From Macrostomum lignano (lineage: Eukaryota): a DNA stretch of 64,000 bases. Both the position numbers and the translations under genes were made by a program. Shown here in pieces: positions 1-64,000 of the stretch; the stretch's first letter is position 1, and the number at the start of each line of letters is the position of its first letter. The stretch spans positions 1-64,000 of the forward strand of contig NIVC01003216.1 of the NCBI GenBank assembly GCA_002269645.1, written 5' to 3'. Below the pieces are notes generated by a model. The model saw only the letters and a list, made by a program, of their open reading frames with translations. It was not told the DNA's origin and ran no database searches.

Positions 1-772
1 TATTCGTATATTTGAATTTATAATTTTCTCAGCTTTTATGAATGGTATTTTGTGGCGGTCGTCAGCCTGTATACCAGGTATAGGTCTTTAACATATCTTA
101 CTGCAACTCCCCTGCAATACTAAACAGTAACTCAGACTGAAGGATGACGTACTCGATTTTCTTAGAAATGAGCTGGAGACCGATTAGGAAAGCGCATCTT
201 TCGTATCGCTGAGTATTTTTACGACCGATTTCGTCCATTGCGTAACTCGATTTGGTGTTCTCTAGAGAGCATATTAAACTCACTAGTGATACGACAAATA
301 TACTGTATGCGTTTTTTGCAAAGGTCTCCAGCTCATTTCATCGGTAAATTGATACCGAATTTGAAATCTGAGCCGCTAAAAAACCGTAGAAGGGCCAAAG
401 TAGTTTGGTGGCTTGTGACTCTTGCCACGACCAGTGTTCAGTTCGTTATTTATTTGGTTCTTTCACGAAAATTGTCCTGAGGCCGAAGGCTGTCGAGTCA
501 GCGGAATGGACAAAATTTCCTGAACGCTAGTTTCGGTGCCGCCGGAAGCGTTTCGCTGGGTGCCAGCAGCTCTAGTGATAATTAATCACTATTAAACCCC
601 GCAGCAATAGATTTGGACTATTTAAATTTTGGATTTTTAATGAATAAACTCACCAATAAGTTTAATTTCGCTGTAAGATTCTATTTCTTATTAAAATAAG
701 AAAGCTTGAAGCGCAAGCATCGAGTGTCAAAGGTTATTGAACTACGGATAGTCACGCCCAACCAACTTGCAG

Positions 773-2376
773 GTCATGGACATCACTATCAGTGTATTTG
801 TCCTGATGTTCACAATCTGTGCGGTAGTTGAAGCTTTCCTAACAATCGGCACACAGCGTCAGTTGCGTCGTCTGGATCAAAACGCCGCCGATGTTGCCGC
901 TCTGCTAGACGATGGTGGAGATCGTCGGAGAGCCGACGCCGATGAGGAGGAGAACGGCCGGGAGGTCAGGAAGACCAGCACCCCTGATCCCGGCGCCATC
1001 GTCACAGCTCTGGCGGGGCGCCAACCGGACACGCCATTGTGCGGCAGCGGATTCTCCGAAAGTATTCCTTCCGTGTGTGTGCGTGTGTATTAACCTACGG
1101 CTCGGGTCCCAGCCCGCCGAGGAAGGTCGACTCCAGGAAGGTGGACGTCTCAATTGGGTTGTTCCAAAGGTCACTAGGGCAGAGCGGCGTCGGATAGACA
1201 GGGCAGTCGAAAAGATGGACCACCGTTTGGGGCTCCAGACCGCAATCAGGACAGACCGCGGCGACGCCTGGTTTGATTCTCGACTGAAAATCCTGGAGAA
1301 GCGGGCAGAAACCGGAGCGGAGCTGCGCCAGTATGCACCGCATGCGGCGGGGGAGGCAAGTTTCGGAGCGATGGATCGCTGGCCGTTGTGTTTGAATAAC
1401 ACGGTTCTGTGGCAGGCTGTCCAGCATGGCCTGTACTGCCTGCGTATGCTGGGCCCGCCTGGCGCGATCCCAGGCAGCAGCGTCAAGGACGTCCGGGGCC
1501 GGAACCGGCGTCCAATCAGCATTAAAGTGTTCAGCCGTGAAGATGGAGGCTTTCATGAGTCTGCGCGGCGGCGGAAGGCCAGAAAGGTGGTGACAAGGGA
1601 GTTCAGGGCGTCTAGCGCGAAGCTTGAACTGGAGCGAAAGAAGTCGGTTGTGCTGGCGGACGGTAAGCAACTGGACTTCACTATGAAGATCCGCTTCAGA
1701 GGTAAGGGCAGTGCAGCCGGTGATGCCGCGAATCGCTGCATTCTGGACCGATTGCAGCCGCGTCCAGGACGAGTTGGAGATGATAGGGCCCCAGACCGGA
1801 GCAGCATAGTCGAGCAGGCTTCTGCCTAACGCTTTGAAGGTGGTCAGCAAAAGTTCCTTGCAGCAGCCCCAGGAGGAGCCGGCGAGACAGCGTAGCAGGC
1901 AGTTCCTTTTCCGGGTTTTTCCGCAAGAGTGGTAACGCTTCCAATGCAAACCGCTTTCGTCCGGCTTGCCGCAAGTGGGAGCGACCATGTTGTGCCCTTG
2001 GGTGCACTTGGCAAATGGTTTGCAACTCCCTACACCAGGGTATTCCTTCCGTAGACTCTTCTTCCGAATGTCAATCTCTGTTGTGACAGCTTTCTTTGCA
2101 TCCGCCAACTTCCTCAGCATTCTGGTGGTTGCTTTGATGTTTAGCATCGTAGAGTCCACGCTAAATCAGCCGCTTCGTCAAGCCTACAAGCCGACTTTAT
2201 TCACTCTGAAGTGGCAGATCATTATGTACTTTTTCCTCTCATTCTTTTTCTGTGGATTTCTCTGGTCAATGCAGGGCATCTACAGAGGTCAGGTGGATGG
2301 CATCTTGGAGCGTGCTCAGCGGATGGAGCAATTCCGGAAGATGAACCCAGACGAAGCAAAATATCTCATCTCTTAG
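773..2376 (+). pseudogene. Exon of a multi-pass membrane protein (possibly the last three helices of a 7TM receptor), interrupted by a LINE insertion and a frameshift
   Basis: Acceptor ttgcag|GTCATG at 772/773 precedes a hydrophobic helix (ITISVFVLMFTICAVVEAFL). Removing the insert between the TSDs 1062-1074 and 2040-2052 restores RILRKYSFRRLFFRMSISVVTAFF..., followed by two more hydrophobic helices and a stop at 2376. A frame change near 960-990 is needed. The receptor identity is inference. Confidence 0.45.
1075..2039 (-). mobile_element. 5'-truncated non-LTR retrotransposon (LINE), RT C-terminal region
   Basis: ORF 1095-2159 contains RKRNCLLRCLAGSSWG, TFKALGRSLLDYAAPVW, LQSVQNAAIRGITG and a C-terminal CPDC...HLFDCP knuckle. 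A (CA)-rich 3' tail lies at ~1075-1090. A 13-bp direct repeat GTATTCCTTCCGT flanks it at 1062-1074 and 2040-2052. Confidence 0.9.
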
Positions 2377-2897
2377 CTGCATGCGAGATATGTAAAAGCC
2401 TTCGCAAACCATATAATATTAGTAGTTACAAGTTATTTTTACAGCACTTTATGTTGAAATTACCTATAGTCATTATTTATCCACTGCTTCGAATAAGAAT
2501 TAAATACAAGCGTGAATTTTAAAATGCCTACGGAGTACTTTTTTACCCTTAATCACTTCTGGTTTTAACTTTTTTAAATTGCCTACTAATATGCTTTTAA
2601 ATTTGTTCAGAAAAATGTCAATGAATTTTCAATGACAGTAACAAAGGTCGTTCAGGATCAAAAACATGACAGCAAAAGGATTTTCTGAGACAGTTCCCAT
2701 GCGAACCTACTAGAAAAACTCCATTTTAAAAACTTATGAAACAGCTAAATCTGATTGGGGCGGCAATATTCCTCATTGGGATGTTTGCTGTAACCAATGA
2801 ACTATCAGGCATTGCAATTCTTAAACCCTTAACAGTTTTGCGACAATAGATGAGCTCTGCTTTCCAGTCCTTTCAGAACAGTTCGGAGCGCACAAAA

Positions 2898-4923
2898 ATG
2901 CTCGTACCATCGGTCATAGTTCTCGTTTTTCTGAAGCTACCCGTTTCTCTGACAGCCAGCAGTTCCGCTTTTTATCAACTACTGGAGCAGTCACCGCGTC
3001 CTGCCTGTCAAGGCCGCACCGCACCAATCGAAGAGGTGGCTTCGGTAGAAATAGCCGAACTGAATAACTCTCGAGCCTGTGCTTTGGCTTGCACCCTGGC
3101 TTTTGAAAACAATGACTCATGCTTTGCTTTCTACTTGTCCCAGTTCAATTCCTGCCGTCTGGTTGAATTTAACGTCCTGGTCAAGACGTGGCTTAACGCA
3201 TCTCTCTGTCCCGAGTCAGTCTACACTATGCCTATGCCTGGTGAGTGCATGTACCAAATATCTATCGCATACTTAATGGCACAGAGTTGAGCACGTTTTT
3301 ATCAGTTTCTAATAGTTCAAACGTGCATCACCGTTGGCAGCTCAGCTGATCAAATTTGTTTAAATTCGAGCTGAACCAACCCAGAGCAGACTTGAGCTAC
3401 TAGCGGTAATGTAAGCCGGCCTCAGTTGTCACAACCAAGAACTTGTCGGCACATTCGGCACGAACTCAAAACGACGACATAAAAATTGTGTTTACCGAGC
3501 ATGTGACAGCATATAGACCTAGTAACACTTCAAAACTATTGACAGTTTAGTAGGCATGACGATTGAGTGCCTAATTTCCCTCCAGCAATTACTACGCATA
3601 TTGAGATGTTAGCAGATTTTCCTGATAAAATCTACAATTTTTAATCTTCTATGCTTCCAAACATACTTTTACGTTTGATACCTTAAAGATTATTATTTTA
3701 CCTTACCCTTAGATCGTACACCCTGTCTACTGTATATGTGTCCTATCGTTCTACGAGCCATAACCTTTTGTGGGGAAACAATCTATCACGGCTAAAAATT
3801 GCATTATTTGCAGTCGAAAAATGCAATATTTGCTGAAGAATTTGTTTGACCAGGAAACTTGAGCTACCAGTTTGAATGAAAATCGGAACATTCTTTAGGA
3901 AATTCAATTTCAGCATTGTTGTCAACAGTCTGCTCCTGTGAAGCAAGCCGATAAAGTATTTTTTCATCTTTCATATTCATCGCTCAAATATTGACCAATC
4001 GATATCGAAAATATCTTTTCAGCAACGCGCATCTGAGAAAGCTATTCGTTTAAATACTCGTATTTTATATTAGGCTCAACTTGCAATATAAGGAACAAAT
4101 ACAGTAAGATTTTCAAGGGCTCTTACTCACATATGAGTATGTTTGGCGGCGGCCATCATACACACCAGATGGAGGCACGGAGGTATTTGCTAGTGTGTAC
4201 TCATACTTTGTCCATTTCTCGTGTTCCTTTTGTCGGTAGCCGGGACGCCCCTTGTGCGTCTGGTTGTAATAGAAAATAAGGCGATGGCGTACAGTGTGGC
4301 TGTTCAGCTCTCTTTTGTCGCAATAGAGGACAGATCCGACAACAAGCTTTTAAACTTTTGGCTAATGGCCCAAAAACGTGGCTCTGGTGATGATCAAGTA
4401 CTCGTAATCATTAACCCACGGAGCTACTAGTGATAATGCGAACCGGCCTTAAGGTTTGACCTTGCACAATCGAAAGCGTTACGCGCGCAATTCCAACGCT
4501 TATTCTAACCCATCAATTTCAGTTGAGACACGCATCAACCTGACCAACTGCCGGCAAAGCTCAGATCTCTGGGGCGGCGTCTGCTCCCGCCTCTTCGACG
4601 GCAATACTGATCAGAACTTTCGAAACGGTTACTGCAGCCACACGAGCGAGTCATCCAACCAGTGGTGGCAGACGGACATTGGTCCGGGCTATTACGTCAC
4701 CAAGGTTCAGATTTTCAATCGCCAGGACTGTTGCTCAGAACGACTCAATCAGCTTACGATCAGTGTGGATAGCCTCCAGTGCGTCGAATTTATCACCTCC
4801 GTTCCATTCTTTATTCGCAACTTCACCTGCGGTCGCTATGGCAACGTTGTGAAAATTCAAACTCCACTAAGCAAAGGTCTGGTAATGTGCGAGCTGTACA
4901 TCTTTGGAATTAGGGTTGCCTGA
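2898..4923 (+). CDS. Secreted PAN/apple + F-type lectin, copy 1 (exons 2898-3240, 4523-4923; 247 aa)
   Basis: Signal peptide MLVPSVIVLVFLKL; six-Cys PAN-like exon ending CCTG|GTGAGT; acceptor tttcAG|TT keeps phase 1. Exon 2 has the exact F-lectin motif H-X26-R-x-D-X4-R (SHT...NRQDCCSER). Confidence 0.9.
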
Positions 4924-6489
4924 ACTAGCATGGAACGGATGGATAATAAATGGTACAAAAATATGAGCGTAACAGATTGAATTTTGGGCTCTTTGAGTCT
5001 ACGTAATCTGCAAAGCCGTGATTGTCTATTTAAAAACAGATCAACGTTGATGAAAAATCGTCAAATATTTCTGCACCATATCCTACAAATTTATATTACC
5101 TTCGAAAAGAGCTTTATATGAGTAGCACTTATTTAGTATGCAGATCTTTCTAGGCATCAGTTTAAAATGCTACTATTCTTTATATTTCTGCCGCTCGTGT
5201 TGTCACACTGCGATCGAGACAATGCAGTCTTGTTTAAGCAGGCGATTAGCCTACTTTTTTTATCAATATTATCAGATCAGATAAAAGAGTAACTTTCAAT
5301 ATTTCCTTACCTGTTATATCACTGAAATTATCTATAACTTTGACATATTTGTTTTAATCAACCTTTTAGCTGACACACTGAATGCTGCATAAAATTTGTT
5401 TCGTCTCTACCCTCGTAGTTTAGTCAACTACTTAGCAGTAATACTTTTATTACCCGGTAAAACTGTAGTAATAAGCAGTGTGACCCAGAGATTTCCAAGA
5501 TAAATACTCGTATATTCAAAAATACAAGGTTGAATCAAATTCTATCTAGAACATTCTGGCTGTTCCAAGGCAAAATATAGTTACTAATAGTTTGTAAGCT
5601 TGGACTCAATATTTTATGAGTCAATATCAGTTCCATAGCAATCTCGAGAACTACCGCTTTTACGTCTTATTAATTTAGCACCGTTATAATGCTTCAATTG
5701 GATTTTAGAATGCCAATAGTAAAAAACTGCTTTGCCCATTAACGCAAGAGATAATATTCATCTATCAATACTATGAATAATTGAAGCAGATAGCTTAGAT
5801 AAATATAGATATACTCAGTATTGCTGGGAGAGTTTTAAAATAAACTAAGATTACCTGTTGCAGAAAGCGCGACCAACCGAACCAAACCGAATCTACAAGG
5901 ATATCAGCACGGAAAAGTTTTTCTCGTTAAATCAGATTTCGTTTACTTTTAAGAAAAGTATGAATAAATTTACTGACAAAAATATTTAATTAAAAATCTA
6001 AGACAGAGAAAAGTTTGTTTTATTTAAAACTTTGATTTCAATATAATTAATAGCTTCCATGGATTTGGATAAAAATGGCTACAAATTCTATTTTAGCTAC
6101 TGCTTTTTCTCCTAATGTATACTCAGCAACATACAAAAGTTGCCACTCTAGCGAGAGAGCTGAGGGGTAGCTTTAATTCGTCCAGCCTTCGCACAGCGCT
6201 ACCCCACTTCATTCCCCAACTCAAGTCTGCCTCGGCGTAGCTATAAGTTGTGCTGCTCGCAAAGATTGAGAGACTTTGCATGCACTCTCAAAAGTGGCGA
6301 CCACAGATGGGATTTTCTGTGATGGCGACTTTTCGATGTATCTGAGTAATATTGATTGTATTCCTTTCAGTAAGAAAACTTTCTGGAAGTTCTCGCAAAG
6401 TAAATTACCTAGGAAAGTAAGGATTACTTAGGTAATTACATGGGCTTTTTTTCAACTGGTTGAGCTGTTTTATTACCCAATTAACGTGT

Positions 6490-7006
6490 TGTAACGATGT
6501 TGATATTTAGTTGTTCGTAAATATTGTAATATGGTATTATTAATGTCTCCTTAGTATTGTATTAATTTATCTACTATTCATTAGCGAATTTTAAAGTTAT
6601 TCAATACGTACGCTTAAAATTTGTTTTACGGTATCTTTCATGGAAATATTGTTTAAATTATTTAAATATTTATTATTAAAAAGTAATATCTAAATTTTTT
6701 TATTTATTATTTATTATTTATTATTTATTATTATTTATTATTTATTGAAATAATTATTTAAAAGACTGTTAAATCGCGATTTTGCGCTAATCGGTCTCTT
6801 GTCTCGTGCTTTTCGGTTGGTCCGCCGCGTTGTGCCCGTTTGCAGTTGTTTAACATCAAAAAATTAACGGCGATAAAACTAAAAGTGTATCCTATCTCTT
6901 CAAATATATAGGATAAGACAAGTCAACTCGATTCGGCCGTAAGATTGTCTGATAATTTATTATTGTGCATAGCCGTCAGTACCGAACTCAGAAGGGTCTC
7001 GTCACA
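6490..7006. mobile_element. Solo LTR (517 bp)
   Basis: Termini TGTAAC...GTCACA with a 4-bp TSD GTGT on both sides. Both ends and an internal GTCCGCCGCGTTGTGCC block are shared with 59493-60871. Confidence 0.75.
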
Positions 7007-7278
7007 GTGTCAAGCGTAATTCAGTTGGATCCTTCGTCCATTTATCTGCCGTGATACCCCCCCCGGTCCTTCACGATTTATGTGTTTCGTGCAGAGATAA
7101 TGACGTCATGCTTTTTGTGTGAAACTAGATGACCCAAAGTTTTGAGCCAAGACTCGGATGAGTCTTCATACTAATTAGTGCCAGATTAAACAAATGCATT
7201 GCTCTGCCAAGTAGAAAGCAGTGTGAAATCCTTCCTGCCGTGCAATCCACTGTTTGCTTTCTCTTATTTGCAAAAATG

Positions 7279-7790
7279 AAAGCAGAATCTGAACAAAGCA
7301 ACGCCAGGCGTTGCACTCGCAATTCTGCAGCTGCTGTTGGTGGTGCTTCTGCAGGCAGCTCAACCGGTGAACTTGATCCCACCAGTCCCCGATGGCCAGC
7401 AGAGCGGAACTACTGAAACGGGCTGCAGCATCGAACAATTCGAGCCTCAGAGCGCCATCTGGATGAACCAGTCAGCTGATCCAATTAGCCTATGGAAATC
7501 TGGGAACCGAACAAAACAACTTTGAGCCCTTCTTCTGACAAATCTTTGCTCCCCAAGAAAAATTTGGCCACCAACACAACAAAGAAGCAGCCTACTGAAA
7601 GCAATCGGATGCACCCCATCGTATATGCACGCCACTATAGTTCTGCAGGTTTTAGAGCTGGCCACCAAGGCATTCATTGAGCTGAGCAAATTCAACCAAG
7701 CCAAAGGCGGACACTGCTGACCAAAATCAGCTTTTTTCTTCAATGATTAAATTTTGTTGACGAATGATCGATTTTTTTAGATGACGACTG
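7279..7790 (+). pseudogene. Degraded secreted-protein gene fragment, possibly leucine-rich repeat
   Basis: Signal-like LAILQLLLVVLLQAAQP, then a frameshifted ...ESNRM...LQVLELATKAFIELS segment homologous to 31961-32245 (37 bp identical). The LRR call is inference from LxxLxL spacing. Confidence 0.3.
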
Positions 7791-7830
7791 CGTTGCAGGT
7801 AAAATTGGCCACTGAGAAAGTTCACTAGCC
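7790..7830 (-). pseudogene. Small remnant of an F-type lectin exon (FSVANFTCNA)
   Basis: CGTTGCAGGTAAAATTGGCCAC is identical to copy 2 exon 2 near 10528-10549. Confidence 0.6.
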
Positions 7831-7879
7831 TTCCTTGTGAGTCGTTTTGGTAATCAATAATTTTTCTTCAGGGCGCCAA

Positions 7880-8290
7880 AATATAGCGCTTACGGCGCTA
7901 AAATGAGTTCCTGCGGCGCTAAATGAGTGTCTGAGGCGCTAAAATGAGTGCCTGCGGCGCTAAAATGAGTGCCTGCGGCGCTAAAATGAGTGCCTGCGGC
8001 GCTAAAAGAGTGCCTGCGGCGCTAAAATGAGTGCCTGCAGCGCTAAAATGAGTGCCTGCGGCGCTAAAATGAGTGCCTGCTGCGCTAAAATGAGTGCCTG
8101 CTGCGCTAAATGAGTGCCTGCGGCGCTAAAATGAGTGCCTGCTGCGCTAAAATGAGTGCCTGCTGCGCTAAAATTAGTGCCTGCGGAGCTAAAATGAGTG
8201 CCTGCGGCGCTAAAATGAGTGCCTGTGGCGCTAAAATGAGTGCCTGCGGCGCCAAAATGAGTGCCTGCGGCGCCAAAATGAGTGCCAAAA
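7880..8290. repeat. 21-bp tandem minisatellite (AAAATGAGTGCCTGCGGCGCT)n, about 19 units
   Basis: Directly visible periodicity; the same unit occurs inverted at ~46070-46170. Confidence 0.95.
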
Positions 8291-8419
8291 TTAAGAAAAC
8301 AAATTCTAAATTCTATTATTTCCTTTATATCGAACTGCCAATATGCTGCCGATCTCATAACAGCATTGTATTTTATGTGGACTTTTCATGGTCTACTAAC
8401 TTTTAGCTATACCCAAATC

Positions 8420-9060
8420 TCTATTCCTGGCTTTCCGTTGTCTTTTATTCAAGATTCAAATCTTAGATCCAATGTAGTTAATGCTCTTCACCTGTTCTAA
8501 ACCTACACAGTTAACCTTCACATTCACCAACTGATTCTCCGTGAGCTCCTCTTGCCAATCATCATGAAATTTACTCTTCTCAGTGCCAATTTCCATTCCG
8601 TATCTCTCGGTGGTTTTCTAAAAGCTTCTGTAAACATTTTTTCAGGCATATTTCTCCAGGACTTCAGAATCGTTATCAGCAAACCGGATATCATTTATCC
8701 GCCTCGCCGCGCATCTCGCGTCTCTACAATGGCCTTCAAGTGTTCCATGAATTTTCAAGAAACTATGTAAATAGGACAGGCTACAGCGTGCATCCTCTTC
8801 GTACATCGACAGTAGTCCAGAACCAGTGAGAACTTTAGATTTCGCTGCTTCGTACAAGCTCTTTATCAGAGCAGTTATCCCTTTCCCAAAATCAAACTTG
8901 CTCATTTTCCACGGTGCCTCATGGCAGACTCTACCAAATGCTTTCCTCATTTGCTTTCCTCTACCAAGTGATTTTCTCATCACCTTGAGTTCTGCCTTGA
9001 TGCTATCTTCTCCCGGTGCCTTTTTCTGCTTCAGTTATTTGATGGTAGCTTCAACGTAGG
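8420..9060 (-). mobile_element. Degraded RTE-like LINE reverse transcriptase fragment
   Basis: Minus-strand peptides KKAPGEDSI, AFGRVCHEAPWK, ALIKSLYEAAKSKV and RRINDIRFADND (YADD-like) match RT blocks; several frameshifts and stops. Confidence 0.7.
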
Positions 9061-9199
9061 AAAATACTCCTATAATAGGATCGATAAATAGGAAAATACA
9101 CAGTCGCCTAAATTGCTTGCAAAAACAATTCACAAAAAACTAACTTTTTTTAATAATCAACAACATAAAATTGTCGCCACCTTTGAGAGTTCGCAGTAA

Positions 9200-9880
9200 A
9201 TCCGGCTCAGTATCAGTAGCTCAGTAACGGCGGACGACCCAACCACACGAAAGTCGATCATTTTGGCCGAAACGCGACTGACCCGAATACGTGTCCGGTT
9301 CGTGCGATGGAGATGTACCTGGCAAAAATACCAGATGACGTCGGTTGTCTGTGGCCTAAACCGCAGGAACGAGGGTTTTCCATGGAAGGTTTCTGGTATC
9401 ACAAGAGCCTTGTACTCGGCAAACACTGGCTTAATGAGTTCATGAAGAAATTTGTGAGCTGGCGGACTGAGCAATCGTGCGCACACCAATCATTGCATAC
9501 GCGCCTCCGTTGTAACCAACTTGATGGAGGATGGCGTCAGCGTTTCCGAGATTCAAGCCGTGACCGGTCACAAACGAGCGGAGAGCGTTGAACATTACAA
9601 CAAGAGATTGAAGTTCTCCAAAAAAGTCAACCTATCCCGAGCAATCAGTGGGCGACTCTCTGGCACTGCGGAACAAACCCTGGCATCGGCTGGTCAGAGC
9701 GCCAGCAACGCGGGAGCAAGTTCGACTGCTGGATGCATCGTACTGTCACAAAATACGACTGCGTTGGGCATGCCTGGGTCAATTGTAGCTAACCAAGGCG
9801 TATCGATTGGTGCCAACCAGGCGAGCGTTTTTGAGAACTGCAAATTTGAGAATTGCACATTCAACATTACACCACGCTAA
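9200..9880 (+). mobile_element. Tyrosine-recombinase (Crypton/DUF3504-like) gene remnant, frameshifted
   Basis: TCPVRAMEMYLAKIP, LGKHWLNEFMKK, then after a frameshift HTNHCIRASVVTNLMEDGVSVSEIQAVTGHKRAESVEHYNK (H-x-x-R and H...Y catalytic boxes), ending FENCKFENCTFNI. Confidence 0.75.
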
Positions 9881-10446
9881 CTGACAGATGTACAATAACT
9901 ATTGAGGTAACTATTGATGAACTCTCCAGCCACATATCATTTTGAGCTTCCAAACGTTATTTACTGAATTATTTCGTTTACTTCGTGTTTCATTCCTGTT
10001 GTATTTGGTCTTGTGTTTGTTGGCAGTGAAATATACAGTGGCTATAAGTGATGAATTGAATATAATTGAAATATGCTTCAACCATAGACAGTGACGGCGG
10101 ACAAATGTAGAGCGTTTCAATCGCGTTTCAACCCAGGCAGCCTACCCATAACCGTTTATCTGCACCAATGCAAATAAATGAAATTTACACTGAGACCATG
10201 GACGTTCGCCCGGAGCAAGTGGAGGATACATAAAAAGTGAACACGCACCAAAATCTCGAGGTTCTCGAGGAAACCAAAAACGATGTACCAATAAACGACA
10301 GAAAATATAAGAGTGGACAAGAGATTTTAAGCGCAAGATCAATAAATTTTTGGTTTTTTACTGTCCGAAAATGTTCCGTACTTTGGTTGTTAAATTCAGT
10401 TTACTTCGAGTCCGTTTATTTGGCAGGATTAATCGGCATTTTAAAC

Positions 10447-11404
10447 TCAGTGGCCAAAAAACTCAATTTCGCATATATTCACTGCTTGCGACTGGGTGCT
10501 GTAGACCCGGAACCTGCTTCCAATAGCGTTGCAGGTAAAATTGGCCACAGAGTAGGAAACGTCGACGCGGTGGCACTCGACACCGTCCATTCTCAGCGAG
10601 AGCTTGTTCATTCGGCTAGTGCAACAGTCATTCCTATTGTAGATGGTGACGTACGAGACAAACACGGGCGTTTGAAATTGAGCTTCAAACCATTGATCAG
10701 CAGTATTTACAGTGTGGCTGCATGATTGTCCAGAAAATTTTGGATTTGTGTCACCGTCTATAGCTCGCTCGCAAACGCCGTTTAAGTAATTGCTGCTTTG
10801 AGTACATCCTACGGCATTAAGCTTCACGATATCTAAAATGATAGAGAATAGTTTGCACGCGCGTTGCAGCATAAAAGTATACGTAATAGCTATTTATTCT
10901 GTTATGACCGATGCAGATATAATTTAATACAATTAAATTACGTCGATATAATTATAGATTCAAGCATCGGTTTGGCCTTGAAAAAAGGACAAGTGCATCC
11001 AAAGTAATCTTTTTCTCGTCTTATTTGGCCTTTCCAAGTCTATTTGGGGTAAACTTCTATAAAAGAAAATCCCCTAGCTCACCGGGCATCGGTAGGACGT
11101 AAATCGACTCCGGACAGTGCGCAGTGTCAAGCCAGCTCTTTATGAAAGCGTCATATCTAACTAGTCGGCACCAGTTCGATTTCGTCATGTAAAATCCGAA
11201 GCACCACCTCGCCGTAGCCACAGTGCAGGCCAAGGCGCAGGCCGCTGCGTTATTCAGCCCGACCGGGTTCGACGCCACTTCAGGCGCAGGACTCGAGCTC
11301 GAACAGTCAGGAACAGGCGACTTTTGGAGAAGCTCGTAGCCACTAGAGCTCGTGGTGAACAGAGCGACCTGAGCGATCAGCAGAAACAGCAGCAGCGCTG
11401 GCAT
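10447..11404 (-). CDS. Secreted PAN/apple + F-type lectin, copy 2 (exons 11404-11083, 10832-10447; 235 aa)
   Basis: Signal MPALLLFLLIAQVALF; six-Cys PAN exon; donor CCCG|GTGAG; acceptor ttttAG|AT in phase 1; canonical H-X26-R-N-D-CCTS-R. Confidence 0.92.
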
Positions 11405-12090
11405 TTTGGGAGCCGGTTGTATGAAGCATCCAGGAAAACTTAGCTACTTACTTTATATCAACGTGAATGTAGCATCATGTGATTGAAAAAATAGCTATTT
11501 GATAAAACTAGCTATTGTTTTGAGTTCTTTTTTGAGAAGATTTTAACCAGCATGTGTCGCTGGATTATTTTACACAATGAACAAAAACATAATATAGTGT
11601 TTTTTTCCGGACTTGTATTGTTTAAAGCTACCGGAACAGCACGTAGGTGAAATTCGCTCGCCAGTGGCTCAGTTTTATAAGGATTTATTGTGTCTTAGAA
11701 GTGCTTTCTGGAGTCAACAGAAAACAATTGCGTAAAAAATTTTTTTCTGAATTTGCTGCTTACTGACAATATTCTGTGGTGTCATGGAAATGACAGTTTT
11801 TTAAATCGCAGAAATTCTTTTGAATGCGTAGAAAAAGTTGCCTATTGTTTTACTGGTACCTTTTACATCCAGTAGCACTTCCGGGTGTATAGGAAGTGAC
11901 AGGAAGTTTAAAAAACCAATACTACTAAAAATCTGAAAATTCTTCTGATGCATCATGGAATTCCTAAGCTCTTATGCAGCAGAAAACAATTGTTCTGGAG
12001 TCCCTTGTTGCTTCCTCAAGAATTTCAAAATTCACTGAGTTGTCACCCAATATTCTAGAGTTGTTGGGTTGTAGCCAGAGACTACTAAAA

Positions 12091-12395
12091 GGGTTGTAGC
12101 CTATTGGTTAGAGCGTCGGACTCTCGACTGAAAGGTCAGGTGTTCGATTCCCGACCCTACTCTGAGTTGTGTCCTTGAGCAAGGCACTTAACTCTGTATT
12201 AGTTCAGTTCACCCAGCTGTAAAATGGGTCCCAGCATTAGCTTGGGTAATTGAGGGTGTGTGTGACAACCCCCCCCCCAGTTCTTGGACTGAACAGCCCT
12301 ACGCAGCCTTCAGATGCGCCGCGCAATAGCTGCGGCTGAGCTGTCTGTTGCACATCTGGCCCAACTGGGGCAGGTATAATCGATTATTATTATTC
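12091..12395 (+). mobile_element. tRNA-derived SINE with CORE/Nin-like central domain
   Basis: A box TAGCCTATTGG and B box GTTCGATTCC, then GTGTCCTTGAGCAAGGCACTTAAC...CACCCAGCTGTAAAATGGG and a (TTA)n tail; a second copy is at 34246-34485. Confidence 0.85.
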
Positions 12396-13020
12396 GAGTA
12401 TTAAAGTATCTATCTAGAGTTTATATAGCTATTCATCGTACGATTTACTGGACTTTAATGTTAAACATGGATCGTCCCGGCAGCGAAGAGTGCCCGAGCA
12501 GCAAGGCACTGATTTCACTACTCTATGGCCCTACATGTAAGTCCTAAAGCGGCGTTTCCACTGGTCGAGACTGTCCGGTTTTCTCTTTCCCTTCTCATCT
12601 TTGTCTGGATTGGCTTTATATCAATTTACGACTCGTAGTTGGAGGGTTCAATGTTGAAAAAATGTTCTCAAATGTCGCCTTTCAACTGGCGAATAATGAC
12701 TTTTTTGTCTGCTCTCCCGCAATTGGCTCCTTAGACTATTCGTTTGCACAAATAAGCATTTTGCTTCCCAATTCTAGCAAATGAGAAAGAAACCCTGAAT
12801 ATCTGTATCAATTATTCGACTTTTATCTGAGAGACTGACAGTACTGACAATAATGGAGTCTGCTCAGAGCTAGGCAGATTGCCTTAAGCGTACAATATCC
12901 AAAAGAGATTTTTGCAGGGCCGGACCTCACTAGCAAATCGCCCAGACTCCATCATCACGAGACTTGTCGGGGACCCAGTTTACAGTGAAGTTGGCATTAC
13001 AGCTGGAATCAATAAGCATT

Positions 13021-13146
<126 letters not shown>

Positions 13147-15697
13147 ATGAGAAAAAAATCATCATAATGGTAGTATAATGCACTATGGAACGTACATACG
13201 CTCGTGACGCACTTTTTAAACAAGCCAGTTATAAAAAATCAATATCTTAACAAATACTGCGTAAAATTAGCTCGTAGTTAAAATACTAAATTTGGCTCTT
13301 TTTATGCTGATTAATCTGTTAAAACAACTTTTAATGAAATTCACAAAATATTCCACGGTACATTGGTTACGATAAATTAAGAAAGAGAACTGGAAGAATA
13401 GAATTTAGAGAATTAAATCAGGGGCTGCATTCCTAATTTAATGATGACAACATGAAACTTGCTATCTCGCTAACGTCCGTTCGAATTTTTCTAAACAAAA
13501 CTTAATCTTGCAATAAACATCCTTCTGTGAATAAAGTTCTTCTGACAGAAGCAATATTTCAGTTTCAAAACATGACCTACAGCTCGAAAATTTAGTAACT
13601 AATCGTAGGAGAAAAACTGGTAGTGTTCTTCAAGATACTACTGCTGGTGCTACTTACTATCTTACGAAAAGATGTGTCCATTTTTTAGTTCAAAAAATCA
13701 ACAAAAATGCTTTGAAACTTTTCGATGGACAGTTTTGATGAAGCAAGTATTGATAGCTTTTTTGTACTGCGTTCAAGGCGTAATCAGAAGCTTGTTGATA
13801 AATCGTCTGAGAATAAAATTTGAGAACGGGCAACGCTCAAAATGCGTTTTATGAACAAATTTCGCACATTTTTGTATGATTAATATGATTGTATTGTGTA
13901 TTTTTTATGATTGTATATGGTGCATGGCTATTCCCATGAGAGTCTAAAAACCGGAATATTTGGATTAAAAAATAGCTATTACACATTTTTTTCTAATCCT
14001 AAAATGTATTGAGGAAACTATACAGAACTTTTCGACGTTTAAAAAAACTAACCTTTAGACAAGCGGCTTCAAGAGTTTATACTAACTTTTGTTTTAACAA
14101 GACTATATTCTGTACCAACGAGGAGGGGCTACATACGAATGGCCACTATGTTTTAGCATAGCTCGGTGGATATTCGTTGGAAAAACTGGGCTAAAACCGG
14201 TCTATATAATCCATTTATGAAAAAGACACTAAAGAAAGACTGAAATGTCACCGAAAGGTAGAAAAAAGAGAAAAGTTTAAAAACTCTGCCTCTTGAACGA
14301 AAAGCATTACCCGCTTTATTTGAATTTCGGTCAGTCCAAAGTGAAATATTGGCAATATAGTGTTAAAAACAGAAAAACGGCTCTCTAATGCTATTTATCA
14401 AGACCCTTACAGGTCCTAAGCAAGAAAAATCTTACCACATAACTACCAAATCGACGGTTGCTGACGGATAATGAAATCGAAGAAGGAACTTGAGTTCCCA
14501 TGCTTCTGCAATTTTCAGGAACGGTAGCTATGGAAACCGCATCCATGCACCATCTGTTCTAACAAAAAGTAACCCGACTCCAAATTTCTTCTAGAATAGT
14601 GTAACCACCTGGATTTCCTGAAGAAGCTTCTTTGCAGTAGTTTCAGCTCGATTTTCTGTTTGAAGAAGGCAAAAAACAACATTTTTTCTGTATTATTTTA
14701 CATCCAGACCTCAGTACTTTTGCCATGCAGCAGCGATTTATGTCTTTAATTGCATATCAAGCAAAAATTTAACCTCAAGCATTTATTTTTCGATTTTTTT
14801 AATGAAATATAGTTTTTTTACATTTAATATTCAACGTTTATTACACGAGTTGAATAACTGGTATATATTCCCCATTTATACGTAGGTGGAAAACGGCTTT
14901 ATTCATCACTTGGATTCGGCCATAGGCAACAAAAAACGAGTTTTTGACCTGGCGCAAAAAACTTTGTCTATGGTAGAAAGCTTCGACCCCACACCTCAAT
15001 CTATGCTTCTTATATTTCTGACTTTACTATTGATATTGCGTGCTATATGTGAAGCAGAGGACATGTAAAACGGAACGGCTAATGGAGTTTTATGACCAAG
15101 CGTTTATATTAACTCGAGAAAGTATGCCATATGCAATTCAATATGTCATGCTACGCTTGTACGTGTATATAGAACTATGGGGCGTCTCAGGAAAGCGTCC
15201 AACCAGCTTCTCATCAATCGACTTTATATTGTTTGAAAGGGATTTTTCAGCAAAAAATCTTGCATCTCTGCGTCCATTATGCAGGTTTCTTCCTAGCGCC
15301 CTCCACGAGGTAAAGCTTACCTCTGCAGGTTTTTTCGAATGTTGACCGAATGCGCCGAACAAAAATTTTGGACATTCCTATTTCTACCAATTTTGATTAA
15401 AGTAGAGATCTGAAAACAACTCTAAAATATGCATGCAGCCGACATAGTGCTTTTTTGCGAGTCCATTATTTATTTGAAACTGCTAACTATAGATAAAAAT
15501 CTTCAGGGTACATAACTTCTGGGTTCATAACTGGGTTCGTAACGGTACACTAAGCTGGCTATAATCAAGCTACAGAGTGTTCTAGAGTTGTCTACGAAAC
15601 ATTTTTCTTACGTTTAGTTTAAAATCTATCAACGGCTTTCTTAAAGTTTCATAGTTTTGTTGTGTTCATAGTTTTTTTCTGCAAAGGGAGTGTAGTC

Positions 15698-17897
15698 CAG
15701 GGACTACTCAATTCTCGGGACGGGAAACGGCCAAATCATGCAGAAAAAAGATGGAGGCCGATTTTCTCTGTTCTCTGCTGATCTTATGTTTTATCGCAAG
15801 AGCTTCAGCTTTTCACTATGTACACAAAATTTATCCCTCTTCAACTTCCTGTAGCCTGTTTCTACTCAAATAATTTCGGATAAATGCTAGGAGACATTTT
15901 ATACAGTACCCCTTTAATACACAAACTCGATGCTTGATAAGCCAAGTGCATCTGTTGTAGAAGTCTATGGGAAACATTGAAGCAAGAAGTGAAAGCTTGT
16001 ATTATACGATGGCCTATAAGGTAAGGACTGATACCATACGAGCGTAGAATGCAAATAAATAGTCAACTTTGGACTCCTCTGTGAGTTAACTTGGCTGGGT
16101 AGCCACGACACGACAGAAATTTTCATTTGCTCTTCCTAATTTTGCTTTGCGTTTTTTCGCATTCATGCCAAGGAAATGCTGTGTGCAATCATGCAAGTCG
16201 AACTATTTGAACGAAAAAACGAAAAATCCTATAGAGAAGGAAAAATGGCGACTGGCTCTACCAAATGTCATCAAGGTGAGTCGAGTAGTAAACTGGTAAT
16301 AATGAAATTCGTGATTTTACTCTCTGCTGGGCAAGTTGGAGAGACAGTGCATTGTCTCTCTTGTTCGGAAGGACAAGTTTTGCGAGGTTTTGTTTCTGTA
16401 GCACACCGCTCATAATTCTACAGGATCCAACACCGCATATGGCAGTATGCGAGAAGCACTGGCCAATATCAGTGCCAATGATAAAACGCAGCAGATATGA
16501 GCGATCTGTCGACCCGCCGTCCGTCTTTGACGTTGCAATTCCCCCATCATGTTTTTTTCAATCGAAATGTGAAAATTTGTTAATACATAAACTGTACACG
16601 TATTGCGCTACCAACATACAAACGATTCTCCATCGCATTGCTTACATCCATAATTTTAGCATTAGCGAGAAAACCAAAAGTCCGTCGCGTTTTGTCTGCC
16701 GAAAGAAATTTTAAACCGGACGAGTTGGAAGAATGCTGCCCTATATTACATTTCAGGTAAGTTTCAAATTGCTTCTTCAAGCAATTTTGTATTCTTGCAC
16801 GAGTATAATAATATTCGTATATATATATCTACTTTCATTTATCTTTTTGGTTTTAACTACCTAGGCTACGTTGCAGCAAAGGAAGGAATTCCCGCTGACG
16901 CAGAAGCAGCACGAAATGAACCATGCGAATTTACGGAGCTTGTTTCCCGTGGAAAGCTAGCGCATCCACCAGAATGGCTTTTCCAATTCTCACGCCTTTG
17001 TTATGCTAGCTTCACATCATATTCACCAAGCTGTGCAACCCGTGTGCAACAGATATTCAATGCTATCGCCGAATATTTCTTTCCAGACAAGGACATTCAT
17101 ACCACTTCGGTGACTCGTCGCCTATCAAACTGCTTTTTCAAAGGACTTGTGCGAAACTGCAAAACTGCAGAACAAACACCAGACGCAAGTGATCGTAAAA
17201 TCACAAAGCTACGCAGTTCGTCTCGTTTATAAGCGCGATTGATACCGACTGAGACTACTGGATTACGAATTCGATTTGTCGCATTGCTTATATTTGCTCA
17301 CTACTATTGGGATACTTTGTTATGCTGACTTTGTTTGTTCTGGTTCATGTGCGTTTTGCACTTGCTTGTGGTTCTCTTGCCTTTTGCTCTTATCGTGTTT
17401 ATTGTTCTTTATATGCTTGTTGTGAATGTTGTGTTTCTTGTACTTATGCATTTGGTGTTGTTGAATAATTCTAGTGCACAATAGTGTGTATTCTAGCGCG
17501 ATCGTTTTCCAAATCTTGGTATACATGTATTGACTACGTATATACAACAGTTTTGTTAATCTTATATCTTATGTTGCATAACTTCTCGTATAATACAAGC
17601 TTTCACTTCTTGCTTCAATGTTTCCCATAGACTTCTACAACAGATGCACTTGGCTTATCAAGCATCGAGTTTGTGTATTAAAGGGGTACTGTATAAAATG
17701 TCTCCTAGCATTTATCCGAAATTATTTGAGTAGAAACAGGCTACAGGAAGTTGAAGAGGGATAAATTTTGTGTACATAGTGAAAAGCTGAAGCTCTTGCG
17801 ATAAAACATAAGATCAGCAGAGAACAGAGAAAATCGGCCTTCATCTTTTTTCTGCATGATTTGGCCGTTTCCCGTCCCGAGAATTGAGTAGTCCCTG
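15698..17897 (+). mobile_element. Internally deleted P-element-like DNA transposon with 312-bp TIRs
   Basis: TIRs 15698-16009 and 17586-17897 are near-perfect and start CAGGGACTACT; 8-bp TSD GTGTAGTC at 15690-15697 and 17898-17905. Inside: THAP-like AVCEKHWP...PPSVF (~16440-16530) and P-transposase-like C-terminus VSRGKLAHPPEWLF...RRLSNCFFKG (~16860-17230); no catalytic core. Confidence 0.85.
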
Positions 17898-17930
17898 GTG
17901 TAGTCTTCAGCCTTTAAACATTTTAGCGCG

Positions 17931-19144
17931 TTAGGCTCCGTAGACTTCGACCTCGCACAAATTAATCGACTTTACTGGGCGATTAGCGATGCGAAACCGG
18001 CTGCCAAACGCGTTGCAGCTAAAGCTGGACACGTTGAACGCCACCGTCAAATCCAGTCGGTTGCAATCGACACCATCAACTTGCAAGTTCACTTGGTTGA
18101 TTCGATCCGCACAGCAGTCTTGCCTGTTGTAGATGACGACATGCGAGATCAGAGCGGGAGCGGACAGCTCACCCTCCCACCAACCGGCCAAGTTATCCAT
18201 CGTGTGCGTACAAGACCCATCTTTAATTATTGGGCTTTTGTTACCGTCGATAGCTCTTTCGCAAACTTTGTTGCCATCAGTGGAGCTCTGGGTACAGCCG
18301 ATGAATTGGAGCTTCTCTGAATTGTGGAAAATAGGAATCTACTATTAGTCAGTCGGCTATTTTTTACGTGTAGTTAATAGGCTTTGCTAAATTTTTAACT
18401 CAGTCAAGAATTTCGATAATTTTCAAGGACTGATGCAACGCAACTTTCGGGGACAGATGGCAGAGTACTAGTAATATGTTTCTTAAGGTTACGCACGTAT
18501 TAGGTACACGCTGACGTGCATGTAAACGCACATCTATTCCAAAATATAATTTTCTGACGCTAGATTGGCTCATTTTGTTTTAGTAGTCGAATTTGTGACT
18601 GACGAGGCTAATTCTTGATTAGCTAGTCGAAACCTCTTAACTATGAGATTAGCCATTGACACCCGCAAGCACACGCCGTACCACTGAACCGTCACCTGGA
18701 ATCTTTCTTAATAGACCTCTTGTGCATCAATTGTCCAAATACTCAATATTAAGTGATTTATTATACTCTATAGACTGGACAGTTTATGGGGTGATCCATA
18801 AACTGCCGATAACTTTAATTTACAGCATGCTACCGTTCCAAGCACTCACTAGCTTCAACGGTGTACACGTCACACAGATCCGAGCTTTCCCACTCGTTGT
18901 TGTGGAATGCCAACAAGCTGAACAGTCGGCACAGACCCGGCATCCAGCTGAAACCAAAGCAGTTGCCAGCTTTTTCGGAGCAATCTTTGGCACATTGCAT
19001 CCTACCGATGCCAGCGATGGACTCGATGGCCACTGGGCTCGAGTAGCTGCGCATTCTCACCGCTGAAAACACCAATCGAGCCGTAATGGTGTCAAAAAGC
19101 ACAACAGACAAAAGCAGCAATGACAGCACGCGATTCCGTTTCAT
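17931..19144 (-). CDS. Secreted PAN/apple + F-type lectin, copy 3 (exons 19144-18850, 18316-17931; 226 aa)
   Basis: Signal MKRNRVLSLLLLSVVLF; CAKDC...CFGFSW...LCRLF; donor GCTA|GTGAGT; acceptor ttcAG|AG in phase 1; canonical THT...NRQDCCADR with 26-residue spacing. Confidence 0.92.
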
Positions 19145-20124
19145 TGTTTCAATATCTAAGGATCGAATCGATGAATCCGTAGATTTGGCTTGGAATAGTG
19201 GCACCAAGATTTGTGCTTTAATACTGCTTCGAGTAAGCTGTCATTGGCTCTCAAGTTTTCACTACTGGTAAACTCAAACTGGGTTTTTCAAGGAAATAAA
19301 AAAGCAGTAAAGCCATCCGCTCTGTTAAATCGTTAGTTTTTTGCTAAAAAAGAAAATAGAAAACAACAGAAAAGAATGGAATTGGAACGAAACCGGTATA
19401 AAGATAAGGGTTCCCCCAAAGATCCACCAGGACGACCATTCGTTGAAAGCAACAAATGAGAAACAATACATACAATGTAATTCTGTGTTCTTTGCGAAAA
19501 TGCATTCAACAGAAGCGCCGGTGCTTTTTAAGCTTAGTCTTTATTTTTGGGCAGGTGCACAACCAACGTCACGGAAAAAACCACTCACTCAGTGATTCGA
19601 ACACAGCTGGAGGCTGCTGCCCTATCATACCAGGATAATCTGGAGCTCCGACCCAAGCAGCCTACTCAGAATCTTTTCAGACTGAGCTTCAGCAACTTCC
19701 GCAAACGACAGGCATCTCATTGTGCATTGATTCGTGGAAAATAACATGGCCCCATTGAAATTCGATTGTGTGAATACAGGAAATACAGGAATACAGGAAA
19801 GTAGATTTTTTGTGGATTTCGGATTTCGGATTTGTTACGAACAATATCGATTGCTTAAGGAACAATAGGCAGGAGTTATTTTTATAAAACTGGTATCAGT
19901 TTTTTCCTGTGGTGTTCTCTCCCGTGGCCCGCAAGAAATGGTGCCTGGTGTCACTTTTAGAATACCTCAGGCCCTTCGTAAAAACACCAGATAGTCGGAC
20001 TTGAAACAGAGAGGAATACGAGCCCGTTTTATCTTTCTCTTTTCTCTCAGCCCTGTGTGGCTCTCCCCCTTTCCTGGCTTGTCTGCTCTGCTCTGCGGGC
20101 CAGAGCAGATCTCCTCTTATTCTC

Positions 20125-20190
20125 CTCTGATTATTCTCTGATTATTCTCTGATTATTCTCTGATTATCCTCTGATTATTCTCCTCTGATT
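20125..20190. repeat. 11-bp tandem repeat (CTCTGATTATT)n in a CT-rich tract
   Basis: About six visible units. Confidence 0.85.
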
Positions 20191-20908
20191 GGCGTTGCTC
20201 CTTACCCTGCTTCCCTTTCTCTCCCCTCTTTGTTCGGGCCGGTTTTGAGTGTATTTATTAGCCGACTCAGCTGGGGTTGAGTTTGCTCCTGCTTCGCCCG
20301 GTTTTGATGCCAATTGAGATTTAAAACTTTTTCAAATAAAGAGACGCAGAAGTGGTGTCTGCAAAAATCCATTTCATTACGAAGAGACTAGAAATAAACA
20401 GACTAAATACCAGCGGCAAATACAATCAAGGCTGTTGCAATTCGAACTGGCTCTATCGGTAAGTGCTTCCTGTATTTATCCTTTCGGAATTGACAGAACT
20501 GCTACCATACTCCTATCAGTAAAGGCCAGCGCGTACTGTCTACTTTACACTAGGCCTGCTCCGTGGGCCTCAGTGTAAAGTGTGTTAACCCCTCCCCCCA
20601 CCCCCTTCGCCCACCTCTCCTCCGCCCCCCCCCCTCCGCCGCGTGCCGTGGGTTCTTCGACCCAGTATTTTCTGGCTGGACCGTCTGTGTGCAAGTGCTC
20701 AGATTTTTTTTTTTTATTGTTTTATTCTCCTCGGTTTTATCGATCAATTTCGAATTCGACGTACGCCGATACCCGTAATAAATGCAACATACGAAGGGGT
20801 CGCCTTCCCCACCTCGTCGCTGCTTTGTGCTCGCTGCCAACCCGCTGCCTTTGCCTTCCTTTTGCTGCTGGTGGGGTTGCGGGTTAATTACGCCTGTTCG
20901 GTAGCATA

Positions 20909-21543
20909 TACTCAGCAAAAGCGAAAAGTGCCACCAAGCGAAATGAAATTTTTCTCACCAATTGCGACAGCTTCCCACTCACTGCAATTTGACCCTCAAG
21001 TTACGCAGATAAGCCACCGCGAGGAAGGGAAAGTTTATAGAATCAATAATAAACGTCAGTCGCACAAAATCATGTAAGAGTTTGTTTTTATGCAATATGC
21101 AGTCAGAATCGAGATGCCTAATAACGCCTGTGGGATCCCCCTGGCACTCAGAAGTGCAGCGACCCTGCGGGGCATCCCCAGGATGAGGCGGCGCAGAAAG
21201 TCCTGGAGAAGCTGCTGCCAAGCATTTTCAATCGCATGACGCAGCTCCGCAAAATTCTGTGGTGGATTCTCTTTTCGAATGCTGCGTTTTTGGAAGTCCC
21301 AGACATGCTCGATGGGATTCATGTCTGGGGAACAGGAAGGCCAGCGCAGAGTGCGCAGTTGTAGCTGTTCGTCCAGTTGATTAACAGCATCGCTCGGTGT
21401 GGCGGCGTAATGGTACCATTAAGCGGACCCAAGCCGACCAAAAGTGGCAATAAGCTTCGCGCGTGCCGTAAGTTGCGTCACTCGCAATAAGTGAGAAAAA
21501 TGCATCTCGCTTGTAGAGTGGAACTTTTGACTGTTGCTGAGTA
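20909..21543 (-). mobile_element. Internally deleted Tc1/mariner element
   Basis: Imperfect TIRs TACTCAGCAAAAGCGAAAAGTGCC / GGAACTTTTGACTGTTGCTGAGTA with TA flanks. Retains only the transposase C-terminus WPSCSPDMNPIEHVWD...MPRRVAALLSARG. Confidence 0.9.
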
Positions 21544-22340
21544 TATATATATACGCGACCAGATATCATTGGGTACTGCTATCATACTGTTACCTGTACT
21601 TGCATAGAAGAAGTGCTTTGTGAGTGCCCCAGCACCATTGCATCAGGAAATTTATTTACTCGGGACGTCATAACGACCGGAGACCGCTCGGTCTATATTG
21701 CTATTAGTAGCAGTGGGCTGGAGCTTCGAAACCTCCACTGACACGGCACTTCCTTTCATTTTGCTAGGGCTACGACTTTGTCATTTGCTTAGCTATGGAA
21801 AGAATCAGGTGAGACTGTAGGTACACAGTTGAGTTGCTCTGACGAGACGGTAGAATTTCAATTTGGATTGAATGACTTAACGCTTTCGACACCTTGGAAA
21901 TGTATTTTTTTCAAAACAGACAATGCTGATTTCGACGATAGACAATGATTCTATTTGTCGGGAAAAAGAAATCTGCTTTCAAGGAAATAATTTTTGACAC
22001 TTGCGAATAGCAAATTGTCTCTCAATATGAGCGTCTCCTGCGTGTGCCTGCTTATCATCAAGCCAACAAATTCTTAATTATTGTCAAACACGTTCATCCT
22101 TACTTCTCTCACTAGCTCTGTCAGTTGAAAAAAATCTCCTCACTTTTTTAGAATTGGTACAACCGTATGGAGTTTCCGTAGGGTCTTCAACGAGCCTGAA
22201 ACCATTGTTCATAATGAAATCGAACAGTTGTCTAGCGATTCAGGTTTCCCACACTAGTGGGGAACAATTATAGAGTAGCTTTGTACTGCTAATTGATGGC
22301 AATTATCGTGTTTTTTGATTTTATTAGCTCGTAAAAACAG

Positions 22341-23204
22341 CCAGCACCAGGGGCGCCAGCACCAGGGGCGCCAGCACCAGGGGCGCCAGCACCAGGGGCG
22401 CCAGCACCAGGGGCGCCAGCACCAGGGGCGCCAGCACCAGGGGCGCCAGCACCAGGGGCGCCAGCAACAGGGGCGCCAGCAACAGGGTCGCCAGCACCAG
22501 GGGCGCCAGCACCAGGGGCGCCAGCACCAGGGGCGCCAGCACCAGGGGCGCCAGCACCAGGGGCGCCAGCAACAGGGGCGCCAGCACCAGGGGCGCCAGC
22601 ACCAGGGGCGCCAGCAACAGGGGCGCCAGCAACAGGGTCGCCAGCACCAGGGGCGCCAGCACCAGGGGCGCCAGCACCAGGGGCGCCAGCACCAGGGGCG
22701 CCAGCACCAGGGGCGCCAGCACCAGGGGCGCCAGCACCAGGGGCGCCAGCACCAGGGGCGCCAGCACCAGGGGCGCCAGCACCAGGGGCGCCAGCACCAG
22801 GGGCGCCAGCACCAGGGGCGCCAGCACCAGGGGCGCCAGCACCAGGGGCGCCAGCACCAGGGGCGCCAGCACCAGGGGCGCCAGCACCAGGGGCGCCAGC
22901 ACCAGGGGCGCCAGCACCAGGGGCGCCAGCACCAGGGGCGCCAGCACCAGGGGCGCCAGCACCAGGGGCGCCAGCACCAGGGGCGCCAGCACCAGGGGCG
23001 CCAGCACCAGGGGCGCCAGCACCAGGGGCGCCAGCACCAGGGGCGCCAGCACCAGGGGCGCCAGCACCAGGGGCGCCAGCACCAGGGGCGCCAGCACCAG
23101 GGGCGCCAGCACCAGGGGCGCCAGCACCAGGGGCGCCAGCACCAGGGGCGCCAGCACCAGGGGCGCCAGCACCAGGGGCGCCAGCACCAGGGGCGCCAGA
23201 TGAC
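22341..23204. repeat. 15-bp GC-rich tandem array (CCAGCACCAGGGGCG)n, about 57 units
   Basis: Directly visible, nearly homogeneous, with variants only in 22460-22640. Confidence 0.98.
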
Positions 23205-23936
23205 TCAATATAATAACAATGTAAAGCCACTTTTACAGAATTACTAACCATACCAACCATCAAAAAGGTGCCTAAAAAACAGTTTCTTTCCTGTAGATAT
23301 TGGTCTCAGATTAGAGTGTTGGCTTTCTCGCATCCCGCGACACAGGGTGAGCGCTCGGACCGCTGTGGAAATGCGTTTAGGTCTTCGAGCAACGCCAGCG
23401 TGTCGCGATTTGGCACCTCTTCCAGCTGCTCAGCCAGGCAGTCGAAGAAGGCAGGAGCCGCCAAATATTATGGCTCGCAAATATAATGGCTTTTGGGACA
23501 GCCCTCGCAGTCGATGCAGGTCGACTTGCGCCTGCGCGCCCGCTGCATCAGGCAGAAGCTCCATCACTTTTGGAAAGCATGTCTTAAATTAAATTCAATG
23601 CGTGTAAGCCGAAATGGGCTGCAAAAGCTATATAATTGTTATGCTCCTCTTTCAAGCCAGAGTTAGATATTCATTATCAATTAGTTGATCATTGATAATT
23701 CTTCATTAAAGTAGACTTCATTATATTTAAAATTTCTATTTTTCAAGAGGAATCATAAAAACCATTTTGACTCAAATCGTCGTTAGATTGCGTTCAAATT
23801 GTGTAGTTTGTGTAGACTGAGTTGAATGTTGGAAAATGTTGACATTGGGTTTCGATTTTTGTTTTTTCGAAGTACTCGAGAATCAAACACATTCTGTGAC
23901 CAAAGTTATCCAACGGGTTTTGGACAGTTTCCGCAC

Positions 23937-24708
23937 CTAGTTGACGATGGTGTAGAGCTCAAGTTCGCAGATGTTGAGCGATTGCGAGGATCGATGGGCG
24001 ATCCGGAACGTGCTACCAAAGGCGTTGCAGCTGAACGAGCCAATTTTGTAGGTCTCGGCCAAGTTTAACACGTTGCACACGACGCCGTCCACCAGCAGGT
24101 TGACATTCCTTAGCCGGCCACCGCAGCAATCCTGCCGGTTGTAGATCGTGACGTAGGAGATGAGGGCAGGAACAGCCAGGTGCGCCTCCCACCAACCGGC
24201 GTATCCGTCGACGGTATGAGAGCAGGATTTATAGTACAAATTGGGATTCTTGTTTCCGTCGATGGCTCGTTCGCACACGTGGCCACCCTGATCGGAGCTT
24301 TGGTTGCAGCCGGCGATTTTGAGCATTTCTGAAGGTAGGAGAGGATTTTATTTACGAGTACAATGTATTTTACGTGATTTTAACCTAGAAAGAAGGTTAT
24401 CACAACACGATGCCCTCACCACTCTTCATAGTGTACACATCACACTCATCCGAGCGCTCCCACACGTCGCTAAAGAAAGCCGATAAGTCGAAGACGCGGC
24501 ACAGGCCCTTCAACCAGTTGAAGCCGAAGCAGTTTGACTTCTTCGTGCACATTTCTGCGCAGTTCAGTCGGTTGTTGCTCGGCGTGGTTTCTATGGCAAC
24601 AGGAGCCGAGACGCTGCGCTGTTTGACAGCGGTGAACACGATTTTGGCATCGATTCGTTCCAAAACGCCAGCAGAGATCAGCAGGAGTAAAAGGTTCGTG
24701 CAATGCAT
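23937..24708 (-). CDS. Secreted PAN/apple + F-type lectin, copy 4 (exons 24708-24420, 24328-23937; 226 aa)
   Basis: Signal MHCTNLLLLLISAGVL; CAEMC...CFGFNW...LCRVF; 91-bp phase-1 GT-AG intron; canonical SHT...NRQDCCGGR. Confidence 0.92.
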
Positions 24709-26441
24709 TATTGATTCTATTCAGCCGTACACGGTTTTCGAGGGGAGTCTCTACAGATGATCGCCGGTTGCATTTTAGCTGCGACTTCAAGAGCAACTGA
24801 TATACTGATGAGGTCTTGGCTTAGTTGTTGCTTGTCGCACGTATCATTGGATCAGCGGTAGATAAGCCAATAATTTTTCTCAGATTTTCTATATAAAAAT
24901 GTAGTTTTTAATACAAAAAGACAGAATTTCGTTTATTCATGATTCATATGTTTTCGGAAGTCATTTTTTTGCATGCAGAATCTGTTTATTTCCCATATAA
25001 GAGTCTAGTCAATGCAGGAACTTGCGTAGAACCAAAGAAGCGGGAGAGCAGAGATAACCAGGATGCTCGTCTCGTCAAACGACGGTTGAATCCAGAGGCT
25101 GCATTGAAACTTCCTGTTTCACGGTCGCTAGGATATGGTAAAAACCAAGGCTGCAAAGAAGCCTTTCGGTTGGACTTTCTGGTTCCGCTCGCATTTCCCA
25201 TCTTCTACAATGATGCATTGCTTTGCAAGCCGGATGGTGGGAAACTTTTGCACTGCACTGGGTTGAACGGTTTTTATTGTTGATATTGTATTCAGGGGCA
25301 ATCTGCATAGGCTTCTCTGGCGCATCGTATTAAGCAAAGTAAAAAAAGTTTACTGCAGTTTTTTCCCTTCATTCGTTTCCTACTTCTCCCTTCCTGCTCA
25401 GCATAGGAAATTTCCATGAGACAAGAGTCTGTATCGGTAGTGAAGGTTTCTTCTTTCTACGTATTCTCAATAATTTTTGTATTGTCGATTTGATTCTAGC
25501 CGAAAAATCTCAATAAAATTTTTCCTGACAAAATTGTCATTTTAACTTGAATTTCGACACATCTGAAAATCAACAAGATGTAAAAAAGAGAAGATCACGA
25601 AGATTGTCGGAGAAATTTGAAATTTTGGCAAACAAAAACTATAACTGAAAAGCATCAATGCTCGAACTGCAAATGATGTAGCTAGTTTAGTTTGCCAACA
25701 ATATATGGCTCATGGTTGAGACTTGAAGTACGTTTGGATAATTCTGAGATCAGTTATTCCTCAAAAATCATCTTTCAGAAAAAAAACAGAGCGAAGAAGC
25801 TGTGCAAACTAAAAATTAAGCCAAATAGTTCACTTGCCCTGCTTGTTGCATCCCAAATCGCTTGAGGGCAACTCAAGCTGACTGCACTTGCGGCTGTGTC
25901 TGTACGTCCTCTGCTCTGCCTCGACTATTTAGCTAAACTGCACTACACAACTTCTTTGATAGCCGCATTGAATGTAATTTTGAGTTCACGCTCAGAAATT
26001 GGCGATATGTGTCTTGTCACTCCCTGAATTCATGAACCGCATTGTCAGGGAAAGGACCAGTCTGCCCCCCACCCCCTATCTTTACAGCCTAGGCATGACA
26101 ATGAGTTGTTTACTGCAACAATTTGTTTTCTTCGAATACGCAACAAAGTACGCAGTGCAGTGGGAAGAAATCCGTTAGGATGGAAGAACGACGAGGAGTT
26201 CAAAGCGTATTAAAATGAAGGTACGAAAGTTGAAGGTAGAAAGCTGAGAAACTTGTAGAAAATATAAAATAATCAATGTCAGTGTCACAAACTAGAGCAT
26301 AGTAAAATTACTTCTTACGAGATTAAAAATGTTTATGTTGAAAAAGTTTGAGAAAAATTAAATAGTATTAAAACAATATCTAAAAATAAAGCCTTCTTAT
26401 AGACTGTTAAAAATTCTTTTACGTTTTGAACAGGCTTCTTA

Positions 26442-27260
26442 TTAACTCTTTAAAACACGGGTGTCGAACTCTCCGGTTGCTATGACAACAAAGATGCAGG
26501 CGACCCATATAGCTGGAATTCGCACAGACTCAACGCCTCGGCGACTTACTAGGCGAACTTGACTGCCGTAGCCAAAGCTTTTGAGCGCCAGCACAGAGAA
26601 GTACTGAACCCTGCTGTCCTCCTTGGCACATTCCATGCCGTTGACGAATAGAGTAAAATTGTTGAGCTTTTCCAAGCTCACGTCAAGCCTGTTGTCGATG
26701 CGACAGCCGTGACGCGGAACGGTTCAGCCGGCTCAGCCTGTCACCAACGATTTCCAGATTTGTGTAAGAAAACGAAATCTTGCGAAAAAAACGAAATTAG
26801 TACTTTTGTGGCCGTTTCCCGAATTGCAGGTGCCGCCAAAACTCCAGACGCTTTGACTGCACCCGCTAATTGCGATTGCTGATTGTGGTGCCGCTACTCC
26901 TAGATTCACGTTTTGGGTATTGTATTTCTCGCTTTATGGCAAAATCTTAACAAAAAATACTACATAAAATTGCGTCAGTATGCAGTACTAGGCAGACTTA
27001 CGGGAAATGCAACCGTGTGGACATTAACTTGGCCAAAGCTGTTCGGCCAGAGCGAGAGTTGCTGAAAAAAAGCAGATATGTTGAACAATCGGCAGGAAAG
27101 AGCGCTAGCCATCGCTTGCCAGTAGAATTCGAAACAAACATATTACTGAGTCCTGTACAGCAGGGCTCACTGCAGCTCACTCTGTACGGCTTGCACTGAC
27201 TGGTAGGGTGTCGGCATCATCAAAGCATCGGAGCTCGCTAGGTTGAGGCATTTCTTATCG
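26442..27260 (-). pseudogene. Divergent, degraded PAN + F-type lectin pseudogene
   Basis: Pieces ISGCSQS...TC, GNRW*QAE, DNRLDVSLEKLNNFTLFVNGMEC...FGYGSQVRL align with exon 2 but carry stops and frameshifts. An upstream exon-like piece ends at a GTAAGT donor near 27003; this part is weakly supported. Confidence 0.6.
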
Positions 27261-27399
27261 AATAGGTGATAGCGACGGACCCAAGAAGCTTCAAATTGCG
27301 CTAGGATTGCTACAATCTTAGCTCACAGCATTCAACAGCCTCTATGAGTTTCTGAAACTGCAGGAAATTCTTATTAACGTTAATGGAATCTCTGATATT

Positions 27400-27830
27400 T
27401 TTATAATTTGAATGGTCAATTCTACGCCCAGCTGCAATGCCACAGGTATTTTGCATCGCATTGTTCACCCCAGAGACCAGATCTGTAACTGTCAGTAGGA
27501 CTTGAGCAGGCTGTCAAATGCGGTGAAACCGGCACAACAACTGGGCCTACCAAAGCCCAAGGCTTTGTAGCTGTTTACTGCGGCTGCTAGTTATTAAAGT
27601 TAATCAAAATGCATTTACAGGTTCTTATCAAAATCGGAATCAGAAAATTTTCACTGGATCTGACCCCCCTAAGATCGCGGACGAGCAGCAAGGTCCTATA
27701 GCTAAGAAAAGACGGTGAGAGACTTAGAATTAGATTAGATAATCCGAGGAACAAGTTTACTCCATTCAAACTAGCTCACCAACCCAGATCTCTCTGGTTC
27801 CGACTAGGAGAGCTCTGGATCAACGTGCTA
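27400..27830 (-). pseudogene. Degraded leucine-rich (LRR-like) coding remnant
   Basis: NLFLGLSNLILSLSPSFL and AFDSLLKSY*QLQIWSL-type spacing with stops; pattern-based only. Confidence 0.25.
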
Positions 27831-30096
27831 AATAGTGTATTTTTATTGTCAATCTCGAATTCATAACCGAAAATGGACTTTTTGCAGGGGGTTCTAGTAA
27901 AGACGAGACTACGAGCTCTAGGGCTGGGGTGTTCTATTATATTATTAAATTCCCCTATGCAAGCTTCTGGCCATAAATGTGACTACAAACTCTCCAAAAG
28001 CACTGATTCAGAGCAATCGTGGCCCTCTGCAGACGCTAACTAGTGAATTCTATATCAAATAAGCCGATTTGATGCCTGTGTGAGCACTAAAGTACAAGAC
28101 AGTGTTGAATTCGAATTTAAAATGATTGATTCGTTAATCGACTGAAAACTGTTTGACCATTGGGTGCACTGAAAGCCTCACCATAGTACTCAGCTGAGGT
28201 CGTATTGCCGATCAAAGAACGATAGCGCAATAAATTATCCTGTCAGCTTTGACTTTCTCGCTAAATTTGCCTTATCAAAGAGCTTAAACTAATTCAGAGC
28301 TGTAGGGGTTCATTCATTCATAAATTGCTACTGTAAGAAGAGTAACGCAAACACGCACAGCAAAACTTAAACTATGAATCATGTTACTATTTATATTTTG
28401 CAAAGTTTGTGTATAAGTACAAGCGAAAATCCGAGCTGAAATCTCAGACTCGGAGCAGCCTCAAGAGGTTTTGAGCTTTGCTAGAGCAGCCAAACGAGGC
28501 TATATCTCCGAGGGAGACCAATACCAATTAGTAAGCCTTTGTTGAAGTCTTTGTTCTTTGATTATTGAGAGCTGAGTAATTGCCGGTTGGTTGAGTTATT
28601 GATCAGTTGATTTCTATTGAGTTGTTGAAATGATGCCTGCCTATTCTTTAGGGATTGGATAGAATCCACTGGGCCGATTCCGATACTCTTAGACGATTTA
28701 TTGATTTGAGTGACTTGGTACCTTAGAGTAACAGATAGGAGCACACGACTCCAACTCCGATACGGGTGAAACGTGAGTCACGTGATTTTTCCACACCCCG
28801 TATCGCTTATACACACGACAGCCCCGCATGTCAGGTGGCTTCCAAAAACCTTAATCAAATATCTGATAGTAGGAATCAATCAGGAAAGATCGAGGATAGA
28901 AACAGCAAATAGCTTGTAGATAAGAGGGAAGGAAAAATGCCATTTTAATTACATTAGTAATGACAGTACAAAGACAGGGGATTTTTTGCCGACACATCTG
29001 GGCTGAAAGTCCGTCCTCACTACTGCTTTATGGAAAAGTACGTCTACTTTCCTATTATAGTTACTGCTTGATCCGTATCAACTCGTATCTGTCTCCACCA
29101 AATATTGCTTTTGGTGACAGAGTGCTCGCTGAGAGATAACGACAGCTTCAGACAGCCAATCTCTACAGTGGCTTCCATGTTTCGGGAGTACAGCAGCTGC
29201 TCAGCAACGCGGCAGTATCATTAAGAGCAGGAATCCTGTCTAACGAGCCCCCGTCAGGAAACATTCTGTATATACACCCCTTTCATTCTAAAACGTTTGT
29301 CTATTCAAGTTGTGTTCCTATCGACAATTAGGCCTGTAGCATGCAGTAGTTGGGTGGGAGGAATTAAGGCAGCTGGTGACACTCGTGCCTGAGAGAATGG
29401 CAAGCTGACAGCTTGACAACAAGGCTTAAATTAAGCCTGCTTAGCTGAGTGCGTGCGGAAAAGCAGAAAAGTTGAATTTCTGGGCTGATGCAATTCAGCA
29501 CTAAAGCGGTATGGGGGGATGGGGAGACGTTGCCCATCAAGAGACAGGGGCGCCCATCAAAAGACAGGGGCTCCCACCAACACCAAACACAAAATATTGA
29601 GATATAAATGACACCAAATAGTTGCGCCCGTTACGGTTCCGGCTTTTTCCAATTAAAATTACTGCTTACGCCACTAGGCACTGCAGATCGTGGATGGCAT
29701 GCATGCAGGAGGATGTCTGATAGAACAGATTTAATCCGTATTCGCGTCGACCAAATGTTTTTCGAGAAGGTCGACTGAAGGTAAAATAGATTTTAAATTG
29801 ACGTTGTTTTCCAGCCCTTATAAATCATTTCAAGCATTTGCTGGTTAATAAAATATTAGTTAGATAGCCATTTAGTTTGGAAAAAACTACCTTTAACATT
29901 TCTTTTTTCTACAGATGCACTTTTACTAACGATTCATGATTGACAGCTATTTCGCGTGAGGGATCAGGCAACAGCCAATGAAAGCCATCGCGCACTTAAA
30001 TTCTAAGAAGTCTCACTGATACGTGAAAACTTAGTTTTAAAAGCTGAATATTTGTACCGAATCCTGTTGAGCAGGTTATATCAAGCTAGTAAGCAA

Positions 30097-30895
30097 ATGG
30101 CTAGTAACTTTAATAAAATTATTTCTCTGCTACTCTGTGGCACAGTTCTGCATGGTGACGTATCGCAGCAGCAGGTGACATTCAAGCGTTTTAAACAGCG
30201 CAGTTTAATCGCGCCAGCCTTCATCGGATCTGCCGCTCTAGACAGACTGTTGTGCGCTGAGCACTGCTCAAAAATACCCAACTGCTACGGATTCAGCTGG
30301 TTGCAGCATCTGTGCCGATTCTTCAACCGGACAGCGTATAGAACCAAGGCCTGGCATCCATCGGCCAGTTGCGACCTATACTCTCGGCCACTCGGTAAGG
30401 CTTCTGCTGTCCAACGTAATTATTTTGTCTCATTGAATTAGCTTATAACTGAAACTCTCTTCCTTTCGAATACCAGTAGACAATGCGGAATTGCAACAGC
30501 TTGACTTCTCTGGCTGCCAGCAAAGTTCGCAGCGACGCGACGCCTCCTGTGTGCGCGCCATCAATGGAGATGCCAAGCAAAACTTCAAGTACGGATCCTG
30601 CTCTCACACAAGCGAGCGACCGGAAATGTTTCCAGCCTGGTGGGAGGCTAAGCTGCGGATTGCTGCTCATGTCTCTTTCGTCACCATTTACAACAGACAG
30701 GACTGCTGCGCTCACCGTCTCAACAAATTCTCGCTGCAGGTGGACGGCGTCGAGTGCAACCGAGTGAGCCTGAGACTGCCGTTCTCCGTGGCCAACTTTA
30801 GCTGCAATGCTTACGGCAGCCGAGTTCGAATATTGAGCCTCAAAGATTATAGCCTCACTATCTGCGAGTTTGAAGCCTTTGGATTCTACAAGTGA
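30097..30895 (+). CDS. Secreted PAN/apple + F-type lectin, copy 5 (exons 30097-30394, 30477-30895; 238 aa)
   Basis: Signal MASNFNKIISLLLCGTVL; CAEHC...CYGFSW; donor CTCG|GTAAG; acceptor ccAG|TA in phase 1; motif H-X29-RQDCCAHR. Confidence 0.92.
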
Positions 30896-31960
30896 GGAGA
30901 AGATGAAACCAGGTGGTCTGATTGGAATGAAGTTGATAAAAATTTTACCATAATTTACTAACTGACTTTGGAATTTAATTCAAAGCTTTCCGCTAAAGCT
31001 TAAAACAATTAACTCTAGTAGAGAAAGAATGTAACTAACAGTTTTACGTTTATCTACATAACGTGTATTTTGTTCAGTAAAAATAAAGGGTTTTTATGCT
31101 GTAGCTTAAAAGCACTTAGTGCTCTCATTACTTGATGTTTTAGCTGAAACACAATTATCGATTATAAAATCGTATGTAGGATTATTGATCAGTCAATCCT
31201 TAAGCTTTTTCTACTCCTTGTCATGTGTCAAAAGGACCCCGTGAGGTTTTAACCAAATACTGAAAGTGATCTGCTAAACAGCTTTTGGGTTTGCGCATGA
31301 TCTGGTAAATGTTTGCTTTGTCTGGCAGCCTTTTTGATTTATATAGCTTTGCTATTCCAGCTTGTTGGTTGTATAACACTACTGAGTCTCTTTTTTTCTT
31401 ATCCTTCTTCTGGTTCATTCTGCTGTACTTCTCATATTCCTGTCTTATGTGCAGCACTCTGATATCTTCTGCATAGCAAGGCTTAGAAGCTTAGGATGCA
31501 TGTATCGCGTTATCGCGTTATTTCCTGCACATTCTCTACTGACTAGTAACTTCTGTTATGACTAGTAACTTTTCCAATAAGAGCTTATTGACGAATTCAG
31601 ACTCAGCCTGTAATTTTTGTTCCAACCTTGTATGTGAGGAATATTGTAATTAAAGAACACACTTTTAAATAATCAAAGCTGAATAGATTTTATTTGCTTT
31701 TAAACTCTTCCGTTTATTATTTAACTGTTTGCTTAACATTGTTGTGCTTAATGTTTAGATTTTTACCAGTTTTTAGCAATAGTCAAAACACTATACCTCA
31801 GCTCAAGTCTTCCAATAGGAGCACTTATCGGTCCGGTTCATCCTGATTGACGCCCTGCAGTTGAAGGACTAGGCAAACTCCTTGTTGTGAGACATGACGC
31901 TGTCAACTCTGAATTGGGTAATGTCTTGGGGTTCGAAATATTTGCCTTTCCAAATTTTTA

Positions 31961-32245
31961 TTATCTGTCTGTACGCGAGCTGTGCTGCCAGTGCAAAAAG
32001 CATCTCTGACTGAGCTGGTTTTGGTCCGCAGATCCGGTTGAGCAGAGACCGTCTTCGGTTTGGCTGGAGTTGCTCAGCTCAATGAATGCCTTGGTGGCCA
32101 GCTCTAGGATTTGTAGATTCACAAAGGCGTGCATATGAGATGGGAGTTGCATCCGGTTGCTTTCAGGAAGCCGCAACTTACTTGCATTGTCAGCTTGCGA
32201 GCGTTTAGTTTGAATATTTTCAAGACTGATACTAGCTGGTGCCAT
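31961..32245 (-). pseudogene. LRR-like coding remnant homologous to 7590-7740
   Basis: KLRLPESNRMQLPSHMHAFVNLQILELATKAFIELSN; 37 bp identical to 7653-7689. Confidence 0.35.
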
Positions 32246-32769
32246 CGTTTAATTTGAAGCTTCAAAATTTTCTACGTTCAAATGTTTGCTGAAAGAGGAG
32301 TCTGTAGGTCTTTCTTGGTAATCATGAGTAAATTTATTATCAGCTGAGCTGTTTAGCAAACATCCTGCAATTTTGCCCACCTCCTCTGTGACCAGCCGTT
32401 AATTTGCGCTATACTTTGCTGATTTTCGTAAGGACCTGCCAAAGAGACGCACTGAACATGCTGACCAGCCGGGCCGTATTAACTAGGTCTGGACTTGCAC
32501 TGTTGAAAATTGGTGCCGTGAGCAGCCCAAGTGGAATGGAAATAACATTAACACTGCAGACTGGAGAAGTGCACAAATAAGAGTATTCCAGCTTAGTGTC
32601 GTTTTTTTACTAAAGGCAGGGGGGTTGTGTGCACCCTGGCGCACTTTAAGCGACATGGGCACACAACCGGCGAGAGGCATTACTGCCCATTCCGCCGACT
32701 CCCCTGAGCAGGCATACAAGCGCGCGGATACGTACGCAGGCACACACTCACTCAGGAGTGTACAGCGGC

Positions 32770-32959
32770 CCTAACTTTATTTTATCGTTAGGCATGTACA
32801 CTTCACTGGGCCTTGGGGGGTTGGCTCTCAAGGCCGTTAATTGCACGAGCAGAGCCAAGCCGAGATTCCAATTTTGCCCCAAATTAATGTGACTGCACTT
32901 GGAATCGAGCCTGGGTCGCTGGCACACCAGAGCCTGCGCTAGACCGCTAGGCTACGGCC
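32770..32959 (-). mobile_element. Second tRNA-derived SINE-like element
   Basis: Head GGCCGTAGCCTAGCGGTCTAGCGC...GGCTCGATTCC (A box and degenerate B box) at 32959-32889, followed by a body and an A-rich end. Confidence 0.6.
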
Positions 32960-34245
32960 CCCCTTCCGGCTTAGTGTAGTCAATGGATCCTTAATGAGGA
33001 GTTTTAGAAAAAAATGTGCTGCTCAGAAAGAGCTTGATTCCCCATTGGGATAAAAGACTCATCCAAAACAAAGAACCAAATCTGTTTTGGTCAGATGGTC
33101 AGGATTGTCAAATGGTTTGGCATAGGCTTGAACAAGAGTCGCGTAGGTGCTTTTCAACTCTGAAAAGAATTTGGCAGATTCTCCTTCGTCGGACAGTTAA
33201 AAAAAGTCAGCAGTGTAACGCAAATCTCTGAATTCTTGTGAATTTTCAGCTGTCCATCAAATCTGAAACATTATACTCTGCGAGGCGATTTTTTTCACGA
33301 GTTCAAACACTTTGACGGCCTTTGCTACCTCGCTTGAGTTTTATTATGCGCTTTTGTACATTGTCGTCACCACTGGTTGCAGCAGTTCCACTGATGTCTT
33401 GACGCGGCTCTGAAAAACCAGCTTCTCTGCTGTTTCGCGGCTTCTCAGCATCCAGTCGGCTAAAATGGCCTGCTACTTGAACCGCTAAAGTGTTCTTAAT
33501 AGAAAAAGCGTCCTATTAACAGTTTTCGGAACCAGTTTTTTAATTAATTCATCCCATTTAGCATTAGCCAAAATACACTTGATAAAGTTATCCAGGACGT
33601 CTGTCCGTAATATCGAATATTCAGATATGAGAAAATATTTTGCCATCGTATTGCTGAAACAACCATCAGTTTTGGAACTCGAGATTAGATTACTAATGCT
33701 AAGCCAGATCGATAATAAATTAGCAAGTTTCAGCTCAATCGGTCTTGTCACATTCCATTCTCTAAGGAATCGAAAAAAGTCTCCCAATTTTGCCAAGTAA
33801 GCATACTAAACAAGCTATTCTCAAAACTTTGATGTGATGTTGCACCTGACGCAAAGATTAAATACTCTTTTAAAAGAATCCAAAAGCTCAAGTGGTAGTA
33901 AGCCTCGCTTAGCTTTAGTTGCTGTGGTACAATGGGACGCGGTCTCAAAGGAGAACGACATGGGCACGCCCGCCCTGACAAGCTGGTTAAGCAGCTCACC
34001 AAAGGCGGATCAGCATCAGCATCGATTGGCGGTTGAGCATCATGCTTTGTTCAGATCCTGCTTTCCTGTTTTGCAAATATGAGAAACCAAGAAGCATTGC
34101 ACGGCACAAACGATTGCGCATTGCGGAAAAAAAGCATTTTTCGATTTCTGATGCACAGAAAAGCAGATTAACTAAGTCCAAGCTGGAACTCCTGGAGTTA
34201 TCAAGGGCGTCCCGCTACTCGTAGCAATCTGTGCTTGGCATGAGA

Positions 34246-34485
34246 AAACTGGGCCAGATGTGCGCAACCCACAGCTCAGCCGCAGCTATTGCTTGGCGCA
34301 ACTGAAGACTGCGCACGGCTGTTCGTTTCTACGCTGTTACCCATTTTACAGCTGGGTGAACTGAAGCAATGCAGAGTCAAGTAAGTGCCTTGCTCAAGGA
34401 CACGAATTGCTCCAGTGGGATCGGGAATCGAACCCCTGACTTTCAAGTCGTGAGTCCGACGCTCTGACCACTGGGCTAGAACCCC
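34246..34485 (-). mobile_element. tRNA-derived CORE/Nin-like SINE, same family as 12091
   Basis: Reverse complement reads GGGGTTCTAGCCCAGTGGTCAGAGCGTCGGAC...GTTCGATTCCCG...GTGTCCTTGAGCAAGGCACTTAC...CACCCAGCTGTAAAATGGG. Confidence 0.85.
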
Positions 34486-34493
34486 TCCTATAT

Positions 34494-34620
34494 CAGCATT
34501 AGCTAGGTAATTGAAGGTGTGTGTGGCGACCCTCCACAGTCCTTGGACTGAACGCAGCCTTCAGATGTGCCGCGCAATAGCTGCGACTGAACCCATTAGG
34601 CAGGTGTAATCAGTTATTCG
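34494..34620 (+). mobile_element. 3' fragment of the same SINE family in the opposite orientation
   Basis: CAGCATTAGCTAGGTAATTGAAGGTGTGTGTG...CTTGGACTGAAC...GCAGCCTTCAGATGTGCCGCGCAATAGCTGCG matches 12232-12345. Confidence 0.8.
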
Positions 34621-35703
34621 ACAGAATTTTAAAACAGTAAAACTTTACAACGCGTTGACAATTTATGTTACAGGTAGATTGTCTTTGCTAGAAAAACAAG
34701 TCTAATAATTTAAAAAGCACTGATAAACTTAATTTTAATTTAGTCACCAAGCAAACGGCTTCACGAGATCTTTGAAAGAGTTTTCCCGAGTTTTTTTTGT
34801 AAAATACACCGAGACTAAAAAGAAATTATAGCCCATAATAAATTTCGATTTCAAACTTGTTAAAATAATCAATCGTTGGATAAAATATTTTTTCTTTCTA
34901 AATTCTTTGTTTTGATCTGCTCGCATTTAATATTGCTATTGCCCGCCTGCCACTCGGTAGCCATCACTTATCGCAACTTGGTTTCAAGCTGTCGCAAAGT
35001 GAATACTCGATTTTCCAGCGATAGAAGCTTGCACCTCTAGCAATTAATTGCATCGCCACGTTAACTTAGAAACAAAACCTTTTAGGGTTGGGGTCAGGGT
35101 TAGGGTTTAGGTAGTCACGTCTCTAACATGATAAACGACAGTTTTCGTGAAGTGTCAATTTTTCGATGGGTCGCTTTCACAGGACGGAAATTTCATAAGA
35201 CCGAAGTTTTACAGCGTACGTTCGTAGAAAACCTAGCAAGGACCATGCAGAATTTTCGGCATTTATGAAAACTTCGGTCTTATGAAGGATCATGCAGTAG
35301 TTTTCAGCGCTTGCATGTGGATTGCGATCTTCACTCTACTACCGGTAGTGCATTCTGTTCAAGCTGAGTATCAGGCTTTGGCCAAGAACTACTAGACTAG
35401 CAGTAGCAACACTCGGAAACGGTGAAAATTTTTGAAGGCCGGCTTGATTCAGCACGATGAATGCATGCGCAATGGACAAAGCATTTGCTGGAGCTTCAAA
35501 AAATTATTTCTTTTGAGCTTCATGATATCAAGTTGTAGCACTAACGATTCAGCACTCGTATCAAGTCGGTTAGTGCGAAATGAAGCTGAAAAAACTGCGT
35601 GTCTAGAAAGTGATGCTTTGGGGAAGAGCTTCACTCAAAATTCTGGTTCAAGATTTCCTTGGATGCGTGGGATTGGCGGGTTCGGAGAAAATCGTAAGGG
35701 AAA

Positions 35704-37147
35704 AAGGACAGTGAAGGACAGTGAAGGACAGTGGAGGACAGTGAAGGACAGTGGAGGACAGTGGAGGACAGTGGAGGACAGTGGAGGACAGTGGAGGACA
35801 GTGAAGGACAGTGAAGGACAGTGGAGGACAGTGAAGGACAGTGGAGGACAGTGGAGGACAGTGGAGGACAGTGGAGGACAGTGAAGGACAGTGGAGGACA
35901 GTGGAGGACAGTGGAGGACAGTGAAGGACAGTGGAGGACAGTGAAGGACAGTGGAAGACAGTGAAGGACATTAGAGGACAGTGAAGGACAGTGGAGGACA
36001 GTGGAGGACAGTGGAGGAGAGTGGAGGACAGTGAAGGACAGTGGAGGACAGTGAAGGACAGTGGAGGACAGTAAAGGACATTAGAGGACAGTGAAGGACA
36101 GTGGAGGACAGTGAAGGACAGTGGAGGACAGTGAAGGACAGTGGAGGACAGTGAAGGACAGTGAAGGACAGTGGAGGACAGTGAAGGACAGTGGAGGACA
36201 GTGGAGGACAGTGGAGGACAGTGGAGGACAGTGGAGGACAGTGAAGGACAGTGGAGGACAGTGAAGGACAGTGGAGGACAGTGGAGGACAGTGAAGGACA
36301 GTGGAGGACAGTGAAGGACACTGAAGGACACTGAAGGACAGTGGAGGACACTGAAGGACAGTGGAGGAGAGTGAAGGACAGTGGAGGACAGTAAAGGACA
36401 TTAGAGGACAGTGAAGGACAGTGGAGGACAGTGAAGGACAGTGGAGGACAGTGGAGGACAGTGAAGGACAGTGAAGGACAGTGAAGGACAGTGGAGGACA
36501 GTGAAGGACAGTGGAGGACAGTGGAGGACAGTGGAGGACAGTGGAGGACAGTGAAGGACAGTGGAGGACAGTGGAGGACAGTGGAGGACAGTGAAGGACA
36601 GTGGAGGACAGTGAAGGACAGTGGAAGACAGTGAAGGACATTAGAGGACAGTGAAGGACAGTGGAGGACAGTGGAGGACAGTGGAGGAGAGTGGAGGACA
36701 GTGAAGGACAGTGGAGGACAGTGAAGGACAGTGGAGGACAGTAAAGGACATTAGAGGACAGTGAAGGACAGTGGAGGACAGTGAAGGACAGTGGAGGACA
36801 GTGAAGGACAGTGGAGGACAGTGAAGACAGTGGAGGACAGTGGAGGACAGTGAAGGACAGTGGAGGACAGTGAAGGACAGTGAAGGACAGTGGAGGACAG
36901 TGGAGGACAGTGAAGGACAGTGGAGGACAGTGAAGGACAGTGGAGGACAGTGGAGGACAGTGAAGGACAGTGGAGGACAGTGAAGGACACTGAAGGACAC
37001 TGAAGGACAGTGGAGGACACTGAAGGACAGTGGAGGAGAGTGAAGGACAGTGGAGGACAGTGGAGGACAGTGGAGGACAGTGAAGGACAATGGAGGACAG
37101 TGAAGGACAGTGGAGGACAGTGGAGGACAGTGGAGGACAATGGACAG
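35704..37147. repeat. 10-bp satellite (GTGGAGGACA / GTGAAGGACA)n, about 144 units, with a ~670-bp higher-order duplication
   Basis: Directly visible. Rare variants recur at a 670-bp offset: GTGGAAGACA 35951/36621, TTAGAGGACA 35971/36641 and 36081/36751, GTGGAGGAGA 36011/36681. Confidence 0.98.
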
Positions 37148-37564
37148 CGGCAAAAAACAAAACCCATAGCAGAAAACTTGCTTAAGGAGAAAAATAAAAT
37201 TCCAGCTTAAGCTACTGTAGCCTCCCGCATGGGTTACTTCTTCGGGACCCACAGAAGCTGTCTGTCAGAGAGAAAAGTTTGTCTTAATTTGTGCAATATC
37301 CAGCCATGCCAGGGTCTCCCTGGCATGAGAATGAAAGCTTAGCTGCTCTGAAGCTCGATCCCGAATGGCGAGATGAATTTGGCGCTAACTACAATAGCTT
37401 AGGAATTTTTTCATTTAAGTAAGTTCATTTTCTTTCTCTGCTTCTCCATCGGACGCAGGCCGAGAACTCTGACTGGGAACCTGTGGGTCGCAACTTCCCA
37501 ACAGGTTAGGCTGCAGGCCAGCGCACCTGAGGAAAAGGGCGCACAACAAGTGCAAAGACTTGGA

Positions 37565-37706
37565 TCGAGTGCAACCGAGTGAACCTGACGATGCCGTTCT
37601 CCGTGGCCAGCTTCAGTTGCTTCAGTTAACTTCGGGAGCTGAGTTCGAGTTCAGAGTCTCGTCACTAATTAATCACCTGCTTTTGAGCGAAGTTGAGGTA
37701 TACTAA
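37565..37706 (+). pseudogene. 3' fragment of an F-type lectin exon 2, paralog of copy 6
   Basis: TCGAGTGCAACCGAGTGAACCTGACG...GAAGTTGAGGTATACTAAAATTCTGCGGCATC matches 43525-43670 with indels. Confidence 0.85.
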
Positions 37707-39709
37707 AATTCTGCGGCATCATTCTTAGTTCGAACAGATTGTGGCTGAGCAATGATTCTAGTGTCATTTTTTGACGCCACGCATGCAGCTAATTGCTGAA
37801 AAGACGAATGAAAGCATCGATAAATTCAGCAAACTTATAGAAATTAAACAACCAGCCTATGAATACTCATTTTAGTATATAGGATTCATTAAATTGTTTT
37901 TGTATACGTCTTGAAAGTTTTATCAACGAATGTGTTTATTTTATCCCCAACACAAAGACAAAACGATAGTTTTATATTTCAGCTCTGATACTCGTAGACT
38001 TGTCTGTATTTAATTTTTAAAAAGGAAATTTTTATTATAATGCAATTTTCAAATTTAAATTTTTTTTAACTTTTCAAGTTCTCTACATGTGAAAATTATT
38101 TTGCATTCTTCAATAAAACTGAATTTCGACTAATTCCAACTATGGATTGTTAGGGACTTTCGCCTCAACTGACATTGCTGAACGTGTGAACGTGTGAAAC
38201 GTTTCGTTGTCAATCGAAAATGAAATAAACGAGACAGGTGAAAAAGTAGTAGTAATTCTGGTCCTAAGTCCTAAAAGGTAATAAAAAGTAGTTAAAATTT
38301 AATTGTCAGAGTTTTTTGTCATGTAAAATATAGTTTAAGTAAAAAAAAAGATTCAGACTAAAATATGGCGCTTTGTTCCACTATATGGGCCGCATTCGTG
38401 TAGTTTCTACGGATTCTAATTCGAGCACTTTACTAACGACAGTAGCATATTGCAAAAATCTGCCCCTTTACGAGTATCTGAGCTATGGCTTGAAACAACA
38501 GAGGACCTTGTTTTGAGAAGGGTTAGGATTTGACAGATTGCATTGTATTAATGATTGCATTTAGCAGCACAGCGCGACCTCATTCATGCAGGACTTCATC
38601 TACAACTGATATGACTAGAGAGAATTTCTGGGCAGTTTTTAATCTAAAAAAAATTCGAAAAATATGAAGCAGAGATGAATATATATTTCTCAATTAAGAC
38701 TGAAATTTTCAAGAATGCTGTCTAAGCATTGATTAGATTTCTCACTGTGGTTGTGTGCTTGGTTGCGTCAGATGAAAATCACAGGTTCTTCTGCCCGTGT
38801 ATAGAGCCATATATTTATGATCCTTGTTTGTCCAAGGGGCTTTGGAAACTGTCACAAGGTGACAGCAGACAACGATAAAACATCAGTCATGCCCATCTCT
38901 CTGACCCTTCAGCAAGCACATGGATACGGAAGCGAGCACTAGCGCTCACACGCGGTGTACAGCGGTCTTGAATTTCTCATTGTCATCCATGTACACATTC
39001 TGCGCCTTTTAGGTTGGCCCCGTATGGTGCCCAATACGCTACGGATACTCGTCGAAGTTCGCTCAAACATTCAAAGCTGTGTTGCACTCGCACGTACGAG
39101 CTTGGACGTCGATTTAATGTTTCTGAGTCCTTTTTCCAGGCTATTTTCCTACTGAAGAATAGCAATCAAGAAAATTTCTGGCGAACTATTCTTAAGTAGA
39201 GGAGGGTGTCTTGGTTGGGGCCTGGTAGGTCTTCAAATCCCATCGCTGCCACCAGTGAAGTACAAGTACTCACGCTGTGCCTTTGGCTTTCGCAGCTGCT
39301 GCTTCTCGAAAGCTTTCTCTCAGTAGCGTAGGTGAGCTTTAACTAAGACGAGCGAATACAGCACCGAGTGCAGATTTGCAGATTAACAAACAAGGTATTT
39401 ATAGGCAGGGAATCCCCACTGCGCCAATGTGCGCAAGACCTTGCGACTCCGTTCGTGGGAAGTCGAAAGGAGCCACTTGAGTCTGAGATTTCACCTCGGA
39501 GAAACTCGCAGCTCTATGATAAAAACTCAGCGCAGACAGGCGGCTGAGCGGTCGAAGTGCAAGCAATTATGTGCAGCCAAACCTATCAATTTTGCCGCAT
39601 TTTTTGAGCTGTAAGTCTTCGCTCGATTCTTAACTTGATTCTCAAGTTATTAAACAGTAACACCAACAAAATGCTATGTTAGATAAGATCTTAATAACCA
39701 CAAAAAGCT

Positions 39710-40070
39710 TCACAGGGCTTGTCTCACGGCTTGGTCGCGAAGACAGGCCGCTCCACCGACGAAATCCGGGGCGCCAGAATCAGCCAGCAGGCAGTCGACA
39801 AAACGCCGAGTGCGCGCCTGTCAGTTCCGATAAGGGTGTCTGTGGCGTCAGTAGCAGCGCCTCCGACAGTACGACTCGTGGCGCAGATGATGTGGCCTGC
39901 CAGCTGGAGTCGCCGACGGCGCAACGGATCGGTGGGTCGGACCAGGCCGGTTCGGCGATACAATGCCACGCTGCAAACTCGCTCGTCGAGGATCTTAAAG
40001 GCGGCGCGCAGCAGGCCAGCGTGCGCCGCGAGTTGAACTGCAGGACGGTCTCAACCTCTTCTCTCGGCGT
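39710..40070 (-). mobile_element. RTE-clade LINE 3' fragment
   Basis: LLRAAFKILDERVCSVALYRRTG...LRRRRLQLAGHII resembles the RTE C-terminal RRLRWAGHV motif; frameshifted afterwards. Confidence 0.75.
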
Positions 40071-42911
40071 TATTACGATGGGATTTTTTGTTATTATTAG
40101 TACTTTGAATTAACTAATTGTAATTCCGATAATCATATAAAGCCTTTGTGCGTTTGCTGTGATCTCTATCAATCTCTACAATGTATCTTTTGAAATGAAA
40201 TTTCCCAGTGAAAATAATTTTAAGTCAAGAGCCTTAACAAATTTACAAATTTGTTGCAACACTCAGTTGCATATTGAAGGTTTAGCTGATCAAAAAACAC
40301 CGGTTTAAATCAAATAGCAGAAAGCACAGGTCGTATCTATAAAATTTCGGGTTTAAAACTTGATTTGCCCATTGGCAACTAAAGTAGTGCAAATATTGCG
40401 TGATAATGTTTTATGTTAATGCGTTGGGTGCAATGTAAATTATTTAAGCTAATAGATGCATCTATATTACTAAATTTTTCAAAGTAAGTAGAGAGTTTAG
40501 GGTTTAAAGTTTAAAACAAAAAATATTTATTGCATAAGACAGAAAAGCCCCAAATCTTTTCAACTTGAGCGCATTGCAATACAAAACTCTTTCGTAGTTT
40601 TCATTGAATCTGCGGCGTCATTGCAGACCCTGTGGCAAGCAAACGAGAATTGACCATGCAGCTAGGGTCATTGAGCCAACGCACTGAAGCGCGTCAGAAA
40701 CTTTTTCGCTCTGGAAGCAGAAAATTCTGAGGAGTTGAGGAGGCAAGAAGAGAGGCCTTCTGCTGGGACATTGGTGGTGAATCCTCGCTCACCTGAAATG
40801 TAAAGCATATAGCTGCGTCAATGACTGACTGGGTATAGGTCCGTGCCAGTGTAGTGAGCCCTGGTGGCTCACTATGGGGTTGTTGAGCGATTCCAGCGCT
40901 TATTGGCGCGCTTGTAAGTTCTCAGGAGTCAGCGCGAAATGGCACGTTGTGGGACGTAATGTCGCCAGGGTGTCAAAAACTTTATTGCAATCGTTAAGGA
41001 GCCAGGACTTTTCGGTGGAGACTCGCATTTTTGAGGCTGTTGTTTATTTGAGTAGTGTTCTGGTGGCTACTAAGCAATGGGGGCGCCAGCACCAAGTCAA
41101 CAAATTTGATTACCGATACAAAACAATCGTGTTTTCCTGAAATTCAAGCTTTGCTTTTCAGGATTTGCAATATTTAACAAACATTAAAGTAATTTTAAAT
41201 TTAATCTAACAGTTTTGATTCATTAAAATACCTTCTGAATTTTTTACTTTGGAATCCATCTAGGCGTAATTTTGTTCAAGATGCATGCAAGCTGAGTAGC
41301 AGCCTCTGGCGCGGAAACTTTTGCTTTCATATTTTCCCACAGTCATCCCTGGGACTGCGACCTGCTCTTCGCGGGGAATGGATGAGCCAAGGATGCCTTG
41401 AACAAGGATCTGAAGTGCCACAGCTCTTCCCCGAACACTCATCAATCCCCGATGCAATACGGCTGCCGGCAGATTTTTAGTTCAACGCTCGGCAAATAGG
41501 GAAGTGTTTGCGTTGTTTTTAATAAAATTATCGTAACTTCTGCTGGGTCAACTCAATTTTGACCGGTACGGTTGATCCACAGATTCTAGTATCTGTTGGT
41601 TAATCTCGCTTTAAATGTCGTGAACTACTAAATTATGAAAGTTATGGTTTGGGAAAGAGCTCTACCCCAGATTATTGTTTCAAGATTTCCTTGGATGCGA
41701 AACGAAACAATTGGTGGCAAATCTTTCTGAAAAAAGTTGCGCTATTCACTTAAAGTGCCGGACCGCGACGCTTTGGGGAGGACTTGGCGGGTTTGGAGAA
41801 AAGCGGAAGGGGAAGGAGGACAGTGGGGGCCAGTAAAGGACAATGGACAGTGGCAGAAACTACAGCTGCATCCTTTGCAGAAACTTGCTTAGCGAAAAAA
41901 TGGAATTAAAACTAAACTACTGCCATCTGCATGGGTTACTTCTTTTGGATGCACAGAAGCTGTCTGCCAGAGAGAAAAATTGTCTTAATTTGTGCAGTAT
42001 CCAGCCAAGACAGGGGACTTGGGTGGTCTTTCTCGAAAACAACTTACGGTCTTACGCAGAGCGTAAAGTTTTAACTTAAGATCGAACTTACCATAGAACT
42101 TACGCAAGTTTCGAGAAAGACCCCCCCCTGACATGGCAAAGGGGGCTTATAGAAGCTCTGCAGTTCGATTCCAAACTTGGCGACATAACTTTTTTGGCTC
42201 GTGCACTAAAACTTACTTTTCATGAATTTTCTTGGGATTCATGGGGTAAGGACCAATCTTCAAGGCACAGAGCGTGTGTGATACTGTCTGACGATGAGAA
42301 ATCAAGGCCACTGTACACCATACATGATTCGACTTGCGGGCAATAATGCACGAGATCCCCAGAAAACCGACAAACCAAGAGAAGGAAGGATGCCCATGGG
42401 CTTTAGCTTTCAGAAGACATCAAAATACCAGAGTTAAGGACTCAAGCCATGCTGCCGCCAGTACTACTTGTGAATTCAAATACTTGGCTGCGATGGAAGC
42501 CATGCTTAAACTATAAAACGAAAAGTTTTCCATTCACTTTATCCATCAAAGCGTAACGCGAGTACAATGGTTTGCAGGCAAAGATTGAGAGGGAGAGAGG
42601 GGAGAGAAATAGACAGCAAACGGGCCTTTACCCCTGGCTCCCCTCAACTGTGAGTTGTACAGAAATGGATAAAATCACCATGCCGGAATAAACAAACATA
42701 AGCATACGCACTCGAGCCCCGTCCAATGCAGTGCATGCAGGTCAAGCCGCAGACCAATTGGCCACATGGACACAAGTGTAGCCCCACCGCTAGCCAATGC
42801 CAACAAAGCTGCAGCTGTAGTAAGACGTATGAGTTGCGATAAAAAGCATAAAAAATTGCCTCTGGCGTTTTGAGCTGGCCTCAGTACGCAAGAAGTCAAG
42901 AAAAGTTGAAA

Positions 42912-43657
42912 ATGCCCTCGAAAACTCTACTCTTAGCTTTGGTGGTCATCCTGGCTGCTCGACCGTCAACTCAGGATCCTGTTTTTCAAGTGGTAAAAAT
43001 GGGTGCATCCGAGGCTCCAGCGGTCGCTAAATCCGTGCCCGGCTTCAGTTCGATCGACTGCGCTATGAAATGCGCTGAAATTACTGGCTGCTTTGGCTTT
43101 AATTGGCTGCAAAATCTTTGTGGTCTTTTTAACATTAGCTCCTATGAGAATGCCTGGACGGGCTGCAACAACTGCGACGTTTTTATTCTACCTAGTAAGT
43201 AAAATTTTCGACTCATATCTATAACATAGAGATGTAGTTTTGTATTGCCGTATTGAAATTTTCAGTGCCCCAGAAGAAGAGAGCAGCCAACTGCACGCAG
43301 AGTTCCACGTACTCCACTACGAATCACCTAAGCGTTTGCGAGAGCGCGATTGACGGAAACAGGTCGCAACTGACAGCTCTCTGCAGCATCACGCAAAATG
43401 GTCCAAACGAGTGGTGGGAAGTGGAATTGGTCAACGCTACTTGGATCAAGTATGTCACCATCTACAACAGGCAGGAGTGCTGTCAGGAGTGGCTCAACAA
43501 ATTATCGCTGCAGGTGGACGGCGTCGAGTGCAACCGAGTGAACCTGACGGTGCCCTTCTCCATTGGAAACTTCAGCTGCAACGCCTTCGGGAGCCGAGTT
43601 CGAGTCCAAAGTCTCGTCACAAATTATCTAATTTTGTGCGAAGTTGAGGTATACTAA
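42912..43657 (+). CDS. Secreted PAN/apple + F-type lectin-fold protein, copy 6, non-canonical sugar site (exons 42912-43194, 43266-43657; 224 aa)
   Basis: Signal MPSKTLLLALVVILAA; 71-bp phase-1 intron CCTA|GTAAGT...ttcAG|TG; open frame; motif reads I-X26-R-Q-E-CCQE-W. Confidence 0.9.
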
Positions 43658-45613
43658 AATTCTGCGGCATCACTCTTAGTTCGAATAGCTTGTGGCTGAA
43701 CAATGATTTGCAATCGCTAAATTAGCAAACGTACGAGCGTATAGAATCAAAGAACCGCTTAAATTGTAGGTGATATTTTTACTTGTTTTTGTGCACTTCT
43801 TAAAAAATTTTATCCTACAACGTATATATCTTCACTCCAACTTAAAGCCAAAAAGTGATAGTCTTAGATTTCAGCTTTGATATTTTCTACTTTTCTGCTA
43901 ATTTTAAAAACAAATTATTCTTCTAACCCTTTATTCCACTTCAAACTTTTTTAAGTTTTCAAGTTCTCAAAAAGTTATTCTACATTACGAGTATTCAATA
44001 AAACTGGACTTCGAATAATTCCAACTATATGGATAGCTACGTCAGGACTCCGTCTCAAAAATTATTTTTCCTTTACCAGCCGTAGATGCAACCAACTCTG
44101 ACGCATTCAAATATATAAAAAAATACATACTACGCATGCAAAAAAAGTAAAAGCGCGGATTCTTAAGCCTCAATTAAAAATTCCGAAACGTTGAAGAGTG
44201 CTTCAATCATAAATCGACACTCCAATAGCCGCTGATTTACCCAACTTACTCGACATCGCTGGGAAATGCTTTTTCACACATTACGCCGACGAATGCCGAA
44301 ATTATACGTCAGCTGAACGGCAGTGCAGTTTAAAAGTACCAATTTGCTAGCCAAATCGATGTGTTGGAAAGTCGAGAGGTCGGACAGCGCTGCTGACATT
44401 GGATTGATGCACGGGAGTGCATTTAGCAGTGACAAAAATGTCAAGGAGTTGGAATTTCATCGTTGATTGACTGGTAAAAGTTAAAGTTGTGCTGGGTAAG
44501 CGTACATGGGGAAGGCGTTGTTTTATTGTTTTATCCTAATGCGGTGGTCCCATTCTCATTTTTACGCTCGTATAACTCCCCTCTAGCCTGCAGAAAGGAC
44601 TGAAAAACGCACAAATGTGCTGAACTGACATTCTTGAACACGTAGTCGATCAAAAACGAAATAAACGAGACAGGTAAAGTAGTAGCAAATGTGGTCTCAA
44701 ATCTTAAAATATAATAAAGTACGCTCGTAATAAAATCGTCCCGAGTTTCTGTCTCGTACGAAAGGGCCTCAGCATTGTGCGATTTAAATGCTGTTTAAGT
44801 AAAACAAATTATACGTCAGCTATTTAATTAATACTAAAACAATGTTCCGTTTCACTAGCTCGTATTCGTGTAGTTTTCTATGGATTCTAATGCGAAAACA
44901 TTACTGATGACAGTAGCATATTGCTAAAGTCTGCCACTTAGTCGGAGCTGTGGCATGAAACAACAGAGGGCACTGCTGAGGACTGGGCCAGTTTTGGCTT
45001 GAGACAGCATGAGACGCGAACCTCAGACCAAAAGCAGAATTCAGATAAAAAATGGTAAACATATGAGATACATGAAACAGGGGGAGAAATGAGGAAATGT
45101 TTGTAATGGCAGCACTTTGTTAAATAGTATACGACTTGGAAAATTAGAACTAGTATGATATATCGTCATCGATTTACTTTGACAGCTAGTATACGATATG
45201 TATTTGTGAAATCGAATTTCTCTATCCTAAATTCACTATAATAAGCGTATTAGCGACGGCAAACACCAATGGGAAGCTTTTTGGCAAACGGTAAAATAAA
45301 TAAAATCAATGTCCAACAGTTCGCACCTGCTTCAATTCACGCCTTTTACTGGTTGTTATCTTGCTGTTAACTAGGAGTAAATATCACCCCGTAAAAATAT
45401 AATTTAAAATTCATTGAAACAGTGGTAAACGAGTAAAGTCGGCGCTCTCAAATTTAAAAGTTTGCTTTTCATCGGCAAATATCGTTAAAAGATTTATCGA
45501 GTTTGGCGGGGAAAAAACTGAAACCAATAGGAATCGACAAGAATGACAGTATAAAAGAGTTATCATTCGTTCTCGTGTCCAAAGAGCAGCTCCACTAAAG
45601 AACTTTAGCAAAA

Positions 45614-46974
45614 ATGTGTTCCACAATCCTATTCTCGTGGCCAATACTCGTAATTTTATCATTCAACAGCTCGCAGCAGGTCAAGTTTGATTTGGTTAAA
45701 AAGGACAGTGGCACAGCTTCAACTGCCATGGAGGCTGCATCAGTCGGCAATAGAGTAGCCTGTGCAGTCAGGTGTAGCCAACAGACAGCTTGCTTCGGTT
45801 TCAGCTGGGTAACGCAATCTGTGCAGGCTGTTCAATGTCAGTGCCTATCTTCGAGCAGACTGGCAAAATTCATCCAAATGTAGCCTCTACACACGAGCTT
45901 ACGGAAAAGGTATGCTTTACTAATTGCCGCTGCAAATCGACGCGACAAGAGGCCATGAGGGAAGCCTGAGGTAGCCCATAGTTTTAGCAATACCCTGATG
46001 GGCGTCGCCATGGATTTTATGGTGGGGGGACAAAGCCAAGAATTCTACATTTTATAATCCTGCATCCTACTCATTTTAGCACCGCAGGCACTCATTTTAG
46101 CACCGCAAGCACTCATTTTAGCGCCAAAAGCACTCATTTTAGCGCCGCAGGCACTCATTTTAGCGCCGTAGGCGCTACGTTTTTGTCGCCATGCAGCAAA
46201 ATTATTGATTTCCACAATGGGCCACAAGGTGGGGTGGGGGGCACAAAGCACTGGCATGTCCCCCCAGATCTTTTACTGGGGGGGGGACATGTCCCCCCCT
46301 GTCATCCACCCCTTGGCGACGCCCCTGAATACCCTAATATCAACAGGAAAACTTGAAAAGTCTGGTTTTGTACAGCAATCCGACGCTACATTTCATCGAC
46401 GGATAAAGACGTCATACGTCGGTTGAACGTCGGTATAATGTAGAAATACATATTTGTCAGCCAACATCGGATTGCTGTACGGGATTCCGTTGTGCGGGAC
46501 ACTGTTATTGGTATTCTTACGAGCTAGCATCAGTAAAAATTAGCATTTACATGTATATGCTCGTATGGTTTAAAACGTATTCCAGAACGCGCTGTTCTAC
46601 GTACCACCGGCTGTAACCAGAGCTCAATGCACACAACGCATAGCTGTGACCTAGCCATCGATGGCAACAGGGACCAGTTCAATTCTAGCATTTGCAGCGC
46701 TACAGAATCTGCCGCCAACCAGTGGTGTGGGAGATGCAGCTCGCAAAGAGACAACACATCAAGTACGTCACCATCTACAACAGGCAGGACTGCTGCGCTT
46801 AGCGGCTCAACCACTTCTCACTGCAGGTGGACGACGTTGAGTGCAACCGAGTAAACCTGACGAAGCCGTTCTCCGTGGCCAACTTCAGCTGCAACGCCTT
46901 CGGCAGCATGGTCCGCGTGCAAAACTTGCAGGCTACATTTCTTAACGATTTGAGGGTTTGAAATTTACGACTAG
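45614..46974 (+). pseudogene. PAN + F-type lectin copy 7, pseudogene (exons ~45614-45909, 46586-46974)
   Basis: Frameshift after CFGFSW near 45812, frameshift at TGGTGTGGG near 46725, in-frame TAG in CCA*R near 46800, His replaced by Ala (CSAT). Confidence 0.88.
45997..46327. mobile_element. hAT-type MITE in the copy 7 intron
   Basis: TIRs GATGGGCGTCGCCA / TGGCGACGCCCCTG; 8-bp TSD AATACCCT at 45989-45996 and 46328-46335; carries about five units of the 21-bp minisatellite. Confidence 0.85.
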
Positions 46975-49294
46975 AGCATGCAAATGTCGTCCCCAACAAT
47001 TAAACTTACTGAACAAAATAATTTGAAATAGTAAAGTTCGATTTTATTATAATCCTATGTCGTTGTCACATAGAGATTCCAATTTCTTAACGTTAACGTA
47101 AATGCGCTTTAACGAGTCACTAACTGAAGCGAACAAAAGTTCCAAGAGTATGTTTTAAAAAACAAATATTTCTGGTCACTTACCTTGAAACTCGGGGGTA
47201 AGCAAACACTTTTAAATTAAGGGCCAGATACAGAATCCAGCTCATGACTGCAGACCAGAGAGAATAGAAAAAGAAGAGAGGGTAAAGTGGGGAGATGAGA
47301 AAGGAGACGGGAGAGGAGGGAAGAGAAGAGAGAGGGGAGATGGGATATGAGAAAACAGAGGGAGAAAAGGAGGCAGCTAAGAACAGACACAAGACTTGAG
47401 CGGACCCGAATTGCTATTGTGAAGTTTCAAAGTGCTGTGGCTATAAGCCAAGCTGAACCATAAACAAAATGGTTTGCCTCCCAGTGCACCGTACGCTTTA
47501 GCAATCTACGTGTAACGAGAGCAAGCTAGGCTTGCAGAAATAAATATATAATGAGACAAGAGTCGAAGATCGGCTGGTTTTAATATAGTCTTAAGTTCGT
47601 GACTTGTTCCTTTGACTAGTCATAAAAACAAAAGACACAACACACAGGACCCGAGGGCCGTATAGAGAGGCTTCGTGGCCGCAGGCCGAAGCTTGCCGGC
47701 CGACCCCTGTTTTAAAACAAAGCTTCTAAAATTCTAAAGTACAAGCATGAAACCAAGAAAAAATTTGGAAATATATAATTTACTATGTTACAACAGCCTC
47801 TGCAGAGAGTACTTGAATCGTCGGACTGATTCATAATGAGATTTATTCGGAATAGGAAGATGTTATTTTTGTTTAAATACCGTTAATAAGTTAAAAACAA
47901 AGGATTTAGAATACTGCATATAGCTGGTTTGGAAAGAAGACTATGACTGTGGTAAAAAGCCAGTCGAAATAATTTTATCGTGATTAGTTACTGCAAGTAG
48001 AAAAGTAATGTATTAACATGCATTCATAGTGGCCAATCAAAATCCAAGGTCGTCCAAGCAAATGCACAGCGTTCAAACTTTATCAATTGTAAAGGCAGAG
48101 ATCAGAAACAGACGGAATATTCAGGCTTTTTCAGGAATCTACAACTGAAATTATTCATAAAACCGAAGTTGACTAAGTGGTTAATCATGCGAAATAAAGT
48201 TATAATACTTCTATTCCTTTCTGCCAGTAGAATCACCATGGCAACCATTGCTACTATACCTATTTAATCGTTAAATCCAGCAGCCCAGTTGCTCCCCCAT
48301 CGATGGAGGAGGTGGTGCAGGACGAAAACCCGCTGTTTTGCGCTAGAAAATGCACGAATCAAGTGTTGGGCTGCTTCGGCTTCAGCTGGATCCAGGGACT
48401 GTGTCAGTTCTTCAATCTCTCCGCGTTTTATAATTCGACTTGGGACAAGTGTGATGCTGTTGACTGCAAATTCGATGTTTACAAGAGACATCTCGGTGAG
48501 CTTTGATCGGAATAATAACACGAATATGGACAATTGGAGTAGCAACACGATGTACTGCAGTGGCGCACGCAGCGGGGGACAAGAAGGACAGCAAGACAAA
48601 AGTTTCGCTACTCCAAAACCTCCAAAAACTACATAATATGGGCGACCATGCAAGCTCGACGAATCGCAGTGCCTACACTTTTGCTACTTTTGGACATAGC
48701 ATCAACCGGTCTAAGAGACAGGCTTGTGGCACCAAGAGCCAGGGACACCCACCAAGAGACAGGGGGCTCTCACCAAGAGACAGGGGCGCTCACCAACGTT
48801 CTGCCAGAATGTCTTGTTTTTCAATAAGCGCCCATGTGTTCCATACACCTAGTGTACCAATCAGCACTGTGCCTCAGTGCGGTCTTGCCAAGCTTTCAAA
48901 TTTCATTAGCACGCCGATTTCTGACTTTGGCAGCCACTGGCCTTATCCAAATCTTCAAAAAATAGCACCAGGGTGCTATGGACACCGACCTGCTGTGGAC
49001 TATGGCACAGATGAAGCCTCGACAGTGTGCAAATCTCAACTGCAAGTTGCTTTCAACAGTTTCTTAAGTACTCAGTCATCACCCCGACGCCGTCGGCACC
49101 TTCTGCAGGTAGCCGTCTTGGCAAAATCATTGACTATCTGAACGTTCCAGATAGCTAGCGACATCAAGTTGCTCCTTTGCTCCGTTCAGGAGCAGCAAAA
49201 CTTTTCTAGAGAGAGGGGGGGGCGAATTTTACTTTGTATAAAAAACGCGGCTATTTTTTGTACTTTTACTGTTAAAAACTGTGTAAATAACTCC

Positions 49295-49305
49295 TAAATA
49301 AATAA

Positions 49306-49337
<32 letters not shown>

Positions 49338-49342
49338 AAATA
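49295..49342. repeat. (AAAT)n microsatellite
   Basis: Visible tetranucleotide run in the copy 8 intron. Confidence 0.85.
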
Positions 49343-49728
49343 AACTCTAGTGTAAATAACTCCTACTGTGTAAATCTCATGATGGCTAAAATAATCAATC
49401 CCGCTATCAAATCTTAGAACCGCGTCGTTTGAACACTTCAAACTGCGAGCAGAGCAGCCTGATTCACGATGGTGTCTGCACCCGAGCCATAGACGGCAAC
49501 ACTGGCCAATATTACACCACGGGATCCTGCTCCCACACTGAATACGGCAACGGCCAGTGGTGGAAAACACAGCTATCCACATCTGCTCTTGTTTCCTACG
49601 TCACCATCTACAACAGACAGGACTGCTGCGCCTACCGACTCAACAAATTCTCGCTGCAGGTGGACGGTGTCGAGTGCAACCGAGTGAACCTGACTGGGCC
49701 GTTCTCCGTGGCCAACTTCAGCTGCAAC

Positions 49729-50113
49729 CATAGATAAAGTATACATAGATTCCACCCCTGCCCCCGCGGAGTGTCTAAATTGTGACCATCACTTTATTCA
49801 CTGCGCTCCTATTGGCTGGGCCACGCTATGCACATTGAGTCCACGTGTGTACATTCCCCCAACTCCGGAACACTTGCGTGTCGACTTCATTCTTGCTAAA
49901 CTGTTGAAACTGGTAAGACATCCTTTCGTTCCGCGCATTAAAGTTATAAAGCTTTCTTGTGTGGAATGGGTCAGGGAATGAAATCGAAGGGGTTGAAAGG
50001 AAGGCTTTCGCGCCAGCCAATGAGAGCACGGTGAGTTTTATGGTGGTCAAAGTTTGGACACGAGCGTGTGTACATTCTGGGCAGGGGTGGAATCTATGTA
50101 TACTTTATCTATG
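49729..50113. mobile_element. MITE with 35-bp perfect TIRs and 8-bp TSD (P- or hAT-like)
   Basis: CATAGATAAAGTATACATAGATTCCACCCCTGCCC at 49729-49763 and its reverse complement at 50079-50113; TSD GCTGCAAC at 49721-49728 and 50114-50121. Confidence 0.93.
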
Positions 50114-50291
50114 GCTGCAACGCCTTCGGCAGCCGAGTTCAGGTGCAGAGCCTTCTGCCATATGAACTTACAATCTGTGAAATAGAGATTTATGGGATTG
50201 TGTGATGTAACAACAATGACGGTGATATCAAACTCGTAAATCTGGTCTGAATATCAAAGCAAGATACATGTAGACAAAAAATCGACAAAAT

Positions 50292-53200
50292 TGTGAGCCA
50301 TTGATTTGCTATAGAGCGCCCACCCCATTTTTCCGGGTCCGTACGTCAGCCGGCTTTCTCTCTCTAACTCTCGCCCCCTTATCTGTACTCGTAGTAAGCA
50401 AAGTGTACATTTACGACCACCACCCCACGCAATGCAGTAGCCGACTAAATATTAAATAAATAACATCGTCTCGCCCACTGTGGCTTTCGTACTTCTTCGT
50501 GCAACTGCCAAATCATGCATTAAACTCTTACATGGCGTCGCAAGCCATAGCACTATCGCCACCTGGCACCTTCGATGCAGAAGGTGAGCCGCATACCATC
50601 GCACAAAAGTGGAAAAATTGGACTCGGCGCTTTGAGAGCTACCTTGTCGCGGCCGGCATCAAAGATGAAAATCAAGCTCAAGAAATCCTACTCTACTCAG
50701 CCGGCGAATTCATCCACTCGCTCGTCGAAGACAACAGCATTGCACGAGGCGAATCAGCCAAGAAACTAGCAGAAAACATTCAAAGCCACCTGGACAAGAA
50801 AAACAACATCGTCTTCCTACGATACATGTTTGAGACCTGCCGACAGCTAGAGGGCGAAGGAATCGATGCCTGGTATGTCCGACTGAAGAAACTGGCGGAG
50901 CCATGCAAGTTCGGCGACTTGAGCAACTCGCTAATTCGGGACAAGATTGTGGCGTACTGCCGGTCTGAGAAAATGCGGCGCGATCTGCTCCAGTCAGGCG
51001 ACATCAGCCTGGCTGACACGCTGACCAAGATCCGCGCCAGAGAAACAGCGGAGCGACAGGCGCAAGCAATGGAGCTCGGCAGCCGACCGGTGCCGGAGGA
51101 CGTGGCAGCAGTGAGCAGCAGCGGCCGCGGCTCGAGAGCGGCAGACGGAAAGTCGCAGGTCACCTGCAACCGGTGCGGCAGACAAGGGCATGCTGAATGC
51201 GACACCGCCCGGGGCAAGTCCTGCAGGAAATGCGGCAAAATCGGACATTTCGCCCGTGCGTGCAGGTCCAGTAAGGCCGGCCAGCTCAACGCCATCCCGA
51301 GCGAGCAGGAGAACGTGACCTACCTGCTGGACAAAGACTCAGCTCCAGTCCAGGAGGGAATCTTCCACGTGGCCAGTGATCCGGCGTCAGCGAGAGTGAC
51401 CGCTCAAATCGGCGGCACCTCCATGGACATCCTTATCGACAGCGGGGCCGGTTGCAACATCATGGACGTCAGCAGTTTCAATGGCCTGCCACACCGACCC
51501 CCACTGCAGCCAGCCAGCAGCCAGCTGTTTGCCTACGGAAGCTCGCACCCAATGAAGCTGGTCGGCAAGGTGACTCTGCCTGTAAATGTTTTTGGTGTCT
51601 CCAGAGACGCGCCCTTTTTTATATTCGACGGCAGGGGCGCGACGGTCCTCGGCAGAAAATCTGCAATCGAAATGGACATCCTCCGTATCGGCCCGCCCAG
51701 CAGTCAGCCGACACCCGAGGTTCTCGCCGTCCACCGATCAGAGGGCCTCATCGACCAACTGCTCAAAGGAAATCGACTAGCGGACGAAGGCCTCCCAGAG
51801 CAACTGCAGCTGAGCCACATCCTCACCAAGCACGCTCAGGTTTTCAGCGGCATCGGATGCGTCAAGAACTACACGGCAACGATCCACCTGACGGAGGACG
51901 CCAGGCCGGTCTGCCACGCGTCCTCAAGGGTTCCTGTCCACCTGGCCGCAGCGGTCGACAAGGAGCTCAAGCTGCTTGAGGACCTAGACATCATCGAGCC
52001 TGTCAACGGCCCGGCACCCTGGGTGGCTCGGATGGTCGTGGTGCCAAAGGCGCAGTCCGGCGAAGTTCGAATCACCCAGGACCTCCGAGATGTCAACAGG
52101 TTTGTCATCAGGGAGCGACATCAAATCCCAACTTTCGAGGAGGTGACTGGGTGCATGGCAGGCGCCAAAGTCTTCTCGGAGCTGGATGTTGCCAAGGCTT
52201 TCTACCAGATCCTTGTGGCGGAAAGCTGCAGGAACCTGCTGACCTTCTCGACACCACGGGGGCTGCGACGGCTCAAGCGGTTGTGCATGGGCCTCTCCAC
52301 GGCTCAGGAAATCCTCCAAGTCGTCATGTCAGGCATCCTGGCTGGACTCGACAAGGTCAAGTGGATTCATGACGACATCGTTGTTTTCGGGAACTCCTTG
52401 GAGGAGCACAACAGGAATCTGGCAGCATGCCTCGCCCGCCTCCAGCAGCACGGCGTCACGCTCAATCCCGGAAAGTGCAAGCTAGCCAGAGACAAGATCA
52501 CATTCATGGGCATGCAGCTCTCAGCCAGTGGAGTGCAGCCCACCGAAGACAAGATCGAGACAGTCAAGGCATTCAAGGCTCCAGAGACCACCAGCCAGGT
52601 GAGGTCATTTCTAGGCCTTGTCAACTACCTGGCTGTGTTCACACCGCAGCTGTCAAAAATCGCTGAGCCACTGCGGCGCCTGACGAAGAAAGGCGCGGTC
52701 TGGAGATGGAGCGAAGCTGAAGACGCCGCTTTCAAGCAGCTGAAACAGCAGATCACGGAAGCCGGCGCCCTTAGCTTCTTCGACCAGAGACTGCGAACCG
52801 AGCTCATAGTCGACGCCGGTCCGAGGGGACTCGGAGCCATCTTGGCGCAGCGGCGAGAAGATGGCACTTCAAGACCAGTGGCCTATGCCAGCCGGTCGCT
52901 CTCCGATGTAGAGTCCAGATACTCACAGACCGAAAAGGAGGCGCTGGCAGTGAAATTCGGATGTCTCCGATTCCAATACTACCTGCACGGCGCACCTCGA
53001 TTCGATGTGATCACGGACCACAGGCCGTTGGTCAACATGCTGGCGCCAGGGTCGAGGCCGCCTCCTAGAGTCGAGCGAATGGCTCTGCAGATTCAGCACA
53101 TGAACTTCAAGGTGGTGTATCGCCCAGGGCCCCAGAATGCGGCAGACATCCTCAGCCGACAACCGCTAGCGACATCCGGGCACAACAAAGATGCACAGCA

Positions 53201-55028
53201 GAACTCCGCCAGCATCGGCGCGGTACTGCAGGCCGCGGTGCCGAGAGCGCTCACAGTAGAGGACATCAGGCGGCACTCGCAGACTGACCCGCTGATCAAA
53301 GCCGCAATCGCCGCCATCCAGGGAGCCAGGTGGGACCTCGGCCACCCGGAGCTGAGGTCACTGTATGCACTACGAGACGAGCTTGCTGAGGAGGACGGAG
53401 TGCTGCTTCGGCGGGACAGGATTGTGGTGCCAAGCAGCCTCCGGGAGACAATGTTGCGCCTCGCACATGCCGGACACCAGGGACTGCGGAAGACACTGGC
53501 CAGGCTGAGCAGCAAAGTCTGGTGGCCAAAGATGAGCGCAGATGCGGACAAGGCCGTCAGCAGTTGCCGCAGCTGCATCATGACATCACATAAGACGCCA
53601 CTGCAGTCGTCCAGCATCCCCAAGGGCGCCTGGCTGTCGATTGGCGCCGACTTCCTCGGTCCGGTGCAGAACAAGATGCTGCTCGTCTGCGTGGATCACT
53701 ACTCCCGGTATCCCGAGGTGCAGGTCATGCAGTCTACTACAGCGGAGGCAGTCATCCCGAAGCTGCGGGAATCATTCTGCAGGTTCGGCATCCCAGAGGA
53801 GCTCGTTACGGACAATGGGCCTCCATTCTCGTCGGCGCAGTTCAAGGATTTCCTCAGGAGCTTCGGAATTCGACACCGGGCCATCACTCCGCTCTACCCT
53901 GCGGCCAACGGCATGACCGAGCGCCTGAACAGATCGATCAACAAGGTCGTCCGCGCTGCAATCGCGGAGAGCAGGGACTGGCGCGAGGCTCTGGACGAGT
54001 GGATTCTGGCGTACCGGACGGCGCCACACGCCACAACCGGACGCGCACCCGCGGAGCTGCTGATGGGCCGCGCTTTGGGCAACGGCGTCCCCGGCCGGCG
54101 GCCACCAGCGCGGGTGCGCATCAACGACAAGGAGCTGCGGGAGCACGACTGCAAGCAGAAGCTGACGATGAAGCGGCACGCCGACGCTGCTCGAAGACCA
54201 AGAGAGCACAACTACGCGGTCGGCGACCAGGTGCTGCGGAAACGCGTCAACCCGCTGAAGGGCCAAACCCCATTTGAGAGCGAGCCCTGGACTGTGACCA
54301 AAGTGCAAGGCAACTCGCTGCAGCTACGGCGCGGTCAGGCCACTTGTCGGCGACACTGCACGGCCCTGACGGCGCTGCCACCGGAGCCCGACCTAATGGA
54401 GCCGCAGGCGGCGGCACCCGACGCTGCCGGCCCCGCCGACGTCGAGCAGAACGTGCCGATCGCCCGCACCCCGCATCCGAGAGCGGCGAAGGAGGGATTC
54501 AAAGTCTACACTTGATCGAGGGGGGGGGGTGATTTGATAGGCTTGAAATCCGTCGCAACTGTTTAAAAATGTTTGAAACTGTTAAATGTCTTTTGTAACC
54601 TTTTGCGTTTTTTTCGTTTCTCGAAATGCTTTTATTCCGGCTGCGTCCGTTGTTTTTTTTTATTCAATGGTCAGCGGCAACCAATATTTTATTTCCCCTG
54701 CAATCGGTATGTCGTTCGAGTCTCCCGCGCTTCGAATGCAAGCATCGAGTTTTCAAAAGTGATTTTCTTTTCTGCGTTGAGGAGAGATGTGAGCCATTGA
54801 TTTGCTATAGAGCGCCCACCCCATTTTTCCGGGTCCGTACGTCAGCCGGCTTTCTCTCTCTAACTCTCGCCCCCTTATCTGTACTCGTAGTAAGCAAAGT
54901 GTACATTTACGACCACCACCCCACGCAATGCAGTAGCCGACTAAATATTAAATAAATAACATCGTCTCGCCCACTGTGGCTTTCGTACTTCTTCGTGCAA
55001 CTGCCAAATCATGCATTAAACTCATACA
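50292..55028 (+). mobile_element. Full-length, recent Ty3/Gypsy LTR retrotransposon
   Basis: 241-bp LTRs 50292-50532 and 54788-55028 (TGT...ACA, one mismatch seen); 5-bp TSD AAAAT; PBS-like TGGCGTCG at 50533; purine tract GAGGAGAGA at 54779-54787. Confidence 0.96.
50532..54515 (+). CDS. Gypsy single-ORF Gag-Pol polyprotein (~1327 aa)
   Basis: Zinc knuckles CNRCGRQGH and CRKCGKIGHFARAC, protease LIDSGAGCN, RT WIHDDIVVFG, RNase H VDAGPRGLGA, integrase HAGHQG/CRSC and ADFLGP, TDNGP, TERLN; PR-RT-RH-IN order. Confidence 0.95.
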   Translation: MASQAIALSPPGTFDAEGEPHTIAQKWKNWTRRFESYLVAAGIKDENQAQEILLYSAGEFIHSLVEDNSIARGESAKKLAENIQSHLDKKNNIVFLRYMFETCRQLEGEGIDAWYVRLKKLAEPCKFGDLSNSLIRDKIVAYCRSEKMRRDLLQSGDISLADTLTKIRARETAERQAQAMELGSRPVPEDVAAVSSSGRGSRAADGKSQVTCNRCGRQGHAECDTARGKSCRKCGKIGHFARACRSSKAGQLNAIPSEQENVTYLLDKDSAPVQEGIFHVASDPASARVTAQIGGTSMDILIDSGAGCNIMDVSSFNGLPHRPPLQPASSQLFAYGSSHPMKLVGKVTLPVNVFGVSRDAPFFIFDGRGATVLGRKSAIEMDILRIGPPSSQPTPEVLAVHRSEGLIDQLLKGNRLADEGLPEQLQLSHILTKHAQVFSGIGCVKNYTATIHLTEDARPVCHASSRVPVHLAAAVDKELKLLEDLDIIEPVNGPAPWVARMVVVPKAQSGEVRITQDLRDVNRFVIRERHQIPTFEEVTGCMAGAKVFSELDVAKAFYQILVAESCRNLLTFSTPRGLRRLKRLCMGLSTAQEILQVVMSGILAGLDKVKWIHDDIVVFGNSLEEHNRNLAACLARLQQHGVTLNPGKCKLARDKITFMGMQLSASGVQPTEDKIETVKAFKAPETTSQVRSFLGLVNYLAVFTPQLSKIAEPLRRLTKKGAVWRWSEAEDAAFKQLKQQITEAGALSFFDQRLRTELIVDAGPRGLGAILAQRREDGTSRPVAYASRSLSDVESRYSQTEKEALAVKFGCLRFQYYLHGAPRFDVITDHRPLVNMLAPGSRPPPRVERMALQIQHMNFKVVYRPGPQNAADILSRQPLATSGHNKDAQQNSASIGAVLQAAVPRALTVEDIRRHSQTDPLIKAAIAAIQGARWDLGHPELRSLYALRDELAEEDGVLLRRDRIVVPSSLRETMLRLAHAGHQGLRKTLARLSSKVWWPKMSADADKAVSSCRSCIMTSHKTPLQSSSIPKGAWLSIGADFLGPVQNKMLLVCVDHYSRYPEVQVMQSTTAEAVIPKLRESFCRFGIPEELVTDNGPPFSSAQFKDFLRSFGIRHRAITPLYPAANGMTERLNRSINKVVRAAIAESRDWREALDEWILAYRTAPHATTGRAPAELLMGRALGNGVPGRRPPARVRINDKELREHDCKQKLTMKRHADAARRPREHNYAVGDQVLRKRVNPLKGQTPFESEPWTVTKVQGNSLQLRRGQATCRRHCTALTALPPEPDLMEPQAAAPDAAGPADVEQNVPIARTPHPRAAKEGFKVYT

Positions 55029-55509
55029 AAAATGACCTCATTGTTTCTAATAAATCAACACAATCAGATAAGTCTCTTCAATTGAGCATCGAGTAAAGCT
55101 ATCAATGACACTTTACGAGCGTAGACAGATCCTTGTAACTGAACATGACTGAACAAATTACTGCGTTCTATGTGTTAAAAAGTTTAGGCCTCAAAAAACA
55201 AATTGATTGCATGAATTCCTCAACGAATTTGTTATTTGGCTTTGAAACTTTATTTAGACACAACAAAATTAAAAAAGAGTTTGTCGAAAAGAAGATAACA
55301 TAAGAGGTGTGTCAAGATCTTTTACGATTTGTCTTTGCTGTGCAGCAATTCTGCAATCATCATTGATGATTTTCCAAGAACTGAGTCTAATGTGCAGGTA
55401 AAGTTGTGCAGGAATATATTTTGTGGTTAAAAGTGCTTTTAGTTCTGCTGTAATTCCGAATCGAAAGCTTGTCTAGATTGATCACGCGCTCACAGAAGAA
55501 GTGTATATA

Positions 55510-55991
55510 TAATAACACCCGCCTCAATTTTGTGCTCGAGAGGGGTGTGGGGGTAAAGCCCCCACATTTGTACCATCGACACATTTCCAAAAGAAGTGTC
55601 AGTGTAGTTACCATCTAGTCTGCTTCAGTTAGAAAGACGGAAACGCAAGTTTAGAGCGCAGGAGAGACATTCATCATGGACTTCTATACTTCTATGGCAT
55701 CTTTTTCTCTGCACACTGCTAATATATATAACAACATGCAAATAATTCGTTCCCAATCACAAGTAGTCCTGCCTGAATATAAAATTAATCAGTTTGAATT
55801 TGCGTCGTTGCCTCGCGATAAAAAATTAAATACATTTCTGATGGCCTCATGTGGTAACGCGAATTTTTTCGCTTCCAGTCCAGATGCTAAGTATAGAAGT
55901 CCATGCATTGATAGACTCGGCTTCGCCTCGGCCTGAGAAACGCATCCTGGACTTTCTTTCCCATAGAACAAAATCGAGGCGGGTGTTATTA
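55510..55991. mobile_element. Probable non-autonomous TIR element (~480 bp)
   Basis: 23-bp inverted repeats TAATAACACCCGCCTCAATTTTG / CAAAATCGAGGCGGGTGTTATTA (one mismatch) with TA-rich flanks. Confidence 0.55.
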
Positions 55992-56804
55992 TACACATCC
56001 ATTCGAATTCACAGCTGAGCACTTTGCTAGTAGTCCAGTTGACTACTAAACCGAGGACCGTGAAGACGATAAGCGATCAACTAAGATCATTATAACAGTC
56101 ATTTTTTTCCATTTTCGCCTTTGAAATTAGAACTCAAAAGTTTTATATCCAATCCAAGAGCAATAAAAAGCAGCCTTCACTTTAGGTCTAGCTGCATACA
56201 ATACTTTTGTAAAATACAAGATTTAAAAAAGGACGTAAAGCGTTCTGTGACTGATTTTCCTGATACTACATGGCTTTGACTATCATGGTGTACTCTATCC
56301 GAGCTTACTTTTTCAAAAATGAAGCTTGGCAGACTGCTTAGTTCTGTGCAGTCTGTTTCGGATTCTACTGCCTGGTTGATTCGTGCCGACTGTTCAACGC
56401 GTCTGCCTTTACCAGCAATCAATGGCGAATCGTTCATCATCCTATCGACGTCCATTTTCAGTAAGTTGCGCACGTAATGTACATGTAAAGTGAAACCAGA
56501 GTTTACCCTTGGTTTTCTTAGTTTACTCGTAGTTTACTCATAGTTCAGTCAAAGTTTACTTCAAGTTTATCCATCGCTTACCGTGATAAAGCAATTGTAT
56601 CAGGATACCCGCAACGAACGGTGGGTGGATTATAAAGAAAAGTAGTAAAAACTTAATTACAATATCATCCTATCTTACTGATGCTTTCTCTAAACAGATC
56701 TTTTCGAAATTCGCAAGAGATGTAGCTCGCAGTAGTGTTAGAGAAAGAGAGAGAGAGAGAGAGAGAGAGTTCTTGTGCAACTATTGCTCGGATTATAACA
56801 ATGA

Positions 56805-57100
56805 AGCTGGACACTGTTGAAAACCTATCGACGGAAGCACATGCAAGTCAATTTTTGGGGGATCGTGCAGCCACACTCTACAAGCTGGAAATCAATGGTG
56901 GGACGGTGAGAGGGGCAGCTGGCCGCTACATCGTTTTGTCTCTTGCGTCACCATCTACAACAGACAGGACTGCTGCGCCTACCGGTTCAATGAATTCTCG
57001 CTGCAGGTGAACGGCGTCGAGTGTAACCGAGAGAACCTGACGGAGCTGTCCTCTGTGTGGCCAATTTCAGCTGCACCGCTTTCTGCTAGCTTATGCGCTG
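56805..57100 (+). pseudogene. Orphan F-type lectin exon 2 pseudogene
   Basis: HC*KPIDG...GSCSHT...QWW...VTIYNRQDCCAYRFNEFSLQVNGVECNR, then a frameshift; no PAN exon recognised upstream. Confidence 0.85.
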
Positions 57101-57175
57101 AACAGCGAGATGCGAATCTATGAACTTTACGCTCGTAAAAGGCCCGTTTAAGATTTAGAGTTTAGTTAATCTTCT

Positions 57176-57823
57176 TGTGACAGTGTAATTCGTAATTTCG
57201 TAGAAGCATCTGTACTGTATTCTTTCATTAATATTAACAATATTCCATACGTATTATTATCGCGGTTATTTTGCTGTTAATTGTTTGTTTTCATAGCCTC
57301 GTATGTATTTATTCTATTATTTGTATTTCATTCATATCGTTGTTATTTCTCGTAAAGTAGTTCTATCTATGTACTCGTACATGTACTGATGTTATGATAT
57401 TCTTGCACGATATATTTTCTTGATTAATTTTTACATTTACATTGCGCGTGGGGGCTTGACTGGGTTTTGGATTAGGGGTGTTGTTGTTATCTGTTTACCT
57501 ACCAATTAAATATATGCTTACACTACAGTCAGCGGCCGCTCGTGCTCTCGCACTTCCCTCCCTCTTTGCTTCGCTTCTCGCTCTAGGCTTGCAAACCCCT
57601 AAGCTATCCGGCCTCCTTGCCTCAACTCTTCCGCCGCCTACCTCGGCCCACCAATTAATCAACTGATCCCGATCCTAGCAATTTTCTATATATCTAAATC
57701 TAAGCTGTCTTAAGCAATACTTTAAGTCTAAGGGTGGAAGCGGCCTGCCGATCTGCTAAACTAAATCGTGAACTATCTAATTACCCGCTACACAAAACCG
57801 TCTTCCGGCCTTTATTCGTCACA
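57176..57823. mobile_element. Solo LTR (648 bp), different family
   Basis: Termini TGTGAC...GTCACA (perfect inverted hexamer) with a 4-bp TSD TTCT on both sides. Confidence 0.75.
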
Positions 57824-59492
57824 TTCTGGAAGGAAAAGCCTAAATAAAACATCCCTTTTGTGATGACCTGCGATACATTTTTGTGTTGCGGTGTGGTAAA
57901 AAAATATTTACAGAAGGAAAAATCAAATAAAGCTAATGAAATATTAGCATTGCATTCGAATTTCGTGTATTTCCGTTTTTTCTACCATTTCTCTAAATAT
58001 AATATGTTTCATGTAAAATTATTGTGCAGGAAACTCGATTTGTATTTAAATACGAGTCGCATTTAGAATCATTTTTTTTATTAATCAGGCTATACATGTA
58101 TATGTGTTTAAATCTTGAACTTTCTTGGTTTTTTAATATTTCCAATGATAAGTGAATTATTTACGAGCTACGTTGCGCCTTGTTCATTTCAGAAGACCTT
58201 GGCTGCTTGGACCTATAAATTTTTGTTTTATCGAATAAGAGGTAGCCCCTTCAGTAGTACGCGTATTATCCCTGTTGTAGGCACTCAGTCAGAAGTCTGT
58301 TAATTCAGTCAGTCAGTTTTCCTCTACATGTATTTGCCTCGGAGTCCACCCGCCCCGCCTAAACCAACGTACCAACCGATTCCCAAGGAAAGATTTTCTT
58401 TGAAACTGGAGAATTCGGAATCCACCTCCGACCCAGAACTTTGCGGATGTATGACTTGGGCAATTTGAATAGCAAAAGATGAAGTCTGCTATTGTTCCAC
58501 TTCCATTGTTTCTCTAGCGGAGAGGATCGACTATGCAGGGAGATCACTTGCTTTTGACATCCGCAGCGTGGCGTGGCGTGGAGTCGCTCAGCGGACGACC
58601 GCATCCGTCTCTCCCACAGTCTTCTGTCACAAGCTTTGGGAAAGAAATTCCAGTGTCCCCGAGGTCTCGTGGTCTGGAAAAATGGATGAAAAGCCTTTAT
58701 GGCGAAGGAGCACTATTAATACTTTATTAAACGTCTTATTAAAGCTCTGGTAATAGTGAAGGATTTACCACTAGCTTTGAAACGAGACCAAGTTTAGCAA
58801 AAGTGGCTTTGATGCTCGGAAGTCAAGAATATTGCGCAAATGCACTAAACCGCGTTTCTACGCCTATCGTGCTGTCGAGTTTTTGAATGTCACTACCATA
58901 GCTAATTTTGTATCCCCAGCAGTGCTTCCTTCCTTGGTTACGCCCGTACAAGAATCCAACATAGCTAGGACCAAAAATCCAGATTAAATATGTAACACTA
59001 AGTGTTACGCAGTGCGAGATCAAACCACGAAAGCCCCCGCGGGGCAGTGATCGATATATTTATTTATTAGCGTCACTTTACATGATATGACATGACACGA
59101 CATATGACACTTTATACATGATGTCGATACATTAAAATCGACATGATGAGTTAGCGATATTTGAGATATTTGCGATAACTAGCTCAGCGTAGTTTCCAAA
59201 TTATACGAGTAGTTTAAATTTTCTATGATTGACTAGATGCCACTTCCTGTATACTTAGAGGAGGAACCCCTCAGGAATTACGTGTGTATAAGATAATCGT
59301 ATTTCTATTTTTGAAACTCTTTTCGCTCAACTTTGAGCTCGAGTTTTCCTTGGACTCATACAGCCTGAAGTATTAAATACATGTACATGTCTGTAAGATA
59401 TAGAAATCAAAAAGGTATTTTCGTGTAGTCAACTTCGACGGTCTGAATTGTACAATTCAGACGTCTGTCTTAGTCCAGCAGCCTCTTCACAT

Positions 59493-60871
59493 TGTAACGA
59501 TGTTGATATTTATTTCCGAAAATATTCTAGTGTTATTAATGCCTTTTTAGTGTCATATTATTACTCTAGCTACTATTTATTAAACGAATCTTAAATTTAT
59601 TCTATATTTATACATAAAATTTGTTTTACTGTATCATTCATAGAAATACGGGTATTGCATTATTTTGAGGTGGGGGTGGAGAAGAAAATAAAAAAATTTT
59701 GAAATTGGGAAAATAAAATTTGGGTTTGTCGTCGGCACGTAAAGCCGGAAAATTGTGCAATTGATGCGTTGATTCTTCTCCTTGGATACTCCGTCTGCCG
59801 GGTCCTCAATTCCGGGGGGAGGGTAGTCGTAATCGTAGTCGAGCGGTCTAGTAGCGGCCCGAGTCGTTCAGAATGGGTCCTCAGACACCGTAAACTCGTA
59901 ATTCGTCGAGATTGCTGGTTGTGTTACTCTCAGTAGTAAAGTAGCGCTGCCACCACCGTAAATATCGTATTACGGAACGATGAGGGTCTCAGAGCTTTCT
60001 TTGAGTTGAGACTGATTGGTTATTTTACGCCCCGCGGGCAAATGACTCAATAGAAAACTAAAGGCTTCGATTCGGATCAACTGAATAAATATTAAATGTT
60101 GCGAGCTTATTATTATTTCGTTAATTGTTATTACGGTTAATTATTATTACTACGCGAGATGAACAGAGACAGGAGCAGAAGAAAAGGCGAGTACTAAAAC
60201 TAACTAAACTAAAATCCACCGTAAAACACACACCAAAAAAAAACTAAAACTAAAAAACAAAAGACTAAAAAATGACTCCAGAGATAACTCAAATAAATAA
60301 CATTTTGGCGGGAAGGATCCCAGGGGTGGGACGGAGGATGGGACAAGGGAAGGGACAACGAAGGGAAAAGAGGAAAACCCGGCCGCTGGAAACATTAAAA
60401 CAACAGGGGCCAAGGGAGGGAACAGAAAAGGGAACAGACGAGGGAGCAAGGGCGGGAACAACCGGGGGAACAAACCAGGGAACAAAAGTTGAAAAAAATG
60501 ACGTCAATCCGTCCGGCCGTCCTCATGTCATCGCCCGCGGGAGATCTGCCGTCGTTCACCCCAGTAACTCAGTGGTAGACCGACCTACCACAATTTAAAA
60601 GTGGGTTATTTCGCATTTTTGTTCTCTAGTGTTCTTGTCTCGCTGGGCTCGTGTGTGCTGTTGGTTTGTCCGCCGCGTTGTGCCTATTCGCCATACTTAG
60701 TACTTACTACCAATAATTTAACAGCAACAGTTAACTCCTGTCTTCAAATAAATAATATAATACAGTTAAATACAATCAGTCGAAGTTAAAATTCTAAACT
60801 TTCTTGCTACGTAGACTCATTTATTGATAAGTGCATAGCCGTCAGCACCGAACAAGAAGGGTCGCGTCACA
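59493..60871. mobile_element. Long solo LTR (1379 bp), related to 6490-7006
   Basis: TGTAACGATGTTGATATTTA...GAAGGGTCGCGTCACA; 4-bp TSD ACAT. Confidence 0.75.
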
Positions 60872-61622
60872 ACATTACCAATTCCAGAACCAGAATCGGT
60901 TCGGATCTTCCAAGAAAAACAGCAGTATAACTATTTAACTCTGTTAATATTTGACTGCCTTGCAGGGGTGTCGGAACCGGGGGGGCACGGGGGGGCTGGA
61001 GCCCCCCCACTTTTTGAAAGACCCTTAAAAGTGCCCTTTTAAAATTTTAAAGTGCCCCGGTAAATTTTCTAAGTGCCCTGTGTCCTAGGACCTAAGTTGC
61101 CCCCAATAAGCACAACCCAAGTAGGGCCAAGACCCCCAAATCCATTAAAGTTAAACCATTCACTTTGATTTGAATGTACAGTGCTTAGTGTCCGCTACTC
61201 CTTATCCTTCCTTTCTGTCTCTTGTTTATTGCTAAATCTTGACTGGACTGCACTCAAGTTTTCCTTTCCTGTCCTGCCCCCTCTCCACTCCAGAGATTCT
61301 GACCCTGCCCCCTACAGTGGACCGGCAAGGGCCCCACGTAGATGTACATAGACAGTACATTCATGAATCTTGCCAGTGGTCAGTGGAGAGCGGGGAATGT
61401 GGGGAGTCCACTGAGGACGAAATAATAAGACAGTGGGTAAATAATCAACTTTACTGGGATCTGAGAAAGACAGACAGTGTTTAAAGCTTTTAAATAAAAA
61501 ATACTATACGAATCACTACACCTGGTATTGGGCTGGGCTTAAAAGCTTGGCTTCAGAGCCTTCAGGGAAAATTCAGAGCCGTACAGACCTATCAGTTTCA
61601 GAAAAATACAATCTAAAATAAA

Positions 61623-64000
61623 ATGCCAACGGCTAAAAGGAGAAAGAAACAACATGAAGAGGATATGAAACAGGCAGCCAAAAAGTCAAGGAAAATGACT
61701 AACTGGTAAGTACGTAATCTAAATGTATGAAGATATGATACTGTGTTGATATTAAGCTGTACGCTCGTATGCTGCTTGTTAATTGCTGTTTTTTAGGCTT
61801 GTTTCTCCTATTGAAGCTAACTCGAATGCTCCATCTGGCACAGCTGCTGCTACTAAAGCTGACTCGAGAGAGCTTACTGCCCCTGCCGCTGCTGCCAATG
61901 CTGACTCTACTGCCCCTGCCGCTGCTGCCAATGCTGACTCTACTGCCCCTGCCGCCGCTGCCAATGCTGACTCTACTGCCCCTGCCGCTGCTGCCAATGC
62001 TGACTCTACTGCCCCTGCCGCTGCTGCCAATGCTGACTCTACTGCCCCTGCCGCTGCTGCCAATGCTGACTCTACTGCCTCTGCCGCTGCCAATGCTAAC
62101 TCTACTGCCTCTGCCGCTGCCAATGCTAACTCTACTGCCTCTGCCGCTGCCAATGCTGACTCTACTGCCTCTGCCGCTGCCAATGCTAACTCTACTGCCT
62201 CTGCCGCTGCCAATGCTGACTCTACTGCCTCTGCCGCTGCCAATGCTGACTCTACTGCCTCTGCCGCTGCCAATGCTGACTCTAGAGAGCCTACTGCCCC
62301 TGCCGCTGCTGCCAATGCCGATGTTGGTGAGACTGTTGTATCTGCAACAAAAAAATACCATTCTTAGCACTAGCACATCTAATCCATGCGAAATGTTAGA
62401 CTGCGGATGCTGCCAGATTGCATTGCAAAATCGGCCTGATTCCATATCTGGTTTCAAGCAAGGAGGGAGTGGGAGCAGCAATGCAGGTCGATCATGCCAA
62501 CTACAATGGTTTGTGCAGTTTGACTGGCTTACATACTGCTCATCTCAAGGCACCCTTTTTTGTTTTTATTGTCGCTTTGCGGTAAACTCAGGCATGAAGC
62601 TATCAAGAAGTTGTGGAGAGAGTACATTCACCTCTCGCGGCTTTTGTGACTGGAAGAAAGCAATTGAAAAGCTAAAGAAACATAATAACAGTCATTTTCA
62701 CCAAGAAGCCTACGAAAAGGTGTACACTCGACTGAAATTACAATCTACAATAGGAGCACAATTAGATGCTATTCATTCTCAACAGCTATTACAAAATCGG
62801 GAAAATCTGCAGCGGGTTTTTAGCTCGTTGCGATATCTTATGCGTCAAGGAATGGCAATAAGAAATAGTAAGGAGATTGAAGGCAATCTTAGACAGCTGC
62901 TTATTTTAAGGTCTGAAGATGTGCCTGAACTGCAATCTTGGCTAAAGGATTCCAAGTACTTGAGTGTTGATGTGATTGGAGAGATGATGGAAATCATGGC
63001 ACATCAGGTTCTCCGAAGTTTGTTACTTGACATTAGTGAGAAGTCAACGACATTCGCATTGATTGCTGATGAATCACGTGACGTAAGCTGCAAGGAACAA
63101 ATGTCAGTGTGCATTCGGTGGGTTTCAAAACCAGATTTACAAGTGCACGAAGACTTCATTGGCATGCATGAACTATGCGGAACTGGAGCTGAAATTATTA
63201 CTTCAACCTTAAAAGACATTCTAACACGTTGTAACTTGAAGCTTAGCAACCTAAGAGGTCAAGCATATGATGGTGCTGCAAGTATGAGTGGTAGACTGAC
63301 AGGCACGGCAACTCGCATTAAAGAAGAACAACCACTAGCATTGAGTGTTCATTGTGCCAACCACTGTCTGCAGCTGACCCTTCAAAGGTGCGCTCGAGAA
63401 TCAAGTGTCATCAGTACCGCGTTAAGTACTGTACAAGAGACTGCTGTCTTCATCAAAGCCTCTCCAAAGCGCTTTGACCTATTTCATACCTTGAATGAGT
63501 CGTTTTTTATTGAGGAAGAGCAGGGCTACAGTATTCACATGCTCTGCCCAACGCGATGGAGTGTTCGTTGTAAGGCAATTTCGTCTGTATTGCACAGCTA
63601 CAAGCACTTGCTTAACTGCTTGGCCGAAATCGCTGGTGAGTCATCTGGAGAGAATCGATCAAAGGCAGAAGATCTGCAAAAATCCCTTATGAAGTTCTCT
63701 GTTTATTTTGGAATTTGCGCAGCGCGAGTGATTTTTACATTATCAGAGCAGCTGGCTATTACTCTTCAAAGCACTAGTGTCACAGCAGAGTCCACTATCA
63801 CCGGAGTAAACTGCCTCAAAGAGGCACTTTTGCGTGAGCGAAGCATGTTTTCAGAGCGGTTTCAGGAAGTAGTCGAGGGTGCAGAGGCAGTCGGCATTGA
63901 ACAAAAGCTACCAAGAGAACGAAGGGCTCCAATACGACTCGAACATGAAGGCAGTAAAATGCATCCGTTTCAGCATCAATCTAACTCTGTAAAAGAATAC
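61623..64000 (+). CDS. hAT transposase, ZMYM1-like/DUF4371 type (exon 61623-61705, exon 61797 to window end), with one frameshift near 62350
   Basis: MPTAKRRKK (NLS-like); 91-bp GT-AG intron; TTF-type zinc-finger region WLTYC...LFCFYC...WKK...H; FALIADESRDVSCKEQM, GQAYDGAASMSG, HCANHCLQL, LCPTRWS. The frame from ~62342 is open to the end of the window. Confidence 0.88.
61870..62320 (+). repeat. Coding tandem repeat of 33/30-bp units (TAPAAAANADS / TASAAANADS) inside the transposase
   Basis: About 14 visible units in frame with the spliced N-terminus. Confidence 0.92.

What the first reader, a model, noticed from the sequence alone, without database searches (positions are those of the whole stretch)
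2898..57100. Expanded, diversifying cluster of secreted PAN/apple-F-type lectin genes
Seen: twelve copies or remnants in 55 kb, six with intact ORFs. All full-length copies have the same two-exon layout (signal+PAN | F-lectin) with a phase-1 intron of 71-1282 bp. Framework motifs (CxQSS, AIDG, CSHT, WW, IYNRQDCC, VDGVEC, NFxCN, CE) are kept while the intervening loops differ in every copy. Known: these loops correspond to the CDR-like loops around the fucose pocket of eel agglutinin-type lectins, and diversified F-lectins act in innate immunity and in gamete recognition (oyster bindin). Inferred: a birth-and-death repertoire of bifunctional glycan receptors, with PAN as a second binding or oligomerisation module. 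I cannot tell whether this family has been described.
Basis: partly seen in the sequence, partly recalled or inferred. Interest (0 to 1): 0.8.

Follow-up and report, generated by a model that had tools for sequence, protein, structure and literature searches.

The report
Flatworm PAN–F-type lectin gene cluster
This stretch of the flatworm Macrostomum lignano genome carries an old tandem family of small secreted two-domain sugar-binding proteins (a PAN/apple module fused to a fucose-type lectin), six intact and six decayed; it is a real and previously unstudied variant of a well-known lectin family rather than a new kind of system.

Summary
There are twelve copies or remnants between 2.9 and 57.1 kb. 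Six are intact two-exon genes (signal peptide + PAN | F-type lectin domain) with canonical GT-AG phase-1 introns of 71, 82, 91, 250, 533 and 1282 bp. The window is Macrostomum lignano: my spliced model of copy c8 is residue-for-residue UniProt A0A1I8G576. Exon 2 is a true F-type lectin by sequence, by fucose and Ca2+ motifs, and by predicted fold (top structural hit eel agglutinin 1K12). Exon 1 is a PAN/apple fold. Variability is concentrated in loops CDR1, 2, 3 and 5 around the sugar pocket, while the pocket itself (CDR4) is conserved.

"Birth-and-death" is supported by frameshifted, truncated and transposon-hit copies. "Diversifying selection" is not shown. Synonymous sites are saturated between all copies, so these are ancient duplicates under overall purifying selection, and fast loops may simply reflect relaxed constraint.

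PAN+FTLD was found only in M. lignano among the sequences I could search, and it is absent from the F-lectin reviews I read. The layout fits exon shuffling of a phase 1-1 lectin exon. The biological role (immunity, reproduction or adhesion) remains unknown. Moderate interest.

The parts
2898..4923 (+). c1, intact gene. Exon 1 is 2898-3240 (signal peptide + 6-Cys apple-type PAN; an upstream in-frame ATG lies at 2850). The intron is 1282 bp, phase 1. Exon 2 is 4523-4923 (FTLD). It is the most divergent copy; its Ca motif reads LFDGN.
7786..7821 (-). Remnant of about 12 aa (FSVANFTCNAV) of a lectin exon. It lies next to the same 21-mer satellite that sits in the c9 intron.
10447..11404 (-). c2, intact gene. 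Exon 1 is 11404-11083 (signal + 6-Cys PAN). The intron is 250 bp, phase 1. Exon 2 is 10832-10447 (FTLD, canonical triad). UniProt A0A1I8J113 is a shortened model of this gene.
17931..19144 (-). c3, intact gene. Exon 1 is 19144-18850. The intron is 533 bp, phase 1. Exon 2 is 18316-17931 (FTLD, canonical triad).
23937..24708 (-). c4, intact gene. Exon 1 is 24708-24420 (PAN_1 above the Pfam cut-off). The intron is 91 bp, phase 1. Exon 2 is 24328-23937 (FTLD, canonical triad). This copy was used for the structure models.
26538..27136 (-). c5, heavily degraded PAN + FTLD pseudogene. The PAN scrap is 27038-27136 and the FTLD scrap is 26538-26699.
30097..30895 (+). c6, intact gene. Exon 1 is 30097-30394 (PAN_1 above the cut-off). 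The intron is 82 bp, phase 1. Exon 2 is 30477-30895 (FTLD). The triad residues are present, but there is a 3-aa insertion between the His and the first Arg, and the Ca motif reads AINGD.
37564..37669 (+). c7, a C-terminal FTLD scrap (ECNRVNLTMPFSVASFSC...) beside a 1.4-kb 10-mer minisatellite.
42912..43657 (+). c8, intact gene, identical to UniProt A0A1I8G576. Exon 1 is 42912-43194. The intron is 71 bp, phase 1. Exon 2 is 43266-43657. The fucose triad is degenerate (His->Ile, Asp->Glu, second Arg->Trp), CDR1 is 4 aa longer and CDR2 is 2 aa shorter.
45614..46946 (+). c9, pseudogene. The signal peptide and PAN carry a frameshift; the FTLD carries frameshifts and an in-frame stop (CCA*RL). A 21-mer satellite lies in the intron (46085-46168).
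48258..50205 (+). c10, a recently disabled copy. The PAN exon (48258-48495) has no ATG or signal peptide. The splice sites are kept. The FTLD exon (from 49407) is split after ...ANFSCN by a 385-bp MITE.
49729..50113 (.). MITE inside the c10 lectin exon. It has perfect 35-bp terminal inverted repeats (CATAGATAAAGTATACATAGATTCCACCCCTGCCC) and an 8-bp target-site duplication GCTGCAAC (49721-49728 and 50114-50121).
   Evidence: read directly from the sequence
56348..57114 (+). c11, degraded pseudogene with stops and frameshifts. It is the closest relative of c10 (87% over 122 nt).

Best explanation
This is a tandem multigene cluster in Macrostomum lignano. Each intact gene encodes a protein of about 205 residues after signal-peptide removal, with an N-terminal PAN/apple module and a C-terminal F-type lectin domain (FTLD).

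Shown: the FTLD keeps the eel-agglutinin fold, the Ca2+ site, the three disulfides and, in most copies, the His/Arg/Arg fucose triad with the adjacent Cys-Cys. The loops that form the extended sugar-binding site (CDR1, 2, 3 and 5) are the most variable parts of the protein.

Inferred mechanism: each paralogue binds terminal L-fucose (or, for c8-type copies that lost the triad, some other ligand) in a conserved primary pocket. The paralogue-specific loops set which larger glycans are accepted. The PAN module adds a second binding or oligomerisation surface, so the proteins can cross-link or tag glycan-bearing surfaces outside the cell.

Inferred origin: a single-exon, phase 1-1 FTLD module was joined by exon shuffling to a signal+PAN exon that ends in phase 1. 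Repeated local duplication and at least one inversion followed, with long retention under purifying selection and sporadic gene death by frameshift, truncation and transposon insertion.

The biological setting is not determined. My best guess is extracellular recognition of microbial or food glycans at body surfaces (innate or mucosal defence).
For: Gene models and splice phase. The c8 model is exactly UniProt A0A1I8G576. An intronless paralogue, P0006, joins the two domains at the same point.

FTLD identity: Pfam F5_F8_type_C and F5_F8_type_C_2 are above their cut-offs in all five second exons scanned (c3 was not scanned). phmmer against the PDB gives FBP32 at 2e-17 and eel agglutinin 1K12 at 5e-13, ungapped from AIDGN to CCxxR. 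The AF2 model has pLDDT 81, and its top Foldseek hits are 1K12, 3CQO, lectinolysin and SpX, ahead of generic discoidin/CBM32 domains. H-X26-R-x-D-CC-xx-R is present in c1 to c4 and c10, matching His52/Arg79/Arg86 of AAA (PMC5712786).

PAN identity: PAN_1 is above its cut-off in c4 and c6. The domain model has pLDDT 92.5, and its first 28 structural neighbours are all PAN/apple-type modules (29 of the first 30).

Loop variability: entropy is 2.05-2.55 bits in CDR1/2/3/5 against 1.15 elsewhere and 0.96 in CDR4 (Mann-Whitney p = 1e-8). Differences between 70-86%-identical M. lignano paralogues are typically 2-4-fold (up to 7-fold) enriched in these loops.

Age and constraint: pS is 0.52-0.92 with intact ORFs, and framework pN is 0.16-0.43.

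Exon shuffling: in the FTLDx3 gene P0025, the signal-peptide exon ends in phase 1, and the two internal FTLD exons (405 and 414 nt) have phase-1 introns on both sides; the third FTLD is the terminal exon and is entered in phase 1.

Gene death.
Against: There is no direct evidence of transcription, secretion or sugar binding for any copy. Signal peptides were judged by eye (hydrophobic N-termini, low pLDDT), not by a dedicated predictor. PAN_1 is below the Pfam cut-off in c1, c2, c3 and c8, and the Foldseek E-values for the PAN model are weak (0.03 or higher). Loops are the least constrained part of most proteins, so their variability does not itself prove functional specialisation. c8 lacks two triad residues. 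c6 has altered His-Arg spacing and Asn in place of the Ca-binding Asp. c1 has LFDGN. So fucose binding cannot be assumed for all six. The immune or mucosal role is analogy only.
Confidence: 0.72

Rival explanations
1. The proteins are reproductive: seminal-fluid, sperm-surface or egg-coat lectins whose loops diversify under sexual selection or conflict. This would be analogous to oyster sperm bindin, in an outcrossing hermaphrodite known for fast-evolving reproductive genes.
For: FTLDs act in gamete recognition in oysters (PMC12221842, PMC5712786). The copies are small secreted proteins with variable ligand-contact loops. M. lignano is a sexual-selection model with many lineage-specific prostate transcripts (PMC5977470).
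Against: The supplements of the prostate in-situ screen (PMC5977470) contain no fucolectin, FTP, apple or lectin term, although these are short tables. The copies are ancient with saturated dS, not the recent rapid turnover typical of seminal proteins. The architecture and genetics differ from bindin, which is a single gene with FTLD repeats, recombination and alternative splicing.
Confidence: 0.15
2. The proteins are structural or cross-linking components of mucus or of the temporary-adhesion system. They would bind the animal's own glycoproteins rather than foreign glycans.
For: Glycan-lectin interactions are central to M. lignano adhesion, and lectin-like and discoidin-like domains recur in invertebrate adhesives (titles and abstracts returned: PMC6410801, PMC4890501, PMC9382459). 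The two-module design suits cross-linking. Copies c3, c4, c6 and c8 have an odd Cys count, which could allow covalent dimers (alignments).
Against: The published M. lignano adhesive proteins are large and different. No paper links FTLD or PAN proteins to adhesion in this species. A self-glycan binder would not be expected to need many paralogues with different loops.
Confidence: 0.1
3. The family is largely decaying and non-functional. The loops differ because the copies drift neutrally, and the intact ORFs are survivors by chance.
For: Half of the copies are pseudogenes. Loop pN is close to pS. Four of the six intact genes are absent from existing protein sets.
Against: Six ORFs of 224-247 codons with intact splice sites, all structural Cys, the Ca site and (in five) the triad have persisted while synonymous sites saturated. 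Framework pN is only 0.16-0.43 against pS 0.52-0.81. Neutral drift over that distance would have destroyed them, as it did c5, c9 and c11.
Confidence: 0.03

Closest known systems
Eel fucolectins / Anguilla anguilla agglutinin (AAA, PDB 1K12) and the seven A. japonica eFL isoforms
   Same: Both are single-FTLD secreted lectins. They share the same fold, the same His/Arg/Arg triad with identical spacing, the same Cys-Cys next to the pocket, the same Ca2+ ligands and the same three disulfides. Both occur as multiple isoforms in one animal, differing mainly in CDR1 and CDR2 (PMC5712786).
   Different: The eel proteins have no PAN module, and their isoforms are 68-78% identical, whereas these paralogues are 28-55% identical. 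The flatworm FTLDs carry an extra invariant Cys pair bracketing CDR1 (C-x-Q-S-S...C-x-x-A-I-D-G), which is absent from all solved FTLDs aligned here. Oligomeric state is unknown.
Striped bass FBP32 (3CQO) and other tandem-FTLD lectins of fish, amphibians and molluscs
   Same: This was the best sequence match in the PDB (2e-17). The idea of two binding modules on one chain able to cross-link ligands is shared.
   Different: In those proteins the second module is another FTLD, and here it is a PAN/apple domain. The exon structure also differs: the MsaFBP32 FTLD exons are split by introns (PMC5712786), whereas here one exon encodes one FTLD.
Oyster sperm bindin (Crassostrea gigas)
   Same: Both use an FTLD as a diversified recognition module, with sequence variation around the binding face.
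   Different: Bindin is a single-copy gene that makes 1-5 FTLD repeats by recombination and alternative splicing, and positive selection has been shown for it (PMC12221842). Here there is a multigene tandem array of old paralogues, each with one FTLD plus PAN, and selection is untested.
Apicomplexan PAN/apple lectins (Sarcocystis SML-2, Toxoplasma MIC4)
   Same: The PAN module's predicted fold matches them (TM about 0.56-0.58). They show that PAN/apple domains can themselves bind galactose-type sugars.
   Different: Sequence similarity is negligible. Their sugar-binding residues were not compared. They lack an FTLD.
Other M. lignano FTLD proteins (FTLDx3 P0025; WSC+FTLD P0022 and P0017; 6xFTLD+Kringle P0014)
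   Same: The FTLD subtype is the same, with the Cys-bracketed CDR1. At least in P0025, one exon encodes one FTLD, with phase-1 boundaries.
   Different: They have different partner domains and copy numbers. The PAN+FTLD genes form their own subfamily: at least 20 database entries, all from M. lignano.

Membership tests
F-type lectin domain (FTLD) | Fucose-binding motif: His, then Arg-x-Asp-x4-(Arg/Lys). It is written HX24RXDX4(R/K) in the reviews. In AAA the residues are His52, Arg79 and Arg86, which means 26 residues between the His and the first Arg. | tested here: met
   c1, c2, c3, c4 and the c10 fragment have H-X26-R-x-D-C-C-x-x-R, aligned without gaps to 1K12. Exceptions: c6 and c11 have X29 because of a 3-aa insertion, and c8 has Ile, Glu and Trp in place of His, Asp and the second Arg. 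So the motif is met for 4 of the 6 intact copies, altered in 1 and lost in 1.
F-type lectin domain (FTLD) | Ca2+-binding motif h2DGx, plus the Ser before the conserved Cys and the C-terminal Cys-Glu ligands | tested here: met
   AIDGN or AIDGD is present in c2, c3, c4 and c8. c1 has LFDGN and c6 has AINGD. Position -1 of the conserved Cys (AAA Ser49) is Ser only in c2, c3, c4 and c6; it is Tyr in c1 and Leu in c8. The C-terminal C-E is invariant (ligand list from PMC5712786).
F-type lectin domain (FTLD) | F-type jelly-roll fold | tested here: met
   The AF2 model of c4 has pLDDT 81. The Foldseek PDB search ranks 1K12 first (E 1.6e-9, TMt 0.68), and ranks 2-11 are all solved F-type lectins.
F-type lectin domain (FTLD) | Conserved disulfides (AAA Cys50-Cys146, Cys82-Cys83, Cys108-Cys124) | tested here: met
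   Cys at the aligned positions (c4 C132/C217, C164/C165, C181/C197) are invariant or nearly so in 15 family members. Bond formation itself was not tested.
F-type lectin domain (FTLD) | Actual binding of L-fucose or fucosylated glycans | not testable with these tools
   This needs recombinant protein and a glycan array or haemagglutination inhibition.
PAN/apple domain | Match to the PAN_1 profile above the curated threshold | tested here: inconclusive
   c4 (24.9 bits) and c6 (23.1 bits) exceed the 21.4-bit cut-off. c8 scores 14.1 bits. c1, c2 and c3 have no hit. All six align to one another with the same Cys framework.
PAN/apple domain | PAN fold: a beta-sheet wrapped round one helix, with a core of four Cys | tested here: met
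   The domain model has pLDDT 92.5. Its first 28 Foldseek neighbours are all PAN/apple-type modules (29 of the first 30): plasminogen (TMq 0.70, rmsd 2.5), Eimeria PAN 1HKY, FXI/kallikrein, SML-2, MIC4, HGF and SRK. E-values are only 0.03-0.9. Four core Cys are invariant.
PAN/apple domain | Apple-type third (outer) disulfide linking the N- and C-terminal ends | tested here: inconclusive
   c1 and c2 have the extra N-terminal Cys to pair with the C-terminal Cys. c3, c4, c6 and c8 keep only the C-terminal one, which leaves 13 Cys in the mature protein.
Birth-and-death multigene family | Tandem paralogues that diverge independently, with intact genes and pseudogenes side by side | tested here: met
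   There are 6 intact and 6 degraded copies. There is no sign of homogenisation, since pS is saturated for every pair. The physically neighbouring pairs c3/c4 (55% identity) and c10/c11 (87% over 122 nt) are each other's closest relatives, and c6 (53%) and c8 (51%) are both closest to c10.
Diversifying (positively selected) recognition repertoire | dN/dS > 1 at ligand-contact sites | tested here: inconclusive
   CDR pN is 0.41-0.72 against pS 0.53-0.92, with pS saturated. Substitutions are enriched in the CDRs in closer paralogues, but no DNA was available for them.

The most novel reading that the evidence does not exclude
The PAN+FTLD genes, with their disulfide-stapled hypervariable CDR1 loop, form a germline-encoded, positively selected recognition repertoire specific to macrostomid flatworms. 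It might serve microbe discrimination, or partner or sperm recognition in a hermaphrodite. In this reading PAN acts as an obligatory co-receptor or oligomerisation module, and triad-less members (c8, P0009, P0006) have been re-tooled for non-fucose ligands.
Probability: 0.15. Interest if true: 0.65.

Novelty: new variant of a known kind. Interest (0 to 1): 0.4.

Why it matters
F-type lectins are a well-studied recognition module. The reviews I could read list C-type lectin, pentraxin, CCP, FA58C and transmembrane partners, but not PAN/apple.

This cluster gives a compact natural series: six old paralogues with one scaffold, one conserved pocket and different loops, plus one copy that has lost the pocket. 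It sits in a flatworm that is transparent and open to RNAi and transgenesis, so the question of what loop variation in a lectin repertoire does could be tested directly.

The cluster also gives a clean example of domain shuffling through a phase 1-1 exon. In addition, it shows that current automatic gene models for this family are incomplete: four genes are missing, one is mis-spliced, and others elsewhere in the genome are fused.

It does not reveal a new kind of system.

Tried and rejected
1. dN/dS within the window. Nei-Gojobori estimates for all 21 pairs (7 sequences, including a comparison-only c10) gave saturated pS, so no test of positive selection is possible from this DNA.

2. DNA for closer paralogues. 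P0010, which is 89-90% identical to c8, is not on record in the contig index. Most M. lignano family members are UniRef-only, so only protein-level loop enrichment could be done.

3. Exact look-up of the six spliced proteins. Only c8 is in the 15-billion-protein collection, so there is no transcript-derived confirmation for the others.

4. Literature. Six full-text searches combined Macrostomum with F-type lectin, fucolectin, apple, PAN, FTP, discoidin, lectin, fucose, coagulation factor and similar terms. None found a paper on this family. The Weber 2018 supplements had no hit. Bishnoi et al. 2015 (the survey of FTLD architectures) is not held, so I cannot exclude that PAN+FTLD is tabulated there.

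This has no biological meaning.

6. I considered that the units might be exons of one giant gene. I rejected this because each unit has its own hydrophobic N-terminus and a stop codon directly after the FTLD, and because the orientation flips between c1, c2-c5 and c6-c11.

7. Rfam at gathering threshold found nothing in the window.

8. No poly(A) tail or target-site duplication was seen around the intronless paralogue P0006, so whether it arose by retrocopying or by intron loss is undecided.

Full report
WHAT IS THERE

The window is eukaryotic. It contains a Ty3/gypsy polyprotein, minisatellites and split ORFs. tblastn with the ORF translations, followed by a family HMM run against every stop-to-stop fragment of the six-frame translation, finds PAN-type and lectin-type exons at twelve places between 2850 and 57114.

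Six units are intact: c1, c2, c3, c4, c6 and c8. Each begins with an ATG followed by a 10-14-residue hydrophobic stretch. Each has a first exon that ends one base into a codon at a G|GTRAG or A|GTRAG donor, and a YAG acceptor that restores the frame. Each has a stop codon directly after the last strand of the lectin domain. The intron lengths are 1282, 250, 533, 91, 82 and 71 bp, all in phase 1.

The other six units are dead or dying:
- a 12-residue scrap at 7786-7821;
- c5 (26538-27136), heavily eroded;
- c7 (37564-37669), a C-terminal scrap;
- c9 (45614-46946), with frameshifts in both exons and an in-frame stop;
- c10 (48258-50205);
- c11 (56348-57114), with stops and frameshifts.

c10 is informative. 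Its splice sites and most of its reading frame are still good. But its PAN exon has lost the ATG and signal peptide, and its lectin exon is split after ...ANFSCN by a 385-bp MITE. The MITE has perfect 35-bp terminal inverted repeats and an 8-bp target-site duplication. Removing the element and one duplicate restores an open frame (done for comparison only). So this copy was inactivated recently.

SPECIES AND INDEPENDENT SUPPORT FOR THE GENE MODELS

All close protein matches come from the free-living flatworm Macrostomum lignano. My spliced c8 protein (224 aa) is identical from first to last residue to UniRef100_A0A1I8G576, "FTP domain-containing protein, M. lignano". This fixes the species. 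It also shows that an independent annotation chose the same junction.

c2 corresponds to A0A1I8J113, but that model uses a later acceptor and skips the first half of the lectin exon. The other four intact genes are not in the 15-billion-sequence collection at all.

A paralogue elsewhere in the M. lignano assembly (P0006, locus L001) is intronless. It joins the PAN and lectin halves at precisely the position of the intron. That is what a retrocopy of a spliced mRNA, or a precise intron loss, would look like.

None of this is direct transcript evidence.

WHAT THE DOMAINS ARE

Second exon. Pfam F5_F8_type_C_2 and F5_F8_type_C are above their cut-offs in all five second exons scanned; c3 was not scanned. 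More specifically, phmmer against all PDB chains returns only F-type lectins: striped-bass FBP32 (2e-17), eel agglutinin 1K12 (5e-13), the pneumococcal fucose-binding modules and lectinolysin. The alignment to 1K12 is ungapped from AIDGN through CCxxR.

That alignment puts the family's CSHT His on AAA His52. Its NRxDCC Arg, Asp, Cys and Cys fall on Arg79, Asp81, Cys82 and Cys83, and the next Arg falls on Arg86. It likewise places the Ca2+ ligands and the Cys50-Cys146 and Cys108-Cys124 partners (residue roles from PMC5712786).

An AlphaFold2 model of c4 (pLDDT 81) has 1K12 as its best PDB neighbour, followed by ten more F-type lectin chains. Muskelin discoidin and CBM32 domains come after those.

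The motif census gives the following:
- c1, c2, c3, c4 and the c10 fragment carry H-X26-R-x-D-C-C-x-x-R;
- c6 and c11 have three extra residues between the His and the first Arg, and c6 has AINGD instead of AIDGx;
- c1 has LFDGN;
- c8 has Ile for His, Glu for Asp and Trp for the second Arg.

The c8 changes are shared with its 89-90%-identical paralogue P0010. Other M. lignano members (P0009, P0006, P0007) have lost one or more triad residues in other ways. So a triad-less sub-lineage is being maintained rather than simply decaying.

First exon. PAN_1 is above its threshold only for c4 and c6. However, all six first exons align with four invariant Cys. A domain-only AF2 model is confident (pLDDT 92.5). 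Its first 28 PDB neighbours are all PAN/apple-type modules (29 of the first 30): the plasminogen N-domain (TMq 0.70), the Eimeria PAN module, factor XI and prekallikrein apple domains, the HGF N-domain, plant S-receptor kinase PAN, and the galactose-binding apicomplexan lectins SML-2 and MIC4. The E-values are weak, as expected for 75 residues, but the list is homogeneous.

c1 and c2 carry the additional outer Cys pair of true apple domains. c3, c4, c6 and c8 keep only the C-terminal member of that pair, which gives the mature protein 13 Cys.

HOW THE COPIES DIFFER

Across 21 family members, per-column entropy in the FTLD averages 2.13, 2.05, 2.55 and 2.39 bits in the segments that align to CDR1, CDR2, CDR3 and CDR5. 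It averages 1.15 bits in the rest of the domain and 0.96 bits in CDR4, which is the binding motif (Mann-Whitney p = 1e-8). Indels also fall there: CDR1 is 4 aa longer and CDR2 is 2 aa shorter in c8, and CDR3 is 3 aa longer in c6 and c11.

Among M. lignano paralogues that are still 70-86% identical, differences are typically 2-4 times (up to 7 times) more frequent in these loops than elsewhere. The Fisher p value is below 0.05 in 15 of the 17 such pairs, with the strongest at 4e-5; the pairs are not independent.

The evolutionary adjective is not established. Between the window copies, synonymous differences are saturated (pS 0.52-0.92), and amino-acid identity is only 28-55%. Framework pN is 0.16-0.43. 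Loop pN is 0.41-0.72, close to pS but never clearly above it.

The safe conclusions are these:
- the duplications are ancient;
- fold, pocket and Cys framework have been held by purifying selection for a very long time, since six ORFs surviving that much divergence cannot be chance;
- the loops are either nearly unconstrained or positively selected, and this DNA cannot say which.

The physically neighbouring pairs c3/c4 and c10/c11 are each other's closest relatives, and c6 and c8 are both closest to c10. The orientation pattern (+, then four -, then six +) indicates local duplication plus at least one inversion.

ORIGIN OF THE ARCHITECTURE

In the M. lignano gene for the FTLDx3 protein P0025, I recovered the unique exon structure that reproduces the protein. 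A signal-peptide exon ends in phase 1. The two internal FTLD exons (405 and 414 nt) are flanked by phase-1 introns on both sides, and the third FTLD is the terminal exon, entered in phase 1. The FTLD is thus a symmetric 1-1 module in this genome. The window genes are that module placed behind a signal+PAN exon that also ends in phase 1. This is the textbook geometry of exon shuffling.

M. lignano also has WSC+FTLD and 6xFTLD+Kringle proteins, so the module has been moved repeatedly.

These flatworm FTLDs share an extra Cys pair bracketing CDR1 (C-x-Q-S-S-[variable]-C-x-x-A-I-D-G). Among 185 collected proteins the pattern occurs 38 times in the 29 entries first labelled M. lignano. It occurs only 11 times among about 470 FTLD motifs in the others, and five of those seven proteins proved to be M. 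lignano as well. I infer, but have not shown, that it forms a disulfide staple at the base of the most variable loop.

HOW WIDESPREAD THE ARCHITECTURE IS, AND WHETHER IT IS KNOWN

An exhaustive profile search of 1.84 billion representative proteins gave 9796 hits. In the 150 best, the only proteins matched across both halves were from M. lignano. The rest were multi-FTLD proteins of molluscs, fish, amphibians, echinoderms, an alga and bacteria, matched only over the lectin half.

A PAN-only HMM of the family hits nothing but M. lignano entries among all 185 proteins gathered. The alignment-seeded search of 5.8 billion clusters agrees.

There are caveats. Only the top 150 of the exhaustive search are visible. 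Macrostomorph genomes other than M. lignano are poorly represented. The one systematic survey of FTLD architectures (Bishnoi et al. 2015) could not be read.

The two Vasta-group reviews list CTLD, pentraxin, CCP, FA58C and transmembrane partners, and do not contain the word "apple". No paper in the searchable library connects Macrostomum with this family.

MECHANISM AND ROLE

Shown: the domain identities, the conserved primary site in four to five copies, the variable extended site, the secretory-type N-termini, and the absence of any membrane anchor after the FTLD.

Inferred: Ca2+-stabilised fucose binding, with paralogue-specific fine specificity set by CDR1, 2, 3 and 5; a second interaction surface or oligomerisation through PAN, possibly a covalent dimer through the unpaired Cys in the c3/c4/c6/c8 type; and a changed ligand in c8.

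The biological setting is a guess by analogy. I favour extracellular recognition at surfaces exposed to microbes and food (about 0.35-0.4), over a reproductive role (about 0.15) or an adhesive or mucus role (about 0.1). The remaining probability is unassigned.

VERDICT

The finding is real and was accurately described. It is unproven on "diversifying" and on bifunctionality.

This is a lineage-specific variant (a new partner domain, a Cys-bracketed CDR1 and an old tandem array) of a well-known lectin family, in a tractable model animal. It is worth an expression look-up and a few recombinant proteins, but it is not a surprise of the first order.

Noticed in passing
window 50292-55028: A complete Ty3/gypsy LTR retrotransposon lies 87 bp downstream of the c10 stop codon. 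Its two 241-bp LTRs (50292-50532 and 54788-55028) are 100% identical. It has one uninterrupted 1338-codon ORF with zinc-knuckle, RT, RNase H and integrase domains. It looks like a very young, possibly still active insertion.
   Followed up: partly
window 49729-50113: A 385-bp MITE with perfect 35-bp terminal inverted repeats and an 8-bp target-site duplication (GCTGCAAC), a size typical of hAT-type elements. Its family and copy number in the genome were not examined.
   Followed up: partly
window 7893-8288 (+) and 46085-46168 (-): The same 21-mer satellite (CGGCGCTAAAATGAGTGCCTG) occurs next to the 7786-7821 lectin scrap and inside the intron of pseudogene c9. In both cases it is antisense to the gene and upstream of the lectin exon. 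The scrap is therefore probably the remains of a c9-like copy that already carried the satellite.
   Followed up: partly
window 22340-23199, 35705-37144, 61891-62284: Three large minisatellites: a 15-mer x57 (98% matches), a 10-mer AGGACAGTGG x144 with strong GC and AT skew, and a 30-mer x12.6. They generate long spurious ORFs in several frames. c7 sits at the edge of the 10-mer array.
   Followed up: no
L001 10001-10657 (M. lignano NIVC01001584.1): Paralogue P0006 is intronless and solitary within 20 kb. It has Gln for the triad His and Gly for the Asp. It could be a retrogene or a case of precise intron loss. No poly(A) tract or flanking duplication was seen.
   Followed up: partly
UniProt entries A0A1I8J113 (P0166), A0A1I8GNT1 (P0001), A0A1I8GI06 (P0024): Automatic models of this family are often wrong. 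One skips half a lectin exon of window gene c2. Others fuse neighbouring genes (two PAN+FTLD units, or FTLDx3 plus a PAN+FTLD unit). Four intact window genes have no model at all.
   Followed up: partly
window genes c3, c4, c6, c8 versus c1, c2: Mature c1 and c2 have 14 Cys, with a 6-Cys apple-type PAN. c3, c4, c6 and c8 have 13 Cys. The Cys near the end of the PAN module has no obvious partner, which hints at an intermolecular disulfide or a PAN-FTLD link.
   Followed up: no
proteins P0015 (Bryopsis sp. KO-2023) and P0154 (JGI metagenome): These are the only non-Macrostomum proteins among about 150 top FTLD hits that carry the Cys-bracketed CDR1 pattern typical of M. lignano FTLDs. It is an odd taxonomic echo (a green alga) that may be convergence or transfer.
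   Followed up: no
window 1095-2159 (-): A 354-codon ORF at the window's start has no Pfam match at E<=0.01. It overlaps other long ORFs on both strands. It is probably a degraded mobile element, but it remains unidentified.
   Followed up: no
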